From a virus (lineage: Duplodnaviria; Caudoviricetes): 64,000 nt of DNA. The position numbers and the translations under genes are program-made. The DNA is taken from the IMG/VR virus record IMGVR_UViG_3300032277_002183, positions 147-64,146 of that record. One strand, written 5' to 3'. Below are positions 1-64,000 of the stretch, one piece after another; positions within the stretch are counted from its first letter, which is position 1, and each line of letters starts with the position of its first letter. Below the pieces are notes generated by a model that was not told the origin of the DNA, did not search any database, and saw only the letters and a list, made by a program, of their open reading frames with translations.

Positions 1-804
1 CAGTTCATCTCGGTGGGAGGAGGAAGTATGGGTGCAGGTTTTCTGGGAGCTAAATACAATCCGTTCATGGTAAATAGCGATGGTAGAATTAGAAATCTAA
101 ACATGAAAATAGACGAGAGATTTTACCAAAGAGCTTACGCTTTAGATGCTATTGAAAATAACTTTATAAACCAGAGAAGAGGGTCATTAGCAAAAGAACA
201 TCAGGCGATCCTTAAAGAGACATTTAATGTTCTAACAAGCTCCCAAATGGATGCACTTAAAGTGGCTAGTGAGCCTGACAATATAAAAGAAAGATATGGA
301 AACAATAACTTTGGAAAGGGGTGCTTGATGGCACGACGTTTAGTCGAAGCAGGAGTACCATTCATTGAAGTTAATCTAGGTGGTTGGGATAATCATCAGA
401 ACATTTTCCCTACGTTAAGAGACACGAAACTGCCCATGTTAGATCAAGGCATGAGCGCGCTGTATGAAGACTTAGAGCAGCGTGGGTTATTACAAGACAC
501 AGCGATTATTTGGATGGGTGAGTTCAGTAGGACTCCTCGTATCAATGGTAATGCTGGCCGTGACCATTGGGCACGAAGCTGGAGCGTTGTTGTTGGTGGA
601 GCTGGAATGAATGGTGGCATAGCCATTGGCGAAACAAACTCAGATGGTACTCGTGTGGAAACTGAACCATATACATCTCAGGATGTTATGGCTTCCGTAT
701 GCAAAGCACTTGGTATCTCTTTGGGTACTACGTTTACTAGCAACAGTGGTAGACCTATGAAGATCGCTAACTCCGGTAAGGTTATAACCGAACTGTTTAG
801 TTAA
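1..804 (+). CDS. DUF1501 family protein (C-terminal part; 5' end lies outside the window)
   Basis: Frame is open from base 1 (QFISVGGGS...). Motifs GCLMARRLVEAGVPFIEV, GGWDNH, GEFSRTPRIN and GRDHW are typical of DUF1501 proteins. Confidence 0.85.
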   Translation, partial: QFISVGGGSMGAGFLGAKYNPFMVNSDGRIRNLNMKIDERFYQRAYALDAIENNFINQRRGSLAKEHQAILKETFNVLTSSQMDALKVASEPDNIKERYGNNNFGKGCLMARRLVEAGVPFIEVNLGGWDNHQNIFPTLRDTKLPMLDQGMSALYEDLEQRGLLQDTAIIWMGEFSRTPRINGNAGRDHWARSWSVVVGGAGMNGGIAIGETNSDGTRVETEPYTSQDVMASVCKALGISLGTTFTSNSGRPMKIANSGKVITELFS

Positions 805-808
805 TATA

Positions 809-1105
809 ATGAAATTCTACAAGAACGCAGTTTACGTGCTTTTTTCTCTATCTTTGTTGAATTTAGCGGGCTCTTTCTATATGTATAGACATATAATGAA
901 TAGGAGCAATATAATAGAGGTTAAGGTTCCTATAGAAGAAGACCTGAGAGAATTACCTTTACACGCGAGACTCAGAGATTCACAGATAATGCAAGCAATA
1001 CTTATGACTCACCACCAATTAGGCATACACAAACCCGGCTCACAGCCGATGTGTCCAATGTGTCAAGATTCAGAAATTAAAACTATAACAGTAGAGAGCA
1101 ATTAA
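809..1105 (+). CDS. hypothetical membrane-anchored protein with HH-x-H/CxxC motif
   Basis: N-terminal hydrophobic helix, C-terminal THHQLGIH...CPMC; stop overlaps the phoH start (TAATG). Confidence 0.7.
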   Translation: MKFYKNAVYVLFSLSLLNLAGSFYMYRHIMNRSNIIEVKVPIEEDLRELPLHARLRDSQIMQAILMTHHQLGIHKPGSQPMCPMCQDSEIKTITVESN

Positions 1106-1803
1106 TGGCAAGACAAGCAAAAAAACCAAAAACAACAAGACAAAGAAGAAAGATACTACGGCCTAAAACACGCAACCAAGAAACATACATGCAGAGTATA
1201 AACAAGTCTGATGTCACTTTTTGTTCTGGGCCTGCTGGATCTGGTAAAACAAGTGTTTCTGTAGGAATGGCTTGTGAATATTTAATTGAAAAGAAAGTAG
1301 ACAAGATTATTATTACAAGACCGGTGGTTGAATCTGGCAGGGGTTTGGGACATCTTCCGGGAACTCTGGTTGAAAAAATAAATCCATACCTAATACCTAT
1401 ATTAGAAGAGATGAATCATTATCTCACTAGAAATACCGTTGAGACTTACAGAAATAGAAATATTATTGAGTTATGTCCTTTAGAATATATGAGAGGGCGA
1501 AACTTTCATAATTGTTTTATGATCTTAGACGAAGCGCAAAACGCTACGTTTGAACAAATCAAAATGTTTATTACTAGAATTGGAAAGGATTCCAAAGCTG
1601 TGATAAATGGAGACCTAAGACAGTCCGACTTAGGCAAACATCAAGGCGGTCTTAAGACATGCATGGATAAACTCGTTGAGGTTTCTGGTGTTGGTGTTTG
1701 TAAATTGGATTATAGCGATATTGTGCGTAGCGGTATTGTGTCCAAAATTCTAATGACACTAAACAAAGAAGAAGATGAAAATGAACCAGTCAAATATTTT
1801 TAG
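1105..1803 (+). CDS. phoH: PhoH-like ATPase
   Basis: GPAGSGKT Walker A, IIITRPVVE, LGHLPG, YMRGR, ILDEAQN, GDLRQSD, DIVRS. Confidence 0.95.
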   Translation: MARQAKKPKTTRQRRKILRPKTRNQETYMQSINKSDVTFCSGPAGSGKTSVSVGMACEYLIEKKVDKIIITRPVVESGRGLGHLPGTLVEKINPYLIPILEEMNHYLTRNTVETYRNRNIIELCPLEYMRGRNFHNCFMILDEAQNATFEQIKMFITRIGKDSKAVINGDLRQSDLGKHQGGLKTCMDKLVEVSGVGVCKLDYSDIVRSGIVSKILMTLNKEEDENEPVKYF

Positions 1804-2098
1804 AGGGATCTTTTTGGCGGCTATTTTAATAATAGGTGTTAGATCTGAGTACAATAATGCACAAATAAACCAAAGACTTAGCATCTTAGAAGAAGGAATT
1901 TATCAGGGGCATACGATACAAACTGATACAGCTATGAAGTTTGAAACATTCTTACAGGCTCTTTCTGACGAGCTACCTGTAGAGGTAGAAGCGTATGCGA
2001 CAGAAGCCGCAACAAAAGTAGCTAGAGAAGTTACAATAAGCACTCTCCAAGAATTTGCTGAAAATTTCCAAAAAGTGGATGTCAAACTTGATAAGTAG
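1775..2098 (+). CDS. hypothetical protein with N-terminal TM/signal segment
   Basis: Hydrophobic N-terminus IFRGIFLAAILIIGV; overlaps the phoH end. Confidence 0.6.
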   Translation: MKMNQSNIFRGIFLAAILIIGVRSEYNNAQINQRLSILEEGIYQGHTIQTDTAMKFETFLQALSDELPVEVEAYATEAATKVAREVTISTLQEFAENFQKVDVKLDK

Positions 2099-2135
2099 AT
2101 CTATAATATTGATAGACTATTTATAGGAGTTTTAA

Positions 2136-2477
2136 ATGCCAACTTACGATTACGAGTGCAGCGAGTGCGGGTACTACAAAGAAGTTTTTCAAAAGTTTTC
2201 CGAGAAACCTCTTGTTAGGTGTCCAGAATGCAAGAAGCACAAGTTTAGAAGAGTTATCTTAAATGCTCCCCACATCTCAGTAAAAGGGGAGCCTACCACT
2301 ATTAAACATCTAGCCGACAGAAATACCCAAAAATTAGGTAATTATGAACTGCAAGACAAGATGCAAGCTGACAACATGGACAAGGTCAAAAAAGACCGAG
2401 AAGTCAATCAACGAAGAAACAAAATAAATAAGATGTCAACTGCACAAAAAATGAAGTTTATAGAAAAGGGCGAGTGA
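2136..2477 (+). CDS. FmdB-family zinc-ribbon protein
   Basis: MPTYDYECSECG...CPEC...RRVI pattern; AGGAG RBS upstream. Confidence 0.85.
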   Translation: MPTYDYECSECGYYKEVFQKFSEKPLVRCPECKKHKFRRVILNAPHISVKGEPTTIKHLADRNTQKLGNYELQDKMQADNMDKVKKDREVNQRRNKINKMSTAQKMKFIEKGE

Positions 2478-2695
2478 TGACTGATAGAGCTAATTTACCG
2501 CACAAAGCAATTATTCATATCGGAATAGCAGTTCACGAAGTTTTGAAAAATGGTGATCTAGATCCAATCCCAGCAAGCGAGGAAGAGCTTTCTAGATATG
2601 ATCTTGGAAGACACGCTAAGATGTGTATTAATGGCTTTGACAGGGCCGACTGTATTAAAAAAATTAAAGAGCTACTGGAGAAATTAGATGGCTAG
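2474..2695 (+). CDS. hypothetical protein
   Basis: Overlapping start/stop coupling with both neighbours. Confidence 0.65.
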   Translation: MMTDRANLPHKAIIHIGIAVHEVLKNGDLDPIPASEEELSRYDLGRHAKMCINGFDRADCIKKIKELLEKLDG

Positions 2696-3020
2696 AGGAG
2701 AAAGAGAAGACATCTCACATTTAAACTTGCCTAAAGTTCCCGAAAAAGTAACTACATTTATCGGAGCCAAAGGAAGTGAAGTTAAAGAGCGAGATGCCTT
2801 CGTCAAGATTGTAGAAAATGGTGAATTCAACACCTACTATATTAAATATGGTCGAGGCGATTTGTTTGATCCTTATGGAGCAGACAAGAATATGCACAAT
2901 AGACCATACTTTGACTTTAGAAAAGTTAAAGAAGACGTGTATGCTTACTATTTAGAATATTTAACAAAGAGAGATAGAATCTTTTTGACTCGCGCAAGAA
3001 GATCTTTAATGGAGGATTAA
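2688..3020 (+). CDS. hypothetical phage protein
   Basis: GGAG RBS, coupled ORF, 110 aa. Confidence 0.7.
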   Translation: MARGEREDISHLNLPKVPEKVTTFIGAKGSEVKERDAFVKIVENGEFNTYYIKYGRGDLFDPYGADKNMHNRPYFDFRKVKEDVYAYYLEYLTKRDRIFLTRARRSLMED

Positions 3021-3021
3021 A

Positions 3022-3420
3022 ATGACTAAAAAGGGCCCGCTTTCTAAAAGCGAAAAACAGTATATCGAGGACAATCAAGGATTAGCTGCTGATGAAATCG
3101 CAGAAGAGCTTGACAGATCCGAAAAGTCTGTTAGTAAACATCTAGCAAAGCTAGCTGAGCAACAGGCACTGGATGACTCTGACAAAAAAGAGCCAGCAGT
3201 TTCCGCTGCTATTACAGGTACAAAGAAAGATGATAGTGATGAAGAACCAGCACTTCCAAAGGCTGGCGAGCTCATGGCAAGAAATGACCGCTACGGCGCT
3301 GTAACAATGACAGAACAAGCATCGGCAGCTGGAGACATCAGTAAGCCAGACAGGTTGGCAGAAAAAGTTAACATAGCACCTCGACACAGAGGTTCGATCC
3401 ACAAAATTAAAGGAGACTGA
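3022..3420 (+). CDS. hypothetical protein, possible N-terminal HTH
   Basis: GGAGG RBS; LAADEIAEELDRSEKSVSKHL resembles a helix-turn-helix. Confidence 0.65.
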   Translation: MTKKGPLSKSEKQYIEDNQGLAADEIAEELDRSEKSVSKHLAKLAEQQALDDSDKKEPAVSAAITGTKKDDSDEEPALPKAGELMARNDRYGAVTMTEQASAAGDISKPDRLAEKVNIAPRHRGSIHKIKGD

Positions 3421-3421
3421 T

Positions 3422-3928
3422 ATGATTTGTACTGTTCGAGATGAGCATATCCGTAAGCTAATTATGGAAGACATTTCTATGACTTGGAAATGTACATTGG
3501 ATGATGGTACTATCGTATGGGGCGACTATGAGCGTCCGGGAGTACAGGAAAGTCCGTGGCTTAGATTACAAAGGTTTTGTGAAGAAAACGGTAGGTGTGT
3601 TGCAAAGGCGCAAGTAATTGTAATAGGCGCACCTGAAGAAGTTGTTTTTGAGAACGAGAATGGCCTTGATGGTTTTTTCATTGCTAGAGGTTTCTCAAAA
3701 GATATTGATATGGTGACTGGAGACGGCCCGTCTTACCAGCACATGACATTTGGTTTATTAAATGATAATCTTGAGGTAGAAGTAAAGAAATATAGTTGGC
3801 CAGAGTGCGAATTTATGGAATTTACTCAGAAAAGAATGATGACTCAGGAAAATCTTTCTTGGATGATTTGGAAAAATGACGAAACAAAGAAGCAAAACGA
3901 GCAGGTTCAAGTCACCCTCAACGGGTGA
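3422..3928 (+). CDS. hypothetical phage protein
   Basis: AGGAG RBS, 168-aa ORF in the operon. Confidence 0.7.
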   Translation: MICTVRDEHIRKLIMEDISMTWKCTLDDGTIVWGDYERPGVQESPWLRLQRFCEENGRCVAKAQVIVIGAPEEVVFENENGLDGFFIARGFSKDIDMVTGDGPSYQHMTFGLLNDNLEVEVKKYSWPECEFMEFTQKRMMTQENLSWMIWKNDETKKQNEQVQVTLNG

Positions 3929-4331
3929 TTATTGCACCATAGGCCAATACATCGCTGAAATATTGGTTCAACGTAAGGCAGAGAGAGAAAATGAAGGCTC
4001 TTTGTCTTATAAGTTCTGGAATAAAACTCGCAAGAAACAGTATCAGCGTCAAGTTCAAGAGGTCTATAAAATGATTTCTGAATTTGGCGAGGATGCTGTC
4101 TATGACTACATCATAAATAAAAATAAGCGAGTATACTCTGCACTTCCTAAGTGGGTAAAAGATGAGGTTAAAAATCATAAAAAGCTTTTAGACTCAAGGC
4201 CAAAACCTAAGCAGCGTGATATTATTGAAGTAGAAGAAGATAACATAAATGTAAAACCTATGAAGAGCTTTGGCAACAAATCTCTTTTTTCTAAATTGAG
4301 GAACTCAAATGGCAAAGACAAAAAAGACTGA
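3876..4331 (+). CDS. hypothetical basic protein
   Basis: Lys/Arg-rich 151-aa ORF overlapping both neighbours. Confidence 0.65.
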   Translation: MTKQRSKTSRFKSPSTGDYCTIGQYIAEILVQRKAERENEGSLSYKFWNKTRKKQYQRQVQEVYKMISEFGEDAVYDYIINKNKRVYSALPKWVKDEVKNHKKLLDSRPKPKQRDIIEVEEDNINVKPMKSFGNKSLFSKLRNSNGKDKKD

Positions 4332-5373
4332 TCCGGCGTTTGTAAAAGAGATCATAAAGAAATACGGTAATGTAATTTCGACTGGTAACCAAGTCCTAGA
4401 GCGCAGAAAAGATTATAAGGTTGTCACTGTCAGTCCCGCTATTGACTTAGCATTAGGTGGAGGGATTAAAGAAGGCTCTTGGGTAATACTAACTGGAGAT
4501 CCTAAGTGTGGCAAGACAACAACAGCATTACAAATCGCCGCTAACTGCCAGAAAGAAGGCCGTCCAATCATCTATCTTGACGCTGAAGGTAGACTGAAAG
4601 AAATGAATCTACTTGGTGTGGATGGCTTAGACAAAGAGAAAATGCAAATCATTCATTCTGAAGATGAACCTTTGAGTGCAGAAACCTTTTTAGATATTGC
4701 TGTTAAATTGGTTAGTGCAAAAGAAAATGAGGGTTGTGTTTGCATCATCGACTCAACATCTGCTCTCATGCCAGCAAAAGAATTAGATGGGGATATGACT
4801 CCCGGACGAGCAGGACTACCAAAAGTTTTATCTGTTTTCTGCAAAAAGATGGGTCAGATTGTACCAAATCAAAAAGCAACTCTGATTATCATCACACACT
4901 TTATTGCTAATACTTCAGGCTACGGAGCATCAAGAATGCCAGACTGCGGTAGAAAAATTCAATACCAAGCCGACACAAGAATGGAAGTAAAATCTATCAC
5001 CCCTTGGGTTCAAAGCGATCGTCAGGTTGGCCAAGCCGTGAACTGGAAAGTTGTTTGTTCATCTATGGGATCGCCCGGAACAGAATGTCAAAGTTGGATC
5101 AAATATGGTCACGGTGTAGATAAAATTCAAGAGCTTATTATGCTTGGATTGGATTTAGGTCTTATCGGTAAAGCTGGAGCTTGGTTCACATGCGAATTTA
5201 TGGTCGCCTTTACAGATGTCGTAAAGAAGATAAAGCCAGAAACAAATATAGAAGACACTGAGGCGGTTTTGAAAGCGGTTAAATTTCAAGGCCAAGAGAG
5301 ACTGTATAATTTTCTACTAGCCAATGAAGAAGTGTTTAATATATTAGAAAAAGAAATCAAGGGAATGCTTTAA
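4309..5373 (+). CDS. RecA/UvsX-like recombinase
   Basis: SPAIDLALGGGI, Walker A GDPKCGKTT, YLDAE, IIDSTSAL Walker B, GRKIQYQADTRMEV. Confidence 0.9.
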   Translation: MAKTKKTDPAFVKEIIKKYGNVISTGNQVLERRKDYKVVTVSPAIDLALGGGIKEGSWVILTGDPKCGKTTTALQIAANCQKEGRPIIYLDAEGRLKEMNLLGVDGLDKEKMQIIHSEDEPLSAETFLDIAVKLVSAKENEGCVCIIDSTSALMPAKELDGDMTPGRAGLPKVLSVFCKKMGQIVPNQKATLIIITHFIANTSGYGASRMPDCGRKIQYQADTRMEVKSITPWVQSDRQVGQAVNWKVVCSSMGSPGTECQSWIKYGHGVDKIQELIMLGLDLGLIGKAGAWFTCEFMVAFTDVVKKIKPETNIEDTEAVLKAVKFQGQERLYNFLLANEEVFNILEKEIKGML

Positions 5374-6326
5374 TGCACACCCATTGTTACAATCAACATA
5401 GCTGGTCACACAAGAGTAAAGATCCAATTTTTTTTGATGAGGAAAATCAGGCTCTAATGTGTGACTTTGGCCCAAACAAATGTATGGCAGGATTTAAATC
5501 TTCAGGTGTTTCTTTAGATACTATAAAAGGATGTTGTGAAAAATATAAAATAGATTTTTCTAGTATTCCAAAAGATAATATAATCATAGTTGCAGAAGAC
5601 CTCGGTTTTTTAAACAGTAAGAATCATGGAGAATATCTTGGGTTGCGGCAAAGGCCATTTTCCCACTCTGACATAGATTCCATATTGTCGGAGTTCAAAA
5701 ACATCTTTACCCCGAACCTAAAAAATAAAATACACGATTCTGTATACCCGCTACCAATGGGGATAAAACTTGGTGACTCTGAGTATTTGGAATCACTTGA
5801 GTCAGTTCAACGTTTTATGCCTAGACACAGAAAAAAAATATGCTATGCAAATTTTTCCATGACTTCGCCGTATAGAATAAAAGTTGCAGAATGGGCCTTT
5901 AGACAGAGACATATAGATGCTCATATATATAAGAGATATGACAGGCATGGAGACGATCTTCGGATGAAAGAAGAAATATTTTCCAAGAAAGGAAAACTGC
6001 CAGATACAGAATACTTTAAGGAGTTAAGCTCTTATAAATTTTGTATATGCCCAGAGGGTAACGGTATAGACACATTTAGAATGTGGGAATGTATATTAAC
6101 AAACACTATTCCTATTGCTCAAAATAACTATGGAAACAGAATTTTTTCTAAAATATGGCCAATGATCCTAGTGGACAGGTACGAAACAGATGATATACCG
6201 AACAGAATGCTAAAATTTTTACTTGACTTCCCAGACCACCAATATGATTCCGCATGGATATATTTACGTGATACTGGCTTTAGCTCGATGATTGAAAGGA
6301 TAAAAAATGAATGTGTCTGGTCTTGA
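5373..6326 (+). CDS. exostosin-like (GT47-like) glycosyltransferase
   Basis: YKFCICPEGNGIDTFRMWECILTNTIPI, the same motif as in 30036-30827. Confidence 0.7.
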   Translation: MHTHCYNQHSWSHKSKDPIFFDEENQALMCDFGPNKCMAGFKSSGVSLDTIKGCCEKYKIDFSSIPKDNIIIVAEDLGFLNSKNHGEYLGLRQRPFSHSDIDSILSEFKNIFTPNLKNKIHDSVYPLPMGIKLGDSEYLESLESVQRFMPRHRKKICYANFSMTSPYRIKVAEWAFRQRHIDAHIYKRYDRHGDDLRMKEEIFSKKGKLPDTEYFKELSSYKFCICPEGNGIDTFRMWECILTNTIPIAQNNYGNRIFSKIWPMILVDRYETDDIPNRMLKFLLDFPDHQYDSAWIYLRDTGFSSMIERIKNECVWS

Positions 6327-6720
6327 TGGTAAAATTTGGAAATGGAACCCCTCTAGAAGTCAAGCTTCAGTAAGTGAAAAAAACAGGTCTTCTTTACATA
6401 AAAAAGCTAGATTACTGTTGAAAGAGATATTTCCATATGATAGAATATTAGAAGAGGTTACACTTCCCGGAACCAAGACGGGTTCTAGGAGATCTCTATT
6501 GTACGCAGACCTTTATGTCCCAAATAGAAGTCTAATTGTAGAAGTGCATGGAGAACAGCACTTTAAATTCAATTCATTTTTTCATAAAGATAAGATGGCG
6601 TTTTTCAAGGCCCAAGCTAGAGACAAAGATAAAAGAGCTTGGTGCGACTTAAATGATATGACGCTCATTGAGTTAAATTATAATGAGTCTGAGGATGAAT
6701 GGAGAACTAAATTTGACTAA
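6307..6720 (+). CDS. Vsr/DUF559-like endonuclease
   Basis: LYADLYVPNRSLIVEVHGEQH...RDKDK; no DNA-binding N-terminal extension. Confidence 0.7.
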   Translation: MNVSGLDGKIWKWNPSRSQASVSEKNRSSLHKKARLLLKEIFPYDRILEEVTLPGTKTGSRRSLLYADLYVPNRSLIVEVHGEQHFKFNSFFHKDKMAFFKAQARDKDKRAWCDLNDMTLIELNYNESEDEWRTKFD

Positions 6721-7180
6721 CGAACAAAAGGTAACAGAATTCCTTTCAAAGGTAGATGACTGGATTGAAGACAGAAATGCAGATCTGTCTAAACAGAATG
6801 AAGAGGTGGAGTCTATAATGGCGCTAACCTCAGAACAAGTTAGATCTTTAGGGCAGGAGAAGTGCTTATCCTACTCCTTTATTCTTTTTGCTCATGCAGA
6901 ATACCTGCAAGGTGTCTATAATAAAGAGAAGACTGTTGTTGAATTTTGTGACGATAGTATTTGGTTTATGATTGGAGATAAGCTACATAACTACGGCGGC
7001 CAATATTCAAAATGGCAAGAAAGATATTATTCTGCGGTGAAAGAAAACCCAATGGCGACAGAATTAAATAGATTAAAAATTATGTCACAAGCCAGACTGA
7101 ATAGATTGACTGGAAAAGTCGATAACATTAAAAGGATGGCGACATTGTTACAAGACTTAGGCAAGAGAAGAGGTTACTAA
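6695..7180 (+). CDS. helical protein, possible UvsY-like recombination mediator
   Basis: ~160-aa all-helical ORF near the recombinase. The UvsY role is inferred from size and context only. An alternative TTG start at 6713 follows a GGAG. Confidence 0.4.
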   Translation: MNGELNLTNEQKVTEFLSKVDDWIEDRNADLSKQNEEVESIMALTSEQVRSLGQEKCLSYSFILFAHAEYLQGVYNKEKTVVEFCDDSIWFMIGDKLHNYGGQYSKWQERYYSAVKENPMATELNRLKIMSQARLNRLTGKVDNIKRMATLLQDLGKRRGY

Positions 7181-7623
7181 TGTCGATAATTGACACAGCA
7201 AAAGAGCTACTTAGAAAAGGTATCGCTCTTAATGACGAAGATTTAATAAACATGGCAAACTCTCTATTAGAGGTGGATGTTGAAACCCAAGCGCCTGCTC
7301 AACCTGAAGAAAAACAGGTCGTGGAAAAGGAAAAGACACCACCTCAGAGAGTCGTTGCCGATGACTTTGCAGTAAATAGAGAGTCTCTTGAAAATTCTAG
7401 AACTCCCGTAAGTGATATAAGGGCAAGAGAGAACCAGTTTGTTGACGATAGGACTGAACATATGGATATAGAAACTCCTGAGTTCACTCCAACCGAAAGA
7501 AGAAATCCTAGCAAGTTATTTCCCCAGAAGTGTCAACAGTGCAATGAAACTTTCAAAGTGCATGAGTCCCACAGAAGAGAATGGTTCGTATGTGATGCCT
7601 GTTTGGTTGGGAGGAGAAGATAA
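7180..7623 (+). CDS. hypothetical protein with C-terminal zinc ribbon
   Basis: CQQC...CDAC near the C-terminus. Confidence 0.65.
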   Translation: MSIIDTAKELLRKGIALNDEDLINMANSLLEVDVETQAPAQPEEKQVVEKEKTPPQRVVADDFAVNRESLENSRTPVSDIRARENQFVDDRTEHMDIETPEFTPTERRNPSKLFPQKCQQCNETFKVHESHRREWFVCDACLVGRRR

Positions 7624-8045
7624 TGATAAAAGTCAAGTTGCTTAGCGAAGAAGCTACTGTACCGACTAAGGCTCATAAGTCTGATGCTGGTTGGGACTTA
7701 TATGCTTCCAATACATCACAGCCAGTTTATCCACATAAAAGAAGATTAATCTCTACAGATATATCTATAGCGATTCCTGACGGTTACTGTGGTCTTATTT
7801 GGCCAAGATCTGGCTTGTCAGTTAAAAAGGGAATTGATGTTCTTGCTGGTGTAATCGACTCTGGGTACAGAGGTGAAATAAAAGTCTGTTTACTTAACAC
7901 ATCTGATACGCTGGCACACATTCATCCGGGCGATAGGATCGCTCAATTAATCATACAAAAAGTTGAAGATATTGAATTTTTAGAGGTCGATAAACTTGAC
8001 GATAGTGATCGTGGAGATGGCGGCTTCGGAAGTAGCGGGAGATAA
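7623..8045 (+). CDS. dut: trimeric dUTPase
   Basis: DAGWDL, RSGLS, GVIDSGYRGEI, GDRIAQL, RGDGGFGSSG (motifs I-V). Confidence 0.97.
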   Translation: MIKVKLLSEEATVPTKAHKSDAGWDLYASNTSQPVYPHKRRLISTDISIAIPDGYCGLIWPRSGLSVKKGIDVLAGVIDSGYRGEIKVCLLNTSDTLAHIHPGDRIAQLIIQKVEDIEFLEVDKLDDSDRGDGGFGSSGR

Positions 8046-8047
8046 AT

Positions 8048-8395
8048 ATGCCTTTTAATAGGTTGCAACAAATTATTGCCGAAAGAAAAGCGGCAGCGAA
8101 TAAAGAAGAAGTTATTGAAGATGCCTCGACTCCACAAGAGGATAGGACTAGAGGAGAAACTAGACGAGAAGCAAAGGAAGATCGCAAAGAGGATCGAAAA
8201 GAAAAAGTTGAACAGAAGCGAAACTACCGATTAGAGAAGATCAATGCAGTAAAAGAGAAGATTTATGCTGTCGCATCTAAGAGAAAGTGGTTGTTTTTTA
8301 TTATAGTTGGTGCTATAGTAGCATACCTAGTTATCTTCAAAGGTGGTTTTGGAGGTGGTGATATTCTAACTAAGATCAAAGGATTTTTTGGATAA
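8048..8395 (+). CDS. membrane protein with charged N-terminal domain
   Basis: E/K/R-rich region, then TM helix WLFFIIVGAIVAYLVIF and an amphipathic tail. Confidence 0.7.
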   Translation: MPFNRLQQIIAERKAAANKEEVIEDASTPQEDRTRGETRREAKEDRKEDRKEKVEQKRNYRLEKINAVKEKIYAVASKRKWLFFIIVGAIVAYLVIFKGGFGGGDILTKIKGFFG

Positions 8396-8493
8396 TGAAA
8401 AAGACATTAACTTTAGAATGGAAAGATTTTCTACTTGGTGTATTTTTAAGCGCTACCATTTGTATGGGGTTCTATATCTTTAGAGGAATGTAA
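8395..8493 (+). CDS. small membrane peptide (32 aa; below the ORF-track cutoff)
   Basis: TAATG overlap with the upstream gene; MKKTLTLEWKDFLLGVFLSATICMGFYIFRGM; its stop directly abuts the next ATG. Confidence 0.6.
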   Translation: MKKTLTLEWKDFLLGVFLSATICMGFYIFRGM

Positions 8494-8661
8494 ATGAATT
8501 TAGGCATAACAGCTATCGCTGTTTCCGCTGCAATGTATGTAATTGTATGCGGATCATGTATAAAGCAAAAAGATTACCCACATGCACTCATGTGGTTTTC
8601 TTATGCTATGGCCAATATGGGGTTATTATGGTACGAATTAAACAAAATGAAAATAAATTAG
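8494..8661 (+). CDS. small two-TM membrane protein (55 aa; below the ORF-track cutoff)
   Basis: MNLGITAIAVSAAMYVIVCGSCIKQKDYPHALMWFSYAMANMGLLWYELNKMKIN; starts right after the previous stop. Confidence 0.65.
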   Translation: MNLGITAIAVSAAMYVIVCGSCIKQKDYPHALMWFSYAMANMGLLWYELNKMKIN

Positions 8662-10097
8662 AAGACGCAGCGGCTGAATCTGCTGTGCTTGCTGGTCTAT
8701 GTCAATATGGAATTGACGCAATGCTTGAGGTTGAGTATATCAGCACCGAGTATTTTATGGATCAGACCAACCAAGTTATCTTTGACTGCCTGAAGAAGTC
8801 TCTTGAGTCAACACAGAAGGCAGAACTTTCTTCGCTACTATCTGCTGCAAACCAGCTCAATCATTATGATGTAATCAAAGAAGAGGCTGGATACTTAAGA
8901 TACTTATTTGACACTCCGATTTTACAAGATAACATTCCTGTCAACGGAGCAAAATTAGCGAAGCTGAAGATAGCTCGTGATGTTAAGAAGACTTTGGCTA
9001 AATGCTCACTGGAGGTTGACAAAATTAATGGTGATGAAGACATCACTGAAATCATCTCTTTGATTGAGACCCCCATTTTAGATGCGACATCCAAAATATA
9101 TCAAGGCTCAGACAACAAGCCCAAGATCATTGGTGAAGATGTCAGCGAATATGTTGAGTTCTTAAAAGAGAATCAAAATGAAATGTTGGGCATCAGCACT
9201 GGCTTTCCTCGTTTCGATGAGGCTATCGGCGGAGGAATCCGTAGAAAGTGCGTAGATCTTGTCGCTGCAAGACCTAAAGTCGGTAAGTCGATGTTTGGTG
9301 ATGCTGTAGCGATGCATGTCTCCAGAAATCTAAACATACCAGTCTTGATGCTAGATACAGAAATGTCTAAAGAGGATCATCTTAATCGCATGCTTGCGAA
9401 TGTCAGTGGTGTTGAAATAAACAAGCTGGCGAGCGGCAAGTTCGCTAATAATGATCTAGACATTGAGAAAGTAGAGAAAGCCGCTGAAGAGCTTCAGAAT
9501 ATCCCATATCATTATGTTAGTATTGCTGGTCAGCCTTTTGAAAACATACTTGCGATTATGAGAAAATGGATTCATCAAGAAGTTGGGTTTGATGAGAATG
9601 GCAGAACAAATGATTGTATTATTATTTATGACTATTTGAAATTAATGAACTCCGCTAGTATTTCTAATTCTATGCAGGAGTTTCAAGTGTTGGGCTTTCA
9701 GATCACACAACTACATAACTTCTGTGTGAAGCATGATGTGCCCTGTTTGAGTTTTGTGCAGCTAAATAGAGATGGTATTACTAAGGAGTCTACAGATGTC
9801 GTTAGTGGGTCTGATAGGCTTATATGGTTATGTACTAGCTTCACAATATTTAAGATGAAGTCAGATGAAGAGATGGCGGATGACGGCGAAGATCATGGCA
9901 ATAGAAAGCTAGTACCGATTGTAGCTCGTCATGGAGCCGGATTAGATGACGGAGACTATATAAATATGAACATGTTTGGTAAATTTGGTAAACTTGTAGA
10001 AGGGCAAACAAGAAATGAAGCCCATAAAACAAGTAAAATTAAGGATGATGGTTTTGAACAAACGACTAACGAATCAACAGATCTTAGCAGTGTCTAA
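8628..10097 (+). CDS. dnaB: replicative DNA helicase DnaB
   Basis: AAAESAVLAGL N-domain, ISTGFPRFD, AARPKVGKS, LDTEM, IYDYLKL, FVQLNR. Start moved from 8547 to 8628 because the earlier part overlaps the 55-aa ORF. Confidence 0.92.
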   Translation: MVRIKQNENKLEDAAAESAVLAGLCQYGIDAMLEVEYISTEYFMDQTNQVIFDCLKKSLESTQKAELSSLLSAANQLNHYDVIKEEAGYLRYLFDTPILQDNIPVNGAKLAKLKIARDVKKTLAKCSLEVDKINGDEDITEIISLIETPILDATSKIYQGSDNKPKIIGEDVSEYVEFLKENQNEMLGISTGFPRFDEAIGGGIRRKCVDLVAARPKVGKSMFGDAVAMHVSRNLNIPVLMLDTEMSKEDHLNRMLANVSGVEINKLASGKFANNDLDIEKVEKAAEELQNIPYHYVSIAGQPFENILAIMRKWIHQEVGFDENGRTNDCIIIYDYLKLMNSASISNSMQEFQVLGFQITQLHNFCVKHDVPCLSFVQLNRDGITKESTDVVSGSDRLIWLCTSFTIFKMKSDEEMADDGEDHGNRKLVPIVARHGAGLDDGDYINMNMFGKFGKLVEGQTRNEAHKTSKIKDDGFEQTTNESTDLSSV

Positions 10098-11100
10098 CCA
10101 GCTCTCGACTAGAGTTGAAGACTTGCTAAAATACTTTGAAATTGATTACATTGAGTACCCAAACAGGTTGGCCTTCCCGTGTCCAATTCATGGTGGCGAT
10201 AATCCCGAAGGCTGTTCTATATTTACGGACGGGGTAAGCTCTAAAGGTAATTGGAATTGCTGGACTGCTAATTGTCATGAAGACTATGGAAAGAATACTT
10301 TTGGTTTTGTCAGAGGCTTGCTAACAAATAGAAAAGCCCGAGAAGTTGGAGTGTTGGAAACATTCTATTTTTGTAGTAAGTTCTTGGGATTAGATCCAGA
10401 AACTATAGAATTTGAACAGCCAGTAGAAAACTATAGCGTCGTAAAGATACTTGAGGTTTTTCAAAGAGAGCCCGTGCGACACGAACAGTCTGTAGATAGA
10501 GAGACAATAGTTGACAAGCTTGACATACCGTCTAAATATTATATTGATCGAGGATATAAATCAGAAACTCTAGAGAAATTTGATATCGGCATGTGCATAG
10601 GTAGGGGCAAGCCAATGTCTGGCCGTGTTGTGGTTCCGATTTATGATGAAAATAATAAGTATGTAGCATGTATAGGTCGGGCTGTTTACCAGAACATGAA
10701 ACCAAAATGGCTGCATAGCAAAGGGTTCAAGAAAAGTTCATATTTATATGGGTACAATGTGGCTAAAGATGATATAATGAAAAAAGGAACTATTGTTTTA
10801 GTAGAAGGTCAGGGTGATGTATGGAGAATGCATGAGGCTGGCGTTACCAATACGGTCGGCATTTTTGGAGCCAGTCTAAGTGAGGATCAGCTTATTCTAA
10901 TAGAAAGAAGCGGAGCCAGAAACGTAGTTATACTAACAGACTACGATGAGGCTGGTCAAAAAGCAGCAAAGCAAATACTAAAAAGATGCGGAAGACGATT
11001 CAATTACTACCGACCAGAAATCGACCAGAAGGACGTGGGAGATATGACAGTCGAACAAATACAAGATCAAATTATTAATAAGTTACAGGGAGTTTTATAG
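10045..11100 (+). CDS. DNA primase (CHC2-like zinc finger + TOPRIM)
   Basis: CPIH...WNCWTANC zinc finger; VLVEGQGDV, ILTDYDEAG and KDVGD TOPRIM motifs; start uncertain (10015-10048). Confidence 0.9.
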   Translation: MMVLNKRLTNQQILAVSNQLSTRVEDLLKYFEIDYIEYPNRLAFPCPIHGGDNPEGCSIFTDGVSSKGNWNCWTANCHEDYGKNTFGFVRGLLTNRKAREVGVLETFYFCSKFLGLDPETIEFEQPVENYSVVKILEVFQREPVRHEQSVDRETIVDKLDIPSKYYIDRGYKSETLEKFDIGMCIGRGKPMSGRVVVPIYDENNKYVACIGRAVYQNMKPKWLHSKGFKKSSYLYGYNVAKDDIMKKGTIVLVEGQGDVWRMHEAGVTNTVGIFGASLSEDQLILIERSGARNVVILTDYDEAGQKAAKQILKRCGRRFNYYRPEIDQKDVGDMTVEQIQDQIINKLQGVL

Positions 11101-11934
11101 ATGACAAGAATTTTGGCGTTTGCTGGCAGAAAACAGTCTGGTAAAAATTCAGCTTGCTCTTTCTTACACGGGTATCAAATGAGGTCTTACAATATTGTTA
11201 AAGACTTTGCAATTGATGAAGAAGGAAGACTAATAGTAGATACTGTCTCTACTGATGCTGATGGTTCTGACCAAACGAACAAAGGTGTTTTGGATGTTAC
11301 TAGAACAGACTTAGACTTTGGGTTATGGGCGGCTGAAAACATTTGGCCTTTCATCAAGCACTATTCTTTTGCAGGCGCTCTTAAAGAAATTTGTAGTGGA
11401 TTATTTGGTATTAGTCGAGCTCAGTGCTATGGTACAGATGTAGACAAGAATACACTGACTTGGTTCCGCTGGGAGAATATGCCCGGATACGAAGGGAACG
11501 ATGAAGGCAGAATGACAGCTAGAGAGTTTATGCAGTATTTTGGAACAGATGTTTGCAGAAAAATTCATCCTGACATTTGGACTGAACATACAATCAAGAA
11601 TATACGCACCGAAGAACCTTTAATAGCTGTTATCTCAGATTGCAGATTCCAAAATGAAGTTGACGCAGTGCAAAGGGCTGGAGGAAAAGTTATTCGGCTC
11701 ACTAGAGGTGTTGATAACGATGGACACAGTAGTGAGGCTGAAAGCGAACTTATAGAAAATTATGACGCCGTTGTAGATAATAAGGATTTAACTTTGCATG
11801 AGACTAATGTAGAGATAATGTCTGTACTTGAAAGCTGGGGTTGGCTCGGTAGTGTAATCGAAGCTACTGAACCTTCAGCACCACAAGAGGATGGGCCACA
11901 GATCGTTGGTGGCATCATGAAAATTAAGGAATAA
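11101..11934 (+). CDS. deoxynucleoside monophosphate kinase (T4 gp1-like)
   Basis: AGRKQSGK P-loop, SFAGALKE, AREFMQYFGTD, ISDCRFQNE. Confidence 0.85.
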   Translation: MTRILAFAGRKQSGKNSACSFLHGYQMRSYNIVKDFAIDEEGRLIVDTVSTDADGSDQTNKGVLDVTRTDLDFGLWAAENIWPFIKHYSFAGALKEICSGLFGISRAQCYGTDVDKNTLTWFRWENMPGYEGNDEGRMTAREFMQYFGTDVCRKIHPDIWTEHTIKNIRTEEPLIAVISDCRFQNEVDAVQRAGGKVIRLTRGVDNDGHSSEAESELIENYDAVVDNKDLTLHETNVEIMSVLESWGWLGSVIEATEPSAPQEDGPQIVGGIMKIKE

Positions 11935-11935
11935 T

Positions 11936-12949
11936 ATGTTAGTTACATACATAAGAAGTTCTAGTTATAATAATTTTGAGTACTGCCAGATGCAATATTT
12001 TATGACCTATGTTTTAGGTCATCAAACCACTTCAGGCAAGAAAGCTCAATTGGGAACGGTTGTACATAAGGTTATGGAAGTTTTGGCTGGATGTAAGAAA
12101 TTGCACCAAGACGGTCAAGAGCTATTGCTTAAGGATGACGCTATCGGAGAGGTCGAGTTTACCAAGCGTAGACTCGGAACAAAGAAATTTGTAAACGAAA
12201 TCCTTAAGCGTAGCTACGACCATTACACTGTACCATGCTCTCATCACTATACTAATGCAGACTATAAATTCTGTGATAAGACGACATGGGAAGCCCTAAC
12301 TTATGATGACGGCAACTTTGACCCAAGAAAACGTAACATTGTTGCGGCTGAGCCTCAATTTGATATTGCCATCGAAGAAGACTGGGCTAAATATGAATAT
12401 GATATGCCAGACGGAACAAAGGCAGAAGGCCAACTTGCTATCAAGGGTACGATTGACTTGGTAACAGAAGTATCTGATGGAGTAATTGAAGTTATCGACT
12501 GGAAGACAGGACGCCGACTTAACTGGGCTACCGGAGAGGAGAAGACTTATGAAAAGCTATGTAAAGATCCGCAGTTAATGTTGTATCACTATGCAATTTC
12601 TAAGCTTTTCCCTCAATATGAAGACGCAATTATGTCGATATATTTCATTAGAGATGGTGGCCCGTTTAGTATCTGTTTTGAAGAAAGTGACAGACAGAAG
12701 TTTTTGGGAATGCTAAAGGATAGATTTGAGGAAATCAAGAAGACGACTCGTCCAAGAATGCTATCTAGAAATCAGGCTCACTGGAAATGTACTAAGTTAT
12801 GTGACTTCTGTAAGACGGATTGGCCCGGAACTGATGAAAGCATGTGCCGACATGTCAGTAATCACTTAGACCAATTTGGTATGCTAGACACAATACAAAA
12901 CTGCACAAGAGAAGATTTCGATGTTGGATATTATGAGGCTCCCGGATAA
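11936..12949 (+). CDS. Cas4/AddB-like PD-(D/E)XK exonuclease with probable Fe-S cluster
   Basis: SSY...YCQMQY, G-x-x-VH, KGTIDLV, IDWKTG, QLMLY, C-terminal CTKLCDFC. Confidence 0.85.
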   Translation: MLVTYIRSSSYNNFEYCQMQYFMTYVLGHQTTSGKKAQLGTVVHKVMEVLAGCKKLHQDGQELLLKDDAIGEVEFTKRRLGTKKFVNEILKRSYDHYTVPCSHHYTNADYKFCDKTTWEALTYDDGNFDPRKRNIVAAEPQFDIAIEEDWAKYEYDMPDGTKAEGQLAIKGTIDLVTEVSDGVIEVIDWKTGRRLNWATGEEKTYEKLCKDPQLMLYHYAISKLFPQYEDAIMSIYFIRDGGPFSICFEESDRQKFLGMLKDRFEEIKKTTRPRMLSRNQAHWKCTKLCDFCKTDWPGTDESMCRHVSNHLDQFGMLDTIQNCTREDFDVGYYEAPG

Positions 12950-13464
12950 TGATTGAAGTAAAAATTACAGAAGAAATGAAAAAAAGCGCATGGGCAAAGT
13001 CTAGAGAGATGGGAGTCATAAAAAACTCCATCATGAAAGGCGACGGAAATATTGCTGGATTTCTAGGAGAAGAGGTTGCAAATGTAGTTATAGGTGGTAC
13101 AATTAATAACACTTATGATTATGACTTGGTTGCACAAGATGGAACTAAGTATGACGTAAAAACAAAGAGATGTACTTCTCCACCTAAACCTTATTATGAT
13201 TGTTCAGTCGCCAACTTTAATACAAAGCAAAAGTGCGACCGATATGTGTTTGTCAGGATTGAGAATAAGAACAAAAGATGGGGGAGAGCGTGGGTCTTGG
13301 GTTGGTTGACTCACGATGATTATTTTAAGAAAGCTCGCAAGCTAACAAAGGGTCAGAAAGATCCCTCCAATGGCTTTGTTGTTAGAGCAGATTGTCATAA
13401 TGTTGCTATTTCAGAATTGAATAAATTTAAGGATTGTCATGAATTGGATTCCACTAAACAATAA
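12949..13464 (+). CDS. restriction-endonuclease-fold (PD-(D/E)XK) protein
   Basis: GFLGEEV...YDL...YDVKTK. Confidence 0.55.
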   Translation: MIEVKITEEMKKSAWAKSREMGVIKNSIMKGDGNIAGFLGEEVANVVIGGTINNTYDYDLVAQDGTKYDVKTKRCTSPPKPYYDCSVANFNTKQKCDRYVFVRIENKNKRWGRAWVLGWLTHDDYFKKARKLTKGQKDPSNGFVVRADCHNVAISELNKFKDCHELDSTKQ

Positions 13465-15019
13465 AACTCACTTTAGTCTGCAAAGAGGCTACTCAAAGCC
13501 GGAACAACTTGTAGCCAAGTGTAAGAAGTTTGGCTACAAATCTTGTGCGATCACAGATATAAATACTATTTCTGGTGCTGTCGCCTTTTATAAAACTTGC
13601 AAGAAGAATGATATCAAACCTATTATTGGTTGCACATTTGAGTTTGAAAGTCATAAGCCAATGACACTATTAGCCAAGAACAAACAGGGTTGGTTTGATC
13701 TTATTGACTTAGTTTCTAAGAAAAACTCTTACAGTGATGACGTTGTCAACAAGCTTTTAAAGTCTCATAGCGAGAATCTAATATGTATTGACGATCTAAA
13801 GCAGCAGCCTAGTTATTATGCTGATACAAAAGATGCAGAATTACATCGAATACTTCTTTGCTCTGGAATGAAAACCACAATGGGCAAAGTTAAAGATAGA
13901 CTCAAGCAAGATGGTTTCAAAAAGTTAAAAGGCTTTTTTAGTTCAGACAAGTATTATATGATCTCGCCAGAAGAGGCGTCAAATCAATACACTGAGGATG
14001 TTATAACAAAAGCGTTTGAGATTTCTGAACAATGTGAGGAGTATGATATCTTAGGCAAGCCAATGCTTCCTAAGTTTGACTGTCCTGACGACTACACTGA
14101 AGATGAATATTTGAAACAGTTATGTAGGGACGGGTGGCGCAGTCTACTTGCTGAAACAGGAAAAATAGATAATGAAGACAGGAAACAAGAGTATCTTGAT
14201 AGAATCAAGAATGAAATGGATGTTATTTTTGATGCAGACTTGTCTGGTTATTTTCTAATCGTGCAGGACATTGTAAACCATGTTAGAGAACAGGGCTGGT
14301 TACCGGGCCCCGGAAGAGGTTCTGCTGCAGGATGTTTGATTTCTTATCTGATTGGGATTACAGAAATTGATCCCATTGAATATGATTTGATTTTTGAAAG
14401 ATTTTATAATGCAGGGCGTAACACTGAAGATCATGTATCCTTACCTGATATTGATGTTGACGTTCCAGCAGAAAAGCGAGATGAGGTTATTGGATATATT
14501 AAATCAAAGTATGGAGAAGATAATGTATCTCAGATGTTAACCTTTAATAAGTTACAGGGTCGAGCGGCATTAAAAGAAATAATGCGTATCACAAATGCTG
14601 TTTCTTTCGCTGAGATGAATGATATAACAAAGAATATTCCCAATGAAGCAGATGTCTCCGACCTAATTGAAGAAAGCGGTGAAAAATCACTAATAAAATG
14701 GACACTTACTTATCAGCCTAGCGATCTAGGAAAATGGTGTAAGGTTAATCAAGAAGGAGATTTAATCGGGCCTTTGGCAGAAATTTTTGAGCAAGCTATT
14801 GACATCGAGGGTACAATTAAATCACAGGGCAAACATGCGGCGGGAGTTATTATATCGGCTAATAAATTGAGAGAGGTTTGTCCTATGGTTCAAGATAGGC
14901 ACAAGAACCTTGTGGCTGGATTTGAAATGGGAGACCTTGAAGATCAAGGACATGTTAAATTTGATATTTTAGGCATCGACCTACTAAGTAAAATTATGGA
15001 GATTAAAGATGAGCACTAA
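13439..15019 (+). CDS. dnaE: DNA polymerase III alpha, N-terminal half (degenerate PHP + palm/thumb)
   Basis: AITD, KPIIG, YFLIVQDIV, GPGRGSAAGCLISYLIGIT, FERF, PDIDVD, GKHAAGVII, KFDILG; ends at a stop shortly after the third catalytic Asp. Confidence 0.92.
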   Translation: MNWIPLNNKTHFSLQRGYSKPEQLVAKCKKFGYKSCAITDINTISGAVAFYKTCKKNDIKPIIGCTFEFESHKPMTLLAKNKQGWFDLIDLVSKKNSYSDDVVNKLLKSHSENLICIDDLKQQPSYYADTKDAELHRILLCSGMKTTMGKVKDRLKQDGFKKLKGFFSSDKYYMISPEEASNQYTEDVITKAFEISEQCEEYDILGKPMLPKFDCPDDYTEDEYLKQLCRDGWRSLLAETGKIDNEDRKQEYLDRIKNEMDVIFDADLSGYFLIVQDIVNHVREQGWLPGPGRGSAAGCLISYLIGITEIDPIEYDLIFERFYNAGRNTEDHVSLPDIDVDVPAEKRDEVIGYIKSKYGEDNVSQMLTFNKLQGRAALKEIMRITNAVSFAEMNDITKNIPNEADVSDLIEESGEKSLIKWTLTYQPSDLGKWCKVNQEGDLIGPLAEIFEQAIDIEGTIKSQGKHAAGVIISANKLREVCPMVQDRHKNLVAGFEMGDLEDQGHVKFDILGIDLLSKIMEIKDEH

Positions 15020-15236
15020 AGAAGATTATAAGTCAGTTCTGTTTTCTGGCTGCGCGATTGAATATAAAAATGTTAGCCTTTGTGATCTAAGGCATTTTCT
15101 TCCTCAGTTCAGAGGTAGACTCAATGGCGTTTACCAAGTACATTCAGACAATAAAAAGAATTTGTATAGTAAGCTGTTTTATGACATTAATGAAGCAGTT
15201 GATAAATTTATTGAATTAAGAGGTGTTGTAAGATGA
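15009..15236 (+). CDS. small hypothetical protein within the polymerase locus
   Basis: 75 aa; overlaps the dnaE-N stop and the exonuclease start (ATGA). Confidence 0.65.
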   Translation: MSTKEDYKSVLFSGCAIEYKNVSLCDLRHFLPQFRGRLNGVYQVHSDNKKNLYSKLFYDINEAVDKFIELRGVVR

Positions 15237-15922
15237 ATTACAGAGATATAATTGTTTTTGACTTTGAAACAGGGTCTAGAAATCCACACAAGACACAACC
15301 GACACAAGTTGCCGCTATTGCTTTGCATGGACGCAAACTAACAATTCAGCCCAATGGTATTTTCAATAGCGAGATTAGACCTATTCTTGACGACAAGAAA
15401 GCGATTGAGGCTGGTTTTGATCCTCTAGAAGAAGAGGCACTGAAGATTACTGGTAAGACCAGAGAAGCTTTAGCAAAAGCTCCACTACCAAAGACTGTAT
15501 GGAAGAAGTTTGAAGATTTTTGCATGCAATTTAATTTCAAGAAAAGCTCTTACACTGCTCCTATTGCTGCAGGCTACAATATCATTGGCTTTGACTTACC
15601 AATCGTTCAGCGCATGTGTGACATGCACGGGACTACCGACTCAAGAGGTCGCCAGACTGTATTCAATCCTATCTTTAAGTTAGACTTGATGGACATGGTT
15701 TTCTCTTGGACTGAGAACAATAAAGATTTCAAGAGTCTTAGCATGGACTTTCTGCGAGACTATATGGGTTTTCCAGAAGAGAGCAAGCAGAACGCTCACG
15801 ATGCGTTACAGGACGTTAAAGACACGGCTAATATATTGATTAAATTTTTGAAGTTCCAGCGGAACATTTCACAGAAGACTAAATTTGAAAAGGCGTTTGC
15901 GAATGGAGAATTCTACGTTTAA
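15233..15922 (+). CDS. DEDDh 3'-5' exonuclease (DnaQ/epsilon-like)
   Basis: VFDFETG (ExoI), AGYNIIGFD (ExoII), HDALQD (ExoIII). Confidence 0.9.
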   Translation: MNYRDIIVFDFETGSRNPHKTQPTQVAAIALHGRKLTIQPNGIFNSEIRPILDDKKAIEAGFDPLEEEALKITGKTREALAKAPLPKTVWKKFEDFCMQFNFKKSSYTAPIAAGYNIIGFDLPIVQRMCDMHGTTDSRGRQTVFNPIFKLDLMDMVFSWTENNKDFKSLSMDFLRDYMGFPEESKQNAHDALQDVKDTANILIKFLKFQRNISQKTKFEKAFANGEFYV

Positions 15923-17465
15923 TATTGATGACTATAATGACTCTAATGTTTGGGATTTAATTTGTGAAGGACAAACAAAAGGTGTCTTTCAGTTAGAGTC
16001 GCAACTTGGTAGATCTTGGGCTAAAAGAGTTCAGCCTAGAAGTATCGAAGAACTAGCTGCTTTAATCTCTTTGATTAGGCCCGGATGTCTGAAGGCTTTC
16101 ACTGAAGGCAAATCAATGACACAGCATTATGTTGACCGTAAAGCTGGTATTGATGAGGTTAAGTATTTGCATCAAAATCTTGAACCAATTTTGAAAGAAA
16201 CTTATGGCGTTCTTGTTTATCAGGAACAGTCCATGAAAATCGCTCAACAGTTGGCTGGGTTTGATCTTAAAGAAGCAGACAGTCTTCGTAAAGCTATTGG
16301 TAAAAAGAAAGCTGGTCTTATGAATCAGATCAAAGGTTCTTTTATTCAAGGAGCTATTTCTATCGGTGGATTAGAAAAAGAAGCAGCAGAGGAAATCTTT
16401 GGTTGGATTGAGAAGTCTAATAGGTATGCCTTTAATAAATCTCACGCTGTTTCTTATGCTGTTAATGCTTACCGAAGCGCATATTGTAAGGTACACCGCA
16501 AGATGGAGTTCTTTGAAGCTTATCTTGGTCATGCAGATAGAAAGCCAGATCCCCACACAGAGGTAAGGGAATTGGTATCAGATGCCAAACTTTACGACAT
16601 AGAAGTCATGCCACCAAGACTTGGAAAGTTTTTTAATAACTTCACTATATCTGATGAGAAGATATATTTCGGAGTGAATAACGTTAAAGGTGTTGGCAGT
16701 TCTGAAACCGTAAAGTTGTTAGATGCCATACCAGAACTAGAAGAAAAATTGGAAAAGCCCTTTACTCACTTTTCTTGGTGTGATGTATTGTTCAATTTGG
16801 GCGCTAGGATAAACAAGACCTCAATGGAGTCCCTAATAAATGTTGGAGCCTTCAATGGAACTAAAAACCGCATGCATCGAAATCAGATGCTTTATGAATA
16901 CAAGAGCTACAAAGATTTATCTGCCAGAGAGAGATCATGGTTAGAAGAAAATTATGATCCAACCCATACGTTTGTGGAGTCTTTAGATAATATGATAAAT
17001 AATCTTAAGATTACCTCTCGCAGACTTGTAAAGGTTTTTGATTTGAGAAATGTTGTAGAGTCTCCTCCTTTTGAGTTAAATGATCACCCTGAACAAATCG
17101 CAGACTTAGAAATAAAGTTTTTAGGAACAGCTCTAAGTTATTCAAAAACCGATGCGGTAGAAAGTTCTTTAGTAAATTCTACATGTAAAGAAATAGCTCA
17201 AGGCAAAACAGGAAGCGTCAATCTTGCTGTTCATATTAATGCTTTGCGTGAGTATAAAACTAAGAACGGTAAAAATCCCGGACAGATAATGGCGTTTATG
17301 TCTGTTGAAGATTCGACAGCGTGTCTGGACTCTGCAATAGTGTTCCCAGATGCTTACGAAGAGAACAAGCAACTTCTATATGAGGGTAATACCGTCATTG
17401 TGATGGGTCAGGTTTCTAAGAAAAAAGACACTAGTTTGATAATAAACAAAGTGTCTCAAGCCTAG
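15903..17465 (+). CDS. dnaE: DNA polymerase III alpha, C-terminal half (fingers, HhH, OB-fold)
   Basis: GVFQLES, LIRPG, ETYGVLVYQEQ, ADSLRKAIGKK, YAFNKSHAVSY, NVKGVG HhH, MAFMSVED OB-fold. Confidence 0.92.
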   Translation: MENSTFNIDDYNDSNVWDLICEGQTKGVFQLESQLGRSWAKRVQPRSIEELAALISLIRPGCLKAFTEGKSMTQHYVDRKAGIDEVKYLHQNLEPILKETYGVLVYQEQSMKIAQQLAGFDLKEADSLRKAIGKKKAGLMNQIKGSFIQGAISIGGLEKEAAEEIFGWIEKSNRYAFNKSHAVSYAVNAYRSAYCKVHRKMEFFEAYLGHADRKPDPHTEVRELVSDAKLYDIEVMPPRLGKFFNNFTISDEKIYFGVNNVKGVGSSETVKLLDAIPELEEKLEKPFTHFSWCDVLFNLGARINKTSMESLINVGAFNGTKNRMHRNQMLYEYKSYKDLSARERSWLEENYDPTHTFVESLDNMINNLKITSRRLVKVFDLRNVVESPPFELNDHPEQIADLEIKFLGTALSYSKTDAVESSLVNSTCKEIAQGKTGSVNLAVHINALREYKTKNGKNPGQIMAFMSVEDSTACLDSAIVFPDAYEENKQLLYEGNTVIVMGQVSKKKDTSLIINKVSQA

Positions 17466-17501
17466 CTTGTAGTTAATATATAGTGTATTTGGAGTATTTT
17501 T

Positions 17502-17840
17502 ATGAATAATTGTAATTTTGTAGGTAGACTAACAGCAGATCCGGTCATCAAAGATGTTGGCTCAACTCAGCTGGCAACGTTTTCGTTAGCTATCGAAAAG
17601 CATAGAAAAGATAAGAACGGTAATAAGATTAAACGTGTTGACTTCTTTGATTTTTCTGCTTGGGATAGTGGAGCAACAACAATTCACAAGTTGTGCAAAA
17701 AGGGCGATATGATTGCTGTTTCTACTATAGCCAGACAGGAAAAATGGAATGACTCAAACGGTCAAGCAAGACAAAAGGTTACATTCAGGGTTCAAAATTT
17801 TAGAGTGTTTAAAGACAGACAAGATGATGAAGGAGAATAA
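17502..17840 (+). CDS. ssb: single-stranded DNA-binding protein
   Basis: NFVGRLTADP, FSLA, FFDFSAW, KKGD, W-x-D-x-x-GQ; short acidic tail. Confidence 0.92.
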   Translation: MNNCNFVGRLTADPVIKDVGSTQLATFSLAIEKHRKDKNGNKIKRVDFFDFSAWDSGATTIHKLCKKGDMIAVSTIARQEKWNDSNGQARQKVTFRVQNFRVFKDRQDDEGE

Positions 17841-18309
17841 TTGCATTTCCATAGATGATAATTTTGATATTATAATTTCTTTGGTTGTGCAGTTTGGCGG
17901 TCACGCAAAGTCTTTTGAATTTGAAGATTTGTTACAGGTCGCATTTGTTGGTTATTTTAATGCTATTACGAGTTTTGATGAAAATATAGGGCCTCTTAGA
18001 CCATATGTCTTTTCTTCGGTAAAGAACCATCTTAATAGGTTCCTAAGAAAAGAGTTAAGATGGCAAAACAATAATGTGACTAATTCTACTGTTTCAATAA
18101 GCCACGAAGACAAAAGCTATGTAGATGAATTCAAGCAGATATTAGCGTCTTGTTCTAAGAGGTTACTACCTATAGAATCATTTATTCTGGAAATGAAGTC
18201 ACAGGGATTCAACAGAAAAGAAATATGTGACACACTAACATTAAGCAAAAAAGAATACTATAACTTATTCTATTCTGGGGTAGGGAAAATACAAAGATAT
18301 GAAAGCTAA
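17824..18309 (+). CDS. small sigma-70-family factor (regions 2 and 4)
   Basis: FEDLLQVAFVGYFNAITSFD...F/Y...VKNHLNRFLR (region 2) and GFNRKEICDTL (region 4 HTH). Confidence 0.7.
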   Translation: MMKENNCISIDDNFDIIISLVVQFGGHAKSFEFEDLLQVAFVGYFNAITSFDENIGPLRPYVFSSVKNHLNRFLRKELRWQNNNVTNSTVSISHEDKSYVDEFKQILASCSKRLLPIESFILEMKSQGFNRKEICDTLTLSKKEYYNLFYSGVGKIQRYES

Positions 18310-19954
18310 AAAAATACTTCTATGCACTGAGGCTCACTGGCTGCCAACAGGATATTCTGTTTATACAAAAGAAGTCCTATCCAGACTGCACGAAGACCCA
18401 AGATTTGAAGTTGCTGAGCTCGCCTGCTATGCTACCGACAATATGGTCAAAGAAAATGCTAAAGGTTGGAAAATATATGGAAACCAGCCTGACAAAAACT
18501 CAGAAGAATGGGCTACATACAAAGCGTCTCCTACGCATGAGTTCGGTGAATATACCTTTAATCATGTGCTACTAGACTTCAAGCCTGACTTTGTTATGGA
18601 TATTCGTGATTGGTGGATGTTTGAATTCCAGCAAAGATCTACGTATAGAGATTTTTATAGCTGGACAATCATGCCGACTGTAGATGCGTTCCCTCAAAAC
18701 AAACAATGGATTGACACCTTTGCTTCTGCTGACGCTGTATTTGCGTATTCAGAGTTTGGTAGGGATGTTCTATTAGGCCAGTGTAGAGATATGAAGTTTG
18801 TCGATATTGCCTCTCCCTGCGCTAGTCAAAATTATAGTCCTGTAGCCGATAAAGAAAGACACAAAGAGGCTGCAGGCCTTGACGCAAATTCATTTATTGT
18901 CGGCACAGTAATGAGAAATCAAAGGCGTAAACTTTATCCTGATTTATTCAAGACGTTTAGAGAATTTTTGGACACCACAAAAGCCAGCAACGCTTTTTTG
19001 TATTGTCATACATATTTTCCAGATGTGGGTTGGGAGATTCCTGACCTCTTACAGGAATATGATCTCACAAATAGGGTTTTGTTTACGTACAAATGCAAGC
19101 AGTGTGGACATATAGAACCTTCATTCTTTAAGGATACAATAAACCATTGTCGAGCGTGCAATTCTTTTAGAAACGAACTTGTAGGCGTTAATAATAAAAT
19201 CGAAGAAGAAGAGCTTGCTAAGATATATAATTTCTTTGACCTTTATATACAATACGCAAACAGTGAAGGCTTTGGCATGCCGCAGCTTGAGGCAAGTCAA
19301 TCTGGAGTTCCAATCATGACGGTATCCTACTCCGCCATGGATTCAGTCGGAGATAACATAGGCGCAATAAAAATTCCTTTACTCACGCTGCAGACCGAAT
19401 GTGAAACGGGATGTAAGAGGGCTATCCCTAGCAATGAGTTTACTCTAGTAAAACTTATTGAGCTTTATAGTATGCGTAAAGAACAATTAAAACAGCTAGG
19501 CTTTGGCATGAGACAAAAAACCTTACAGAGGTACAACTGGGATAAAACTGCCGATATCTGGGCTAACTACTTTGCCTCAACACCAGTCAAAGATCCATCT
19601 ACGACTTGGTACTCTCCCGCAAGACTCTTTGAACCTGCAGCCTCTATCCCAGAAGGTCTAACCATCAAGGATCAAGCTAATTTTCTGTTTGAATCTGTTC
19701 TTAGGAAACCAGAATGGATAGGTAACCACCAGTGGAAAAGGACTTTGAGAGATTTACTTTATAGATGCACAGCGACTAACACGAGTCAAGACTGGTATTT
19801 TAATGAGTCACATCTGGAAACTGGGATCAGAAACTGGAGTCCATTTGATATAAAACAAGCTTATGAATATATGGTCAAAATGAGACAGACACATAATCAA
19901 TGGGAAAACATGAGAATACAAAGGTTACAAAATGAAAACACTTTACATCGGTAA
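18299..19954 (+). CDS. GT-B (GT4-like) glycosyltransferase
   Basis: TGYSVY, VGTVMRNQRRK, SEGFGMPQLEA. Confidence 0.85.
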   Translation: MKAKKILLCTEAHWLPTGYSVYTKEVLSRLHEDPRFEVAELACYATDNMVKENAKGWKIYGNQPDKNSEEWATYKASPTHEFGEYTFNHVLLDFKPDFVMDIRDWWMFEFQQRSTYRDFYSWTIMPTVDAFPQNKQWIDTFASADAVFAYSEFGRDVLLGQCRDMKFVDIASPCASQNYSPVADKERHKEAAGLDANSFIVGTVMRNQRRKLYPDLFKTFREFLDTTKASNAFLYCHTYFPDVGWEIPDLLQEYDLTNRVLFTYKCKQCGHIEPSFFKDTINHCRACNSFRNELVGVNNKIEEEELAKIYNFFDLYIQYANSEGFGMPQLEASQSGVPIMTVSYSAMDSVGDNIGAIKIPLLTLQTECETGCKRAIPSNEFTLVKLIELYSMRKEQLKQLGFGMRQKTLQRYNWDKTADIWANYFASTPVKDPSTTWYSPARLFEPAASIPEGLTIKDQANFLFESVLRKPEWIGNHQWKRTLRDLLYRCTATNTSQDWYFNESHLETGIRNWSPFDIKQAYEYMVKMRQTHNQWENMRIQRLQNENTLHR

Positions 19955-21038
19955 TTATAAAGATAGAACTGGTTGGGGCTATGCATCGCTGAATAATATT
20001 TTGGCTTTACATTCTGCTGGTGTAGATGTGGTGCCAAGAGCTATTACATTTAATAATTCCCACGGAGATATACATCCCACCATAACTGAGCTTGAACAAA
20101 AGAGCGAAAAAGGCTGCGATGTTTGTATATACCATACATTGCCGCCTCTATATAGTTACAACTCTAAGATTAAAAACATTGGCTTCTTTGTAACAGAAAC
20201 GGTGACATTCACTGAAACTATGTGGCAAAAACATATTAACATGATGGACGAAGTATGGGTTCCAAACGAGCAAATGATTGATGCCTGCCATAAAAGTGGT
20301 GTGAAAGTACCCATAAAGATTGCACCACACTCGCTTGACGTTTCTAAATATAGTAATATCGAAGACTGCGCTGATGCAACAGAGTTGGCTGGTTGTTTTA
20401 ACTTCTGTTTTGTCGGAGAGCTAATAAACAGGAAAAACATTGAGGGCCTATTGAGGGCTTTTCATACAGAGTTTCATCCGTCCGAGCCTGTCAATCTAAT
20501 GCTTAAAATAAATAGGAGTGGGCTATCAACTGACGCAACACTACAAGCATTTAAAAACCTTTCCGAGTCTGTAAAATCGGGGTTGAAAATAAGAACTAAA
20601 TATAAAAATGAGATCGCAATAGCTGGCCACTTAGAGGACAGACATCTTTTGTCGCTAATGTCTAAGTGTCAATGCTTTGTCATGCCTAGCTTTGGTGAAG
20701 CTTGGTGTATTCCTGCTCTTGAATCGATGGCAATTGGAATGCCTGTCATATATACTGGCAATACCGGCATGGACGATTTCTGTCATGGATGGAAAGTGGA
20801 GTCAGAAGCAAAGCCTTGTTACAGTGCTACCGACTCTTTGGATTACATGTATACTTCGCACACTAAGTGGATGGAGCCAAGTATAGAGCATTTAGCCTCT
20901 GCAATGAGGGTTGCTTACGAAACACACAAAAACGATAGAAAAAAATATGACTTAATTTGTGCAGATGCGCAAGCTAAAGCACAGAATTATAGTAACAGAA
21001 AAGTTGGTAGACAATTAAAGGAGTTGCTTCATGGCTAG
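19932..21038 (+). CDS. GT-B (GT4-like) glycosyltransferase
   Basis: TGWGYA, RKNIEGLL, SFGEAWCIPALESMAIGMPVI. Confidence 0.85.
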   Translation: MKTLYIGNYKDRTGWGYASLNNILALHSAGVDVVPRAITFNNSHGDIHPTITELEQKSEKGCDVCIYHTLPPLYSYNSKIKNIGFFVTETVTFTETMWQKHINMMDEVWVPNEQMIDACHKSGVKVPIKIAPHSLDVSKYSNIEDCADATELAGCFNFCFVGELINRKNIEGLLRAFHTEFHPSEPVNLMLKINRSGLSTDATLQAFKNLSESVKSGLKIRTKYKNEIAIAGHLEDRHLLSLMSKCQCFVMPSFGEAWCIPALESMAIGMPVIYTGNTGMDDFCHGWKVESEAKPCYSATDSLDYMYTSHTKWMEPSIEHLASAMRVAYETHKNDRKKYDLICADAQAKAQNYSNRKVGRQLKELLHG

Positions 21039-22050
21039 TCAGCCAAATCAAATTTCTATAAAATCTATGGTTCGTCGTGCGACAATGAAAAATTCAGATA
21101 AGCTGAATATATTAACATTTTGCACTCACGAAAGATATGAACAGAATCTATGCAAGACTGGTCATAATTTTTATTCTATAGCTCGTGGAAAAACATGGAA
21201 TGAAGACTATGGCGAAATTCCAAAGAATTACGAGCAGATAGAAATACTGCCTTGGCACATACAGTTTGACTTGATATTATGTCACACTAGTTGTGAAAGG
21301 TTACAGTTTTCTAAGAACTTGCAGAACATGTATAATATACCAATTATTAGACATACTCACGTTTTGCCTGATATTAGATTTGATGTCCCGCAACAGGTTT
21401 CCGCATTTAATTCAACACCTGTTGATCATAACAGCTTTATATCCGACTATAATATGGCTGCTTGGGGTAACAAGAAAGGCGATACTACCGCCTTTATTGA
21501 GCACGGTATGGACTACGATTTCTGGCAGACAGGTGAAGAGCTCCAAAGAGAAAACGTCTTATTGTCTGTTGTAAATGAATGGCCTAATAGAGACTGGTGT
21601 TGTGGATGGAATCTTTGGAATGAAATTATCAAAACAGAAAAAGGCATTTTGCCCGTCAAGGTTTTAGGAAGCAGTCCGGGATTTTCTGAGCCTGCAGATA
21701 GCATAGAAGACTTAAGAGATGCCTACAAGAGCTCCTCAGTGTTCCTGAACACTTCTATACATTCTCCTGTGCCAACAGTGTTGATGGAGGCAATGGCTTG
21801 TGGTTGTGCGGTTGTAAGTACCAATAATTGCATGATTCCAGAAATTATTACACACAACGAAAATGGATTGTTAGCAAACACAGCAGACGAACTTAGACAG
21901 CACTGTCAGTTCTTACTTGAGAATCCAGACGAAGCTAGGAGGTTAGGGGAAAATGCAAGAAAGACAATTAAAGATAATTATAGTTTAGACAGGTTTACTC
22001 AAAACTGGAACGACCTGTTTATTAAGGTTATAAGGAATTACAAAAAATAA
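21031..22050 (+). CDS. GT-B (GT4-like) glycosyltransferase
   Basis: FLNTS...PTVLMEAMACGCAVV...ITHNENG. Confidence 0.85.
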   Translation: MASQPNQISIKSMVRRATMKNSDKLNILTFCTHERYEQNLCKTGHNFYSIARGKTWNEDYGEIPKNYEQIEILPWHIQFDLILCHTSCERLQFSKNLQNMYNIPIIRHTHVLPDIRFDVPQQVSAFNSTPVDHNSFISDYNMAAWGNKKGDTTAFIEHGMDYDFWQTGEELQRENVLLSVVNEWPNRDWCCGWNLWNEIIKTEKGILPVKVLGSSPGFSEPADSIEDLRDAYKSSSVFLNTSIHSPVPTVLMEAMACGCAVVSTNNCMIPEIITHNENGLLANTADELRQHCQFLLENPDEARRLGENARKTIKDNYSLDRFTQNWNDLFIKVIRNYKK

Positions 22051-22493
22051 TGAAGATTATACTTTCACACACAGACCCAGAGAGCAAGAGCCACACTTGG
22101 ATAAGTGATATTTCGACTATCGACTCCGTTGTGGATAATAACGAAGCAACTGATGTAATTGTTGACAGTTTTTTATCTGCCTTTAATTTTGAAAGCTTGG
22201 CACATATCTTGCAAAAAATTGTATCGAAGATGAGGCTTAACTCAAAGCTAGTGATATATCAAAAAGACATTGACTTATTATCATATAGATATAGTAAGAG
22301 TGGCATGTCATTAACTGATATGAATTCCTTGCTATTTGAGGATTCCCCATCAATAGGCTGCGTTTTAAATACTGAAACAATTTCGGAAATAATAAGTAAT
22401 AGCAATTTAAAGATCGAGCAGAAGACTTTAGATAGTGAAACAATGCAAAGTGTTATAATTTCAAGGAGAGTCGCAAATGCAGGTTCAAACTAG
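22050..22493 (+). CDS. degenerate methyltransferase-like protein
   Basis: Short alpha/beta ORF resembling the C-terminal half of a class I SAM MTase; no glycine motif. Confidence 0.4.
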   Translation: MKIILSHTDPESKSHTWISDISTIDSVVDNNEATDVIVDSFLSAFNFESLAHILQKIVSKMRLNSKLVIYQKDIDLLSYRYSKSGMSLTDMNSLLFEDSPSIGCVLNTETISEIISNSNLKIEQKTLDSETMQSVIISRRVANAGSN

Positions 22494-23283
22494 TTGTAAA
22501 GGATGTGTATTCGCTGAATACGAAGGCGATACACAGAATGGATGTAAATTAAACAGATCAGAGAAAATGAATCCAAAAAGCGACTTTGTGCTAGATGGAC
22601 ATAAGCATCATTATACTTTCAGCAGGTTCTGCAATACCTATAGACCTGACGAGTGGAAACTAATATTATCAGATGAAGAGAAAGAAGATCTGACCAAAAC
22701 TGTCATGTCTGAGGTTTGTCCAAGAGTCGGCATCTTTGTTTTTCTAGACGATAGCGAAGACATGCTAACCAAGCTGAAATATACGCTTGATGGCATCAAA
22801 AACCAGACATTCGGAGCTATAAGATACGTTGTGTTAATAAACCAAAAGGTTGAATACAATGCTGAACTGCACGATATTTTGCTTTCATATTTTGATTTTG
22901 AAAAGACTGAATTTCATATAGTACAAACTTTAATTAAAGATAAAAATGCATTTTTGCTCGATGAAGCTTTTATACACGCCAAAAATGGTTGGGCTTACGT
23001 TACTAGTTGCGGTGAGAAAATTGATGAGAAGCTATTGGAAAACATTCATGACAGAATTAATCTGCAGATGAAAAGACTTGTAATTGTAGAACCGTATGAA
23101 GACCTCAATGGTCTTATATTCCAAACGGCAATATACAAGTTTCTAGATGGGAACAGAAAACTTAAACATAAAGAAACTGGAGAAGACATCGTTATCAGTT
23201 TTATGGATAAAGCGAAGTCTATGAAAACAGAAGATCCAGACACTTTCATTACATGGGAGCAATTTGTAAATGAGTCTTCCTAA
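22477..23283 (+). CDS. hypothetical protein, possibly degenerate GT-A fold with N-terminal Cys motif
   Basis: CKGC...C...C N-terminus, then a GT2-like beta/alpha pattern. Confidence 0.45.
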   Translation: MQVQTSCKGCVFAEYEGDTQNGCKLNRSEKMNPKSDFVLDGHKHHYTFSRFCNTYRPDEWKLILSDEEKEDLTKTVMSEVCPRVGIFVFLDDSEDMLTKLKYTLDGIKNQTFGAIRYVVLINQKVEYNAELHDILLSYFDFEKTEFHIVQTLIKDKNAFLLDEAFIHAKNGWAYVTSCGEKIDEKLLENIHDRINLQMKRLVIVEPYEDLNGLIFQTAIYKFLDGNRKLKHKETGEDIVISFMDKAKSMKTEDPDTFITWEQFVNESS

Positions 23284-24106
23284 TGTAGCAGTTATAATTA
23301 GTAACTATAACTACGGTGACTATGTTTTAGATGCTGTGTCAAGCGCTCTAGAGCAAGACTATGAGGGTCAGTTCCGTATTTATGTAGTGGATGACGGTTC
23401 TTCCGATGGATCTTATGAAAAGTTATTAGCTTACGCAGGGGAAGACGTATCCTCTATAACAGATACACATCAGGTTACAGAGCCATATTATAACGGCAAA
23501 ATGAAACTATTTCAGTGTAGCGATTTAAATTTATGGTGTTACTCTATAGAGAATTCAGGAGCCAGTACTGCTAGGAACGTGGCGATATGGGAAGCTTGGC
23601 AATGGGCTGACTGCTTCGCTATCCTTGATGCAGACGATCTTTATCATCCCAGCAAAGTTTCAAAGCAGGTAGAAAAGTTAATCGAATATGATGAAATAGG
23701 TGTCACATATTCAGACTACATTATACACAAGTCCTATACTTATAATGATTATGAAAAGCATGAATACAAATACCCATACTCTAAGTTTGAGTTAGAGAAG
23801 CAATGCATCGTGCATAGCGCTGGAATCATAAAAAAGAAATACCTATCAAAAATTTTATTAGACAATAAAGAGTTTTATGATAGTAATTTACATGGGCCCG
23901 GCAGTCAAGAATTCATAGGTTGTACAGAAGACTATGATCTATGGATTAGACTTTCCGGTGTATGTATGATGTCTCATGTCGCAGAGCCACTCTCTTATGT
24001 CAGAGAAACTGGTTTGAACCAGTCCATGAAGATGACATCAGATATTTTCCAAGATAATGCCAACAAGATAAGAATTCGTAATGAACAGATTTATTCAAAA
24101 AATTAA
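23270..24106 (+). CDS. GT2 family glycosyltransferase
   Basis: VIISNYNYG, VVDDGSSD, GASTARN, ILDADD, EDYDLW. Confidence 0.9.
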   Translation: MSLPNVAVIISNYNYGDYVLDAVSSALEQDYEGQFRIYVVDDGSSDGSYEKLLAYAGEDVSSITDTHQVTEPYYNGKMKLFQCSDLNLWCYSIENSGASTARNVAIWEAWQWADCFAILDADDLYHPSKVSKQVEKLIEYDEIGVTYSDYIIHKSYTYNDYEKHEYKYPYSKFELEKQCIVHSAGIIKKKYLSKILLDNKEFYDSNLHGPGSQEFIGCTEDYDLWIRLSGVCMMSHVAEPLSYVRETGLNQSMKMTSDIFQDNANKIRIRNEQIYSKN

Positions 24107-24788
24107 GAAAGATTCGATTACGACCACTGTTGGAATATTGTCTGCAGGAGTTGGAAATAGAATCAAGTCTAACGAACCACGAAGCTTACTGAAGATAGGC
24201 AATAAAGTCCTGCTTGAGCACCAAGTTTCTATCATACAAAATGCATTCCTAAAGCCAGAGATAATTATAGGCCTTGGGGTAGAAGCAAACAAAGTAATCA
24301 AAAAGCTGAATGCTGGAATCAGATATGTAGAAAACCAGCTCTATGAGACCACTGGATCAGCAGAGACAATGAGATTAATTGTAAACAATTCTGATGCTGA
24401 TAACATACTGTTTTTTCATGGAGATCTTTATTTTGCTCAGAGTCTAATTGAAAACTTGGATTATTCAAGGTCTTTTGTTCTAGCCTCTTCTTCAATGATG
24501 AACGATAGAGAAGTTGGAATAACTAAAGTAAAGAACAAGGCGACTATTTTTTCTCACGGACTAGACTTAAAATGGTGTCAGATAGTTTATTTGTGTGGCA
24601 AAGAGTTAAAACTATTGAGGCAGATATTCATCAAACATTCAGAAGAAACAAAAAAAATGCTGACGTTTGAGGTACTAAACCTTATAATAAATAAGGGCGG
24701 CAATATAAAAGTTATAGAGCCTGAGAACGGTTCAATATTAGAAATAGATTGTATGAAAGATTTAAAGAATGAAAATTTTAATATCTAG
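24081..24788 (+). CDS. NTP transferase (LicC/sugar-phosphate nucleotidyltransferase-like)
   Basis: ILSAGVGNRI...PRSLL...FFHGDL. Confidence 0.75.
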   Translation: MNRFIQKIKKDSITTTVGILSAGVGNRIKSNEPRSLLKIGNKVLLEHQVSIIQNAFLKPEIIIGLGVEANKVIKKLNAGIRYVENQLYETTGSAETMRLIVNNSDADNILFFHGDLYFAQSLIENLDYSRSFVLASSSMMNDREVGITKVKNKATIFSHGLDLKWCQIVYLCGKELKLLRQIFIKHSEETKKMLTFEVLNLIINKGGNIKVIEPENGSILEIDCMKDLKNENFNI

Positions 24789-25812
24789 TGATGGGATGCA
24801 CGCTCATTATTTCCAAAGGTTATCTTGGTTACGGGCTTTCAATTCTGTTGGCATAAAAGCTCAATTCTGGGACTGTAAGAATATGTCAGCTTTTGACGCA
24901 TTTGATTTGATTGAACCTGATGTGTTTCTGGGGCAGTCTTATAACTTGACATCCGATCTACTTAAATGTATATATGAAAGACCCCATCTGAAGGTTGGGT
25001 TGCGAGCAGGAGATTGGGGAAACTTTGAACGAGACCCAAGACTGAATGTTCTTTATGCCACTGAACAGGAATTACAAACTCTAAAGAAACTGAAGGATGA
25101 AACTGGTAAGCCAGATTTTGTTCACATCCATTATGATCAAGAGGCTGTAGATCAAACTCACTCAAACTATTCTCAAATAGGAATAGATGCTAAATCTCTA
25201 ATAATGTGTGGCGACGTGCAAGAGTATTTTGGTGGACAGTATGACGAGTCACTAGCTTGTGACATTGGATTCGTTGGCGGCTATTGGCCACACAAAGGGA
25301 TTATCATAGACCAGTTTTTAACACCTCTATGTCACCCAGTAGATAAATATAATATTAAAGTTTTTGGGAACCAGCCTTGGCATATAAATCAGTATTGTGG
25401 TTTTATACAAGATGCAAAAATTAAAGACCTTTTTGTCTCCGCAAAGATATGCCCAAACCTCAGTGAGCCACATGCGCACCAGTACGGTTTTGATATAAAT
25501 GAAAGATGCTTTAAGATTTTGTGTGCAGGAGGCTTTTGTATATCCGACAATATAACATCTATTGCAAAAATATTTAATGGTAATGGTGTTGTCTTCGCAG
25601 AGAACCCTCAAGACTTTAGAGAAAAGATTGATTATTATCTAAGTCATGAAGAAGAGCGCCAACAATTAGCCTCGCAAGGACAACAGTTCTTGCTGGATAA
25701 TCATACTAATTTCCATAGGATAGCAGATATACTGAATTACTTTGGCTACACACAAGAGGCTACGAATATAGTCGATAACTGGTCCAAAACTAGGAGAGAG
25801 ATGAATGTATAA
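24769..25812 (+). CDS. CgeB-like GT-B glycosyltransferase
   Basis: DIGFVG, KICPN, INERCFKILCAGGF, HTNFHR. Confidence 0.75.
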   Translation: MKILISSDGMHAHYFQRLSWLRAFNSVGIKAQFWDCKNMSAFDAFDLIEPDVFLGQSYNLTSDLLKCIYERPHLKVGLRAGDWGNFERDPRLNVLYATEQELQTLKKLKDETGKPDFVHIHYDQEAVDQTHSNYSQIGIDAKSLIMCGDVQEYFGGQYDESLACDIGFVGGYWPHKGIIIDQFLTPLCHPVDKYNIKVFGNQPWHINQYCGFIQDAKIKDLFVSAKICPNLSEPHAHQYGFDINERCFKILCAGGFCISDNITSIAKIFNGNGVVFAENPQDFREKIDYYLSHEEERQQLASQGQQFLLDNHTNFHRIADILNYFGYTQEATNIVDNWSKTRREMNV

Positions 25813-26761
25813 AGATAAGAAAGTTTTGATAACTGGAGGAACCGGCTTTTTGGGTAAAGCTGTTGTTAATAGACTCAGTTCGCATGGCTATAATAATTTG
25901 TTGTCTATAGGCAGATCAGTTGATTTAACTTGTTGCGAAGAAACCTTTGATTTTTTTGAGAAAGAAAAACCTGATGCAGTAATTCATCTTGCCGCTACGG
26001 TTGGAGGTATAGGAGCAAACAAAGAAAATCCCGGACTGTTCATGTACAATAATCTGGTTATGGGCACTAATACTATTGAAGCTTCTAGGCTTAATAAGGT
26101 TGAGAAATTTATAATGGTTGGAACTGTTTGTGCTTACCCTAAATTTACACCTGTACCGTTTAAAGAAGAGGACATTTGGAATGGATACCCTGAAGGAACA
26201 AACGCACCTTACGGCATCGCCAAGAAATCACTTATGCAGTTGGTGCAATCTTATAATAAGCAATACGACTTTAACGGTGTTAACCTCATTCCTGTTAACA
26301 TGTATGGCCCTCACGATAACTTTGATCCTGCCATAAGCCATGTCATTCCAGCGCTCATACTCAAATTTTACAAGGCTATAAAGTTTGATTTAGAATCCGT
26401 AGAAGTTTGGGGTACTGGCGAAGCAAGTAGAGAGTTTTTATATGTAGACGACTGCGCACACGCGGTGAAACTAGCTCTTGAAAAAGATGTTTCTCCAGAA
26501 CCAATTAATATAGGAACTGGCGGTGAAATACAAATAAAATATCTAGCTCACACAATTGCACAAGTTATGGGCTACGACGGCTCCATATACTTCAACTCCG
26601 ATTATCCAGATGGACAACCTCGAAGACAGTTAGACATAAGTAGAGCCAAAGAAAGATTATACTATGAACCAAAGGTAGATTTGCTAGATGGGCTTGAAGC
26701 TACAGTGCATTGGTTTATGGCAAATAAGGAGCAGTTTGATGTTTACCTCAATCGTATTTAG
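25805..26761 (+). CDS. fcl: GDP-L-fucose synthase
   Basis: GGTGFLG, HLAATVGGIGAN, GTVCAYP, YGIAK, NMYGPHDNF, HVIPAL, WGTGEASREF, DGQPRR. Confidence 0.95.
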   Translation: MYKDKKVLITGGTGFLGKAVVNRLSSHGYNNLLSIGRSVDLTCCEETFDFFEKEKPDAVIHLAATVGGIGANKENPGLFMYNNLVMGTNTIEASRLNKVEKFIMVGTVCAYPKFTPVPFKEEDIWNGYPEGTNAPYGIAKKSLMQLVQSYNKQYDFNGVNLIPVNMYGPHDNFDPAISHVIPALILKFYKAIKFDLESVEVWGTGEASREFLYVDDCAHAVKLALEKDVSPEPINIGTGGEIQIKYLAHTIAQVMGYDGSIYFNSDYPDGQPRRQLDISRAKERLYYEPKVDLLDGLEATVHWFMANKEQFDVYLNRI

Positions 26762-27638
26762 TAAAGATAGACCTTTACAATTAGATCTCACATTAAAAAG
26801 TGTAGCAACTAACTTCAGTAGCTCACGAGTGATTGTGCTTTACAAAACATCTAATAAGAAATACAAAGACTCTTATTCTATGCTTATGGAAGAACATGAA
26901 GATGTCAGCTTTGTAGAACAAAGTAATTCAATATTTGATGACATTCACAATATGATAGAACAAATTGAGGGCTATGTTTATTTTCTGACCGATGACTGCA
27001 TAGTATATAAGCCGGTAGATCTCAACACTGAAGAGATTGATAATCTTTTTGAAATCGTTAGAGATCCTGAGCAGAATAAGTTATTGTCGTGCATATCTTT
27101 GAGAATGGGAGAGAACACCACGAAAAGAATGTTTGGAGATAATTTGATAACTGATGCTATTCCTTCAGAGGTCTACTTAACTGATAACAAATTTCTGTTA
27201 TGGAATTTTACTACTGTCACGTTTGGCAGCTATTGGTGCTATCCACTCTCAGTAGATGGTCACATGTTCAAAGCTAGTGACATGAAAAGATTCACTAGTG
27301 AATTATGTTTATTAGATAAACACTATTCTAACTGCGGAAAAGTACCTAGAGCAGAATACGCATGGCGGCAAACACCAAATGAGTTTGAGTCAAAACTGCA
27401 GAGGTTCATGTTCGAGTTGAAGCCGGTAATGGCATCACTAAGACATTCATGTGTGGTCAATTCACCCAATAACAAGGTGCAGGACTCGCACGATAACAAG
27501 TCTGGAGATGTCCATAATTATGCCCCTCTAGACCTTAAGGATGAGTTTGATTCAGGAAAAAGAATTAATCTGAAGAGTATAGATTTTCAAAATATCGAGT
27601 GCCCCCATCAAGAGCTGGACATACTACAAGGAATGTAA
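26739..27638 (+). CDS. glycosyltransferase-like protein (GT-A fold)
   Basis: FSKDRPLQL N-terminus and FLTDDC DxD-like motif; AAGGAG RBS before the ATG at 26739. Confidence 0.6.
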   Translation: MFTSIVFSKDRPLQLDLTLKSVATNFSSSRVIVLYKTSNKKYKDSYSMLMEEHEDVSFVEQSNSIFDDIHNMIEQIEGYVYFLTDDCIVYKPVDLNTEEIDNLFEIVRDPEQNKLLSCISLRMGENTTKRMFGDNLITDAIPSEVYLTDNKFLLWNFTTVTFGSYWCYPLSVDGHMFKASDMKRFTSELCLLDKHYSNCGKVPRAEYAWRQTPNEFESKLQRFMFELKPVMASLRHSCVVNSPNNKVQDSHDNKSGDVHNYAPLDLKDEFDSGKRINLKSIDFQNIECPHQELDILQGM

Positions 27639-28358
27639 ATGAAATACGACGCTATCATATTATCGCATCCAAAAGACTACACTAAAATCGAGTACTGTCT
27701 TGAGTCTATGAAGTGGTTAAATCCAACGCCTCACGATATATTCCTAGTAACTCCTGATCACGCAGTGTCCGATAATTTCGTATGCTTAACAGATTCAGAG
27801 GTTATCGACTTAGACATAAACGAAGTTAAATTCAGCAGACCCAATTGGATCTATCAGCAGCTTATAAAGACCTTTCAGGATGTGACGAGAAACGATCTTT
27901 ACATGTGCATAGACTCCGACCTAATTTTCAATCGTCCAATTGAAGTCTTCTCTGGAGGGAAACCAAACTTCTTTATTAGTGATAGAGATCAACACCATAT
28001 CCCATATTTTAGTCTAATGGAAATATACTTCGGATTTGGTAGGCAGGTTAATCATACGTACATAAATGACTTTATGTTGTTTGATAAAAATGTGTGCCGA
28101 GAAATGCTACCAGACCTCAAGACGTTTGTAGACGACCTCAATGAAATTTTGGTGAATGAAGAATATTTGTTCTCTGAGTTTGAAACCTATGGAAACTATG
28201 TAGCAAAAACACACCCTCAAATGTATAATCACACTCATACAAAAACAAAGACTCATGGACAATACAAACAGTGGTCACATGACGAAATTAGATCAGCGAT
28301 AAACATGTACAAGGGCGACACTAATGTAGACCTATTCACAATTCACACTTGGACTTAA
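27639..28358 (+). CDS. glycosyltransferase-like protein (DUF6492-like)
   Basis: WIYQQLIK, CIDSD, FSEFETYG. Confidence 0.6.
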   Translation: MKYDAIILSHPKDYTKIEYCLESMKWLNPTPHDIFLVTPDHAVSDNFVCLTDSEVIDLDINEVKFSRPNWIYQQLIKTFQDVTRNDLYMCIDSDLIFNRPIEVFSGGKPNFFISDRDQHHIPYFSLMEIYFGFGRQVNHTYINDFMLFDKNVCREMLPDLKTFVDDLNEILVNEEYLFSEFETYGNYVAKTHPQMYNHTHTKTKTHGQYKQWSHDEIRSAINMYKGDTNVDLFTIHTWT

Positions 28359-28360
28359 AT

Positions 28361-29221
28361 ATGAAAATAGTAAATACTTTTATATCTGACGGCGGAGCTT
28401 TACCAGATTACGTTAGATTTTCAATCCAAAAAGCAAGACAGACTAATCCAGATGTCGGCTTTGATTTTATTTGTAAAGATGATCAACCTTTATTTGAAGA
28501 ATTCGGAGTGAACTGGATTCCTCAAGATGAGCTCTCTAATGGAGACGTTATAACGCAGTTTAATAAAGTCTGCAATTTTAGCAGGCACGGTACTCCCAAC
28601 ACTTCATACCCTAGTCCAGAACTTTTCTGGCACAGGACTTGTGAGCGCCTTTACTACTTGGATGAATATCTCAATAGAGAACGTATTTACGATGCGTTTC
28701 ACTTTGAGAATGATGTCCTAATTTATGGTGATCTCAAAGATGTTCCTACGGAGACATTGTTGAGCCTGACTCCCATGTCTATAAATCAGGTAACTTTTGC
28801 TTTTGCTCATATTCCTACACCACAACACACAAGATATATGTGCCTCTTCTTCAATCAATTACTGGAACAAGGGGAGCAGTGGCTAATGCAGGAGTTCGGG
28901 TTTGATCACGTAAGCGAAATGTCGTTATTACATGTAGCGAATTTAAATCGCATGTTCTGCGCGCTACCAACGGTTCCTAATTTTCAAGACGATCATGATT
29001 ATATATTTGATCCGGGTTCATATGGACAATATCTAGGCGGCACAAACAATGGGCATGGCGCAGGATTTATTGATGACAAACATGTGATTGGCTCTGCGAT
29101 GATCGCAGAAGAAATTAGTGCAGAGTTTACTGATCGCCCTTATGCGATAAGGATGGATGGTGAGCGCTTTCCAATATTCAATCTTCATGTCCACAGCAAA
29201 AACCTAGAAAGGTTTGTATAA
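28361..29221 (+). CDS. glycosyltransferase-like protein
   Basis: ERLYYL, HFENDVLIY, IFDPGSYGQYLGG, NLHVHSK. Confidence 0.55.
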   Translation: MKIVNTFISDGGALPDYVRFSIQKARQTNPDVGFDFICKDDQPLFEEFGVNWIPQDELSNGDVITQFNKVCNFSRHGTPNTSYPSPELFWHRTCERLYYLDEYLNRERIYDAFHFENDVLIYGDLKDVPTETLLSLTPMSINQVTFAFAHIPTPQHTRYMCLFFNQLLEQGEQWLMQEFGFDHVSEMSLLHVANLNRMFCALPTVPNFQDDHDYIFDPGSYGQYLGGTNNGHGAGFIDDKHVIGSAMIAEEISAEFTDRPYAIRMDGERFPIFNLHVHSKNLERFV

Positions 29222-30039
29222 TGTCAGAAATTATAAACTTAGCAAAAGACAAGCCCGATACTTATGTTTATCAACAGGCTGCTGAAATTTTATGCGATAC
29301 ACTAGAAAAAAACTATTCTTTTGTCATTCAAACATGGGATGGAGAGAAGCCTACAGAAACAAAGCACCCAAAGGTTTTGATCTCGACATCTGATGAAAGC
29401 CATAATGTTCCCGTAGAAGCTCGTGACGACTCCTATGTGCATGTCTTTAAACAATATGTTCCAATGGCAGACATGAAAAATCCTACTTCTATCTTACATG
29501 AATGGGAAAGCAGGGTCACGCCACTTCCACTCTGCTCTCTTGAGGGCTTTGATCCTCAACCTATAAATGTAAATGAAAGAGCTTACGACTGGTCTTGGAT
29601 GGGTCAATTTGATCCATACACAAGAGTAAACTTCAGAAATGCCGTAGTCAATCTTGAAACAAGAGGTCACGCATCTGAAGTGTTATGGTATGAGGGATGG
29701 AACAATGGGAATCCAATGGAAGATTATTCTAATGTAATGGCTAATACTAGAATCGCTTTAGTTCCTAATGGGTCTGCGAGTTATGAGAGTTTTAGATTCT
29801 TTGAAGCTGCTATGGCTGGATGTGTTATAGTATCACAACAAATGCCTGTTACTTCAATGTACAATGTTGCCCCAACAATTACAGTGGACAACAACTGGAG
29901 CAATCTTCCAAACGTAATAGATATGATCTTACAAAATCCAGAAGAAATGGAATATTATTCTGAAGCAGGTAAGGCATGGTATAAATATTTTTGCTCACCG
30001 GAAGGGCTGGCATACTATATGAGGAAAAGGCTCAAATGA
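29221..30039 (+). CDS. GT-B/exostosin-like glycosyltransferase
   Basis: IALVPNG...ESFRFFEAAMAGCVIV. Confidence 0.65.
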   Translation: MSEIINLAKDKPDTYVYQQAAEILCDTLEKNYSFVIQTWDGEKPTETKHPKVLISTSDESHNVPVEARDDSYVHVFKQYVPMADMKNPTSILHEWESRVTPLPLCSLEGFDPQPINVNERAYDWSWMGQFDPYTRVNFRNAVVNLETRGHASEVLWYEGWNNGNPMEDYSNVMANTRIALVPNGSASYESFRFFEAAMAGCVIVSQQMPVTSMYNVAPTITVDNNWSNLPNVIDMILQNPEEMEYYSEAGKAWYKYFCSPEGLAYYMRKRLK

Positions 30040-30827
30040 ACAGTATAAATTTTGTTGATGGAGATAGTTTCAAATCTATTTGCGATTTTGAACTCGGTGA
30101 AAAGATGCCGGAAAAACAAGAGCTTATTATGTATGCTCCTTCTGACAAGTATTTAGAGGCGCTCGTTTTTATAGAGAAGAACAAATCCAAGAAATTCAAA
30201 CTTGTGACTCACAATGGCGACATGGAAATCGTTCTAGATAAAAGACTTCTTCCTTCAAACCTAGTTTGTTGGTATGCGCAAAACCTATCTAGTGCATCTA
30301 GCAGGACTTCGCCAATACCAATAGGTTTAGAAAATTCCCACTGGCATCCGACCAAAAGAGATGCAATAATAAATTGTCAAGCTCAAAATGAGAGAATTAT
30401 TAAACCCTTTTCTCAGTTCAATCCATCTACACACGAGTCAAGGATTGAGTTAGTCCGACTGATTAGGAACAAGGTAATAGATGTTGATTTTTCATATTCA
30501 GTTAATGGTACACATTTTGATGAATATGTTTTTAACTTATCTAAATACACCTTTTGTCTTTGCCCTAGAGGAAATGGTATAGACACTCACAGGATATGGG
30601 AAGCTCTTTATATGGGATGTATACCAATTGTACAAAACCATCTTACACACAAATGCCTTTCTGGGTTGCCGATACTTTTCGTAGATGACTGGCAAGAAGT
30701 AACTCAGCAAAAGCTTGTGCAATTCTTGGACGAAGCTACTAATATTATGTATAATCTCGAAAAGCTTTCGTTTGAGTACTGGGAGAATTTAATAAAAGAT
30801 GAAGAAAATAGCTGCGGATGCAGATAG
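30036..30827 (+). CDS. exostosin-like (GT47-like) glycosyltransferase
   Basis: FCLCPRGNGIDTHRIWEALYMGCIPIV. Confidence 0.75.
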   Translation: MNSINFVDGDSFKSICDFELGEKMPEKQELIMYAPSDKYLEALVFIEKNKSKKFKLVTHNGDMEIVLDKRLLPSNLVCWYAQNLSSASSRTSPIPIGLENSHWHPTKRDAIINCQAQNERIIKPFSQFNPSTHESRIELVRLIRNKVIDVDFSYSVNGTHFDEYVFNLSKYTFCLCPRGNGIDTHRIWEALYMGCIPIVQNHLTHKCLSGLPILFVDDWQEVTQQKLVQFLDEATNIMYNLEKLSFEYWENLIKDEENSCGCR

Positions 30828-31710
30828 TTTGAGGGTTAGGTTTGAGAATTTTTGGGGAGGTTTCCCTATATATGACAACATTATAACCGTCGCCTTAAAT
30901 ATGAAATATAATGTTGAAGTTGTAAATGATAACCCAGACATTATTGTACATCAAGGCCCAACTCAAAGCAAGCATGACACAGCTATTACTATAGCTTGGT
31001 TTATAGAATCTATGAATCGAATCGGAGAGCCTAACTACAATAACTGCGATTACTCTTTTAATAGCTGCAACTTTGATGACGATAGAAACTATAGGATTCC
31101 GTTCTGGTCTACACAAATAAATTGGAATGGCACTACCGCCCACGATCTTAATCGAGGGCCGACATATTATATATCCTTAGATGATCTAGATAACAGATAT
31201 ATAAGCGACAGGGATCGACTGTGCTGCTCTGTGGCTTCGGGTACTCTTGGGAAGAGAGCTGAATTTTATCCATATATATCATCGAGGATGGATGTTAGTC
31301 ATGGTGGAGACTTCCTAAGAAATACAATAGAAATGGTTGAAAAGCCGGGCAATAGTGATTATCTAGAGAAGATAGAATTTATTTCTAAGTTCAAGTCAAA
31401 CTTATGTTTTGAAAACGATGACAGGCAGGGCTACGTATGTGAGAAAATTTTGCACTCCTTTTATGCAGGATGTTTACCAATATACTGGGGACCGAAAAAT
31501 GTTGGCGAAGACTTTAACAAAGAAGCGTTTATTGACATAAGTGACTTTGCATCTGACGAGGAAGCTGTTGATTATATATATGAAGTGCTGTCTGATGGAT
31601 CAAAACTATTGAGCTATTTAGAACAGCCCGTCTTTACAGATGGGCAAGTACCGTACCACGCAACACCAGAATCATTATTAGACTTTTTTACAGGAAAGAT
31701 ACTTGCATGA
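30799..31710 (+). CDS. GT10 alpha-1,3-fucosyltransferase-like
   Basis: KFKSNLCFEN...GYVCEKILHSFYAGCLPIYWG matches the GT10 fucosyltransferase motif. Confidence 0.85.
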   Translation: MKKIAADADSLRVRFENFWGGFPIYDNIITVALNMKYNVEVVNDNPDIIVHQGPTQSKHDTAITIAWFIESMNRIGEPNYNNCDYSFNSCNFDDDRNYRIPFWSTQINWNGTTAHDLNRGPTYYISLDDLDNRYISDRDRLCCSVASGTLGKRAEFYPYISSRMDVSHGGDFLRNTIEMVEKPGNSDYLEKIEFISKFKSNLCFENDDRQGYVCEKILHSFYAGCLPIYWGPKNVGEDFNKEAFIDISDFASDEEAVDYIYEVLSDGSKLLSYLEQPVFTDGQVPYHATPESLLDFFTGKILA

Positions 31711-32234
31711 GAAATCTACATTTAATAAAACCGGGTGATGTTTGCGCTGAAGTAGGAGTGTGGAAGGGAGAGTTCTCTCACTACATACTACAGCGTCAGC
31801 CATCCAAGCTGCACCTGATAGATCCTTGGCTACATCAAGACTTCCCAGTAGATAACCCTGAAGATCTTAGGATTTACTGTTGTGGGCAAGAAGAAATGGA
31901 TAAAATCTACGACGATGTAGTTGGCATGTTCGACCACTTTCAGAGTACAGAAATTCACAGGAATTTTTCTATAGATATAGAATTTCCAGAACAATACTTT
32001 GATTGGGTTTATATAGATGGAAATCATAGCTATGAGAATGTACTTGAAGACCTATTGCATTATCATAAGTCCATGAAGTCTGGAGGACATCTTTGCGGTG
32101 ACGATTATGGAGACAACGACGAGCACGATCCATATTCTAACGGTGGCCCAAAAAGAGCAGTGAAGGAATTCACCGAAGCAACTGGACTTAGTGTGAACGT
32201 TGAAGGCACTCAATTTTCTATAAGGATACCATAA
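31707..32234 (+). CDS. class I SAM methyltransferase (Methyltransf_24-like)
   Basis: AEVGVWKG, LIDPW, WVYIDGNHSYE, GGHLCGDDY. Confidence 0.85.
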   Translation: MRNLHLIKPGDVCAEVGVWKGEFSHYILQRQPSKLHLIDPWLHQDFPVDNPEDLRIYCCGQEEMDKIYDDVVGMFDHFQSTEIHRNFSIDIEFPEQYFDWVYIDGNHSYENVLEDLLHYHKSMKSGGHLCGDDYGDNDEHDPYSNGGPKRAVKEFTEATGLSVNVEGTQFSIRIP

Positions 32235-32809
32235 TGGCTGGTGAATTTTCACACAATGAAAACAAATACTTCTTTCTGCATATCCCCAAGACTGGCGGTA
32301 AAATGTGGGAACATCTTTTTAGTGGTATTGGTTTAACATCTGGACATGCCTTTGTAGAGTCTAAACCAGAAGGTTACTCATTTACCGTTATTAGAAATCC
32401 CTTTGATAGGCTTGTTAGTTGTTTTTATTACTTAAAAGCTGGAGGGTGCTGGTCAGGAGATGCCAATGACGCTCTCAAATATGACATAACACATAACAGC
32501 TTTGAAGACTGGTTAAAGCTAGCCGCGCAGAACCCAGAGCATTATCTAGAACAACAGCACGTAATGCCAATGATGCGTAGGATAGGCAAAAAAGAAAACT
32601 TTGACCATATTGGGCTCTTCGAGAATCTGGAACAAGAGACTAAGAACCTATATTCTATTATACATGGCGAAGATCTTGAAGAAGTCCCTGTAATAAACAA
32701 AAGTAGTCACAAAGATTTTAGAGACTGTTACACAGAAGAAACTGCAAGCATAGTTGCAGAATTATATCGAGAAGATATAAACTTATACAAGGAACTATTA
32801 AATGCATAA
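32234..32809 (+). CDS. sulfotransferase (Sulfotransfer_2-like)
   Basis: FLHIPKTGG (5'-PAPS loop) and RNPFDRLVS (3'-PB motif). Confidence 0.85.
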   Translation: MAGEFSHNENKYFFLHIPKTGGKMWEHLFSGIGLTSGHAFVESKPEGYSFTVIRNPFDRLVSCFYYLKAGGCWSGDANDALKYDITHNSFEDWLKLAAQNPEHYLEQQHVMPMMRRIGKKENFDHIGLFENLEQETKNLYSIIHGEDLEEVPVINKSSHKDFRDCYTEETASIVAELYREDINLYKELLNA

Positions 32810-33209
32810 GATATATAAAGATGATAAGCTTTATCACTGCTACTTTAATGCTGATGAATATCAGGAAGGTAGATTCGACGCAACTGACGCTGAAGAATAT
32901 TTACAGTGTGCTATTATAAACATGGATGATGGCAAAAAGTTTGATCCACACGTCCACATCCCTTGCGAAAGAACAACTGACACAACTCAAGAATCTTGGG
33001 TAGTTCTTAAAGGAAAGATAAAGATTACATATTATGATGAAGATAAGAACCCAATGGATGAACCAGCGATAATTTCTGCTGGAGGTTGTACAATCAGTTT
33101 CTGGGGCGGTCACAAATATGAATGTCTAGAAGACGGAACTGTAGTTTATGAATTTAAGACTGGCCCATACTTTGGCAAAGATGCAGATAAGGTGGTATTC
33201 AATGACTAA
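32802..33209 (+). CDS. WbuC-like cupin
   Basis: PHVH...QESW...GGH...EFKTGPY. Confidence 0.7.
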   Translation: MHKIYKDDKLYHCYFNADEYQEGRFDATDAEEYLQCAIINMDDGKKFDPHVHIPCERTTDTTQESWVVLKGKIKITYYDEDKNPMDEPAIISAGGCTISFWGGHKYECLEDGTVVYEFKTGPYFGKDADKVVFND

Positions 33210-34437
33210 GCTTCACTTAGGATGCGGATGGAGAAATTTTGGAGACGATTGGATTCATATTGATGGTGGTGATTATGAGCACTTAGACCACAATGATATC
33301 ACGAAGCTCCCCTACAAAGATGAAACAGTTGATGTAATATATGCATCGCATGTTTTGGAATACTTTGATAGAGAGGAAGCGGTTGAAGTTTTAGCTGAAT
33401 GGACACGGGTCCTCAAGAAAGGTGGCACGTTAAGAATAGCTGTGCCAGATTTTGAGGCTATGGCTATCATGTATGTAATGAATAAAAATACTTTAGATGC
33501 CTCTGAACTAAGCAGTTTTCTCGGACCTTTATACGGTAAGATGGAAATGGCAGATCAGACTATCTACCACAAAACAGCATATGATCTTAATGAGATTTCC
33601 AAGCTTCTTCATTCTGTTGGTGTAGAACAGGTTAAGCGATATGACTGGAGAGACACAGAACATGCAAGTTTTGATGATCATTCCCAAGCATACATACCAC
33701 ATATGGACAAAGAAAACGGCACACTGATTAGCTTAAACGTGGAAGGCATAAAAGCTTGGAGCCCCAAATCGTATTCTCAAGTTGAATTTTATTATAATAA
33801 CTTAGGCGCCACTAACTTTGCGAGAGGAGACTCCAATAACCATCCTTATGAACTTCACGTAGACGAACAAAAGCAGATAAACTTTTTCCTTCAGGCAATA
33901 ACAAATATCGAAAGAGAAAACCCTAGCATGATAGAACTAGGTCACTCATCTCATTCAGCGTATTCTCAAACATTCAATGATATCTTTTATGGGAATTGCA
34001 CCAATGTAGCTATTGAGCCGATAGAAGAAGATGTTGAAACAGCAAGACAGTATTGGTCTAAGCATGATTTAAAGGGACATTTTTATCATGGTTGGGCTGG
34101 GTCAGAGAAACCTCCGGTAGAAGCTGGAGATAAGTTCACCGTTAAACAGCTCATGGACAAACACGACATTGAGTTTTTAGATATATTACATATGGACATA
34201 GATGGGTCTGAAGAATGTGTGTTATCTGAAATGGCGGATGATGGAGTACTTAATAAAATTAACTATATGTTTATCTCCACTCACGACCATATTAAAGATG
34301 GTATACATTCATCATGTATTGATATACTAAGTAGAAACATAAAGGATTGTAGAGTAGTTACTGTAACAGGCGCAGGGCGTGATTCCTGTTTAGTTGTGAA
34401 AAACAATAAACTAACTAAAGAATTGAGAGGAAGATAG
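33202..34437 (+). CDS. two-domain methyltransferase (type-11-like + FkbM-like)
   Basis: N-domain LHLGCG...ASHVLEY...VLKKGG...VPD; C-domain LDILHMDIDGSE. Confidence 0.75.
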   Translation: MTKLHLGCGWRNFGDDWIHIDGGDYEHLDHNDITKLPYKDETVDVIYASHVLEYFDREEAVEVLAEWTRVLKKGGTLRIAVPDFEAMAIMYVMNKNTLDASELSSFLGPLYGKMEMADQTIYHKTAYDLNEISKLLHSVGVEQVKRYDWRDTEHASFDDHSQAYIPHMDKENGTLISLNVEGIKAWSPKSYSQVEFYYNNLGATNFARGDSNNHPYELHVDEQKQINFFLQAITNIERENPSMIELGHSSHSAYSQTFNDIFYGNCTNVAIEPIEEDVETARQYWSKHDLKGHFYHGWAGSEKPPVEAGDKFTVKQLMDKHDIEFLDILHMDIDGSEECVLSEMADDGVLNKINYMFISTHDHIKDGIHSSCIDILSRNIKDCRVVTVTGAGRDSCLVVKNNKLTKELRGR

Positions 34438-35801
34438 TGAATAACACAATACCATTGTGCATTACAGACCCGTCGCAAAAAAGAGGTAATTTTTACGGGC
34501 AAGGTAGGATTGATTCCATTATAACTCAATTTTTCAAACACAAAAACGTAAAGAATGGAACGTTCTTAGATGTGGGTTCTTTAGACGGAAAACGTTTTAG
34601 TAACACGTATGCCCTTGAAAGAGCAGGCTGGAAAGGTATTTGCATAGAGATGCACCCCTCATATGCCTTCCTACTCAGGCACAATAGACCAAACTCAATC
34701 TGCTACTCATGTGGAGTTTCTGATGAAGACAAAGTAGAAAAAACCGTTTCTCTTAACTGGAGGGCTTCGCTTAGCACCGTTGACCTTGAGCTAGAAAGTC
34801 ATTTTGAGAAGGACTATGGACCTTGGTACGGCGATAGATCAAAAAGTCAAATCAATGGGTTTTTGAATGGATTACATAAAATAAAGTTGCGTACTCTTAA
34901 TAGTATTATAGACGATAATGTTGAAAGTTTTCCGCACTTTGATTTTGTTTCTATCGACATTGATGGATCTGAAAAAAGGGCGCTCCAGCATTGTAATCTT
35001 GATAAGATTAATCCCACATTATTATCTTTAGAGTGGTCGGTCGTAGGAGAAGAGTACATTATTGAATATGCAAAACAATACAATATGATACCGGCACGTA
35101 AAGTGGGAGCCGATATCCTATTTACAAGATCTCAAGAAGATGCTGATATTATTAATTCTTTAGAAGTCACTGGTCGCCAGATTGAACATCCACATCCATG
35201 TAATAATAATATTAACAGCTATATGATTCCTTTTTTCGAGGAAGCCGTAGCGAGATTTTTTGGCTCTAAATATGCCGTTGCTGTTGACTGCTGTACTCAT
35301 GGTTTGGAACTGTGTCTACGGCATCAGAATATAGAAAAAATAACAATACCGGCTAGAACATATCTTTCAGTTCCTTTTCTTGCCGCTAAACTGGGGCTAG
35401 AATGGGAATGGAAAGAAGAAGACTGGAAGGATTATTATCAGTTAGGGGACACTAATATTTATGACGCTGCCGTACTATGGGAAAAAGACAGTTACATGCC
35501 CGGAACATTTATGTGTCTAAGCTTTCAATTCCAGAAACATTTAAGTTTAGGTCGTGGTGGAATGATCTTGACCGATGATGCAGATGCTGCATGGAAATTA
35601 AAAAAGATGTCACACGATGGAAGGCAACCAATAGTGCCTTGGAGAGAGCAAGATATTGACACGATTGGGTATCACTATTACATGACACCAGAAACTGCAG
35701 CTTTGGGTTTAGAAAAACTACCTGAAGCAATTAACACACCGCCCAGACAATGGGTTATTGAAGACTGGCCTGACCTAAGAAACATGGAGATTTTTAAATG
35801 A
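34437..35801 (+). CDS. FkbM-like methyltransferase fused to short DegT/DnrJ-type PLP aminotransferase
   Basis: FLDVGSLDG...SNT...SIDIDGSE, then YAVAVDCCT, DAA, SFQFQKHL (PLP Lys), GGMIL, GYHY. Confidence 0.8.
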   Translation: MNNTIPLCITDPSQKRGNFYGQGRIDSIITQFFKHKNVKNGTFLDVGSLDGKRFSNTYALERAGWKGICIEMHPSYAFLLRHNRPNSICYSCGVSDEDKVEKTVSLNWRASLSTVDLELESHFEKDYGPWYGDRSKSQINGFLNGLHKIKLRTLNSIIDDNVESFPHFDFVSIDIDGSEKRALQHCNLDKINPTLLSLEWSVVGEEYIIEYAKQYNMIPARKVGADILFTRSQEDADIINSLEVTGRQIEHPHPCNNNINSYMIPFFEEAVARFFGSKYAVAVDCCTHGLELCLRHQNIEKITIPARTYLSVPFLAAKLGLEWEWKEEDWKDYYQLGDTNIYDAAVLWEKDSYMPGTFMCLSFQFQKHLSLGRGGMILTDDADAAWKLKKMSHDGRQPIVPWREQDIDTIGYHYYMTPETAALGLEKLPEAINTPPRQWVIEDWPDLRNMEIFK

Positions 35802-36772
35802 GAAAAGTAGCACTAATAACTGGTATTTCTGGCCAAGATGGAAGCTATCTTGCAGAACACCTTTTAAAGCAAGATTACAAAGTTTACGGAATCATACGCA
35901 GACAATCTGTTGCAGAGAACCAAGAGTCAAGAATAGATCACATTATAGATCATGTCGAAACTCGTTATGGAGATCTAATGGATTGGTGTTCGCTAGAGCG
36001 CGTTGTTAAAGAATCTAATCCTACGCATATCTTTAATCTAGGAGCGATGAGCCACGTTAGAGTTAGTTCTGACGTACCATCCTTTACTATTAAAACTAAC
36101 GCAGAGGGCGTTCTGAATCTATTGGAAGTGTATAAGAATTACTGTCCTTCAGCCAGATTCTACCAAGCTAGCTCATCTGAAATGTTTGGCAATAGTGTCG
36201 ATGAAGATGGATTCCAAAGAGAAACAACACCAATGACTCCTGTTAGCCCTTACGGTTGCTCGAAGCTCATGGGATACTCTTTAGTTAGGCACTACAGACA
36301 TGCTTACAAGCTACATGCTTCCAATGGTATATTATTTAATCATGAATCGCCAAGAAGGGGATCTAACTTTGTGACAAACAAAGTAGTTAAGACTGCAGTT
36401 CAAATTTCTCTAGGAATGAAAGACAAGTTGTTCTTGGGCAATATGGATTCCTACAGAGACTGGGGACACTCCAAAGACTACACAAGAGCAATGATTGACA
36501 TCATTAACCACGACACTCCTGAAGACTTCGTTGTTGCTACTGGAGAAACTCATTCAGTCAGACAGTTATGTGAAGTAGTATTCGGTTGTTTGAACATGGA
36601 CTATAAGGACTATGTAGAACAAGATCCTAGATTCATGCGTCCAGAAGAACTAAAATACTTAAAGGGCGATCCAACAAAGACAAGAGAGACTTTTGGATGG
36701 GAGCCAGAATACACCTTCCAATCTATGATGGAAGAGATGGTCAAGCACTGGCAAAATTTCTACGAGAAATAG
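35798..36772 (+). CDS. gmd: GDP-mannose 4,6-dehydratase
   Basis: ITGISGQDGSYL, AMSHVRVS, YQASSSEMFG, SPYGCSK, GILFNHESPRRG, FVTNK, RDWGH. Confidence 0.96.
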   Translation: MRKVALITGISGQDGSYLAEHLLKQDYKVYGIIRRQSVAENQESRIDHIIDHVETRYGDLMDWCSLERVVKESNPTHIFNLGAMSHVRVSSDVPSFTIKTNAEGVLNLLEVYKNYCPSARFYQASSSEMFGNSVDEDGFQRETTPMTPVSPYGCSKLMGYSLVRHYRHAYKLHASNGILFNHESPRRGSNFVTNKVVKTAVQISLGMKDKLFLGNMDSYRDWGHSKDYTRAMIDIINHDTPEDFVVATGETHSVRQLCEVVFGCLNMDYKDYVEQDPRFMRPEELKYLKGDPTKTRETFGWEPEYTFQSMMEEMVKHWQNFYEK

Positions 36773-36773
36773 T

Positions 36774-37469
36774 ATGTATAAGACTTATGTAATGCACTAT
36801 ACGCCTCTCTCCGAAAGGAGAGAGTTTATTCTTAATCAGTTAGCCTCTGCTAACATTAAAGACTTTAAGCTTGTTACAGAGTTCGATAGAGAGCATCTGA
36901 CACAGCAGGATCTTTCTAGATACAATAAGGATCACGACTTCCACAAAGAAGTATGCGAGATATCAAGACAGCCACATGGGTTTGCTGGACTATCTCCATA
37001 CAATTACCAAGAGATGTCGCTGCCTTCCATATCACTCAATCTAAAACATTTACACGCATTTAAAGAATTCCTAAAACAAGACCTAGACTTTGGTTTATTT
37101 TTGGAAGATGATTGTTATTTTACTGGGCCATCAGTGGCAATAGATGATATAATTAAAAAGGCCCCAAATGATTGGGATGTTATATTCTTGGGCGGAGCAT
37201 TTGATCACGGCATCATAACGCCATCAGAGGTTTATGGTAACAGAGAGCAAGGCTATATTTTAGCGGCTCACCCCGCAACAAATACAACGTCATCAATAAT
37301 TTATAACAAACGGAGCGTAAGCGAAGTCATACCATACATGGAAAGCTTTTGCGTGCCGATTGATTGGCAATTAAACTATGCTTTTCATAAAGCACAACTA
37401 AAAGTATACCATATATATCCATACATATGTAGTCAAGGACAATTTAGGAGTACCGCAAAAGATGATTAG
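36774..37469 (+). CDS. GT25-like glycosyltransferase
   Basis: YVMHY...ERR, SLNLKH, LEDD, WDVIFLG, PIDW. Confidence 0.75.
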   Translation: MYKTYVMHYTPLSERREFILNQLASANIKDFKLVTEFDREHLTQQDLSRYNKDHDFHKEVCEISRQPHGFAGLSPYNYQEMSLPSISLNLKHLHAFKEFLKQDLDFGLFLEDDCYFTGPSVAIDDIIKKAPNDWDVIFLGGAFDHGIITPSEVYGNREQGYILAAHPATNTTSSIIYNKRSVSEVIPYMESFCVPIDWQLNYAFHKAQLKVYHIYPYICSQGQFRSTAKDD

Positions 37470-37935
37470 AATCGCAGCAATTTTAGATAGTCTTGGCCCA
37501 ACACAAAACGCTTTCTATTTAATTAAGGAATTCAATAAGCTGGGCAGCGATGTGAAATATGCACCTATATGTTTCTATAACAATCTATCGCCACCCGTAG
37601 TAAAGCCGCTCTTTTCGTGCATGAATATTTCATACTACGCTACTTATTATGGATATACTATAGCTAGCACTATAGAGACTGCAAACCTTATGCTTAAGAC
37701 ACACAACAGTTCTGAAAAGATATTCTATGTTTGGGATTTGGAATGGCTTAGAAACCCCATTGCTTTTGATAGTGTAGTTGATATCATGAGAGATGAAAGA
37801 ATTACACTAGTAGCTAGAAGCGAATATCACAGAGACTTAATAGAAAAATATGCCAACAAGAAAGTAGCGGGCATAGTTGATAACTGGAACATGAAACAAT
37901 TTGAGGAGATATTATGGACGCCAGCAAAATCATAG
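37462..37935 (+). CDS. hypothetical protein, GT-B half-domain-like
   Basis: FYVWDLEW motif; last gene of the glycan block. Confidence 0.45.
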   Translation: MIRIAAILDSLGPTQNAFYLIKEFNKLGSDVKYAPICFYNNLSPPVVKPLFSCMNISYYATYYGYTIASTIETANLMLKTHNSSEKIFYVWDLEWLRNPIAFDSVVDIMRDERITLVARSEYHRDLIEKYANKKVAGIVDNWNMKQFEEILWTPAKS

Positions 37936-38684
37936 AACTATATATAGAAGATAAACTCAGCACAAAAGTTATAGCTGAAAGATATAATACCTATCCAAAC
38001 AAGATCAGAAGAATCTTGATTTCTAATGGTATCGAAATTCGTAGCAAAAGTGATGCCCAGAAACAGGCACTTAAAAGTGGAAGCGCGACACATCCAACAA
38101 AAGGCAAAAAGAGAAGTGAAGAGTCGAAAGACAAAATAAGCAACTCTTTGGAGAAGCACTGGAATAATATGTCCGAGGAGGAAAGATCGCGTCGTAGCAC
38201 AATAGCTAAAGAGAACTGGGAGAAGTTAAGCGAAGTAGAGCGCAAAGAAATACAAAGAAAAGGCAGTGACGCCTTAAGGGAAACGATAAGAGATGGCTCT
38301 AAGGCAGAGAAGAGCCTCTTCAGCAATCTTAGTAAAATAGGGTACGATGTGGAGCTCCATAAAAAAGGGCTAATAACTGGAGAAAAGTACGAAATGGACT
38401 TGTATTTACCAGACATCAGTACTATTATAGAAGTAGATGGGCCACAACATTTTATGCCCATATTTGGAGAAAAGCATCTGCGAGAATATGTCAAGCACGA
38501 TGCAATTAAAAACGGTATCATGATAAAGAATGGATACTGTATTATTAGAATTAAGTATTTGTGCCCCAGCTTTACTAGGGGTGTTGAAAATAGACTTTGG
38601 GAAATGGTTGAGCCAGTAGTAAAGCAAATCTCAACTAAGTTTCCTCCGAAGTCGAAGAGGCTTATAGAACTGGAGATCTCTTAA
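37914..38684 (+). CDS. free-standing homing endonuclease: HTH/NUMOD3-like + Vsr-like (EDxHD) nuclease
   Basis: HPTKGKKRSEESKDKIS (NUMOD3-like); MDL...IIEVDGPQHF...HD. Confidence 0.75.
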   Translation: MDASKIIELYIEDKLSTKVIAERYNTYPNKIRRILISNGIEIRSKSDAQKQALKSGSATHPTKGKKRSEESKDKISNSLEKHWNNMSEEERSRRSTIAKENWEKLSEVERKEIQRKGSDALRETIRDGSKAEKSLFSNLSKIGYDVELHKKGLITGEKYEMDLYLPDISTIIEVDGPQHFMPIFGEKHLREYVKHDAIKNGIMIKNGYCIIRIKYLCPSFTRGVENRLWEMVEPVVKQISTKFPPKSKRLIELEIS

Positions 38685-39460
38685 TGACAAAGACTGTCGA
38701 AATTGAAGAAGAATTATTTGACTTTGAGAATGTTACTGAACAAGATGTAATTGCAGTACCAAAAGATCCAGATATTCCTGAGTACGCAACAAAGGAATGG
38801 AATGAATATGTAATGGGACACTTCCGTGATGATGAACTCATTGACGGAAACCCTATTTGTGCAGGATTGAGAAGAGTTGCGGGATTGCTTTTGGGTGAGG
38901 TTGTTGAATCTGGCCCAGATCAAGTATTCCCAGCAACTGATGGAAATGGACCGGGAAGAGCTACGGTTGTTTATCAGGTTGTTATCAATTGGATGAACTC
39001 TGGACAAGCCCGAGTCTTTAAGGAAGTTGCCGATGTGTGGCATGGTAACACTGATGATCTATTTTGTGCTCATCCAGTGGCTACCGCAAGCACTCGTGCG
39101 GAAGGACGAGCTTTGCGTAAAGCTTTAGGTATTCGATGTTTAGCTGCTGAGGAATTAGCAAGAAAAGACATTGTGTCTATTGTTCAGCAAAGTGTGAAGA
39201 AGGACAACCCTACAGATGGCGAGTGGGCTGAGGACTCTAAAATTAGTGCGTCTCAGATCAACTTTATCGACAACAAATGTAGGCAATTGGACATTAACGT
39301 TATTGGGTTTATTAATTCTGGTGAGGGCGATTATGCATCAGTTAATGATGTAGAAAAGAAGAAAGCTTCGGCTATGCTTGGAGTCCTTAATAAATACCAA
39401 ACTAAAGCAACAGAGGTGCCAGACACGATTGTGGGTTATGACAAGAATTGGAGAAATTGA
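38684..39460 (+). CDS. possible Rad52/Sak-like single-strand annealing protein
   Basis: ATASTRAEGRALRKAL helix resembles Rad52-family SSAPs; C-terminal SASQINFI tail. Confidence 0.5.
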   Translation: MTKTVEIEEELFDFENVTEQDVIAVPKDPDIPEYATKEWNEYVMGHFRDDELIDGNPICAGLRRVAGLLLGEVVESGPDQVFPATDGNGPGRATVVYQVVINWMNSGQARVFKEVADVWHGNTDDLFCAHPVATASTRAEGRALRKALGIRCLAAEELARKDIVSIVQQSVKKDNPTDGEWAEDSKISASQINFIDNKCRQLDINVIGFINSGEGDYASVNDVEKKKASAMLGVLNKYQTKATEVPDTIVGYDKNWRN

Positions 39461-39789
39461 TGAAAGCAAATTTCAAAGTAAACAAACTTAATGTAGAATT
39501 TGAAGCGGATAGTATCCGTGAGATTTGGAAGCAACTATCTACTTTTCAAGAAGTATTTGGTGAAACTAAATGTGGCAAATGTGGCTCAGAAGACCTCAGA
39601 TTCGTCGTAAGAGAAAACGATGGAAATGAATACTATGAGCTTCGCTGTAATGATTGTGGCGCTAAGCTAGCGTTTGGCGCAAACAAGAAGGGCGGCGGAC
39701 TATTTCCTAGACGGAAAGACTCCGATGGAAACTGGCTACCTGATGGTGGTTGGCAGAAATGGAATCCTAAAACTAAAACCCTTGAATAA
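39460..39789 (+). CDS. zinc-ribbon protein
   Basis: CGKC...CNDC; TGATG coupling to the upstream gene. Confidence 0.7.
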   Translation: MKANFKVNKLNVEFEADSIREIWKQLSTFQEVFGETKCGKCGSEDLRFVVRENDGNEYYELRCNDCGAKLAFGANKKGGGLFPRRKDSDGNWLPDGGWQKWNPKTKTLE

Positions 39790-39809
39790 AGGGTGCTCCG
39801 GTTAGGGCG

Positions 39810-39846
39810 ACCTCACTCAGGGAAACTTGGGTGAGGTTTTATTTTT
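39810..39846 (+). terminator. intrinsic terminator
   Basis: Hairpin ACCTCACTCAG-GGAAAC-TTGGGTGAGGT (two G-U pairs) followed by TTTATTTTT. Confidence 0.75.
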
Positions 39847-39864
39847 GCTTTTAGAGGAAGAAAG

Positions 39865-40713
39865 ATGTATATAGATTTAGACGAACTAATTAAAAATGAT
39901 ACAGAAGAGTTACAGCTTACCTGTGATTATGTGAATAATAAGATGGGCAACTTTCTAGCTGGAGGTGACTATAGCGTTGCTGTGGAGTGCGGTTCAAGAG
40001 ACACTATTGATCTTATGGTGTTTAGTGGCTTTTACAGTATTGATCAGTCATATGCCTTCGAGTGTAATCCTTATGCAGCAGATCTATGTAGGAGAAATCT
40101 TAAATACTCCCAAGCCAATATAAAACTAGTGGAAAAAGCGGTATATAATACCGACCAAAAAATCCATTTTTATTCAGTTGATGCTCTGGACGAAAACTCA
40201 AACATAGGGGCGTCTTCGATATTAGAAAATTCAAATATGAATGAGCCCGTGACAAAGATAGAAGTTGATGCGATTAGACTGGATACATTTATGGAGCAGG
40301 AAAGCATAGACAAGATAGACATACTTATCATGGATCTTCAGGAGACTGAATTGCTGGCCCTTGAAGGATTAGGAGAAAGAATCAGCGATGTGGGAAGAAT
40401 ACTTCTAGAGGGAACCATGACGCATGAAAATACATATTATAACGAAGGTTGCACAATAGAAGAAATTAAAGACTACTTAGAATCCAAAGGGTTCGAGTAC
40501 ACAGCTTCAGACCATGACTATTGGCAGATAAGATTACAAACTATATTAAAAGAATCGCCCGAACTTAGAACTCCTGAGTGGGTTGAAAACTATCGACAAA
40601 CTATGCACGCGCTAAATGACTTTACGGAAGAAGAGAACTACCGCAAGATGTTGGAAGAAGTTAAAGCAGGTGGTCACAAGTTCTTCTGCAATTTTCTCTT
40701 TACACAAAAATAA
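39865..40713 (+). CDS. FkbM-family methyltransferase
   Basis: VECGSRD, FECNP, AVYN, RLDTF, IDILIMDLQETE; AGAGG RBS. Confidence 0.85.
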   Translation: MYIDLDELIKNDTEELQLTCDYVNNKMGNFLAGGDYSVAVECGSRDTIDLMVFSGFYSIDQSYAFECNPYAADLCRRNLKYSQANIKLVEKAVYNTDQKIHFYSVDALDENSNIGASSILENSNMNEPVTKIEVDAIRLDTFMEQESIDKIDILIMDLQETELLALEGLGERISDVGRILLEGTMTHENTYYNEGCTIEEIKDYLESKGFEYTASDHDYWQIRLQTILKESPELRTPEWVENYRQTMHALNDFTEEENYRKMLEEVKAGGHKFFCNFLFTQK

Positions 40714-40740
40714 AAGCCCCACACTAGGCAGGGCTTTTTT
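40712..40740. terminator. bidirectional intrinsic terminator between the convergent gene blocks
   Basis: AAAAGCCC-cacactaggca-GGGCTTTTTT, with an A-tract on one side and a T-tract on the other. Confidence 0.8.
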
Positions 40741-40763
40741 AATGGACTTAAAGGCTCAAGTCT

Positions 40764-41693
40764 TTATAGGTACTCTAGAGATACATATAGTCCATATTGT
40801 GTCTTAGATCCAATACTTAATGGTGAAGCTGAAATGCCAACAAACCAAGTATGACGCTTAGCAAGACCAGTACCACCAAATGTATTAGTAGTAGTTTTTG
40901 TGCCCAAGTCAGGACAGTCATCAGGTCTGTTACTATTATCATAGTATTGTAACCATTTAGGTTGAACAGCAGCAACATCAGTATTAATACTATTTACAAA
41001 GTGACCACCACTTCCGGGAGAGTTGTACAATGGAACTACAATACCAGTACCGCCAACAGTTTCGGTATCACCAGTGACAGTTCCTAATCTTGAGTCACCA
41101 TTACCATTACCGGCAGTAGCTTCTGTCTGAGTAAAGTTATGGAATCTAACCCCAGAGGAGTTATCGTAGAAGTCCTGACCAGCTCTTACTGGGCCTGCAT
41201 CTGGCCAAGGAGCTCCCCACCAGAACATGTCACCAGAACCATAGAAATTACCCTGTAAAGCAGTATTGTCAGCACCATTGGCATCTACCCAAAGTGCAGT
41301 TGTCTTACCTGCAAAGTTTACCAATTCACAAACTTTAGTGGTTACACCAGAAGCTGGGAAATTGATATTGGTTCTATCATATATTCTTAATTGACAGTTC
41401 TGAACATTAACATCAGTAGTATGATCGAAATTAATGTGAAAGCTTCTATTACCAGAGTTAATCTTAGTAAGAGGAATACCAGAACCAATTGTCTGAGTGT
41501 TACCTGTCGCTGGAACTGTAAATTTAATATTATTAGCCGCTGGGCCTTGTGCTGTACCTGCTGAATTTGTTACAAATGTTCTATCCTGAAAAGAACCAAT
41601 TTGCACTGAGGAGCCAAACGAAGCTCCATAAAAGCCCAATCCTGAGCCTACGATGTTTGATTGGGAGCCTATCCCAAAAGTAATTTCTGCCAT
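40764..41693 (-). CDS. Gly/Thr/Asn-rich beta-structured protein, probable virion component
   Basis: AAGGAG RBS; composition and beta-strand pattern typical of tail/fibre proteins. Confidence 0.55.
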   Translation of the reverse strand: MAEITFGIGSQSNIVGSGLGFYGASFGSSVQIGSFQDRTFVTNSAGTAQGPAANNIKFTVPATGNTQTIGSGIPLTKINSGNRSFHINFDHTTDVNVQNCQLRIYDRTNINFPASGVTTKVCELVNFAGKTTALWVDANGADNTALQGNFYGSGDMFWWGAPWPDAGPVRAGQDFYDNSSGVRFHNFTQTEATAGNGNGDSRLGTVTGDTETVGGTGIVVPLYNSPGSGGHFVNSINTDVAAVQPKWLQYYDNSNRPDDCPDLGTKTTTNTFGGTGLAKRHTWFVGISASPLSIGSKTQYGLYVSLEYL

Positions 41694-41728
41694 TTTAAAG
41701 TCTCCTTTATTGTATCTAAAAGCACCTA

Positions 41729-41742
41729 TGTATTATAATACA
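41729..41742. promoter_or_regulatory. perfect 14-bp palindrome TGTATTATAATACA, candidate promoter/operator
   Basis: Lies in one of the few intergenic gaps, ~35 nt upstream of the 41693 start; contains TATAAT on both strands. Confidence 0.4.
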
Positions 41743-41773
41743 CAAAAATGCCAGTTATGAACATAATTTTAAG

Positions 41774-42184
41774 TTATTTTCTACCGCATCCACCGCATTT
41801 TCCTCTAGTCTCCTTATATTCAGACCATTTACCTATAGGGCACTTTTCTGAGGCCCAACTAGTCTTATATTTTACTATACATCCACATTCTGAACACTGT
41901 CCACCAGTTAGTTTTTCACAATTATTACATAGTTCCATTCTGCTATTGTATACTTTTGCAGGAACATTTTTTAGTCCATTTGCAACATGCTTAGCTGCTG
42001 CCTTAGTAAAGTTCATAGCTTTTTTTGCTAATGACGGCTTACTTGTGGTTGATGGGGCAGGAAGTTTCTGTAATAATTCTTCTACCTGCTCCTTTTTATA
42101 AATACCTTTGCATTTGTCACAAACATATACAGTATCTTGAATCAAGGTAAAATTACCATCGCAATCTGGTTTTAAACATTTCAT
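41774..42184 (-). CDS. Cys-rich protein: N-terminal zinc ribbon + C-terminal R-x-x-x-C-x-x-C...C-x-x-CGC...CP-x-GKW domain (DUF6171-like)
   Basis: RMELCNNCEKLTGGQCSECGCIVKYKTSWASEKCPIGKW; GAAGGA RBS favours the ATG at 42184. Confidence 0.7.
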   Translation of the reverse strand: MKCLKPDCDGNFTLIQDTVYVCDKCKGIYKKEQVEELLQKLPAPSTTSKPSLAKKAMNFTKAAAKHVANGLKNVPAKVYNSRMELCNNCEKLTGGQCSECGCIVKYKTSWASEKCPIGKWSEYKETRGKCGGCGRK

Positions 42185-42202
42185 TATCAATATCCTTCAA
42201 AA

Positions 42203-43540
42203 TTAAGGTGGAAAACAAGGGGTGTCTGCGCTAGGAAAGAAATCAGGACTACTTATATCAACATCAAGTGGTAACGGGGCAGGTGGATTGCACGAATGAT
42301 CGGGACAGGTGAATGGGCAACCAAAAATTAATTCCCAACTCCATGTATCCATATTGAATAGCCATGCACATTCAGCATTAGGGCAAACAGGGGAAGTTGG
42401 CTTATCATCATCATCGTCATCATCGTCATCATCATCATCTGGCTCTGACGAAGTATGACACCATTCTTCGGTTTCTCCATCTGGAATACTTTGTCCCTCA
42501 TTTGCTGTACCATCTGGACAAACATTAGTATCATCTGGTGGTTCCGAAGGTGGTTCAGAACAAGATCCATTTGCCATTTCAGTATCAAATGTCCCGTCAT
42601 ATGGTGGTTCTGAACATTTACATGGTTCAAAACAGCCAGTAAGAGCGGTATCTAAAGTCCAAGTATTTCCATCCCACATGTATGCACACCAACCACAAGG
42701 CGACGGTGGATCTTCAGGTGGTGGAGGATCTGGAGGGTCTGGACAAACATCATCTTGGCATGTGCCAATATAAATATCTCCGTCGTTTCCAATGTGTAGA
42801 GGAGGACAACAAAAACAAGTACAGTCACTAGCAAGATCAACCAGTTTCCAATATCCGCCATGGGGATCACTCGAATCAAGCTCCCATTTATATACACACC
42901 CGCCCTCACACGTAGGTGTAGTTGGCGGTGGAGGCTCTGGACAAGACTCTTGACAAGTACCAAGTACTAATTCTCCTATTTCACTTCCCGTACCCGTAGG
43001 TTCACAACAAGTTTCTTCACAAAAACTAACATCACTACGGAAATACCAATCACTACCAGTCCATTCATACCAACAGTTAATTGATGGTGGATCTGGCGGT
43101 GGGGGTGGAAATCTTGGGCAAGTATCTTGACATGTTCCAAGACTTATCTCTCCATTAAATGTACCAAGAAAATCAGGTTTACAGCAAGTCTTTGTGCAAT
43201 AGTTTGGAATTGCTTCAAAAGGATTCCAATCAGAGCCATCCCACTCGAAGTAACATTGAGCAGGCCTCTCTGGTGGTAATCCACATGCGACACCAATATC
43301 ATCGCAAGTACCAAGACCAACAGCCCCATCAAATGGACCAACATATGTGGGAGGGCAACAATTACACTCCCTTTCAGCAGTAGGGTCATATACATCACAG
43401 TCATCTCCAAGAACCTCAGTGCTTTTGCAACAAAAACTGAGACCATCTAAAATCCATTTAAACTCAGATTCAGACCATGTATAGATGCACTCACCCTTGC
43501 ATGTTCGCGGAAGTGGAGGTGGTGGCTCTGGCGGCTCTGG
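42203..43540 (-). repeat. six degenerate ~60-90-aa Cys/Trp/Pro coding repeats
   Basis: Units begin near 43489 (CIYTW), 43255 (CYFEW), 43075 (CWYEW), 42899 (CVYKW), 42688 (CAYMW) and 42370 (CAWLF). Confidence 0.85.
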
Positions 43541-44392
43541 AGGAGGATAAACCACTTCAGAACACTCATCAGCAGGTTCTGCTCCGGGAGTTCCTTTTTC
43601 TGGAGTACATTGAATAATCCCGCCAACTGTACAACAATAAGTAGGGTAAAGCTTAGGATCACAACATAGGGGTTGGTCGCCAAAATCATATGGACCAAAG
43701 TTCTCACCACTTCTTGCAGCATAATTACCTCTCCCTAATTCACAAAGGGATTCCAGTTCTTCGCCACCTCTTTTATATTTAGACAGTCTCCATATTACGA
43801 ACTCTCCAAAATTCCCATTATTATTATTCTTAGTATTTCGCATAAAAAGATCAAAAAAGCTTTTAATCGGAAAAGCATTTCCATCTGCGTCTACGTTAAC
43901 AATTCTAGAATCAGCCATAAAGGGTTTTTTGTCTACTATTGTTACAGCGTCAGTATTTCTCACACAACAAATTGTAATACCTTCAAACTGAGGGCATTCT
44001 GGATCGTCCTGTCCACGTTTTATTACATCTACTATTTCTTGGCTAGTAGCAAAGAATCTACCACCACAAGCATCTACGCCCAACTCTGCAATCGCGCCCA
44101 ACTCGTAGCCGTTTAGACATACAATAAATTCATCATCTTTCTGCTGATTTACATTGCATAAAAGAAGTGCATAATCAAACTTACTATCATTGCAAGGATG
44201 CTTCGTTCTATCAAAATCAGGGTACCCAGTAGGAGGGTCAAAATTTCCCGGAACTGGGAGATAGACTCCTGAGTTCCAAGCCTCATCTAGATCCATTGGG
44301 CCTGCGGGATTTCCATCACAATAGAACAGGCATTGTCGCTTGCATTGAGCGCAAGATTCTCCCTCTCTACAACAACACGCGCGGCTATTCAT
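42203..44392 (-). CDS. 729-aa Cys/Pro-rich repeat protein, probable tail-tip or fibre component
   Basis: AAGGAG RBS; MNSRACCC start; six C-x-[YW]-x-W...W...C...CC-x-P...G...G-T-C units separated by poly-Pro. Confidence 0.75.
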   Translation of the reverse strand: MNSRACCCREGESCAQCKRQCLFYCDGNPAGPMDLDEAWNSGVYLPVPGNFDPPTGYPDFDRTKHPCNDSKFDYALLLCNVNQQKDDEFIVCLNGYELGAIAELGVDACGGRFFATSQEIVDVIKRGQDDPECPQFEGITICCVRNTDAVTIVDKKPFMADSRIVNVDADGNAFPIKSFFDLFMRNTKNNNNGNFGEFVIWRLSKYKRGGEELESLCELGRGNYAARSGENFGPYDFGDQPLCCDPKLYPTYCCTVGGIIQCTPEKGTPGAEPADECSEVVYPPPEPPEPPPPLPRTCKGECIYTWSESEFKWILDGLSFCCKSTEVLGDDCDVYDPTAERECNCCPPTYVGPFDGAVGLGTCDDIGVACGLPPERPAQCYFEWDGSDWNPFEAIPNYCTKTCCKPDFLGTFNGEISLGTCQDTCPRFPPPPPDPPSINCWYEWTGSDWYFRSDVSFCEETCCEPTGTGSEIGELVLGTCQESCPEPPPPTTPTCEGGCVYKWELDSSDPHGGYWKLVDLASDCTCFCCPPLHIGNDGDIYIGTCQDDVCPDPPDPPPPEDPPSPCGWCAYMWDGNTWTLDTALTGCFEPCKCSEPPYDGTFDTEMANGSCSEPPSEPPDDTNVCPDGTANEGQSIPDGETEEWCHTSSEPDDDDDDDDDDDDKPTSPVCPNAECAWLFNMDTWSWELIFGCPFTCPDHSCNPPAPLPLDVDISSPDFFPSADTPCFPP
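42404..42439 (-). repeat. (GAT/GAC)12 tract encoding 12 Asp
   Basis: atcatcatcatcgtcatcatcgtcatcatcatcatc on the + strand. Confidence 0.9.
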
Positions 44393-44408
44393 TAACCATA
44401 ACTCCTTA

Positions 44409-47400
44409 TTACTCTTCTACTGGAGGAACATCACAACCGATATACAAGAATCTCCAATTTCCATTGATTCTAATGCAACTAGCATACAAAGGTAAATTCT
44501 CTTTTATCTCAAGATGTTTATCCAAGTTCTTAACTTTAATTTCTTCCCCAGTGGCTTGTAAGCCGCCGCCAGTATCTTTGTATATTTGTACTGTTGACTC
44601 TCCATCGGGGTTCTGCCCGTTTGCAGGTTTTACTGGAGTTGTTAAGAAACCTTCTACTATCTGATAGCCACCAGCCCAAACCTGTCTATCTTCATCCCAT
44701 CTTAAATCAACGGGACCAGTCTTCCATTCAGATCTATTTCTTGCATAGTTAACTTTAAAATCTTGACCGTCTCCCGGAACAGGAAGGCCATTAACATCAT
44801 AACCCCAGCCAGACAATAGTAACGGCCCTCTTAGTCCATATGTTCTATATTCACTTGCTCCAGCTGCAATGTTACCCTTGTCTTCAAATGCCATATGACT
44901 GCCACCGTTCGACACAGCTTCAAAATCGTCCACAATAGTAACACCAAAATCTACCGTACCAATCGCTTGCTTGCTATCTGACCCAAAATACGGGTCCAAA
45001 TCTTGTGCGGCGGGATTAACTAGATTGCTGGAAAATTCAGCTCCAGTACTATCGTCAGCCTCTTTAGGCTCTTTTACATACGGTAAAAACGATTTAGGTG
45101 CATCATAATGTTGCCCTGTTTCAACACGCATATGGAATGCAGGAAGACCAATAGGGCTCAATATTTGTTCCTGACTACAGCCAAAGGTTATGTCATAAGC
45201 ATGTATAATACCATTGCCAAACTGAACCTTGCGGATGAGATCTTCACCTACACTTTCTCCATTTTTACCAGACATCAGCCAAACTTGTGCGCCATCTGGG
45301 TTATTCGCGGCACCACCGGCAGCAGCCATCGGAACTGGGATTCCAGTAAAGAAATTATTAACTTTAGGCTTCAACGCTCCTGCCTGTTGTACTCCGCCAC
45401 CCCCAAGTGGACCTCCTCCTCCTCCTCCTCCTCCGCCTCCAGAAAGGGGCGATATAGGAATATTAGATGATCGCTGTTTTAACGCTTGGATTTTGTTTTT
45501 ATTAATAGCTGCTATCCTATCAACATTGTATTTAGCTATTTTGCCAAAGTTTCTAGTCCAAGTGGAAAATTCATAGTTTGTAGTTATTCCACCAGTTCCA
45601 ACTTTACAAGAAATTTTAGTCACATATGGTCCACTGCCAGTAAATCTTTCAGCAATATTGTACTCCGGGAATTCTGCCAATTCTACAGATCCAGATTCAG
45701 ACTGATACATATCTGCAACAGCACTTCCAACTAAAGCAAAAGCTGCTTCATCTAACACGTCTACACTTCCAAAAACTTCTGGACGAAGTTGGGAATTTTG
45801 CTCTATTTCAGCTTTGCCCCTCTTGCTGCTATACCTATACCAAGGACCCCAAGTATATCTTGAGCTATTTTGAGGAATAGATATTTCAAAGGGTCTAACT
45901 GCACTACCCATATACTTTAAACTTAGGGCGGCATTTTCCATGCTACCGAAACTCGCTACGCCGTTTAACCCACCACTAAAACCGCCCGCTCTACTAACAG
46001 GAGCGCCTAGTCCGGCAAAAAACCCAAATATTCCATCCATAGCAGCTCTTGGGCCAGTCGTGAGCTCTCTATCTTCAGCCAGTTCCCCTGATTCACGATT
46101 CAAGCCCCCGTTTACAAACTCATAGACACCGGGAACTGTAACATGAACCATTGCAGAGACATCATCATATGGATTGTTATTTTGTTGGAAATACGGATTT
46201 TGTCTCCAATATATTTTGTTATCAATTGTGACTTCTGTAGTTCCCACAAGAGTTGTACCAAATCCCGGTATTACATAAGGTAGAGTTCTACCCGCGTTGC
46301 CGAAATCTCTAGTGAAGACACCATTAGATGTAGTACGTGAACGAATATATCCCGCACAAGCTTTGAGCCTTCCTTCGTCATCGTAACCATCAATATCCTT
46401 GATAGTAAAGTCGGGGTCCCATCCAGAATCACTTATCGCCCATGCAGATTCAGATTTTTCTTTTACAAATCTAATATTGTTGTCAATTCCGCCGGGTTCA
46501 ACTGGCAACATAACGAAATACGTTTTGCCATAATAGTTTTTCGCTGTATTTAAAACCGCTGAAAAAATCTCGTCGGAACTATTAGCATTACCCTGCAAAT
46601 AATTGAGTGCGTCTTCTTGGGCCATTGATCTCAGATGGTTTCCGTTAAAAGATGAAGTCATCGCATAGGGGGTCATGACATTTTGAATCAGCTTATTGAA
46701 TTTGCTTTGGCTCATTCTAGCAAAACTGCTAAATACTGGGTTGGTGACATTAGTATATCCGTAAGCAGAGCCGACTACGTGATACCAACTCCATGTATCA
46801 AATCCAGAACAAGCAGCTTTTAACTCTGCTATGTGGGCATTATATACAGCACCATTAGGCAGTAAAACTGGTGCTATGTCAGTGTCTGAAAATCCTGCTC
46901 CAAGAAGCCACTCTCCGTTGAGATCCTTACCATAAACAGGTATCATGTATTGCATACCGGCATGCCAAACTCTAGTAGCCTTATCTCCAATCATTAACTT
47001 TTGTGTAGTGACATCTGCAAGTTCTTTCCCATTAGTAGCAGAGATAAGTGTAGTAGACTTTTTATCATTTACTAAAGTTTCTATAACTCCGGGATTTGGT
47101 TGAGACGTTTTATTCAAATAGCTAAAAGATATGACAGGCCCAGTAACATTTTCATCATCATCCAAAGTTGGAAGGGTGACGCCGTTCAAAACCTTTTCTT
47201 CAAATATAGGAGTTGGTACAATTCCGCCACCACTACCAATTTGCACTCGGGTGGTAGTAGGCTTGATAAATGTTACGTAATCATGAACTATGATATCAGT
47301 ACACTCCTGCAATATTGCATTAATGCTCTGAAAATCACCCTTGATTCTCAGGAAACTTGGAATTAAACCCTTTAGTTCACCAAAGTCGATAGTGAATTTT

Positions 47401-48113
47401 GATTCGCCAAAATGAATGGGGCCTCCTATTATTTCTTCATCATCACTATTTGTAGAAGCATCAGGACTTGGATCTTGATTTCCTATATCAAGAGTATGTT
47501 CTGATCTGGATATTTCTTCTATAATTGTTAGCAACTCTTTAGCGTCAAAACCAAACTCGTTTCTTCCTGAGCCGCCAAAAAGACCACCAAAAGCATAGTT
47601 CTCTTTTATGCCAAACGGGTTGTAAATATTGTTTATTTGACTTGTAAAGTTAACTCCCTCTGAAGGTAGATATCTATTTCCTTCAGTGAAGACGGTGCCC
47701 TCAAATTTGTCTAGAATAACCTGAACACCATCTAGAGCCTTGGATGGAGATTCAAAAGTAACATCATAAGTATTTCCGCCAAGAGATTGATTGTAATTAT
47801 ATCTTTGAAGTATTCCAACAAATTCAAAACCCCCAAACCTAAATTGACAACAAGTCCCAACTTCTGGAAATCCAGCAACAGTATCAAACTCGACACCTCC
47901 TTGTCCGTCAGGGATCATTTTGCCATCCTCATCAAGTCGGGGTTCTTTATGTTGTATAGTCTTAGGTGACGGGTTGCCGTTAGAATCCACGTTATCTGGG
48001 TCTTCGACGAGAGTCATCTGCATAGTGCTAGACTCAGCGCCATATCCTACGCTAGAAGTAAAATCAACGACATAAGCGTTGAACATTTCTAAAGGTTCTG
48101 TTAATTGCACCAT
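44409..48113 (-). CDS. 1234-aa tail-tip/hub-like protein
   Basis: Position downstream of the TMP block and beta-rich N-terminus (FTSSVGYG...MTLVEDP...TYDVTFES). The hub role is inferred. Confidence 0.55.
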   Translation of the reverse strand: MVQLTEPLEMFNAYVVDFTSSVGYGAESSTMQMTLVEDPDNVDSNGNPSPKTIQHKEPRLDEDGKMIPDGQGGVEFDTVAGFPEVGTCCQFRFGGFEFVGILQRYNYNQSLGGNTYDVTFESPSKALDGVQVILDKFEGTVFTEGNRYLPSEGVNFTSQINNIYNPFGIKENYAFGGLFGGSGRNEFGFDAKELLTIIEEISRSEHTLDIGNQDPSPDASTNSDDEEIIGGPIHFGESKFTIDFGELKGLIPSFLRIKGDFQSINAILQECTDIIVHDYVTFIKPTTTRVQIGSGGGIVPTPIFEEKVLNGVTLPTLDDDENVTGPVISFSYLNKTSQPNPGVIETLVNDKKSTTLISATNGKELADVTTQKLMIGDKATRVWHAGMQYMIPVYGKDLNGEWLLGAGFSDTDIAPVLLPNGAVYNAHIAELKAACSGFDTWSWYHVVGSAYGYTNVTNPVFSSFARMSQSKFNKLIQNVMTPYAMTSSFNGNHLRSMAQEDALNYLQGNANSSDEIFSAVLNTAKNYYGKTYFVMLPVEPGGIDNNIRFVKEKSESAWAISDSGWDPDFTIKDIDGYDDEGRLKACAGYIRSRTTSNGVFTRDFGNAGRTLPYVIPGFGTTLVGTTEVTIDNKIYWRQNPYFQQNNNPYDDVSAMVHVTVPGVYEFVNGGLNRESGELAEDRELTTGPRAAMDGIFGFFAGLGAPVSRAGGFSGGLNGVASFGSMENAALSLKYMGSAVRPFEISIPQNSSRYTWGPWYRYSSKRGKAEIEQNSQLRPEVFGSVDVLDEAAFALVGSAVADMYQSESGSVELAEFPEYNIAERFTGSGPYVTKISCKVGTGGITTNYEFSTWTRNFGKIAKYNVDRIAAINKNKIQALKQRSSNIPISPLSGGGGGGGGGGPLGGGGVQQAGALKPKVNNFFTGIPVPMAAAGGAANNPDGAQVWLMSGKNGESVGEDLIRKVQFGNGIIHAYDITFGCSQEQILSPIGLPAFHMRVETGQHYDAPKSFLPYVKEPKEADDSTGAEFSSNLVNPAAQDLDPYFGSDSKQAIGTVDFGVTIVDDFEAVSNGGSHMAFEDKGNIAAGASEYRTYGLRGPLLLSGWGYDVNGLPVPGDGQDFKVNYARNRSEWKTGPVDLRWDEDRQVWAGGYQIVEGFLTTPVKPANGQNPDGESTVQIYKDTGGGLQATGEEIKVKNLDKHLEIKENLPLYASCIRINGNWRFLYIGCDVPPVEE
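45411..45440 (-). repeat. (GGA)n tract encoding 10 Gly
   Basis: acc(tcc)7gcctcc on the + strand. Confidence 0.9.
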
Positions 48114-48114
48114 A

Positions 48115-49587
48115 TTAGTAAGACCAATCTATGTTTAGTGTGTATGATCCATTCGCTGGAGTCCAAGATTCTGTTCTATTTAGTTCGTAAGCTCCAGTTG
48201 GCTTATAAGCGTTTGCCGCAACTAGAGCCTCAGTAGTAGGTTTACTATCCCGCTTGTCTTTTTTCATTGTCCAGTCTATCGAAACATTTCTTTTTCTTTC
48301 TGGCGTCGTGCCCATATCTTGAAAAATAGGACCATCTGCCTTTCCTATTACAGCTATTATTGCCACCACCTGAACGGTTCTATTTTCATTATCGTCTGTT
48401 ACAGTTAACGTTTCAGTAATTGTATCATCAGATTCCTTTTCTTTGTCACTAAAGTTTACACTATATGCTATAGTACCGGCAACAGGGCTTTTTGTAACAC
48501 TTTTTGTTAAAATATTATTTGTTAATGTGCCCGCTCCGTCCTCTTTAACTTCATTAAAGAAAGTACTAGCAAGACTGTAAGCCTGATCTAAAACTCCGTC
48601 TAAAACGGCTTCAGCTTGTGCAACTTTGTTTTCCTGTTTACTAGAAAAGCTAGATGTGCTTAAACCAGCTATTGTACCATTTACAGTGACGGATGCTGTC
48701 TGATCTTCACTAAGATCATACCCAAGTTCAATGTCATGTGTAACAGACTCTTTAGAGACAAACCAAGTCTCAGTTACTGAATAAGATCCACCAGCTAAGT
48801 CAGAAGTAGCGACTCGATTATGGTTATAATATTCCTCTGTGCCAAGATCAATAAAATCGGCAGAGCTAGCACCCATATATACAGGAATAAAGTCAGTGAA
48901 CCTATCTTTATCTGCCATGTCCTTGCTTATGGTAGCATCAGGTGCGCTAACAAGCCTACTTAAAACCCAATCTTTCGCCTCAGACCATGCAGATTTTTGA
49001 TAGGTAGTGTTGAGTGATTTAATATATCCGGTAGCATTTACTGTGTGCGTGATCGTAAAAGTTTTTAGAGTTGTGTCTGAAACTACACTGTTGGTAAAGG
49101 TTCTTTCTGAGTTTTCAGCTACCTCCCAAGTTTCTTCTGCTGAAGAGAGAGAAAATCCATTTCCAATTTTGCCATCTCTTTTGTGGGCCACAAAATTAAA
49201 TGTATAATCTTGAAACTGCACAGAGCCAGAATCATCCTGATCTCCATAATCAATGCTAGTCAGAACAGCGTCGGTAAATGTAAGGTCGTTAGAAAGGCCT
49301 CCGTAAGAAACTATTTCAAGTGTACCGACAGGAACCTCATTCTCTGTCAAGGCTAGTTTTTCTATCATTTTGCCAGCCAAATTATTTTGTCGAGCACCCG
49401 GAGTAGTTATGGCTCCCTCAGCAATGATTTGACCCGTGACAGTAATATTATATATTAAGTCAATTAAAGTGCCATCTCCAGATTCAACTCTTTCAGTACC
49501 AATAGAATACTTAGGAAACGGACCAGTTGCACTAGTTCCTCCTATAGTGAGCTGATCTCCTCCAATGGGATTAAATGTTACTGCCAT
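48115..49587 (-). CDS. minor tail protein (distal-tail-like)
   Basis: AAGGAG RBS; repeated beta pattern (TITHTVNATG, YSVTETW, VTVNGTIAG, YTLNIDWSY); context. Confidence 0.55.
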   Translation of the reverse strand: MAVTFNPIGGDQLTIGGTSATGPFPKYSIGTERVESGDGTLIDLIYNITVTGQIIAEGAITTPGARQNNLAGKMIEKLALTENEVPVGTLEIVSYGGLSNDLTFTDAVLTSIDYGDQDDSGSVQFQDYTFNFVAHKRDGKIGNGFSLSSAEETWEVAENSERTFTNSVVSDTTLKTFTITHTVNATGYIKSLNTTYQKSAWSEAKDWVLSRLVSAPDATISKDMADKDRFTDFIPVYMGASSADFIDLGTEEYYNHNRVATSDLAGGSYSVTETWFVSKESVTHDIELGYDLSEDQTASVTVNGTIAGLSTSSFSSKQENKVAQAEAVLDGVLDQAYSLASTFFNEVKEDGAGTLTNNILTKSVTKSPVAGTIAYSVNFSDKEKESDDTITETLTVTDDNENRTVQVVAIIAVIGKADGPIFQDMGTTPERKRNVSIDWTMKKDKRDSKPTTEALVAANAYKPTGAYELNRTESWTPANGSYTLNIDWSY

Positions 49588-49598
49588 TTATAAACTCC

Positions 49599-52500
49599 TT
49601 AATCTTGATAACCTCTAACAAACGTAGGCATAACTCCTGTGCCCAATCCTACAACTCCAGATATTGCTATATTCATATCTGCTACGGTGATGTTAGCTCC
49701 TGAAACAGCCAAGTCAACATTTGAACTCTCTGTAAGATTATACACAATTAGGTTAGCATTTGCATCCAATTCTTCACCTCCGCCAATTCCTTTTCTATAT
49801 ACAACTAGAGTTGCTACACCTGAATTTGGTGCTGTAGCAGCAATAACTAAATCATTATTTGCGTTGTCTCTTCTAGCTCCAACTGTTGTAGAAGTTCCTG
49901 CGCCTGAAATTGAAATGTCGGCGGCACTATCAAATACTCCAGTTGCAGAATCAACACTAATAGCAAGAGGTGCAATACCACTAGCTATACCAAAGCTATC
50001 TGTTTTGACTACAAGTGTTGAAAGCTTATCCGAAGGAGCATATATACCTCCCTCGACAGAAAGTGTTGTTGTCGCAAACTGCGCACCACCCTGCGGACCC
50101 ACGCCAGTGGGAGCACCAAGGTATACCGCTAACGGAATTGCCTCAGATAGCGAAACAGCATCTTTCTGCTGGACAAACATATCCGCACCACGCTGTGCAG
50201 CTTCTCCTCCAAACACATATAGATTTCTATCATTTGTAGAAAATTCTGTACCTGCGACAAACGCATCACTTTCAAATGTCGTCGTGGAAGGTCCAGCGAT
50301 GTTCAGTGTTGAAGCGAGTGTTGTATCTGTAAACGTAGCACCAAGGAATAGTGTAGTTTCAAATTTCTCAGCCTGCCTTAAGTGTAATGGGAAGTCTCCG
50401 CTCGCAGGATTTGGAACATGTACATGTAAAGGTATTCCAGAATTAACTCCTATAGAAGCAAACTGAAGACCCATAGTATTAGTACCACTTTCAAAAGGTC
50501 GGTGGTACAACAAATCTTGATCGCCACTACTGAGTATTGGAGCTGATATAAATAGATTTCCTGAATTGTGCCTTATGTCTAAGATGGATATCTTTTCTAT
50601 GGTTAGCTCTGGTCTTCCAGCAAATCGAACCTTGAATGTTCTTCCCGCTAATAGTTTTGGCACACCAAAAGGTCTTACTATCTTAACAAAAGTAAACTGA
50701 CTTGAAACAGAAATTGTTCTTGCTGATTCACTATTATATTGTGCGACCTCGGCAACATTCTCTGTTGGGGTGAACTCAAAGCTATAATCATAGACAGGAT
50801 CTTTAATAAATTGTATATCATTAGTTAAAATACTATTTGAACAAATATTTACACTACTTCCAAAACGAGATGACGTTGAATCCGTATAATTTGCTATTAA
50901 GGATGCTGTGTCATTTTCATGTATTGCAAATTTGTATATAGTGTTTGTTCCCGGCTCAGAAACTGCTACATAACCGCTTTCTGCATTTAAATCAAGACCA
51001 TATCCAAACAGTTTATAATTATACCCGCAAGAAGTAGTGCCAGATATATTAGAGGACACATATCCTCCAGCATAAAGTGATTCTATATGAGACCAAGAAG
51101 AACCATCATACTTATAAATATATACAGCTCCTTCTGGTGCGTTTCCATGAATTACACTAAGGTCGGTGTTAACTACATAAGGGTCTAGAAGAGGAGCAGA
51201 AACTGCGGCATAATCTCCATCAATTTTGAATTTTGCTCCAAAACCAACCTTTATCCCGTCCGCTAAGTTAAATCTATTTTCCTTATATCTAACACCATCT
51301 GAAAGAGTTTTAAACGAGAACACTTTATTTTCAGTATAATAACCATCAGATAATTCAAGTTTACAGACAGAACCAAAGTTTATTGATTGCTCGTCATAAT
51401 AAAGATCTTCGCCATCCCATTGGATTGTATTTCCAAGATAATTGTTTGATTTTAATACCGTTGAATCTTGATCAATAAAGTCTCCTAAGATTGCATCAGT
51501 CATAACCCAGCCATCAATATCCTCAACTGTCACAGGAACCGTAAAAGAGGGCTCTATAGCACATAAGTCATAAGTAGGTGTTCCATATCTAGTTCTGGTC
51601 AAAGTTGCTGGTTGCAATATGCCCACCATATCTCTAAGTCCGTTTGGAGTGCTGATTCTTGCTGAAATAGCTATTCTATTATTTTGAGAAATTGCTACAG
51701 ATTTATATCTCACTAGCATTGAGCTATCACCCACTTCTAATAAGTCAAGCTCAGCTAAATCTTCATAAATTTTGTCATACTCAAATTTAAGAGATAGACT
51801 GTCTTCATCCGAATATTCAAAAACTTGAAGGGCTTTAATGTTCGATAAAGCGGAAACATTTGTCGCTATTGCTAAATAGTTATCATTTGAACCAATTGCG
51901 TCTCTAGATAGCTCTCTATCATAGAAAGTATTTATGGCATCATTTCTATAATTAGTAAGCGTTTCTCCTACCTTAGAAGGCGCATAGTAGCCATATCTAA
52001 AATTGCTGATTGGGACATGTTTATTTCTAGATATTGAGTTACTTTTTGTTTCGGGTATTACAGTTTCAGAGTTATTACTAAAATCAAATCTATTTTCTGT
52101 TCTTAATAGCTCACACGAATGACTATAATTATTGGCTATTGAATTAGCAGATGGAATCACCGCACCTGAAGCATGCAATGTTATTGGGTCTCCCTCAAAC
52201 GTTATAGGGCCAGACACAAATAGGTCTGCGTCTTTTGCGTCAACCTGTCTACCAATGAATAGACTTGTGTCAGTTGTTGCATTTTCATGTCCTCTGAAAA
52301 ATAATGTTCCGGTAGAGCTTATTGGTTCAGTATTAATTGTTAAAGGCATTAACCCTGAAGCATTGCCGGGCTCCATAAACAGTGGCATGTCTCCGCTGGC
52401 ATCAAATCTATTTATATGCAGAGGCATAGCTCCAGTGCCATTTCCTGTCATACCGCCCACAAAAAGTTGGCCCTCTACACACGGCATCGAATTTGAAATT

Positions 52501-55500
52501 CCATGAACACCAGAAAATGCTACATCTATATTACCACTAGATAAACCACCTTGAACGTAGAAGTCAAAAGATCCGCTAGTATAGGTTGGATTGATGGAAA
52601 GATTTAAGCCTTCATTTACTCCTGTTCCACCAATAAATGTTAAGGGTATGGTTGCTTCACGGTGTGTGCCTGTAGGAGGGATCATGGAAAGTGCAAGTCC
52701 ATCACACTCAAAACCTATAACATCTGACATGACTAGATCAAGTCTATTGTCGTCTACGACTTCCCCTAAGTGTAATGGCGCAAAGTTATAAGCTAAACGA
52801 ACACCAGAGATATGTAAATCAACATTGCCACTTTCGGCAATATGGCCTCTAGTGAAAAGATCCCTATTTCCACTTTCAATAGGAATACTATTAACCATCA
52901 AAGAAAGAAATTCTGGCTTAGGTAAGTCAAAAGCTAATTGAGGCGAAATAACCTGAATACTACTACTCTCTGTGCCTAAAAGAACGCCAACAGATTCATT
53001 CAAATGCGGGTCAACGTTTCCAACACCAGCCCTAACCAAGTCCAATGTTCCGGGTATTTTTTTGTCGAATCTCAATTCCACGGGGTCGTCAATAACTAGT
53101 TCAGGAGCATTGAACAAAGCGTTGTCTATAGCGTCAGGATCAGGTTGGTCAAGTAAATACCAATTTCCATCACAAGCAAATCTTCTAATTCTACCAAGAT
53201 CATATTCTTGATATGTAACATTAGCTATCACTGTTGCATAATTAATAAATGAGTGGGGATTATCCTCATTGTGATCAACATTATTATATGCTTTTTTATA
53301 AGCCTGTACGCCATCATCATAAGGAGAGGAGTTACCGAAGCGTCTGGGTCGCGCTCTCCATTCATCGTTCCAAGAAAGAAGCGAGATAGCTAAGACTTTT
53401 CCGCTTTTGTGGAAGGAACGACTATATGTTTCTTTGTTTACATCATCAAATTCTAACTGGTAATTTGTAGGAATCCTCACACCAAAATCATCGACTGTAT
53501 CAGTTAGCGCTTTTCCTGTTCCGTCATTATGTCTAAATGTTCTATTGTCTTCAGACGAAAGAAGTTTGTGATCCATAAAGTAATTACGCTCATTAAGAAC
53601 ACTTTCTCCAAGATAATTTGTGGGCGAAAGAGAAACTGTGCCTATATACCTACCACCGACAAACCTATATGAAGGACTTAAAAATGCCATGTCCTGCCAA
53701 TTTTGAACTCCCCCAAAATAAAGAGGTGCTAGATCTGAGCTTTCTTGGCCATACACTAAATCACTTCCAGAAACCTGACCAGCTTGCCTTATGGTTAATC
53801 TTGGGTCTCGATTATATAGTCCAATCGTTGGTAGTACACGAGGTCCATCAGCAATACCGACAGCTCCAACAGCGTCTCCCTCCAAATTTCCTAGAAGAGT
53901 GCTGTTATAATCAACAGTCACGTCAAAACTTATATCTATCGGAATTGTTAAAACTTGACCCTTCTTTGAGAAGTTACGCATACTATAGAAAATAACAGGT
54001 GTGCGATGCGAATTATTTATATCAATAGTCGCGGCGTTATTAAAAGTACCTTCATTTTTAATGTATTCATATACGTTGTTTAAATTGTACGCAGTATCCT
54101 GAGAAAAATCTTCAACAAAAGAAAAGAATGGAAACAAAGGTTCCGTGAATCGACCCAATGGCACTGCTCGTGGCAATGGAGTTCTTCCGGTATCTGAGAA
54201 TATTGCATAAGCCCTATCATTAGGAAGTCTTCTGCTCTCAAAATTGCCCGCAGGATATCTTTCGTTTTTAATTGAAGCAAATATCTTACCTCCAGCAATA
54301 TCAAAGCCGCAGAAATCTAAGATTCCACCACCTTCTGTAGTTGACTCATTCAGATTAAAAGTAGCCTCAGCATTGGGAGAACCATAACCCGGAATTGCAG
54401 CAGTTATCCTTTGTATAAATTCTGGTCGATCACCCGACAAATCATATAAGACAAGCCTTTTAGCCACAAGTGCGTGATCGCCAAACTCATCTATTGGTGA
54501 AGTATCTAGATAGGCTAATATGCCGTCCTTGGCTCTAAATTCAGATACAGCATTCGGAACATAATAGGTTGTAAAATTTTCATGTCTTACAATAATCTTA
54601 GAGCCATTAAACCGCAAAAAGTTCTTATCCTCGAATCTAACTGGGTCGCCATTAAAACCTCGTAGCGGCGTGCTTCCATCGAGTGCGGTCGGAACTTGTA
54701 TCTCTTGAAGATTTGACCGGCGACCATAACTATTACTCGTTTTATACTCTAAATAAACGAGGAACTTAAGGCAGTCATATTCAGACTCATTGCCGAGTAC
54801 AAAACCTTCTCGAGTTCGGTATGCAGGATTTTTATAAAGATGCTTACCTTGAGCTAAACCGCCAAAAAATGGACTGAGTTTAAAAAGAGCAGATGTGTTT
54901 GGATCATATTCATCACCTGAGTAAACAGAAGTGCTTGAATTAATTGACCAGCCTAAAGCGCCGGATTTCCTATACAAATACTGATGTCCCCCCCAAAGAT
55001 CAGCTCCATGTGGATAAATTCTGGGATCTTTAAGTGCTTTCTTAGTTGTTTTATATTGGTCTTCCAAAAAGCCGTTAAAGCCGTCCGTAACAATATAGCG
55101 ACTGGTCTTCATACCAAACTCAGAGGTATTCGTAAAACTAATGACTTTTATATTATTTCCATCATTAATCATTAGCTTGCCAGAATCAGCCTTTATGGTT
55201 GGAACATCATAGTCTCTGAAAGTAGGTCTCACATATTCATTCGCTTTTTCGGGTACTGCAATCGGAACTGTAAGAAATAGACTACCGGGAGGACTATCAA
55301 ATTTAGAGTAAAAAATCTCAAACCTTGGCACAATTTTGTAGGGGATCGCCTGCATTGATCTTGCTACTAGAGCATCTTCATCCTTGTCAGTAGGATCGGT
55401 GTCTAATATTTTCTTAATGTGCAAAGAGAAAGTATCTACATTTACAATTTCATTATAAGGTCTTGTGTGTCTGTCTGCAAATTCCTGTAATATTACGTTT

Positions 55501-58151
55501 TCTTGTCGCTTTGTATGTATACGCTCATCTGGCATTATTCCAAATTGTTTACTGCCTCCAGTGGTGCCATCTCCTCGAGATGGAGGGGATTGGCCTTGGG
55601 CATCGCTATATCCTATGTATTCAGGGTTTGATGAATTTGGTTCTATAAAGTCATAATCGAACAACAAGAGGTCAGAGAAAAAGCTGAAGGCTGTCGAAAA
55701 GTGATTAACTTGATCTGCGACATAGAGATTATTATCATCATCAAGTGTTATTGCGACACCAAATCCGTCAGTAAACTTTTCCCCCTGATTAAAGTCTGCT
55801 AGATAATGACTTCTGACCCTAGATGAAGACTGTGCATTATAAGGATATTTCCATATGTTACTATCTACTTCTTCCTTGTAAATTTTTGTGTCAAATATGT
55901 CTACGTTCACCCTTCCTGTTCCAAATCTTACTTTCCCAAACGCAAAACCTTGACTATCCGCGATATATATATTAGATAAGTTACCATATTTTTTCTGCGC
56001 ATAAAGTTTATGCCAGTATATATCATCTATACCAACATCCTGATCCATCCCCGGCAATTTGCTAATGTGATCATTCTGTGTATCCGCAGTAACAACTAAG
56101 CCGTCGTCTCCAACAAAAACGCATCCCTTATTTAATATCCCCGTTAGAATCCTGTAAGCATGGAAGAACCGAAACTGAGCGTCTCTTGATTTTACTTCAT
56201 CTGAGGTAGTAGAAGAAGTGTCAGGAATGTCAGGATCTTCAAAATCATCCATACCGTTACCATAGTTGTAAAAATCTACATCATCTCCATCTGTAGAAAC
56301 AACTGGTTCGCTCGTAGGTGTTTCAAAAGTTTCATCTTCACCATATGTAATTCCTGTGGGATCATCTGGAGCAGGTTTAGCTGGATCATCAGTCTCTTCT
56401 GAAGTCGTGGCGCAAAGTTCCGATATTGTAATACGCAGTTCTTTCATCTGAAGCGGGCCAGAGCCATGTCGCTGCTCAAGAAATTCGTCTTCATAATCAT
56501 TGCGAACTTTCCGGGCATCAATTGAAGATCCTAGTTCTGGATCTACATAATCGTGAATAAAAAAGTCCTTTGCGAAAAACGTCATATCTGCTAAAGCCCG
56601 AAGGTCATTTGCTGGCTGAGATATTGCTTTGACACCATTTGAATTAATATCTATTGCGTGACCCAATCTAAAGTTAGAGTCTTTAACCTCAAGCTCACCA
56701 GTACTGCTTGAATGACGCCTGTCAATGAATAGCTCTTTAAAAGACATATTAGCAGTCAAAACTTCAGCATTGGAAACCTTTTCACCTACAACATTTATGC
56801 CAACATCACTATGAGAATATGCCCAATTAGAGGTGGGATTCTCATTATCTACAGACTTTAATAGTGTCCAATTAATCTTATCAACACCCCTAGAGTCTGT
56901 TATAACTAGCCTGTTTGTAAGATTTGGCTCAGAATATAACTCATAAGAACTACCTGATTTTTTAACATAATGGAGCCCATTTAGTTCATGTATTGATTCT
57001 GTATCTGCGGCAGGACCACCGGCATATGCAGCGGATTCTAAAGCGGAAGTTATTTTTATTAGATCGCCGTTTTGTAATTCTGTGGTGTCTAGGGTAACTG
57101 TGTCATCTGATACACTAATAGAAGAAACATTTCCGCTCCTACGAACAAAATGATCTACTCTTCCAGCTCCCTTATTAACTAACTTAGTGGTCATAAAATT
57201 CATGCCCGCGCCCAAGCCTGAGATTTCATCCACAAAAATTTTAACATTTGTTCTTTTACCACTTGGGCTTGTCTCAACGTATTCTATTACTTTGGTCTCA
57301 GTGTAATCAAGGTTTTTATGATCATCGAGAGCAACTGCAATACCGAAATAGGCGTTGCCCGGTGGGAGTGGATTCTGAAACCGTGTATTTCCAAAAACAG
57401 TAATGGCCTCGTTCTGTATATCCGCCGGTACTTTTCCAGTTTCTCCACTGGGTCCAGTCGCAGTACATTGGAGCACGCCACCTCTGACATAACGGGGATT
57501 GAGACCTTTTTCTAATATAGTATTTGCAAAAGCCTCCTGCATCTCTATGAGGCCCATAGTGTTAACGTCCACTCCATTGACTTCAGATCCCATTGTCGAG
57601 CGGGTAATCTTTACACCATCATTTCTCGTAATTTGGAACACAAATTTTAATTCTCTCGGATCACAAATCGCGCCCGGAATGGTCACGGCCTGACCAAAGT
57701 AGTCATGTCCCTGATTCGCAGTTATAGTCTCAAAATGAATTTCAGATTCACCAGCTATGGTATGTACAGGAAAAAAGAGGTTGCCATAGTGAGTTTTATC
57801 ATTAGGCATATCATCGTGATATGAAAGAATTGGATCTCTTACTGTTCTTATTCTATGAAGACTTTTAATGTCTTGAGTATATCCAAGTACTGTACTATCA
57901 AAATCTGGCAGTGATGCGATAGCCACATCGCCGGAAATTTCTATATTATCATACTCTGGAAAATCATCAGAATTAAGCTCGAAAGGTGTTTTTTCAAATG
58001 CACGCACACGATCCAACTCTAGCGAGGATGTTTTATCCTGCCAGTTGGTAAAGTCTTTTATATTCTCAGGCGACTTCATAAATAAATCAAGAGTGGAAGA
58101 ATCTCCATTCTTAATTGCAAGCGACATCGCATCTGTTTTCTTCTTTGCCAT
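49599..58151 (-). CDS. 2850-aa giant tail/receptor-binding protein with FG-GAP-like propeller segments and beta-repeat stalks
   Basis: YFGIAVAL, RLGHAIDI, GFGVAITL, GFGAKF...AVSAP...GAVYIY, FGYGLDL, RFGSSV; two blocks of ~15-20-aa L-x-[IV]-x-G repeats. Confidence 0.7.
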   Translation of the reverse strand: MAKKKTDAMSLAIKNGDSSTLDLFMKSPENIKDFTNWQDKTSSLELDRVRAFEKTPFELNSDDFPEYDNIEISGDVAIASLPDFDSTVLGYTQDIKSLHRIRTVRDPILSYHDDMPNDKTHYGNLFFPVHTIAGESEIHFETITANQGHDYFGQAVTIPGAICDPRELKFVFQITRNDGVKITRSTMGSEVNGVDVNTMGLIEMQEAFANTILEKGLNPRYVRGGVLQCTATGPSGETGKVPADIQNEAITVFGNTRFQNPLPPGNAYFGIAVALDDHKNLDYTETKVIEYVETSPSGKRTNVKIFVDEISGLGAGMNFMTTKLVNKGAGRVDHFVRRSGNVSSISVSDDTVTLDTTELQNGDLIKITSALESAAYAGGPAADTESIHELNGLHYVKKSGSSYELYSEPNLTNRLVITDSRGVDKINWTLLKSVDNENPTSNWAYSHSDVGINVVGEKVSNAEVLTANMSFKELFIDRRHSSSTGELEVKDSNFRLGHAIDINSNGVKAISQPANDLRALADMTFFAKDFFIHDYVDPELGSSIDARKVRNDYEDEFLEQRHGSGPLQMKELRITISELCATTSEETDDPAKPAPDDPTGITYGEDETFETPTSEPVVSTDGDDVDFYNYGNGMDDFEDPDIPDTSSTTSDEVKSRDAQFRFFHAYRILTGILNKGCVFVGDDGLVVTADTQNDHISKLPGMDQDVGIDDIYWHKLYAQKKYGNLSNIYIADSQGFAFGKVRFGTGRVNVDIFDTKIYKEEVDSNIWKYPYNAQSSSRVRSHYLADFNQGEKFTDGFGVAITLDDDNNLYVADQVNHFSTAFSFFSDLLLFDYDFIEPNSSNPEYIGYSDAQGQSPPSRGDGTTGGSKQFGIMPDERIHTKRQENVILQEFADRHTRPYNEIVNVDTFSLHIKKILDTDPTDKDEDALVARSMQAIPYKIVPRFEIFYSKFDSPPGSLFLTVPIAVPEKANEYVRPTFRDYDVPTIKADSGKLMINDGNNIKVISFTNTSEFGMKTSRYIVTDGFNGFLEDQYKTTKKALKDPRIYPHGADLWGGHQYLYRKSGALGWSINSSTSVYSGDEYDPNTSALFKLSPFFGGLAQGKHLYKNPAYRTREGFVLGNESEYDCLKFLVYLEYKTSNSYGRRSNLQEIQVPTALDGSTPLRGFNGDPVRFEDKNFLRFNGSKIIVRHENFTTYYVPNAVSEFRAKDGILAYLDTSPIDEFGDHALVAKRLVLYDLSGDRPEFIQRITAAIPGYGSPNAEATFNLNESTTEGGGILDFCGFDIAGGKIFASIKNERYPAGNFESRRLPNDRAYAIFSDTGRTPLPRAVPLGRFTEPLFPFFSFVEDFSQDTAYNLNNVYEYIKNEGTFNNAATIDINNSHRTPVIFYSMRNFSKKGQVLTIPIDISFDVTVDYNSTLLGNLEGDAVGAVGIADGPRVLPTIGLYNRDPRLTIRQAGQVSGSDLVYGQESSDLAPLYFGGVQNWQDMAFLSPSYRFVGGRYIGTVSLSPTNYLGESVLNERNYFMDHKLLSSEDNRTFRHNDGTGKALTDTVDDFGVRIPTNYQLEFDDVNKETYSRSFHKSGKVLAISLLSWNDEWRARPRRFGNSSPYDDGVQAYKKAYNNVDHNEDNPHSFINYATVIANVTYQEYDLGRIRRFACDGNWYLLDQPDPDAIDNALFNAPELVIDDPVELRFDKKIPGTLDLVRAGVGNVDPHLNESVGVLLGTESSSIQVISPQLAFDLPKPEFLSLMVNSIPIESGNRDLFTRGHIAESGNVDLHISGVRLAYNFAPLHLGEVVDDNRLDLVMSDVIGFECDGLALSMIPPTGTHREATIPLTFIGGTGVNEGLNLSINPTYTSGSFDFYVQGGLSSGNIDVAFSGVHGISNSMPCVEGQLFVGGMTGNGTGAMPLHINRFDASGDMPLFMEPGNASGLMPLTINTEPISSTGTLFFRGHENATTDTSLFIGRQVDAKDADLFVSGPITFEGDPITLHASGAVIPSANSIANNYSHSCELLRTENRFDFSNNSETVIPETKSNSISRNKHVPISNFRYGYYAPSKVGETLTNYRNDAINTFYDRELSRDAIGSNDNYLAIATNVSALSNIKALQVFEYSDEDSLSLKFEYDKIYEDLAELDLLEVGDSSMLVRYKSVAISQNNRIAISARISTPNGLRDMVGILQPATLTRTRYGTPTYDLCAIEPSFTVPVTVEDIDGWVMTDAILGDFIDQDSTVLKSNNYLGNTIQWDGEDLYYDEQSINFGSVCKLELSDGYYTENKVFSFKTLSDGVRYKENRFNLADGIKVGFGAKFKIDGDYAAVSAPLLDPYVVNTDLSVIHGNAPEGAVYIYKYDGSSWSHIESLYAGGYVSSNISGTTSCGYNYKLFGYGLDLNAESGYVAVSEPGTNTIYKFAIHENDTASLIANYTDSTSSRFGSSVNICSNSILTNDIQFIKDPVYDYSFEFTPTENVAEVAQYNSESARTISVSSQFTFVKIVRPFGVPKLLAGRTFKVRFAGRPELTIEKISILDIRHNSGNLFISAPILSSGDQDLLYHRPFESGTNTMGLQFASIGVNSGIPLHVHVPNPASGDFPLHLRQAEKFETTLFLGATFTDTTLASTLNIAGPSTTTFESDAFVAGTEFSTNDRNLYVFGGEAAQRGADMFVQQKDAVSLSEAIPLAVYLGAPTGVGPQGGAQFATTTLSVEGGIYAPSDKLSTLVVKTDSFGIASGIAPLAISVDSATGVFDSAADISISGAGTSTTVGARRDNANNDLVIAATAPNSGVATLVVYRKGIGGGEELDANANLIVYNLTESSNVDLAVSGANITVADMNIAISGVVGLGTGVMPTFVRGYQD

Positions 58152-58160
58152 TTTTTTTCC

Positions 58161-61100
58161 TTAGTCTGATCGCTGATTTAATTTTCTGGTGAACTCTTCT
58201 AGTGCAAGATCAATTTTATCTCCAGCCTGTGAAACAACCGAGTCACCAATGACTTTAACAATATTATTAATTGCTTCCTGTGAGAAACCCGGAATATTCA
58301 AGGTTCCATCAACTTGTATTGTATGTGATATTGAAAGATCCGAGAACATAACAGCAATATTACTTAGCATTCCTGCTAGACTATCAAAGACAGAAAGAGA
58401 TTTTGCAACCGCATCCATCATGCCTGAACCCATACCAGACATCATACCACCATTTTGCCTATATTGCACTCCCCCAACAGATCCACCTTTAGCAAATCCG
58501 GGAATTTTACCTCTGTTAACAGAATTCATAAATCCAGTGCCATGTTTCTTAACAGCAGAAGGACTCATCACAAACTCACCCGGCGTCAACATAGCAGGAA
58601 CAGAATCCACAGAACCACCTCTAGCAAACCCTGCAACGGGTTGGCCACCAAAGAACTGATTCATTCTAAAATATCCTTGTCTGTGAGAATTTGCTACAGC
58701 TTGATGTTGTGACTGGAGTAGCATTTTTCTGAATTTTGACGGCAAAAAGAAAGACGAAATCTGCACTTCTTCATTCATCTGCTTTAGCATTTCAAATGGT
58801 TTTTCTACAAGACCCTGCAAATGCGCTGGAAGCATCCCTTTGGAACCATCAGCAAAACCGGACCCAAAATTGGAGATACCAACAGGAAGAGGATTGCCGT
58901 TCGTATCGAAGAGACTGCCGCCAACTATAGAAAGTTTGCCCTCTCTCATTCGCTTCACAGCATAATCACGGGGAACAGTAGGTATGCGAGAAGTTATCCC
59001 AAACAAAGCTTGTTGCTTCATTAAGAAATCACTTCCGGGGCGAGTAGCTCGCATGTCGAACCGCCTCTTCATCACTTGTAGATCTACACGTCTTCCAAGC
59101 GAAGTGTTTTCAATTACGGACCCATCTTGTCCGGCGGGTGCAGGGGCGGCCCCGCTAGGTCTTCCTATAACTCTAGCGTCTCTAAAATCAAGAGTTTTAG
59201 CTAACAGTGTATCCATAGCTTCATTGACGTACATATTTCTAAATGTTGGATAGAATTTGTCCACGGCTCCGGCACCAAATGCTCCCTCAAATACACTCCT
59301 TTCTAGACCACCTGCTCCCCCTCCCACACGCGTATCGAGTGGCTCACCTAAGAATGTGCTACCATAAATCAAGTTATCTTTCATAATCTTGGAAACAGTT
59401 TTAGGATCAAGCCTATCCAACAGTCCTAGTATTCCACCCCCTGATTGTGGATCTAAAGAGTTTTTGGCGAAGGATAGCCCCATCAAACCAAGCATGCCTC
59501 CAATATCAGCGGGAAATGTATTGAACATACCTGTACCCATCAGCATTTCGGCTGTTCTTTTTTTACCTAGTGCTGCTGCCCAACTTAGGTCACCCTTTCT
59601 TCTAGGCTTGAGGAGCTTGACTCCCGGTAACATAGGTACGTTCTGCTCAATCAAAGAATCAAGCCATGTACCAAGATCCTCTATCCCCGTATATGGAGCA
59701 TTAGCCATAGCATAATCTAAATTCTTATAGAATTGTTCTGCCCTCCAATCAGGATCATTTACGCTCTGTCTCCCCTGCCTATCAAGTGCGTTTCTAGCTC
59801 CGGCAGACGTCCTATTAGCCATAGGATCACCAGTACCTGTTCTAGGTCTCTCTGGGCCAGTGGACCCGTTTTGTCTATAGACAACACTAGTGTTACCGTT
59901 GTTTATAGAGGAAAGTGTTGAGGTTCCTATCTTATCGACAGCGCTTTTTCTTATAACAAATTCGCCCGGAGTTAGCATTGCTGGAACCGTATCAGTTCCT
60001 CTTGGCTGGAATACAGATCCGCCACTTGCAAACCCACGAATCAGTCCCCCTCTTGCGTTTCTGGCGGGTTGCAGATTTTCGAGAGCAGTGACCGCACCTT
60101 TAAGTTCAGTTACCATTGTGCTTAAATTTTCATTACTCTTCTTGGCCAATTGTCTAATTTCTTCTTGTTTAGCTATTTCTCTTTCTCTGATTAGAGCCTG
60201 CGCGTCTTGCTCTCTCTGACTTATGGCCTGAAGTTCAGCAATGAGCTGATCTTCTTTGTTTGTTCTCTCAAAGATAGCCTTAACCAATTCAGGAGGCGCG
60301 CCCTGTCTTCCGCCTGTCATTCTCCTAAAGTTCGTGTCTAGCTGTCTGACTTGCAGCTGCTTTTTAATCATCTCTCCGGTCATACCGGGAATAAGTTCAA
60401 CGTCTTTGAATTGATCCAGTAAGTTTGCAACAGCGCCCCGCATCTTATCTGGAATAGCTTCTACATTTCCAGTCATCAGAACTCTTTGAAGTGCCATGAA
60501 CGATTGATCAATTTGTCTTCGCCCATCATTAGTAGCAAAGGTGTAGTTCTCAATAGACTTCTGCATGGCATTACGTTTAGACTTTTCTTTATCTATTTCA
60601 GTCATAACTGCGGCGGCGAGATCTGCCTGATTCGCTAATAATTTCAGCGCCTGCTCAGCATTTGCCATTTCTTGATTGAGTAGCTTTTGTTTGTTTATCT
60701 GCTCTTGTTCTCCTCCTAAATCGCCCTTCGCCGCCTTACGACGGGCTTTCCGTACAGCGTCCGCCATCGCTTCTTCTAACATAGCAAAATGATCCCTTGC
60801 TCCAAAGTCAATATCGTCACCCCCCATGCCTACTTTCGCATTCCTTCCTTCAAAAAATGCGCCTCCGGGATTAAACCCGCGAAAAGCTCCTGCGGGAGCC
60901 ATAGGAATATTTTGACCAAGTGCAGCCATAACTGCTAATCCTTGCTCTGCTATAGCATCCTCAATTGATAAGTCTATATCCATAGCATCTCTAAGTCGCG
61001 CATTGCCTCTTTTTATAACATCAACCATATCCATGTTTGCTTGACGGATAGTCTGAGCTTGTTTTCTAACCGCATCTCCAAACATTGCGATTGAATTAAC

Positions 61101-63998
61101 TTGCGCTTGTTGAGTTTTAGCTAATTTTCCTGCGGCATCTATAACTTCATCAACATTATGGCCGAGTATATCCATAAGCTCAGAAATATCTGAAGCTTCA
61201 AATCCATCTTCAAATAAGTTCTTTAGAGCCTCTTTCGCTTCTGCTGTAAGACTGGACGCATCAACACCGAGCATGGCTACAGCCTCTTTCATTCTTTCAA
61301 AAGGCTCTAGATCCATCAGTTCGCCGGGATCTCCTATGATACCCTCAAAATTAGTTCGCATTGCCTCATTTTCTCTGAGCCTTCCAGCTGTAGCTCCAAA
61401 CCCCATATCTGTTAAAGCAGATGCTCCTTCGACATTGAAACCATCTTTAAGTGTTGCTATAAGATCGCCAGATGTTACTTTTACATTTTGAATAGCTCCA
61501 GTAATCTGACCAAGGGCGGCTTTTGCTGCATCAGCAGCATGACCAAATTGAATGAATTGTACATTTACTTCCTGCAAAGCTTTGGCTCTAGCTCTTTCAG
61601 CTTGCGCGAGCTGGACTTCTAATATGGCTAACTTTCGTGCGGATTCAGCTCTTTTCTCTGCGGCATGCAACATCTCTTGGTCAGCATTTCTTCGAGCTTC
61701 CACAGTCTCTCTCGTTGCTTTTCTTGCAGCCTTTGCAGCTGCGTCTGCTTCCATGCCCGAAGCAATGGCTTCAGCAAAAAAGCCTCTATATAGTGTTGAC
61801 TGTAGCAATTGTAGCTGTTTTTCGTATTCTGTTGAAACGTCTGCAAAGCCTTTGCCTTCTTCCATCGCGGTCTGTACCAGAGTTTGCAAATTGCTTCTAA
61901 TAGTATCGGCCACCTGAAAAGCCACTTTGCCTTGCTCTGCAGTAACGTCGTTTAATTGCTGAAGCGCATGTTGATACTGTTCATTAGTATATACGCCAGT
62001 AGCGAGCCCATTCTCAAGCTCATCGTATGCGGCTCTAGCGCTTTTGGCAGCATTAGCATTAGAAATAAATTGCTCAGCAATTCTAGTTTGTTCTTTAATT
62101 AAAGCGTCGCCTTCTAGACCTTTTTCTGCAAGTATTCGAGTTTCCCTACTGAACTCGCCTATTGTTTTTGCTGCGGCTACAGTTGCGGTTGCTAATGCTT
62201 GAATCGTCTTACGAGTTGGTTCAGATTCGTTTCTTAATTTTTGCAGTTCTTCTGCAATCGCCATTTCCTGCTGACGCATACGATCCATTGCACCTTGAGC
62301 CGAACCGGCTCCAGTTCCAGCCCCCATAGCAGAAGTGAAGCCCGTAGCATTATCTCTGGCCTGATCACGCAGCTGCTGATCATTAATATTAAACGCACCC
62401 AACAAATTTTGCTGTTGCTCTCTCCTATCATCAAGAGCATTAATACCGCCCTCTCTTATCCTCATGATAAATTCGCTAAAGCTTTTTGCCATCTTCTTAC
62501 GTTCCTGCTCAAGCTGAGCAGTGTAAGCCATGTGCGCCCCAACAGCCAGACCAATTGCACCACCAAGAATACCAAGAGCTGCAGGAGCGGCAGCAGCAGC
62601 TTTTTCCAACGCAGTATTAATAGATTTTCCCGTTGTATTCGCGTTAGTAGCAATAGTATTGGTTACAATAGAAGCAAAAAAGCCGCCAAGAGCTGATCCA
62701 GTCTGAGCACCTATCATAGCCATGATACCGCCGAGCATTACAAACTGCTGAACAAGCTGTTTAGTTTCATCAGCAAGATTTGTAAACTCAATAACCATAG
62801 GAGCCATAAACGCAGTCATCATTGCAGCATTTCCTACCGCCTGCAATCTACCGCCCTGATTCATACCAACAGGGCCGCCCTTATTAAACTTGGCAACACC
62901 AGTTTTGTTCATACTATTCAAATTAGAATAACCAATTGCCTGTGCAGAAGATTTGTTTATTACATACTCACCGGGAGTTAACATGGCGGGAACACTGTCC
63001 ACCGAACCACCTTTGTTGTACTGCGCGAGTTGAACCATTCCTTGTCTAAGCGCAGATCTACCTGATCTGGCTATGTAGTTGTATAGTTTTTTAGGTATAC
63101 CCTCTTGAGAAGCTGCTTGGTCTTTGCTTCTTTTGACTTCTGCTACCTGAGCATTAGATATCTGGGAATTAAACATTTTCTTAAGACGTTTTCTATTTCC
63201 TGCCATAGCGCTACGACCCAAATCAAATGATGCTCCACCACCAGTAGTCATGGCACCAGTTAACGCTCCTATAACGCCCTCATATAAAAAACCTTGAAAG
63301 GTTCGTGCCGCTGTATCGTCTGCCGCAGAAGTAGCCTTGGCTTTTTCTAAGTTATTTTCGTCCACATTAAGAGCAGGAGGAAGATCTAGCTGTCCACTGA
63401 TTTTGGCAATTGCCGATTGAACCCCGTCACTTATTGCACTCCTTGAAACCTGATCCATTATTGTGCCAAATTCACTACTTTTAAGCATTCCAAGTTGAGG
63501 TGAAGATACTTTATAAGGCGTAGATGGAGGAAGTACGCTAAAATTATACATATGCGCCCTTGCTTGTTTTTCATCTCCTCCGAAATACTTATCAGCAATT
63601 AGCTTTCTTTCTTTTCCGGGTAGAACTATACCCCGCAATTTATCGGCTCTTTCGATACCATATGGTTTTGTAGGATTATATTGGCCGTCGTAACCCATAG
63701 GGTTCATACTTACCGCAGCTACTGTGTTAGGCATAGCCCTAAAGCCTAACGTCCCCGTAGGAGACATCCCAGCCAAAGCCCCTAGTTTACCTCTATTAAA
63801 GCCAGCAACTTTAGGCTGTTTTCCTCCAACAGTATACCCGTTCATCGCCGCTAATCTTTGAGCGCCAATACTGTTCACAGAAGATTTTTTAATGACAAAC
63901 TCACCGGGTGTAAGCATGGCAGGAACTGTATCTCTATTACCTTGACCCGGAACAAAACCACCTTTATTGAATCCATGAATCTGACCGCCCTGATTTTT
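58161..63998 (-). CDS. tape-measure-like protein (>1945 aa; 5' end lies beyond the window)
   Basis: Frame stays open to the window edge (KNQGGQIHGFNKGG...). Long Ala/Gln/Glu helical core, hydrophobic TM-like segments and four F-x-x-GG...D[ST]VPAMLTPGE[FY]V modules. Confidence 0.85.
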   Translation of the reverse strand, partial: KNQGGQIHGFNKGGFVPGQGNRDTVPAMLTPGEFVIKKSSVNSIGAQRLAAMNGYTVGGKQPKVAGFNRGKLGALAGMSPTGTLGFRAMPNTVAAVSMNPMGYDGQYNPTKPYGIERADKLRGIVLPGKERKLIADKYFGGDEKQARAHMYNFSVLPPSTPYKVSSPQLGMLKSSEFGTIMDQVSRSAISDGVQSAIAKISGQLDLPPALNVDENNLEKAKATSAADDTAARTFQGFLYEGVIGALTGAMTTGGGASFDLGRSAMAGNRKRLKKMFNSQISNAQVAEVKRSKDQAASQEGIPKKLYNYIARSGRSALRQGMVQLAQYNKGGSVDSVPAMLTPGEYVINKSSAQAIGYSNLNSMNKTGVAKFNKGGPVGMNQGGRLQAVGNAAMMTAFMAPMVIEFTNLADETKQLVQQFVMLGGIMAMIGAQTGSALGGFFASIVTNTIATNANTTGKSINTALEKAAAAAPAALGILGGAIGLAVGAHMAYTAQLEQERKKMAKSFSEFIMRIREGGINALDDRREQQQNLLGAFNINDQQLRDQARDNATGFTSAMGAGTGAGSAQGAMDRMRQQEMAIAEELQKLRNESEPTRKTIQALATATVAAAKTIGEFSRETRILAEKGLEGDALIKEQTRIAEQFISNANAAKSARAAYDELENGLATGVYTNEQYQHALQQLNDVTAEQGKVAFQVADTIRSNLQTLVQTAMEEGKGFADVSTEYEKQLQLLQSTLYRGFFAEAIASGMEADAAAKAARKATRETVEARRNADQEMLHAAEKRAESARKLAILEVQLAQAERARAKALQEVNVQFIQFGHAADAAKAALGQITGAIQNVKVTSGDLIATLKDGFNVEGASALTDMGFGATAGRLRENEAMRTNFEGIIGDPGELMDLEPFERMKEAVAMLGVDASSLTAEAKEALKNLFEDGFEASDISELMDILGHNVDEVIDAAGKLAKTQQAQVNSIAMFGDAVRKQAQTIRQANMDMVDVIKRGNARLRDAMDIDLSIEDAIAEQGLAVMAALGQNIPMAPAGAFRGFNPGGAFFEGRNAKVGMGGDDIDFGARDHFAMLEEAMADAVRKARRKAAKGDLGGEQEQINKQKLLNQEMANAEQALKLLANQADLAAAVMTEIDKEKSKRNAMQKSIENYTFATNDGRRQIDQSFMALQRVLMTGNVEAIPDKMRGAVANLLDQFKDVELIPGMTGEMIKKQLQVRQLDTNFRRMTGGRQGAPPELVKAIFERTNKEDQLIAELQAISQREQDAQALIREREIAKQEEIRQLAKKSNENLSTMVTELKGAVTALENLQPARNARGGLIRGFASGGSVFQPRGTDTVPAMLTPGEFVIRKSAVDKIGTSTLSSINNGNTSVVYRQNGSTGPERPRTGTGDPMANRTSAGARNALDRQGRQSVNDPDWRAEQFYKNLDYAMANAPYTGIEDLGTWLDSLIEQNVPMLPGVKLLKPRRKGDLSWAAALGKKRTAEMLMGTGMFNTFPADIGGMLGLMGLSFAKNSLDPQSGGGILGLLDRLDPKTVSKIMKDNLIYGSTFLGEPLDTRVGGGAGGLERSVFEGAFGAGAVDKFYPTFRNMYVNEAMDTLLAKTLDFRDARVIGRPSGAAPAPAGQDGSVIENTSLGRRVDLQVMKRRFDMRATRPGSDFLMKQQALFGITSRIPTVPRDYAVKRMREGKLSIVGGSLFDTNGNPLPVGISNFGSGFADGSKGMLPAHLQGLVEKPFEMLKQMNEEVQISSFFLPSKFRKMLLQSQHQAVANSHRQGYFRMNQFFGGQPVAGFARGGSVDSVPAMLTPGEFVMSPSAVKKHGTGFMNSVNRGKIPGFAKGGSVGGVQYRQNGGMMSGMGSGMMDAVAKSLSVFDSLAGMLSNIAVMFSDLSISHTIQVDGTLNIPGFSQEAINNIVKVIGDSVVSQAGDKIDLALEEFTRKLNQRSD

Positions 63999-64000
63999 AC

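What the first reader, a model, noticed from the sequence alone, without database searches (positions are those of the whole stretch)
1..64000. Apparently complete absence of CCWGG (CCAGG/CCTGG) across 64 kb
Seen: a line-by-line manual read found no CCAGG or CCTGG, while CCCGG/CCGGG occur dozens of times. Every Pro-Gly I checked is coded CCS-GGN even though the genome is AT-rich: phoH 1357 ccg gga, recombinase 4801 ccc gga, dnaE 14303 ccg ggc ccc gga, and all four TMP 'TPGE' copies. At an eye-estimated 37-38% GC about 45-50 sites would be expected. Known: CCWGG is the EcoRII/Dcm/BstNI-type site. Inference: strong, long-term selection by a host CCWGG restriction system or by a Dcm-like methylation penalty. 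It also suggests the phage cytosines are not globally shielded.
Basis: partly seen in the sequence, partly recalled or inferred. Interest (0 to 1): 0.72.

Follow-up and report, generated by a model that had tools for sequence, protein, structure and literature searches.

The report
CCWGG-free marine planctomycete phage clade
This fragment of an uncultured marine phage, and nearly all of its relatives, have removed every CCWGG site by silent codon changes; this is a very clean example of the long-known trick of dodging host restriction enzymes, and a candidate enzyme was found in the probable planctomycete host genus.

Summary
CCWGG occurs 0 times in the window and in the whole 64,146-bp record, against about 70 expected by three independent nulls. 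All 51 Pro-Gly pairs are spelled CCC/CCG-GGN.

The purge is shared by the clade. It is 0/158 in a 94%-complete 145-kb relative, 0/120 and 0/107 in two others, and 0 in almost all loci down to about 42-50% DnaE identity. Three or four nested lineages have relaxed it. A neutral-descent simulation predicts 39 new sites between the window and its 80%-identical relative, and none is seen, so selection is ongoing.

The only other (near-)absent words are 6-bp palindromes, which is the signature of type IIP restriction avoidance. No DNA methyltransferase or dCMP-hydroxymethylase-family gene was found in the phage or its relatives.

Phage DUF1501 genes are 78-86% identical to genes of one Pirellulaceae genus. 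The bacterial copies carry 3-7 CCWGG and the phage copies none. One species of that genus has an MvaI-family endonuclease with an adjacent N4/N6 methyltransferase. No C5 (Dcm-type) methylase was found in that genus.

Verdict: classical restriction-site avoidance. It is a new member of a known kind and of modest interest. The scan has already seen CCWGG purges on other DNA (e.g. e1-5734518).

The parts
1..64000 (.). Whole window: zero CCWGG sites on either strand (about 70 expected). Also (near-)absent are the 6-bp palindromes GGATCC, TTCGAA, ATCGAT, TCCGGA, CCCGGG, GTCGAC and GTGCAC.
13..804 (+). DUF1501 gene fragment, 78-80% identical in protein to a gene of one Pirellulaceae genus. The bacterial copies hold 3-4 CCWGG and the window copy none. 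The changed positions are nt 34-39 (CCA GGA -> GCA GGT), 40-48 (TTC CTG G -> TTT CTG G), 52-57 (GCC TGG -> AAA TAC) and 442-450 (GAC CAG G -> GAT CAA G).
1357..1362 (+). Pro-Gly in phoH spelled CCG GGA (example of the dodge)
4801..4806 (+). Pro-Gly in recA-like gene spelled CCC GGA
14303..14314 (+). Two consecutive Pro-Gly in dnaE N-half spelled CCG GGC CCC GGA
63903..63908 (-). Pro-Gly of TPGE copy 1 in the 1945-aa protein, CCC GGT
62970..62975 (-). Pro-Gly of TPGE copy 2, CCC GGT
59964..59969 (-). Pro-Gly of TPGE copy 3, CCG GGC
58578..58583 (-). Pro-Gly of TPGE copy 4, CCG GGT

Best explanation
The window is about 40% of the genome of an uncultured, apparently virulent, roughly 150-kb tailed marine phage. 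Its lineage has eliminated every CCWGG site and keeps eliminating new ones, because unmethylated CCWGG in incoming phage DNA is cut by type II restriction enzymes circulating in its host population.

Shown: the purge itself; its maintenance by purifying selection; its achievement mostly by synonymous codon choice; its restriction to palindromic words; and the lack of recognisable DNA-modification genes in the phage.

Inferred: the hosts are marine Pirellulaceae (Planctomycetota). The selecting enzyme is an orthodox single-site cutter of the MvaI type (CC^WGG with an N4-cytosine methyltransferase) rather than EcoRII/Dcm.

From my own knowledge, EcoRII needs two sites, so sparse sites escape it. 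A purge down to exactly zero over 145 kb therefore fits an enzyme for which a single site is harmful.
For: (1) CCWGG is 0 against about 70 expected by three nulls.

(2) The purge is clade-wide. It is 0/158, 0/120 and 0/107 in records of 145, 110 and 116 kb. It is 0 in all 42 loci with DnaE-N identity of 57% or more and in most at 42-55%. The tree shows a supported 42-row clade that is CCWGG-free, with nested exceptions L049 10/14, L057 2/14, L044 13/15 and L045 10/31, and non-depleted outgroups.

(3) Selection is ongoing. Simulated neutral descendants of the window, given the observed substitution spectrum, gain 39 +/- 6 CCWGG over the 46 kb aligned to G001 (20% divergence). The observed number is 0. 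The test against G002 gives 26 expected and 0 observed.

(4) Palindrome signature. In G001, 57 palindromic and 2002 non-palindromic 6-mers are expected at 6 or more sites. Of these, 8 palindromes and 0 non-palindromes are at 10% or less of expectation. In the window, 13 of 64 6-bp palindromes are at zero, against about 1 in shuffles. Sub-lineages add their own purges, GCGC or GATC.

(5) No self-protection genes were found: no PF00145, PF01555, PF02086 or PF00303.

(6) Host link. Phage DUF1501 paralogues are 86% and 78-80% identical to single genes of one 13-species Pirellulaceae genus, where the next-best paralogue is 44%.

(7) Natural experiment. Those bacterial genes carry 6-7 and 3-4 CCWGG and the phage copies 0. 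Each site is changed synonymously or by an amino-acid change.

(8) Candidate enzyme.
- MvaI_BcnI-family endonucleases occur in 14/401 Planctomycetota and 4/301 Pirellulaceae genomes.
- G879, in the candidate host genus, has the endonuclease overlapping an N6_N4 methyltransferase gene.
- These proteins match R.MvaI (E about 1e-15) better than R.BcnI.
- Three of the REase-bearing genomes are depleted in CCWGG but not CCSGG: G922 0.15 vs 1.0, G327 0.31 vs 0.91, G879 0.71 vs 0.89. The other REase-bearing genomes sampled lie between 0.67 and 1.0.
- Nineteen other Pirellulales genomes pool to 0.97.
Against: - The host is inferred only from captured genes. No CRISPR spacer or prophage match was found in the roughly 1.6 Mb of host DNA held.
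- Only 1 of 13 species genomes of the candidate genus carries the MvaI-family R-M. That is thin for a pressure that keeps a deep clade at exactly zero. It requires that such systems are strain-variable or that other CCWGG enzymes exist.
- The specificity of the planctomycete enzymes is inferred, not measured; the family also contains CCSGG cutters.
- The candidate host genomes do not avoid the phage's other purged 6-mers, and palindrome O/E values are uncorrelated.
- G006, which lacks a detected endonuclease, is also mildly depleted (0.78).
- The record is a fragment, so a modification gene could lie in the missing 60%. The 94%-complete relative shows none of those searched.
Confidence: 0.8

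Rival explanations
1. Methylation-dependent pressure. Hosts carry an orphan Dcm-like CCWGG methylase, and phage DNA marked at CCWGG is then cut by type IV (methyl-dependent) nucleases in the next host. Alternatively, methylated sites simply decay by 5mC deamination.
For: CCWGG is the Dcm site. Marine metaepigenomes report methylated CCWGG in viral MAGs (PMC8919816, PMC9516812). CTTGG/CCAAG is slightly enriched (1.26).
Against: - No PF00145 C5 methylase was found in any of the 13 genomes of the candidate host genus.
- The other deamination product, CTAGG/CCTAG, is depleted (0.73).
- The main compensation is CCSGG (2.1x), meaning synonymous Pro codon choice rather than C->T decay.
- Mutation bias cannot hold a count at exactly 0/158 or explain the parallel purge of A/T-centred and C-free palindromes such as TTCGAA.
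Confidence: 0.07
2. The phage itself makes or delivers a CCWGG-cutting nuclease, for example to destroy host DNA, and must therefore keep its own genome free of the site. Candidates are the variable insert in the 1945-aa virion protein or the NUMOD3 protein.
For: The window also has a PDDEXK_1 nuclease (11936-12949) and a NUMOD3 protein (37914-38684).
Against: - The giant proteins have no Pfam hit, and the insert has no PDB sequence hit.
- The insert is not conserved in G001, which is equally CCWGG-free.
- PDDEXK_1 lies beside the replication and nucleotide-metabolism genes (primase, dNMP kinase, DnaE); from my own knowledge this is the usual phage RecB/Cas4-type exonuclease context.
- One nuclease cannot explain eight or more different purged palindromes whose set changes between sub-lineages.
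Confidence: 0.03
3. Artefact or composition effect: assembly or library bias, or low frequencies of the sub-words, produce the zero.
For: None found.
Against: - The sub-words CCAG, CAGG, CCTG and CTGG are common.
- Three nulls agree.
- The same zero is seen in dozens of contigs from many different metagenomes.
- The codon-level compensation is systematic.
Confidence: 0.01

Closest known systems
Restriction-site (short palindrome) avoidance in virulent dsDNA phages, as surveyed by Rusinov et al. 2018 (PMC6286503)
   Same: There is complete elimination of an orthodox type II site, together with several 6-bp palindromes, in an apparently non-temperate dsDNA phage. The survey reports complete or near-complete elimination in about one-tenth of viral genomes.
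   Different: Here the host is uncultured and only inferred. The purge is shown for a whole deep clade of metagenomic phages, with documented relaxations, and with a before/after comparison in captured host genes.
Coliphages T7/T3 and EcoRII (own knowledge: few, widely spaced CCWGG sites make them refractory to the two-site enzyme EcoRII)
   Same: The same recognition word, CCWGG, is under selection in a virulent phage.
   Different: T7 retains a few sites because EcoRII needs two. This clade has exactly zero in up to 145 kb. EcoRII-C was not found in 301 Pirellulales genomes (no positive control). The candidate enzyme is of the MvaI type.
MvaI restriction-modification system (R.MvaI, PDB 2oa9; CC^WGG; own knowledge: its methylase makes N4-methylcytosine)
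   Same: G879, G327 and G469 have an MvaI_BcnI-family endonuclease next to an N6_N4 methyltransferase gene. The endonucleases match R.MvaI better than R.BcnI. Two of these genomes, G327 and G879, are depleted in CCWGG and not CCSGG; G469 is not depleted.
   Different: Identity to R.MvaI is low (E about 1e-15) and specificity is untested. The system is present in only 1 of 13 species genomes of the candidate host genus.
Earlier scan finding e1-5734518: total CCWGG purge in a marine T4-like cyanophage
   Same: The same word is purged by the same CCC/CCG-GGN spelling of Pro-Gly in a marine phage.
   Different: It is an unrelated phage lineage and host phylum. I did not check that finding.

Membership tests
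Restriction-site avoidance by a phage | The site is significantly under-represented against composition- and codon-corrected expectation | tested here: met
   0 vs 72 (dinucleotide shuffles), 70.4 (Markov, z -10.4) and 68 +/- 6 (synonymous shuffles)
Restriction-site avoidance by a phage | The avoided words are type IIP-like palindromes, and non-palindromes are spared | tested here: met
   In G001, 8 of 57 testable palindromic 6-mers and 0 of 2002 non-palindromic 6-mers are at 10% or less of expectation, plus CCWGG
Restriction-site avoidance by a phage | The purge is maintained by selection rather than inherited by chance | tested here: met
   The neutral-descent simulation predicts 39 +/- 6 new sites and 0 are observed. 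The purge is conserved across a clade down to about 50% DnaE identity, with nested relaxations.
Restriction-site avoidance by a phage | A restriction enzyme of that specificity exists in the host | tested here: inconclusive
   An MvaI-family REase + MTase pair is present in G879 of the candidate host genus. Both host identity and enzyme specificity are inferred, and the system is in only 1/13 species genomes.
Restriction-site avoidance by a phage | DNA carrying the site is restricted in the host and site-free DNA is not | not testable with these tools
   This needs cultures or cloned enzymes.
Dcm/Vsr-type 5mC methylation effect | A C5 cytosine methyltransferase is present in host or phage | tested here: not met
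   PF00145 is absent from the record, from G001-G005 and from all 13 genomes of the candidate genus. The control genomes did register.
Dcm/Vsr-type 5mC methylation effect | Excess of the deamination products CTWGG/CCWAG | tested here: not met
   CTAGG/CCTAG 0.73; CTTGG/CCAAG 1.26
EcoRII-type (type IIE) restriction as the selecting agent | An EcoRII-C domain endonuclease is present in the host group | tested here: inconclusive
   0 of 301 Pirellulales genomes, but the family matched in none of the 14 control genomes either
MvaI/BcnI-family R-M as the selecting agent | REase of the family with an adjacent methyltransferase in the host lineage | tested here: met
   L254:6170-6862(-) is PF15515 (E 1.7e-40), and the overlapping L254:5289-6173(-) is PF01555 (E 3.8e-52). 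The genome shares the 86% DUF1501 orthologue.
MvaI/BcnI-family R-M as the selecting agent | Specificity is CCWGG (MvaI) rather than CCSGG (BcnI) | tested here: inconclusive
   The match to R.MvaI is better than to R.BcnI. Three bearer genomes are depleted in CCWGG and not CCSGG; others are not depleted. There is no biochemical test.
Self-modifying phage (methylated or hypermodified DNA) | The phage encodes a DNA methyltransferase or a pyrimidine-modifying enzyme | tested here: not met
   No PF00145, PF01555 or PF02086 in the record. No PF00145, PF01555 or PF00303 in G001-G005. A dNMP kinase and a dUTPase are present but are not diagnostic.

The most novel reading that the evidence does not exclude
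CCWGG cutting may be the oldest and most pervasive barrier in the marine Pirellulaceae 'pan-immune system'. Part of it may work without a cognate methylase. G922 has an MvaI-like endonuclease sitting alone between housekeeping genes, and its own chromosome is purged of CCWGG (103 observed vs 667 expected). This would be restriction by self-avoidance instead of self-modification. The phage clade's zero count would then be the mirror image of a host-side purge.
Probability: 0.1. Interest if true: 0.55.

Novelty: new member of a known kind. Interest (0 to 1): 0.3.

Why it matters
The mechanism is textbook, so there is no conceptual advance. The practical value has three parts.

1. The case gives a sequence-only fingerprint of the defence landscape of an uncultured host-virus pair: zero CCWGG plus a lineage-specific set of purged palindromes.
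2. It predicts that CCWGG-specific (probably MvaI-type, m4C) R-M systems are common in a marine Pirellulaceae genus. It names a concrete gene pair to clone.
3. The captured DUF1501 genes offer a neat before/after demonstration of how quickly a phage rewrites host DNA to remove restriction sites.

The pattern of shared and lineage-specific purges could also serve as a host-range marker within this phage clade.

Tried and rejected
- A megablast of 12 kb against GenBank phages found nothing. A tblastn with DnaE-N found only relatives at 33% identity or less, with uninformative hosts.
- The first neutral-descent script timed out. It was rewritten and ran.
- The EcoRII-C search in 301 Pirellulales genomes was negative, but no control genome matched the family, so it is weak evidence.
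- I looked for host-side avoidance of the phage's purged 6-mers and for a phage-host correlation of palindrome O/E. There was none (Spearman -0.11 to 0.17).
- A blastn of about 1.6 Mb of candidate-host DNA against four phage records, looking for spacer-like or prophage matches, found only the DUF1501 genes and two short hits of 24 and 37 bp.
The 12 small loci obtained instead give CCWGG 0.75 vs CCSGG 0.86, which is too little sequence to decide.
- The idea that the variable insert of the 1945-aa protein is a CCWGG nuclease was dropped. It has no Pfam or PDB hit and is absent from the equally CCWGG-free G001. I did not fold it.
- G922's 'solitary' endonuclease could not be confirmed as solitary. 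Two PF01555 methylases lie elsewhere in that genome.


Full report
**Observation**

CCWGG is absent from the window on both strands and from the full 64,146-bp IMG/VR record, of which the window is bases 147-64146. CCSGG occurs 54 times.

Three nulls agree on about 70 expected sites:
- Dinucleotide-preserving shuffles give 72.3 +/- 8.1.
- The maximal-order Markov model gives 70.4, z = -10.4, the strongest deficit among all 4-6-mers.
- Shuffling synonymous codons within each of 64 ORFs gives 68 +/- 6, never below 50 in 500 trials.

The avoidance is visible in all three reading-frame classes:
- All 51 Pro-Gly pairs use CCC/CCG, although CCA+CCT are 79% of other Pro codons.
- None of 68 Ala/Pro/Ser/Thr-Trp pairs uses an NCC codon.
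- The NNC-CWG-GNN class has 22 expected and 0 observed.

CCSGG is enriched 2.1-fold as the price of the Pro-Gly respelling.

**What the DNA is**

The record is a linear fragment with CheckV completeness of about 40%. It has no near relative among GenBank phages.

The window encodes the following:
- DUF1501, PhoH, RecA and dUTPase
- DnaB, primase, a dNMP kinase and a PDDEXK_1 nuclease
- a split DnaE with an exonuclease between the halves, SSB and a sigma factor
- a long glycan-gene block
- on the minus strand, giant proteins without Pfam hits

A relative, G001, is 144,965 bp and 94% complete. It is about 80% identical in DNA over 46 kb. It supplies the terminase, portal, major head protein and ribonucleotide reductase. 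This is therefore a large tailed phage.

**The purge is a clade trait under continuing selection**

Using DnaE-N as a probe, 67 IMG/VR loci were fetched.
- CCWGG is 0 in every locus with 57% or more identity and in most at 42-55%.
- Whole records give 0/158 (G001), 0/120 (G002) and 0/107 (G003).
- In the DnaE tree, a supported 42-row clade is CCWGG-free except for nested lineages L049 (10/14), L057 (2/14), L044 (13/15) and L045 (10/31). The outgroups are not depleted.
- This reads as an old purge relaxed a few times, presumably after host shifts. L049 and L057 have 32% GC.

I also simulated descendants of the window with the substitution spectrum actually observed against G001 (20% divergence, by codon position). 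They acquire 39 +/- 6 CCWGG sites. The real G001 has none in those columns. The test against G002 gives 26 expected and 0 observed. New sites are therefore being removed by selection.

**Why restriction avoidance**

The words that are (near-)absent besides CCWGG are all 6-bp palindromes: ATCGAT, TTCGAA, GGATCC, TCCGGA, GTCGAC, GGTACC, CTCGAG and CCTAGG in G001.
- In G001, of the 6-mers expected at 6 or more sites, 8 of 57 palindromes and 0 of 2002 non-palindromes are at 10% or less of expectation.
- In the window, 13 of 64 6-bp palindromes are at zero, against about 1 in shuffles.
- Sub-lineages add different purges. GCGC is 0/142 in G003 and 0 in L040, L046 and L048. GATC is 0 in L051, L052, L056 and L061.

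This mosaic is what a changing set of type IIP enzymes would produce. It is the pattern surveyed in PMC6286503.

A mutational (5mC deamination) origin is not supported. CTAGG/CCTAG is depleted (0.73) and CTTGG/CCAAG only mildly enriched (1.26).

No DNA methyltransferase (PF00145, PF01555, PF02086) was found in the record. Neither PF00145, PF01555 nor a thymidylate-synthase/dCMP-hydroxymethylase-family gene (PF00303) was found in G001-G005. The phage therefore seems to rely on having no sites.

**Host and candidate enzyme**

A DUF1501 paralogue of G001 is 85-86% identical to a single gene of Pirellulaceae MAGs. Other planctomycetes follow at 65-77% and Verrucomicrobia at about 60%.
- In G006 that orthologue stands out from 90 other paralogues, of which the next best is 44%.
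- G006 and G879 belong to one GTDB genus of 13 species. Twelve of them have the orthologue at 80-86%.
- The window's own DUF1501 fragment is 78-80% identical to a different gene of the same genus.
- Earlier scan reports on relatives reached the same host inference.

These captured genes give a natural experiment. The bacterial copies carry 6-7 CCWGG (first gene) and 3-4 (second gene). The phage copies carry none. Every site is altered either synonymously (CCT GGG -> CCG GGA, CAG G -> CAA G, TTC CTG G -> TTT CTG G) or by an amino-acid change.

Searching for enzymes gave the following.
- EcoRII-C was not found in 301 Pirellulales genomes, but that search had no positive control.
- MvaI_BcnI-family endonucleases were found in 14/401 Planctomycetota and 4/301 Pirellulaceae genomes.
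- One of these genomes is G879, in the candidate host genus. There the endonuclease gene overlaps an N6_N4 methyltransferase gene.
- The planctomycete proteins match R.MvaI (CC^WGG) better than R.BcnI.

Some REase-bearing genomes are depleted in CCWGG specifically (observed/expected):

| Genome | CCWGG | CCSGG |
|---|---|---|
| G922 | 0.15 | 1.0 |
| G327 | 0.31 | 0.91 |
| G879 | 0.71 | 0.89 |
| 19 other Pirellulales genomes, pooled | 0.97 | not calculated |

The other REase-bearing genomes sampled (G386, G700, G638, G814, G469, G453, G967) range from 0.67 to 1.0.

No C5 methylase was found in the 13 genomes of the genus. This argues against the Dcm version of the story.

**Weak points**

- The host is inferred from gene capture only.
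- Only 1 of 13 species genomes has the MvaI-type system, and its methylase has no orthologue in the others.
- Enzyme specificity is untested.
- The candidate hosts do not avoid the phage's other purged 6-mers.

These gaps fit strain-variable, mobile R-M systems, but that is an assumption.

**Rivals**

- Methylation-dependent restriction or deamination: about 0.07.
- A phage-borne CCWGG nuclease: about 0.03. The proposed insert in the 1945-aa protein has no detectable nuclease similarity and is missing from the equally CCWGG-free G001.
- Artefact: about 0.01.

**Verdict**

The core interpretation, selection by a host CCWGG restriction system, is well supported. The EcoRII/Dcm labelling is not; an MvaI-type system is the better candidate.

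This is a very clean new example of a phenomenon known for decades. The scan has also seen it on other DNA (e.g. e1-5734518, e1-3415497). Interest is modest (0.3).

Noticed in passing
relatives: G003 (L082-L087), L040, L046, L048, L063; L051, L052, L056, L061: Sub-lineages of the same phage clade carry additional total purges on top of CCWGG. GCGC is 0/142 in G003 (and 0 in L040, L046, L048), with 23 6-bp palindromes at zero. GATC is 0/46-79 in L051, L052, L056 and L061. A marine Planctomycetes MAG with m4C GCGC methylation is reported in PMC8919816.
   Followed up: partly
L257:15461-16384 (+) in genome G922 (Pirellulaceae): An MvaI-family endonuclease with a roughly 78-aa N-terminal extension lies between homoserine dehydrogenase and a FabA-like gene, with no adjacent methylase. 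The genome itself is strongly CCWGG-depleted (103 vs 667 expected over 460 kb; CCSGG 837/834). Two PF01555 methylases lie elsewhere, so it may not be truly solitary.
   Followed up: partly
genome G327 (Planctomycetota, 460 kb sampled: L219-L221, L227-L246): This bacterial chromosome shows extreme word avoidance: ACGT 34/921, CTAG 5/436, GTCGAC 1/85, ATCGAT 6/97, GAGCTC 13/120 and CCWGG 150/479. It also carries an MvaI-family REase + MTase pair (L198:1462-3443).
   Followed up: partly
window 1-64000: There are compensation effects of the purge. CCSGG is 2.1-fold over-represented, and CCCGGA/TCCGGG 2-fold (34 vs 16.6), because Pro-Gly must be spelled CCS-GGN while TCCGGA and CCCGGG are themselves avoided. 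GGWCC is also halved (24 vs 55).
   Followed up: yes
G001 100-110 kb (L073:4565-9551 and the L072/L073 boundary); window 13-804: The phage carries about four DUF1501 paralogues. At least two are each closest (78-86% aa) to a different single gene of the same Pirellulaceae genus, which suggests separate captures. Earlier scan reports describe the same cassette.
   Followed up: partly
window 63030-63998 (-): The segment between the first two TPGE modules of the 1945-aa protein is variable. It is only 34% identical in G002 and has no detectable counterpart in G001, where only the flanking module matches. It has no Pfam or PDB sequence hit.
   Followed up: partly
L057 (IMGVR_UViG_3300020417_001760) versus its sister L049: L057 has 2 CCWGG against 14 expected, while its sister L049 has 10/14. 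This is an intermediate state that could be a purge in progress or in decay. Both have 32% GC, unlike the rest of the clade (37-42%).
   Followed up: no

Follow-up and report, generated by a model that had tools for sequence, protein, structure and literature searches.

The 64,000-nt stretch of viral DNA analysed here (the window) carries a C-family (DnaE-type) DNA polymerase gene that is broken in two, with a DEDDh exonuclease gene inside the break. The phage polymerase is probably formed by two unjoined polypeptides that associate with one another, with the exonuclease most likely serving as an epsilon-like proofreading subunit; we infer assembly, activity and proofreading from the genes. 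This is the best reading because the split is free of inteins, both halves are under purifying selection, and in a nearly complete relative no recognisable DNA polymerase other than the split one was seen. The earlier note on this DNA had listed the two halves, a 75-aa ORF and the exonuclease as overlapping genes, and our ORF calls returned these genes, with the same coordinates for the halves (Table 1). What is new beyond it is a sister lineage with an unbroken dnaE, a hot spot for cargo between the halves, and a split that is older than the decay of the PHP domain.

Table 1. Genes of the split dnaE locus and of the surrounding replication module
Feature	Coordinates	Strand	Length	Remarks
DnaB-type helicase	8547-10097	+		Pfam DnaB_C/DnaB
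DnaG-type primase	10015-11100	+		Pfam Toprim/DNAG_N
Conserved ORF	12949..13464	+	171 aa	26-nt overlap of its 3' end with dnaE-N
dnaE-N	13439..15019	+	526 aa	C-family (DnaE-type) polymerase: palm, thumb and a relic PHP domain
orf75	15009..15236	+	75 aa	Conserved small protein without family assignment
DEDDh 3'-5' exonuclease	15233..15922	+	229 aa	Presumed proofreading partner
dnaE-C	15903..17465	+		Fingers (minus the first helix), HhH and OB domains
Single-strand DNA-binding protein (SSB)	17502..17840	+		Directly 3' of dnaE-C; Pfam SSB E 1e-17

A DnaE polymerase encoded in two pieces

The product of dnaE-N matches the Pfam families PHP (E 7e-25) and DNA_pol3_alpha (PF07733, E 4e-70) and aligns with residues 11-563 of E. 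coli alpha, and that of dnaE-C matches DNA_pol3_finger (PF17657, E 2e-47, from profile position 26), HHH_6 (E 3e-9) and, weakly, OB, and aligns with E. coli alpha 592-889 and Taq alpha 651-950. The pieces cover positions 206-567 and 588-1058 of the 1146 in NCBIfam PRK05673, and positions 245-611 and 626-1065 of phrog_405, such that together they span the length of one DnaE, leaving only about 20 positions of the linker uncovered. Each piece falls below the NCBIfam full-length cut-offs, and the tau-binding C-terminal end of cellular alpha is absent from dnaE-C, as judged from PRK05673 coverage. The palm is of the Pol-beta-like type with three Asp, and the fingers, HhH and OB domains follow in DnaE order. 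In the alignment with E. coli alpha, residues D337, D339 and D509 correspond to D401, D403 and D555, confirming that all three catalytic Asp reside in dnaE-N, where K507 is also present, and the piece ends 17 residues past D509 on a short conserved helix (LLSKIMEI...). The YQEQ, GKKK and FNKSH motifs are intact in dnaE-C. These alignments place the break at the palm/fingers linker, about 190 residues upstream of the cyanobacterial split-intein site, which is itself unbroken (Y175-AFNKSH), and the earlier distinction between the two break points holds.

DnaE is not encoded here as one polypeptide: dnaE-N stops at 15017-15019 in frame 2, and coding restarts at 15903 in frame 0. The ATG of orf75 lies 11 nt inside the 3' end of dnaE-N, orf75 and the exonuclease gene meet in an ATGA stop/start overlap, and the ATG of dnaE-C at 15903 overlaps the exonuclease gene by 20 nt, with a TTG at 15885 as an alternative start; the four overlapping genes of the window are probably co-translated. 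In relatives, too, dnaE-N is preceded by homologues of the 171-aa ORF (66-100% identity), though the protein has no match in Pfam, PHROG or NCBIfam, and the order of dnaE-C followed by SSB is likewise kept in relatives. Alongside DnaB, DnaG and SSB, the split dnaE belongs to a full replication module of the phage.

In the proposed enzyme the catalytic palm would come from the N-piece, as would the thumb and a PHP domain that is inactive and serves as a scaffold. The N-piece would terminate in the helix that opens the fingers domain in one-piece enzymes, and the C-piece would add the remaining fingers together with the OB domain and the duplex-binding HhH domain. The helix at the end of the N-piece probably serves as an assembly handle that docks into the C-piece, and orf75 would be an accessory component. 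In an alternative, the products would act independently, the N-piece being for example a minimal polymerase and the C-piece a separate DNA-binding or accessory factor. This would accord with the location of the whole nucleotidyl-transfer centre within the N-piece, and there is a proposal that jumbo phages encode minimal, split Pol III alpha modules in genes far apart (PMC7824862). We consider this improbable, given that the conserved YQEQ, GKKK and FNKSH motifs, which contact the incoming nucleotide and the template, are all in the C-piece, that linkage of the two genes is constant and their rates of evolution are similar, and that lineages flip between fused and split forms, which indicates that the two states are equivalent.

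Conservation of the layout and absence of rejoining elements

Of 78 related viral contigs spanning the junction, 69 have the order N-piece, variable cargo, exonuclease and C-piece, with dnaE-N identities of 42-100%, and since the same layout appears in 69 independent contigs, the split is neither a chance event nor an assembly artefact. The N-pieces all end 11-17 residues past the KFD[IV]LG[IL] motif. Among the 150 nearest cluster representatives at 50% identity, at least 116 end 19-42 residues from the start of this motif and a further 27 are of half length, and half-length relatives number 7824 at E<=1e-30. A survey of other phages for the same split point, which had been proposed earlier, therefore finds it recurring, and sequence comparison indicates that the layout is conserved across a very large group of uncultured phages, most of them marine.

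All four genes are under strong purifying selection, with dN/dS values of 0.012-0.032 for dnaE-N, 0.007-0.07 for dnaE-C, at most 0.03 for the exonuclease and 0.03-0.05 for orf75. Decay of the halves, for which a dN/dS near the neutral value of about 1 had been named as the sign, is not seen. The contig of the window is itself only about 40% complete; in a relative that is 94% complete (G001) there is one PF07733 match, and searches there for PolA, PolB and a second PolIII alpha found none, which is in line with the expectation that no full-length dnaE elsewhere does the work. The possibility that the split dnaE is a decaying remnant, with host Pol III carrying out replication, might draw on the fully degenerate PHP active site in the subclade of the window and on the lack of a recognisable clamp or clamp-loader gene in the relatives. 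It is nonetheless hardly credible for a gene whose two halves have dN/dS values of 0.007-0.07, whose catalytic residues are unaltered, whose two reading frames stay open across 69 loci, at identities as low as 42%, and across thousands of proteins from metagenomes, and which lies within a complete replication module. The host polymerase could still contribute to replication.

Split DnaE genes with split inteins are well known, and relatives within this clade carry them in dnaE at another site (L046, L070 and P0002; FNK|SH in L046), with L046, L070, P0002 and P0070 showing a fractured-gene layout of N-intein, Vsr-like endonuclease gene and C-intein. It is thus conceivable that the halves in the window are joined after transcription or translation, by group I/II intron splicing, trans-splicing, translational bypass or protein trans-splicing, to give an ordinary single alpha chain. 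However, neither half has a Pfam match to Hint or intein families, in a search that did find Hint/Intein_splicing in L046, P0002, P0013, P0053 and P0070 as positive controls, and the termini leave just about 20 residues for the linker. An Rfam cmscan of 12900-17900 at E<=1 found no intron or ribozyme, and the 884 nt between the halves are wholly taken up by two protein genes under purifying selection. With the halves in different frames, and with gaps of 0.7-3.5 kb in relatives, one of them including a gene on the opposite strand, rejoining is very improbable, and the earlier description of an intein-free split around a gap without intron-like sequence stands. The sole cmscan match in this region was a chance sRNA inside the SSB gene.

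The exonuclease, the PHP domain and the contents of the gap

The exonuclease has an intact set of motifs (ExoI D10 and E12, ExoII D121, ExoIII H189 and D194), all invariant in 19 homologues, and its Pfam match (RNase_T/DEDDh, PF00929, E 3e-11) and AF2 model (pLDDT 88.9) together place it in the DEDDh superfamily. Foldseek matched the model to ExoI, RNase T, the PolC exonuclease and DnaQ domains (E 1e-8 to 6e-10), and the fold resembles ExoI and RNase T no less than DnaQ; phmmer gave no match to PDB chains at E<=0.1. We favour a proofreading role because of the constant linkage to dnaE, the intact active site and the subclade-wide loss of PHP ligands. The PHP domain is itself detectable in dnaE-N, yet all nine of its metal-ligand positions are substituted in the window (0/9 kept; N, K, R, I, T, P, L, P and Y), in agreement with the earlier note that the usual ligands were missing. 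Three deep split members (L050, L052 and L058), in contrast, retain 8/9 ligands, with His at the ninth (Cys) position, and also have the exonuclease. Since these deep members keep an intact PHP site, the split predates the PHP decay, and the exonuclease is not simply a stand-in for a dead PHP domain; it need not be the proofreader, or not the only one, because a seemingly competent PHP site is paired with it in these members.

The gap demonstrably takes unrelated genes. In relatives such cargo reaches about 2.7 kb, and among its products are UDP-glucose dehydrogenase, sugar epimerases, an FkbM methyltransferase, UDG and homing endonucleases. The last comprise T5orf172/MUG113 genes in L017 and L048 and a LAGLIDADG gene in L057, and a LAGLIDADG gene in the gap lies on the opposite strand; by gene content the gap is a cargo hot spot in these relatives. 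It is therefore conceivable that the halves reconstitute a polymerase and that the exonuclease and orf75 are unrelated cargo in a permissive gap, the exonuclease being for example a recombination or host-DNA nuclease, as its generic fold, the intact PHP site of the deep members, and a phage broken at the same point without an exonuclease (phiT1, below) would permit. We regard this as unlikely, though less so than the other alternatives, because the exonuclease, unlike other gap cargo, is present in all 69 split loci, and adjoins dnaE even where dnaE is unbroken (L070). It is also the most conserved of the four proteins (100% identity where dnaE-N has 94%, and 89-93% where dnaE-N has 78%), and carries a conserved C-terminal tail (KFEKAF...) whose sequence suggests a binding peptide.

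The orf75 product, which is found in the subclade of the window and in a sister lineage and is absent from the other split subclades, has 16 invariant columns over 16 homologues (37-87% identity) and no family match in Pfam, PHROG or NCBIfam. Its AF2 model (pLDDT 81) predicts a small alpha/beta protein of a helix, four strands and a helix, for which the best fold match, YkuJ, has a Z of 6.5, within the background range.

In the sister lineage (L070/L071), the orf75-exonuclease cassette immediately precedes a dnaE with no break at the palm/fingers linker, and trees indicate that the layout flipped repeatedly between split and unbroken states (AU p=0.022). The exonuclease had been described as inserted at the break, and it does sit in the gap; the direction of the event is left unfixed by L070/L071 and by the flips in the trees. 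Similarly, of the proposed single stoichiometric, coupled operon, the overlapping genes are there in the window, but such coupling is not required, as relatives have unrelated cargo in the gap. A free-standing homing endonuclease is a possible origin of the split because some relatives have such genes in the gap; searches of Pfam and PHROG found none in the gap of the window, which holds only orf75 and the exonuclease. A broader reading, which we put forward tentatively, is that the palm/fingers linker is a natural, reversible break and landing site, and that the replicase of the clade is an obligate hetero-oligomer of N-piece, C-piece, DEDDh exonuclease and sometimes orf75, with the exonuclease co-assembling at or near the break. 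The lineages would have switched several times between a cassette inside the gene and one upstream of a whole gene, and mobile and metabolic cargo would find in the gap a slot that is both protected and co-expressed.

Comparison with known systems

C-family polymerases replicate all bacterial chromosomes, and to our knowledge the cellular enzymes are single chains, with the exception of the intein-rejoined genes of cyanobacteria. The E. coli Pol III core (alpha-epsilon-theta) resembles the proposed enzyme in combining a degenerate PHP site, a separate DEDDh exonuclease and a small third protein of about 75 aa, but E. coli alpha is a single chain and the subunit genes are unlinked, whereas in the window the polymerase is split and the genes are linked. 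Orthology with epsilon, whose C-terminal segment binds the PHP domain of alpha, is not demonstrable, the best NCBIfam epsilon model scoring 27 bits (E 3e-6) against a cut-off of 245, and the epsilon-binding theta is an all-helical bundle, which looks unlike the alpha/beta fold predicted for orf75. PolC of Firmicutes likewise has a DEDDh exonuclease inside the linear order of a C-family polymerase, though there as a domain fused within the PHP loop of one polypeptide (PMC5636811), as compared with a separate gene between palm and fingers. In group 2.2 jumbo phages, an intein-free minimal Pol III alpha is encoded as two proteins by distant genes, and comprises the catalytic core only, with NTP-binding and Mg/template-binding subdomains, beside a family B replicase (PMC7824862); the version in the window is full-sized (minus the tau-binding end), split between palm and fingers with adjacent halves, and the only polymerase seen.

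Cyanobacterial split-intein DnaE and the metagenomic "fractured genes" (PMC2677866) also have dnaE in two pieces, but these are ligated by protein trans-splicing at or near FNKSH, whereas the window has an upstream break and no Hint domain. The cultured Rossellomorea phage phiT1 (GenBank PV767480.1) has a dnaE broken at the same linker as in the window (gp20/gp19/gp18), with gp20 ending 20 residues past KFDLLG and gp18 starting 25 residues ahead of GVFQLES, both being annotated as "DNA polymerase III subunit alpha". Identity to the window is about 30%, the gap of phiT1 is occupied by one 49-aa ORF, with no exonuclease, and dnaE is unbroken in the phiT1 relatives Andromeda and vB_BpsS-36; from the sequences, the phiT1 break looks like an independent event. 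In the literature searched we found no description of a split dnaE flanking an exonuclease.

If the two-piece version works, palm and nucleotide/template-binding fingers can be supplied in trans, and the phages offer a ready system for studying domain docking and the position of the proofreading subunit, and a split site of natural origin that could be used in engineering. Annotation is affected as well: among metagenomic entries named "DNA polymerase-3 subunit alpha" or "PHP domain-containing protein", thousands represent halves of this kind, which are open to misreading as fragments or pseudogenes.

Close parallels are the "genes in pieces" previously documented in T4-like phages for PolB, RNR and topoisomerase. 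The split PolB of Aeromonas phage 25 (43A/43B) co-purifies and is active, the split NrdA of Aeh1 is active, and gp43 of Aeromonas phage 44RR (43A/43B) and the T4 gp39/gp60 topoisomerase are further cases (PMC2988022). As in the window, an essential phage replication enzyme is encoded by two adjacent genes with inserted DNA and no intein or intron. In those cases reassembly into active enzyme was shown, whereas for the window it is predicted; the inserts there are homing endonuclease genes or untranslated spacer, as opposed to a DEDDh exonuclease that is likely a subunit; and the enzymes are a family B polymerase, an RNR and a topoisomerase, as opposed to a family C polymerase. The locus is a real addition to these cases, and with its flips between fused and split forms and its gap cargo it carries the genes-in-pieces idea to a third replicative polymerase family.

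Architecture of the two-piece polymerase gene

The window takes in nearly all of a 64,146-bp IMG/VR viral contig that CheckV rates as ~40% complete, and its replication module lies on the + strand at 8.5-18.3 kb (see table). Within the module the two halves of a DnaE-type Pol III alpha, dnaE-N and dnaE-C (here N and C), flank a small gene, orf75, and an exonuclease gene, with overlaps of 11, 4 and 20 nt in turn. This split dnaE with an exonuclease gene in its gap is a well-supported, real feature, and we consider it probable from the sequences that the halves make up a two-piece C-family replicase. The pieces are best read as assembling non-covalently, with the DEDDh exonuclease as a linked partner, and a proofreading role for the latter is putative and less certain than the two-piece enzyme itself.

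Genes of the replication module in the window and features of related viral loci
Locus	Feature	Position	Strand	Remark
Window	DnaB-type helicase	8547-10097	+	replication module
Window	DnaG-type primase	10015-11100	+	replication module
Window	dNMP kinase		+	between primase and the four-gene set in module order
Window	PD-(D/E)XK exonuclease		+	after dNMP kinase in module order
Window	conserved 171-aa ORF	12949-13464	+	overlaps dnaE-N start
Window	dnaE-N	13439-15019	+	526 aa
Window	orf75	15009-15236	+	
Window	DEDDh exonuclease	15233-15922	+	229 aa
Window	dnaE-C	15903-17465	+	520 aa; ATG at 15903
Window	SSB	17502-17840	+	
Window	sigma-like ORF (sigma-70 region 2-like)	17749-18309	+	last of module
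L046	fractured finger part	8238-11127		split intein, Vsr-like endonuclease gene between intein halves
L070	fractured finger part	6001-10687		split intein, Vsr-like endonuclease gene between intein halves
L017	gap	7569-9054		UDP-glucose dehydrogenase and T5orf172/MUG113 gene
L022	gap	6841-9042		three ORFs, sugar-nucleotide enzyme look by eye only
L043	gap	8488-9204		FkbM methyltransferase between exonuclease and C
L052	gap	7908-8778		UDG-family gene, by eye only
L057	gap	7560-10227		UDG-family genes and opposite-strand LAGLIDADG endonuclease

By Pfam, N contains the PHP and Pol III alpha catalytic domains, and C contains the finger and HhH domains plus a weak OB match. N aligns with residues 11-563 of E. 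coli alpha and C from residue 592, and NCBIfam PRK05673 is covered at positions 206-567 by N and 588-1058 by C, so that together they amount to one DnaE minus the tau-binding end of cellular alpha, with only ~20 linker positions left for the junction. The finger-domain profile begins at position 26 in C versus position 6 in the one-piece cluster representative P0003, and therefore the first fingers helix is carried by the N-piece. The factual statements of the earlier note were all borne out by these alignments and domain matches, by intein and Rfam scans and by PHP mapping. The three catalytic aspartates assigned to the N half are D337, D339 and D509, which align with E. coli D401, D403 and D555, and in C the YQEQ and GKKK motifs are intact, as is Y175-AFNKSH, so the cyanobacterial split-intein site is uninterrupted as claimed. 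Detection of a Hint domain had been named beforehand as a refutation; no Hint or intein model matches either half, and the same search detects inteins in relatives. The gap had been described as free of intron-like sequence, and Rfam at E ≤ 1 over the dnaE region gave no intron family and nothing save a chance sRNA match within the SSB gene. A candidate beta-clamp-binding motif in the C-piece (QMLYEY) was dropped, its conservation across relatives fitting a helix that follows the HhH domain; by eye the stretch appears to correspond to that helix in E. coli rather than to the QADMF site. Finally, the nine PHP metal ligands defined on M. tuberculosis DnaE1 (PMC5636811) were transferred to the window via the relative L052, and none of the nine is kept, in agreement with the suspected loss.

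Two neighboring ORFs deserve comment. The 171-aa ORF ahead of N found no family match, and inspection by eye shows a D...D/E-x-K pattern (YDYDL...YDVKTK) that recalls PD-(D/E)XK nucleases; a 164-aa ORF in the L057 gap resembles it. The sigma-like ORF as listed shares ~90 nt with the end of the SSB gene, and because of this its real start is probably further downstream.

Conservation and history of the break

Compared with relatives that share 78-99% protein identity, N has a dN/dS of 0.012-0.032, C of 0.007-0.07, the exonuclease of at most 0.03 and orf75 of 0.03-0.05 (with a single outlier of 0.36 at negligible divergence), so the halves lack the values near 1 that inactivation would predict. 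The junction is covered in 78 of 90 related viral loci, and in 69 of these (N identity 42-100%) the gene is split and its halves flank the exonuclease, which answers the call for a survey of this split point in other phages; two are unbroken at the palm/fingers site with the exonuclease upstream, and in seven distant ones (≤38% identity) dnaE is unbroken and no related exonuclease lies close by. The break point is common to all split loci, N ending 11-17 residues past the KFD[IV]LG[IL] motif and C starting 10-45 residues ahead of TKG[VC]FQLE. Of the best 150 matches (E ≤ 1e-102) among the 1.84 billion cluster representatives searched, 116 end 19-42 residues from the start of the KFD[IV]LG[IL] motif, the rest being 27 half-length and seven one-piece proteins. 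At least 7824 half-length relatives at E ≤ 1e-30 occur in a 90%-identity collection (JGI, ENA, Tara, Logan), and those with a name go by 'DNA polymerase-3 subunit alpha' or 'PHP domain-containing protein'.

A full-length dnaE elsewhere in the genome had been raised as an objection, and was looked for in the 94%-complete relative G001 (144,965 bp; N-piece 92% identical), in which PF07733 matches once and neither a family A nor a family B polymerase was found. Given the selection, the conserved layout and the polymerase content of G001, it is very unlikely that the halves are a pseudogene or an assembly artefact, or that another polymerase does the replication. A host enzyme may contribute to replication. 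Five relatives were searched for a beta-clamp gene and none turned up. Megablast with the 4-kb region as query gave no match among 50,697 phage records, and tblastn of the N-piece reached 33% identity at best. In bacteria and archaea, scanned with one genome for each species, no relative exceeded 34% identity, and the scan thus offers neither prophage evidence nor a host clue.

In the case of the deep split lineages L050, L052 and L058, the N-pieces are longer (606-658 aa) and keep eight of the nine PHP ligands, the Cys position being occupied by His; the split is thus older than PHP decay, and the exonuclease does not simply stand in for PHP. The C-pieces of these three and of L057 carry an extra Cys-rich stretch (CGC...C..C) in the first ~45 residues, which may bind metal and is missing from the window's subclade.

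The loci L070 and L071, located via P0003 and standing in for the unsplit representatives P0003, P0016 and P0126, have an orf75-like gene, the exonuclease and then a dnaE that is unbroken through the palm/fingers linker but interrupted further along, where a split intein with a Vsr-like endonuclease gene fractures it. The N-extein ends ...YAFNK in L046 and ...YSFNR in L070, the intein begins CLDP..., and the L046 C-extein resumes SHSVAYA; having both the linker break and the split intein, L046 has its DnaE in three pieces by two different solutions. Separately, N-pieces of ~1000 aa (P0013, P0053, P0083, P0089, P0090 and others) contain full inteins with LAGLIDADG in the PHP or palm regions, and the 762-aa N-piece P0107 carries a circularly permuted YpsA/SLOG domain fused to its C-end.

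In trees of 143 N-parts (FastTree) and of 52 (IQ-TREE), the seven one-piece forms fall into three groups nested within the split clade, one of them sister to the window's group (support 99 and 96), and at least 3-4 changes between states are needed. With distant one-piece enzymes as outgroup, the most economical reading, with the fewest changes, is one old split followed by several re-fusions, and the alternative is that there may have been several independent splits. An AU test rejects the tree with all split forms in one clade (p=0.022, for a group defined after the tree was seen).

The genes between the halves

The ExoI, ExoII and ExoIII residues D10, E12, D121, H189 and D194 are invariant among 19 homologues, and the confident structure model (pLDDT 88.9) is about equally like ExoI, RNase T, CRN-4, the DinG and PolC exonuclease domains and DnaQ domains; these motifs and fold matches identify a DEDDh enzyme. 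It scores far under the cut-off of NCBIfam epsilon and a PDB sequence search gave no match, and as an epsilon orthologue it is a candidate only, not an established one. None of the other three proteins is as well conserved, the exonuclease being 100% identical where N is 94% and 89-93% identical where N is 78%, and its last ~15 residues hold a motif, [KR]F[KE]x[ASC]F, conserved even in the deepest relatives. The sole tblastn matches are six Bacteroides phages of the DAC16 group (26-27% identity; L069 is DAC16, MT074137.1 144190-146514), ruled out as cases of the same layout since the gene adjoins a terminase-like gene, not dnaE. These homologues are annotated as 'hypothetical proteins', in genomes of ~170-180 kb (166,827-179,283 bp).

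Conservation among homologues and modeling indicate that orf75 is a real, conserved small alpha/beta protein. It has no match in Pfam, PHROGs or NCBIfam, 16 homologues give only noise in Pfam at E ≤ 10, Foldseek finds nothing at E ≤ 0.001, the best VIA-align match (YkuJ, Z 6.5) lies inside the background, and ESM Atlas scores (≤0.83) are at chance level. Two proposals, a theta-like protein and a homing endonuclease remnant with AP2/integrase-type DNA binding, gained no support among the family, fold and ESM Atlas searches. Since orf75 is missing from several split subclades, the split can do without it.

The gap is a cargo slot in relatives, where N and C lie 683 to 3511 nt apart. The coupled operon proposed in the earlier note therefore holds for the overlapping genes of the window, as a trait of this genome, but tight translational coupling is not required by the arrangement.

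Comparison with known split genes

Two broad surveys of bacterial C-family polymerases do not mention an intein-free split, and literature phrase searches returned intein papers only. Intein-split dnaE is known from cyanobacteria and metagenomic 'fractured genes' (PMC2677866), the kind matched by L046 and L070, in which the intein lies at FNK|SH, a few residues from the cyanobacterial site, and the Vsr-like gene between intein halves reproduces the 'fractured gene' arrangement described by Dassa et al. 2009. Some jumbo phages have been proposed to encode a minimal Pol III alpha that is divided between distant genes (PMC7824862).

In the cultured Bacillaceae phage Rossellomorea phage phiT1 (L096, PV767480.1, 9714-12996) the dnaE break falls in the same palm/fingers linker (gp20, 573 aa; gp19, 49 aa; gp18, 469 aa; two annotated 'DNA polymerase III subunit alpha'), though its gap holds the 49-aa ORF and no exonuclease. 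Its relatives, the Bacillus phages Andromeda and vB_BpsS-36, have a one-piece dnaE, and phiT1 seems to have come to this break site independently. These two relatives, together with Streptomyces phage Dryad and Chryseobacterium phage MA9V-3, were considered as split cases and rejected as one-piece; Pseudomonas phage Y1 carries no annotation. PHROGs also holds several half-length DnaE families, so that with phiT1 the general idea and even the break site are already in databases; the combination of a huge conserved clade, a DEDDh gene between the halves, flips between states and a cargo slot was not found described in the literature searched. Intein-free genes in pieces are known for PolB (43A/43B), NrdA and topoisomerase in T4-related phages, with split PolB and split NrdA shown to be active (PMC2988022), and the dnaE split extends this kind.

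Follow-up and report, generated by a model that had tools for sequence, protein, structure and literature searches.

A phage tape measure protein with four copies of a joint module fencing exchangeable segments

The tape measure gene

The window analysed here is a stretch of 64,000 nucleotides from an uncultured marine phage (positions 147 to 64,146 of the IMG/VR record IMGVR_UViG_3300032277_002183; Duplodnaviria, Caudoviricetes), in which a minus-strand open reading frame encodes a protein of 1945 aa (P0001, the stop-free translation of 58161-63998). The frame runs into the contig end on its 5' side with no start codon, and its sole ATG falls within the first of the repeated modules, termed joints, that are listed below. 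Reading the contig as a circle did not restore the N-terminus, as the joined ends gave a stop 15 codons upstream and no start codon. The missing part, which lies past the contig end and outside the window, was instead read from a full-length twin of 2405 aa (P0002) that is 100% identical across all 1945 window-encoded residues. TIGR01760 matched residues 98-430 of the twin with 105.6 bits (cut-off 28.8, E 2.7e-30), and PF10145 matched residues 137-343 with 86.8 bits (cut-off 33.2, E 2.4e-24). By these profile matches the window frame encodes a tape measure protein (TMP) for the phage tail, belonging to the TP901 family (TIGR01760 / PF10145), the identity proposed by an earlier reading made from the letters without database searches (hereafter the sequence-only reading). 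The parts of the gene are as follows.

58161..63998, minus strand: tape measure protein gene; stop codon at 58161-58163, 1945 of 2405 codons, 5' end lost at the contig end
63822..63977, minus strand: joint module 1 (residues 8-59), from regex, HMM and the four-copy alignment
63027..63821, minus strand: insert A (residues 60-324), a folded domain seen only in TMPs, with E240, D259 and K289 invariant
62883..63026, minus strand: joint module 2 (residues 325-372), from regex, HMM and alignment, followed by the half copy FNKGGPVG
60039..62882, minus strand: ruler core (residues 373-1320), with abundant helix formers and a start that is Gly-rich/hydrophobic, from composition and hydropathy
62541-62597, minus strand: TM-like segment in the core (residues 468-486), strongly hydrophobic
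59880..60038, minus strand: joint module 3 (residues 1321-1373), of the class FxPRGTDTVPAMLTPGEFVIRKSAVDKIG
58635..59879, minus strand: insert B (residues 1374-1788), a hypervariable slot holding an orphan sequence here
58491..58634, minus strand: joint module 4 (residues 1789-1836), of the class GGSVDSVPAMLTPGEFVMSxxAVKKHGTGFM, followed by the half copy FAKGGSVGG
58164..58490, minus strand: C-terminal tail (residues 1837-1945), conserved, the presumed tail-tip-binding part

The 1945 window-encoded residues showed no Pfam domain, and their PHROG matches were driven by the joints only. Against GenBank phages, megablast of the gene gave no match and tblastn of the protein matched at the joints only, while a PDB sequence search returned TMP gp16 of mycobacteriophage Douge as the sole real match, its two joints being absent from the model. 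No significant Pfam or PHROG match was obtained for the five genes 3' of the TMP gene (2850, 490, 1234, 729 and 309 aa) or for ten ORFs upstream in the relative L006, where no profile match pointed to a tail with or without a sheath. The genes on the 5' side of the TMP gene fall beyond the contig end. No peptidase domain or family was detected in the window protein, its twin or the five 3' genes. The phage also encodes a UvsX-like recombinase.

The joint module

The four joints share the pattern F-x-x-GG-x-V...D[ST]VPAMLTPGE[FY]V...G...L..N, whose strict core D[ST]VPAMLTPGE[FY]V begins at residues 23, 334, 1336 and 1798. Regex and HMM recovered all four copies where the sequence-only reading had placed them, and their alignment contains 17 invariant columns; with equal residue frequencies assumed, the number of times the core should turn up by chance in 1945 positions is about 1e-13. 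Each joint extends over about 50 residues with hydrophobic periodicity and is built of F-x-x-GG-x-V, a variable Gly-rich loop, D-x-V-P-A-x-L-x-P-G-E-F-V and a short helix ending ...G...L..N. In the AF2 monomer the joints have pLDDT < 50. Joints 3 and 4 represent position-specific sequence classes, each of which is kept across phages.

Joint copies 2 and 4 had been described as nearly identical in peptide with purely synonymous codon changes, and the codon comparison of GGSVDSVPAMLTPGE agrees, as 8 of its 15 codons differ and all of them synonymously. The longest identical run between any two joint cores of the window gene is 5-11 nt. Identical codons account for a fraction of 0.44 of the joint cores when copies within genes are compared and of 0.41 when genomes are compared, which suggests that the copies are old and that selection acts on their peptide. 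Between genomes the mean longest identical run is ~9 nt, and runs of at least 20 nt occur in 1.2% of pairs. The purifying selection on the peptide that had been deduced from one pair of copies is in line with the saturated synonymous sites and the position-specific peptide classes. Such saturation indicates that the joints function as protein and not as recombination homology, and the suggestion of a recombination anchor fails at the DNA level, where identical runs within the gene do not exceed 11 nt.

Core, inserts and C-terminal tail

The 948-aa core is composed to 56% of A/E/L/K/Q/R/M with 1.5% Pro and contains one strongly hydrophobic 19-mer with a Kyte-Doolittle hydropathy of 1.88. It is flanked by insert A (265 aa) and insert B (~415 aa), which have 5.3-6.0% Pro in comparison with 1.5% in the N-domain and core, in keeping with the earlier description of two non-helical inserts of ~270 and ~410 aa around a helical/TM core.

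Insert A was modelled by AF2 with pLDDT ~80-90 across residues 78-327. Foldseek searches of this confident model against PDB and BFVD gave no match at E <= 0.001, and a VIA-wide search found nothing above noise (best Z 4.8, a helical hairpin only). E240, D259 and K289 (in AEVK) are invariant across 28 diverse sequences and match the signature E...D...(D/E)xK of the PD-(D/E)XK nuclease fold, which was considered for insert A; the fold searches assigned neither its restriction-endonuclease-like alpha-beta-beta-beta-alpha-beta core nor any other fold. A search for free-standing homologues gave only one 210-aa fragment. Insert A is largely conserved, with 95 of 111 A segments in one cluster, and could belong to the fixed working parts of the TMP instead of being cargo.

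Insert B had only two matches in 1.84 billion protein representatives, both of them TMPs, and none in 79 viral loci; ESM Atlas scores were 0.84 or less and provide leads only. The AF2 model of insert B with joint 4 and the C-tail had a mean pLDDT of 49.8 and was uninterpretable. Neither sequence searches with the two inserts nor the fold search with insert A detected a known enzyme fold or family. The C-tail is kept at 70-81% identity in relatives whose insert B is unrelated, and it is presumed to bind the tail tip in the way of residues 1658-1699 in Douge and 818-849 in lambda.

Shared layout and cassette exchange among relatives

The architecture is retained in 108 full-length relatives and 79 IMG/VR loci, and at least 550 IMG/VR stretches encode relatives. 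About 200 relatives share the layout N-domain, joint 1, insert A, joint 2, TM/helical core, joint 3, [insert B, joint 4], C-tail, with conserved N-domain, joints and C-tail; the largest proteins in this set reach 5799 aa with 8 joints. Clustering of the segments placed the N-domain in 1 cluster and 93 of 106 C-tails in one cluster, and it divided the insert B segments of 77 proteins into 45 mutually unrelated types. The segments between the joints are not invariant among relatives, and the proposal of swappable inter-module segments is substantiated by insert B, which is replaced while its flanks remain 70-81% identical, with breakpoints at joint edges.

Pairwise comparison with the window protein illustrates the exchange. 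P0007 matches at 94% in insert A, 39% in the core, 92% in joint 4 and 78% in the C-tail with an unrelated insert B, and P0004 matches at 65%, 72% and 75% in insert A, core and insert B, respectively. Segment histories are discordant between relatives, and the core is likewise exchanged. Among close relatives insert B is 75-87% conserved, similar to the core and hence under constraint, and its types are replaced abruptly, without gradual divergence.

Most inserts in the family lack a Pfam domain. Two relatives have an ADP-ribosyltransferase domain in the position of insert A, immediately ahead of joint 2: P0099, whose match of 38.9 bits exceeds the cut-off, and L044, whose 21.9 bits fall narrowly short of it. 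The idea of swappable effector domains is accordingly backed in part, by this toxin-type domain in relatives; it finds no such backing in the window protein itself, whose insert A is confined to TMPs without a fold match and whose insert B is an orphan. The locus does not qualify as a strict polymorphic toxin system, since no small immunity-like gene follows the TMP gene; 10 nt downstream begins a gene for a protein of 2850 aa. Some short database proteins start or stop at a joint and may not be whole genes; the P0161 relatives in IMG/VR were unsplit, and P0153 had no IMG/VR relative.

The joint of lambda gpH

A joint profile built from 661 joints aligned over its full length with residues 733-775 of lambda gpH (21.5 bits, E 0.008 at Z = 1e6), so the lambda motif that the sequence-only reading had cited is real. 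As in the window protein, one full joint (FATGG...PAGIVHRGEFV...IG..L) is followed by a half copy (GYATGGYVG), and a Gly-rich/hydrophobic stretch before the joint and a tip-binding C-terminus after it repeat the order of joint 4 and the C-tail. The two proteins differ in that gpH has one joint and no inserts, against four joints and inserts here, and in that gpH matches TIGR01541 (tape_meas_lam_C) at residues 472-813, whereas P0002 gave no match at E <= 0.01.

Maturation of gpH to gpH* and gpHC involves a cut in a Gly-rich region, for which the exact site and the protease have not been mapped (PMC12617516). The gpH joint lies just past this region, and it is position that links joint and cleavage. 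The D and N that are invariant in the joints of the window are not conserved in lambda gpH, which makes self-cleavage chemistry at the joints unlikely.

A carrier with exchangeable passengers

Given the observed architecture, its conservation, the exchange of cassettes, the protein-level selection on the joints and the homology with lambda gpH, we consider it rather likely that the protein is a conserved TP901-family TMP chassis carrying exchangeable passenger segments fenced by joints. The chassis would comprise the TMP core domain at the N-terminus, the TM/helical ruler, and at the C-terminus the tail that binds the tip, with one ancient ~50-residue joint copy at every chassis/passenger boundary. 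The joints would act as protein, and swaps may seem to break exactly at joint edges because only recombinants with intact joints survive.

TMPs occupy the tail lumen and exit before the DNA, for which reason the inter-joint segments would ride in the tail and reach the host envelope or cytoplasm at infection. As related phages exchange inter-joint stretches, passenger domains probably enter the host by way of the tail, a step in which we infer both the delivery and the function of the passengers. The joints would most likely take part in proteolytic maturation beside them, as in gpH to gpH* and gpHC, and/or form a lumen-compatible oligomerisation or docking collar that makes non-helical passengers tolerable in the tube.

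A stronger form of the chassis-and-passenger reading, which can be held only tentatively, takes the joints as maturation sites at which the TMP is cut after assembly, so that a free passenger train is fired into the host before the DNA. If this is true, the family would represent a widespread, fast-evolving phage effector-delivery system, and the lambda gpH to gpH* cut would be placed at the FATGG joint. It is also possible, though less likely than the chassis-and-passenger reading, that the joints are structural and never cut, serving as oligomerisation collars or as places where the tail tube or the assembly chaperone docks. The variable inserts would then remain tethered to the TMP and would serve envelope penetration or host-range adaptation through contact with cell wall or membrane, without being released as effectors into the cytoplasm. 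A ~50-residue pattern with hydrophobic periodicity is unlike a short linear cleavage motif, and disorder of the joint in the AF2 monomer is expected if folding needs an oligomer or a complex. The TMP-embedded domains known so far are mostly cell-wall hydrolases (the S-SCSM1 glucosaminidase and T5 pb2), and a hypervariable slot near the tip-proximal C-terminus suits adaptation to the host envelope. Uncut joints sit less easily with the ADP-ribosyltransferase domain of relatives, which suggests a cytoplasmic target, with the single lambda joint adjoining a real maturation cut, and with the database proteins, possibly incomplete genes, that start or stop at a joint.

That the inserts are a fast-evolving spacer or ruler without a function of their own, the cassettes reflecting relaxed constraint between TMP contact sites, is improbable. 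Insert B has neither homologues beyond close relatives nor a confident fold, and the scarcity of Pfam domains in family inserts points the same way, but the confident fold of insert A with its invariant E, D and K, the core-like conservation of insert B in close relatives, the abrupt change of its types and the enzyme domains in the same slots of relatives all argue for more than filler. Least credible of all, and already disfavoured, is that the repeats are DNA homology anchors for cassette exchange through homologous recombination, since strong conservation resides in the peptide, position-specific classes included, and the cores are synonymously saturated with only short identical runs within the gene and between genomes, even though swap boundaries fall at joints and the phage has its own UvsX-like recombinase.

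Implications

TMPs are usually viewed as rulers that also help the DNA across the envelope. With the chassis and its fenced segments, the ruler looks like a standardised carrier with plug-in slots set between copies of one ancient joint, a layout common to hundreds of uncultured phages and present in miniature in cultured mycobacteriophages, cyanomyoviruses and lambda. Most passenger segments fall outside any known family and, if they are delivered, would make up a large store, so far unexplored, of first-wave phage proteins that might serve host takeover or anti-defence. The joint is a concrete candidate for the as yet unmapped maturation site of lambda gpH, and those who wish to load proteins into phage tails or tailocins could use it as a design rule taken from nature.

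Comparison with known systems

Joints also occur in characterised phages, and a literature search found no paper on a multi-joint TMP architecture. The same joint, identical in its core, stands ahead of a glucosaminidase domain in a virion protein of the cyanomyovirus S-SCSM1 and is also present in S-SM2_012, a protein of the hub region. Mycobacteriophages Douge and Athena have two joints in their TMPs, bracketing ~400-600 aa, and mycobacteriophage TMPs reportedly contain lysin motifs, in work attributed to Piuri and Hatfull in 2006.

Functional domains are brought into the host by other rulers, as proposed here. T5 pb2 is cut after R1127 into pb2* and the muralytic pb2C (PMC10038345), and in Thermus phage P23-45 the 5002-aa TMP gp96 includes a fused virion RNA polymerase (PMC10770324). 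The T5 cleavage splits the enzyme off from the ruler, and the cut ...FVPR|AEGGMM... loosely resembles the joint head x-A-x-GG. As a joint, the T5 site was rejected, because pb2, the only TMP with a mapped cut, gave no score with either joint profile and its A-x-GG + GE..E.V likeness is one by eye only. For T5 pb2, P23-45 gp96 and the mycobacteriophage TMPs, neither a delimiter that repeats nor an exchange of cassettes has been described, in contrast to the family studied here.

Polyvalent proteins are giant multidomain proteins codelivered with DNA that carry variable conflict-type enzymes, ADP-ribosyltransferases among them, and are presumably cut up by processing (PMC5512222). In the present family, the ADP-ribosyltransferase domain of P0099 and L044 is of this type, and the 1945 residues of the window showed no Pfam domain. 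Polyvalent proteins are described as head-packaged or T4SS-delivered and as processed by embedded zincin-like peptidases, whereas here a conserved joint is the delimiter and no peptidase was detected; tape measure proteins are never mentioned in the paper describing them (Iyer et al. 2017; 0 occurrences of 'tape'; PMC5512222). The Sle1/Tme effectors of contractile injection systems (PMC13277306) are bacterial nanomachine cargo with a single C-terminal domain and no reported joint motif, unlike the proteins studied here, with which they share a TMP-like coiled-coil carrier bearing an exchangeable variable domain.

Identity of the tape measure gene

The tape measure protein (TMP) family of the window combines a conserved chassis and ancient joints, selected as protein, with abrupt and incongruent exchange of the segments between the joints. 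ORF listing and translation gave the minus-strand frame 58161-63998 as 1945 open codons (P0001) continuing past the window edge. The window takes up bases 147-64146 of one contig of 64,146 bp. Joined in silico, the contig ends gave no start codon and, 15 codons upstream, a stop; they do not join in frame. The sole in-frame ATG lies within the first motif copy, so the TMP gene is truncated by the contig end. The phage genome is incomplete, lacking genes for the capsid, portal, terminase and tail tube. The database protein P0002 (2405 aa), with 100% identity across the entire window-encoded part, adds the missing 460 residues. It matches TIGR01760 (tape_meas_TP901) at 105.6 bits over residues 98-430 and PF10145 at 86.8 bits, each far over its cut-off, so the window gene encodes a TP901-family TMP.

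Elsewhere, the contig of this uncultured phage carries genes for replication and a block of glycan genes. Five consecutive genes downstream of the TMP (window 40764-58151, minus strand; 2850, 490, 1234, 729 and 309 aa) had no significant Pfam or PHROG match, nor had ten ORFs upstream of the TMP in the relative L006; the tail module of this phage group, as a whole, lies beyond profile annotation.

Four joints in the window

The strict core D[ST]VPAMLTPGE[FY]V was found at TMP residues 23, 334, 1336 and 1798, in joints of about 50 residues.

Joints of the window TMP (P0001; each core plus flanks)
Residues 8-59, minus strand: joint 1
Residues 325-372, minus strand: joint 2
Residues 1321-1373, minus strand: joint 3
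Residues 1789-1836, minus strand: joint 4

The sequence-only reading had described four copies at agreeing positions, two inserts between module pairs and solely synonymous differences between copies 2 and 4, and this observation was confirmed in full. Between those copies, GGSVDSVPAMLTPGE differs at 8 of 15 codons, each synonymously, and over the 13 core codons all copy pairs show 5-9 synonymous and 0-2 non-synonymous differences. Insert A (joint 1 to joint 2) measures 265 aa and insert B (joint 3 to joint 4) about 415 aa, both Pro-rich (5.3-6.0% versus 1.5% in the N-domain and core). Copy 2 and copy 4 each precede a half copy, F-x-K-GG-x-V-G. In the window (58491-60038, minus strand) and in relatives, several mini-motifs in a row, [VY]-Y-[RK]-x-x-GG and F-x-x-GG-x-V, trail each terminal joint, and V(Q)YRQNG follows both joint 3 and joint 4, as if insert B came in with a duplicated joint and trailer.

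Exchange of segments among relatives

In IMG/VR, at least 550 stretches encode relatives of this TMP. An HMM from the four window copies was run over the best 120 homologues and 79 IMG/VR loci. In these proteins an N-domain of ~465 aa is followed by joint 1, insert A and joint 2, then by a core of ~1100 aa, joint 3, insert B and joint 4, and last by a C-tail of ~120 aa. Some relatives have three joints, without insert B and joint 4, and giant relatives reach 5799 aa and eight joints. Taking P0002 as reference, essentially every relative aligned across its N-domain, each joint and its C-tail, and insert B aligned only in the four closest. Segment clustering placed the N-domains of 108 proteins in one cluster, 93 of 106 C-tails in one and 95 of 111 inserts A in one, while the 77 segments of insert B fell into 45 clusters. 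Comparing inserts among relatives, a check named in the sequence-only reading, thereby bore out exchange of the inter-module segments, with breakpoints at joint edges.

Segment histories are incongruent between relatives. Against the window TMP, P0007 shows 94% identity in insert A, 39% in the core, nothing shared in B, 92% in joint 4 and 78% in the C-tail, and P0004 shows 65% in insert A, 72% in the core and 75% in B. In the P0002/P0007 alignment, identity begins at 'RGFA.GG' of joint 3, stops a few residues past that joint and resumes at joint 4. Joints 3 and 4 carry position-specific signatures kept across phages, so the four joints are old paralogues, each under its own constraint, and not recent duplicates.

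In the relative L112 (8404-16470, plus strand), one in-frame stop (10075-10077), 37 residues past joint 1, divides the TMP into 557 and 2131 aa; an error in sequencing, readthrough and a genuine division of the gene are all conceivable causes. The database entries P0143, P0153, P0155 and P0230 start at a joint and P0161 ends 5 aa past one, all on large contigs, as if TMP segments could be separate genes; these entries may be incomplete genes.

Inserts and putative cargo domains

For insert A, a compact domain was predicted from 28 sequences with pLDDT about 80-90 across residues 78-327, and three residues are invariant in 28 diverse relatives.

Invariant residues of insert A (window 63132-63281)
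63279-63281, minus strand: E240
63222-63224, minus strand: D259
63132-63134, minus strand: K289

The E...D...ExK pattern is compatible, by sequence alone, with a PD-(D/E)XK site. Nothing over noise was obtained with the model from Foldseek against PDB and BFVD or from an exhaustive VIA-align search (best Z 4.8, on a helical hairpin), and a search for a free-standing homologue found none. Insert A may be a new enzyme-like domain restricted to tape measure proteins. Insert B was searched with HMMER against the complete set of 1.84 billion representatives; its hits were confined to its own family plus a single C-terminal TMP fragment of 671 aa, and none of the 79 viral loci matched. The AF2 model of insert B was unusable (mean pLDDT 49.8). 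Joints modelled as monomer gave pLDDT below 50.

In the relative P0099, residues 886-1098 match PF03496 (ADP-ribosyltransferase exoenzyme) at 38.9 bits; they lie in the insert A slot directly before joint 2. The relative L044 (2396-11095) carries an ADP-ribosyltransferase domain at residues 1220-1424, at the end of insert A before joint 2, scoring 21.9 bits, slightly under the cut-off. The domain recurs at one place in these two distant family members. Most other inserts of relatives gave no Pfam family.

Joints in other phages

In tblastn against GenBank phages, the joint was the only part of the window TMP matched. TMPs from phages of Gordonia, Mycobacterium, Clavibacter, Rhodococcus, Stenotrophomonas and Nitrincola contain it, and so do T4-like cyanophages. 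The T4-like cyanomyoviruses S-SM2 and S-SCSM1 carry a joint with the identical DTVPAMLTPGEFV core in proteins encoded beside baseplate hub genes: S-SM2_012 (L003:5062-7362) adjoins the gp26 and gp51 hub genes, and S-SCSM1 gp159 (L004:3204-6056; annotated virion protein) has its joint at residues 602-643, directly followed by a glucosaminidase domain. The joint also occurs in more than 1000 clusters of proteins that are under 1069 aa long. The TMPs of Athena and Douge bear two joints around about 400-600 aa; the only part of the Douge TMP built in its cryo-EM model is residues 1658-1699, which leaves the joint without any structure.

Possible role of the joints

TMPs fill the tail lumen and are expelled ahead of the DNA. 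The inter-joint segments would be passengers delivered at infection; TMP-carried enzymes active in the host are exemplified by the P23-45 gp96 RNA polymerase (PMC10770324) and likewise by T5 pb2C (PMC10038345).

Maturation cleavage beside the joints is tentatively put forward as their putative role. The lambda gpH likeness named in the sequence-only reading held up, as a profile of 661 joints aligned end to end with gpH residues 733-775 (21.5 bits, E 0.008 at Z = 1e6), and a half copy comes next, as in the window TMP. gpH is cut to gpH* and gpHC in a Gly-rich region, at an estimated position near residues ~690-710, and residues ~690-817 are unresolved (PMC12617516); the gpH joint starts about 20-40 residues past the estimated cut region. 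Self-cleavage chemistry is argued against, since lambda does not conserve the D and N invariant in the window joints. T5 pb2 is the sole TMP whose cut has been mapped, after R1127 in FVPR|AEGGMM (PMC10038345). This site bears only a loose A-x-GG resemblance to the joint and is ruled out as one, as the joint profile does not detect pb2.

For the joints to form a structural or docking collar that stays uncut is nearly as likely as maturation cleavage, and the two roles are not mutually exclusive. Service as a DNA recombination anchor, as the sequence-only reading had offered, is highly improbable: in 102 strict cores from 35 genes, the share of identical residues encoded by identical codons was 0.44 for cores of one gene and 0.41 for cores of different genomes, and the longest identical nucleotide runs averaged about 9-10 nt (5-11 nt among the window's own joints). 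Synonymous sites are saturated, selection acts on the peptide, and homologous recombination would find no useful sequence identity in the joints. Selection that keeps the joints intact accounts better for breakpoints at their edges.

Comparison with known systems

Full-text literature searches gave no account of TMPs with a repeated delimiter or with exchange of cassettes. Conceptually nearest are enzymes embedded in TMPs, TMP-like CIS effectors and polyvalent proteins, the paper on which (Iyer et al. 2017) never mentions tape measures, and the closest known object to a joint-bearing TMP is the C-terminal region of lambda gpH.
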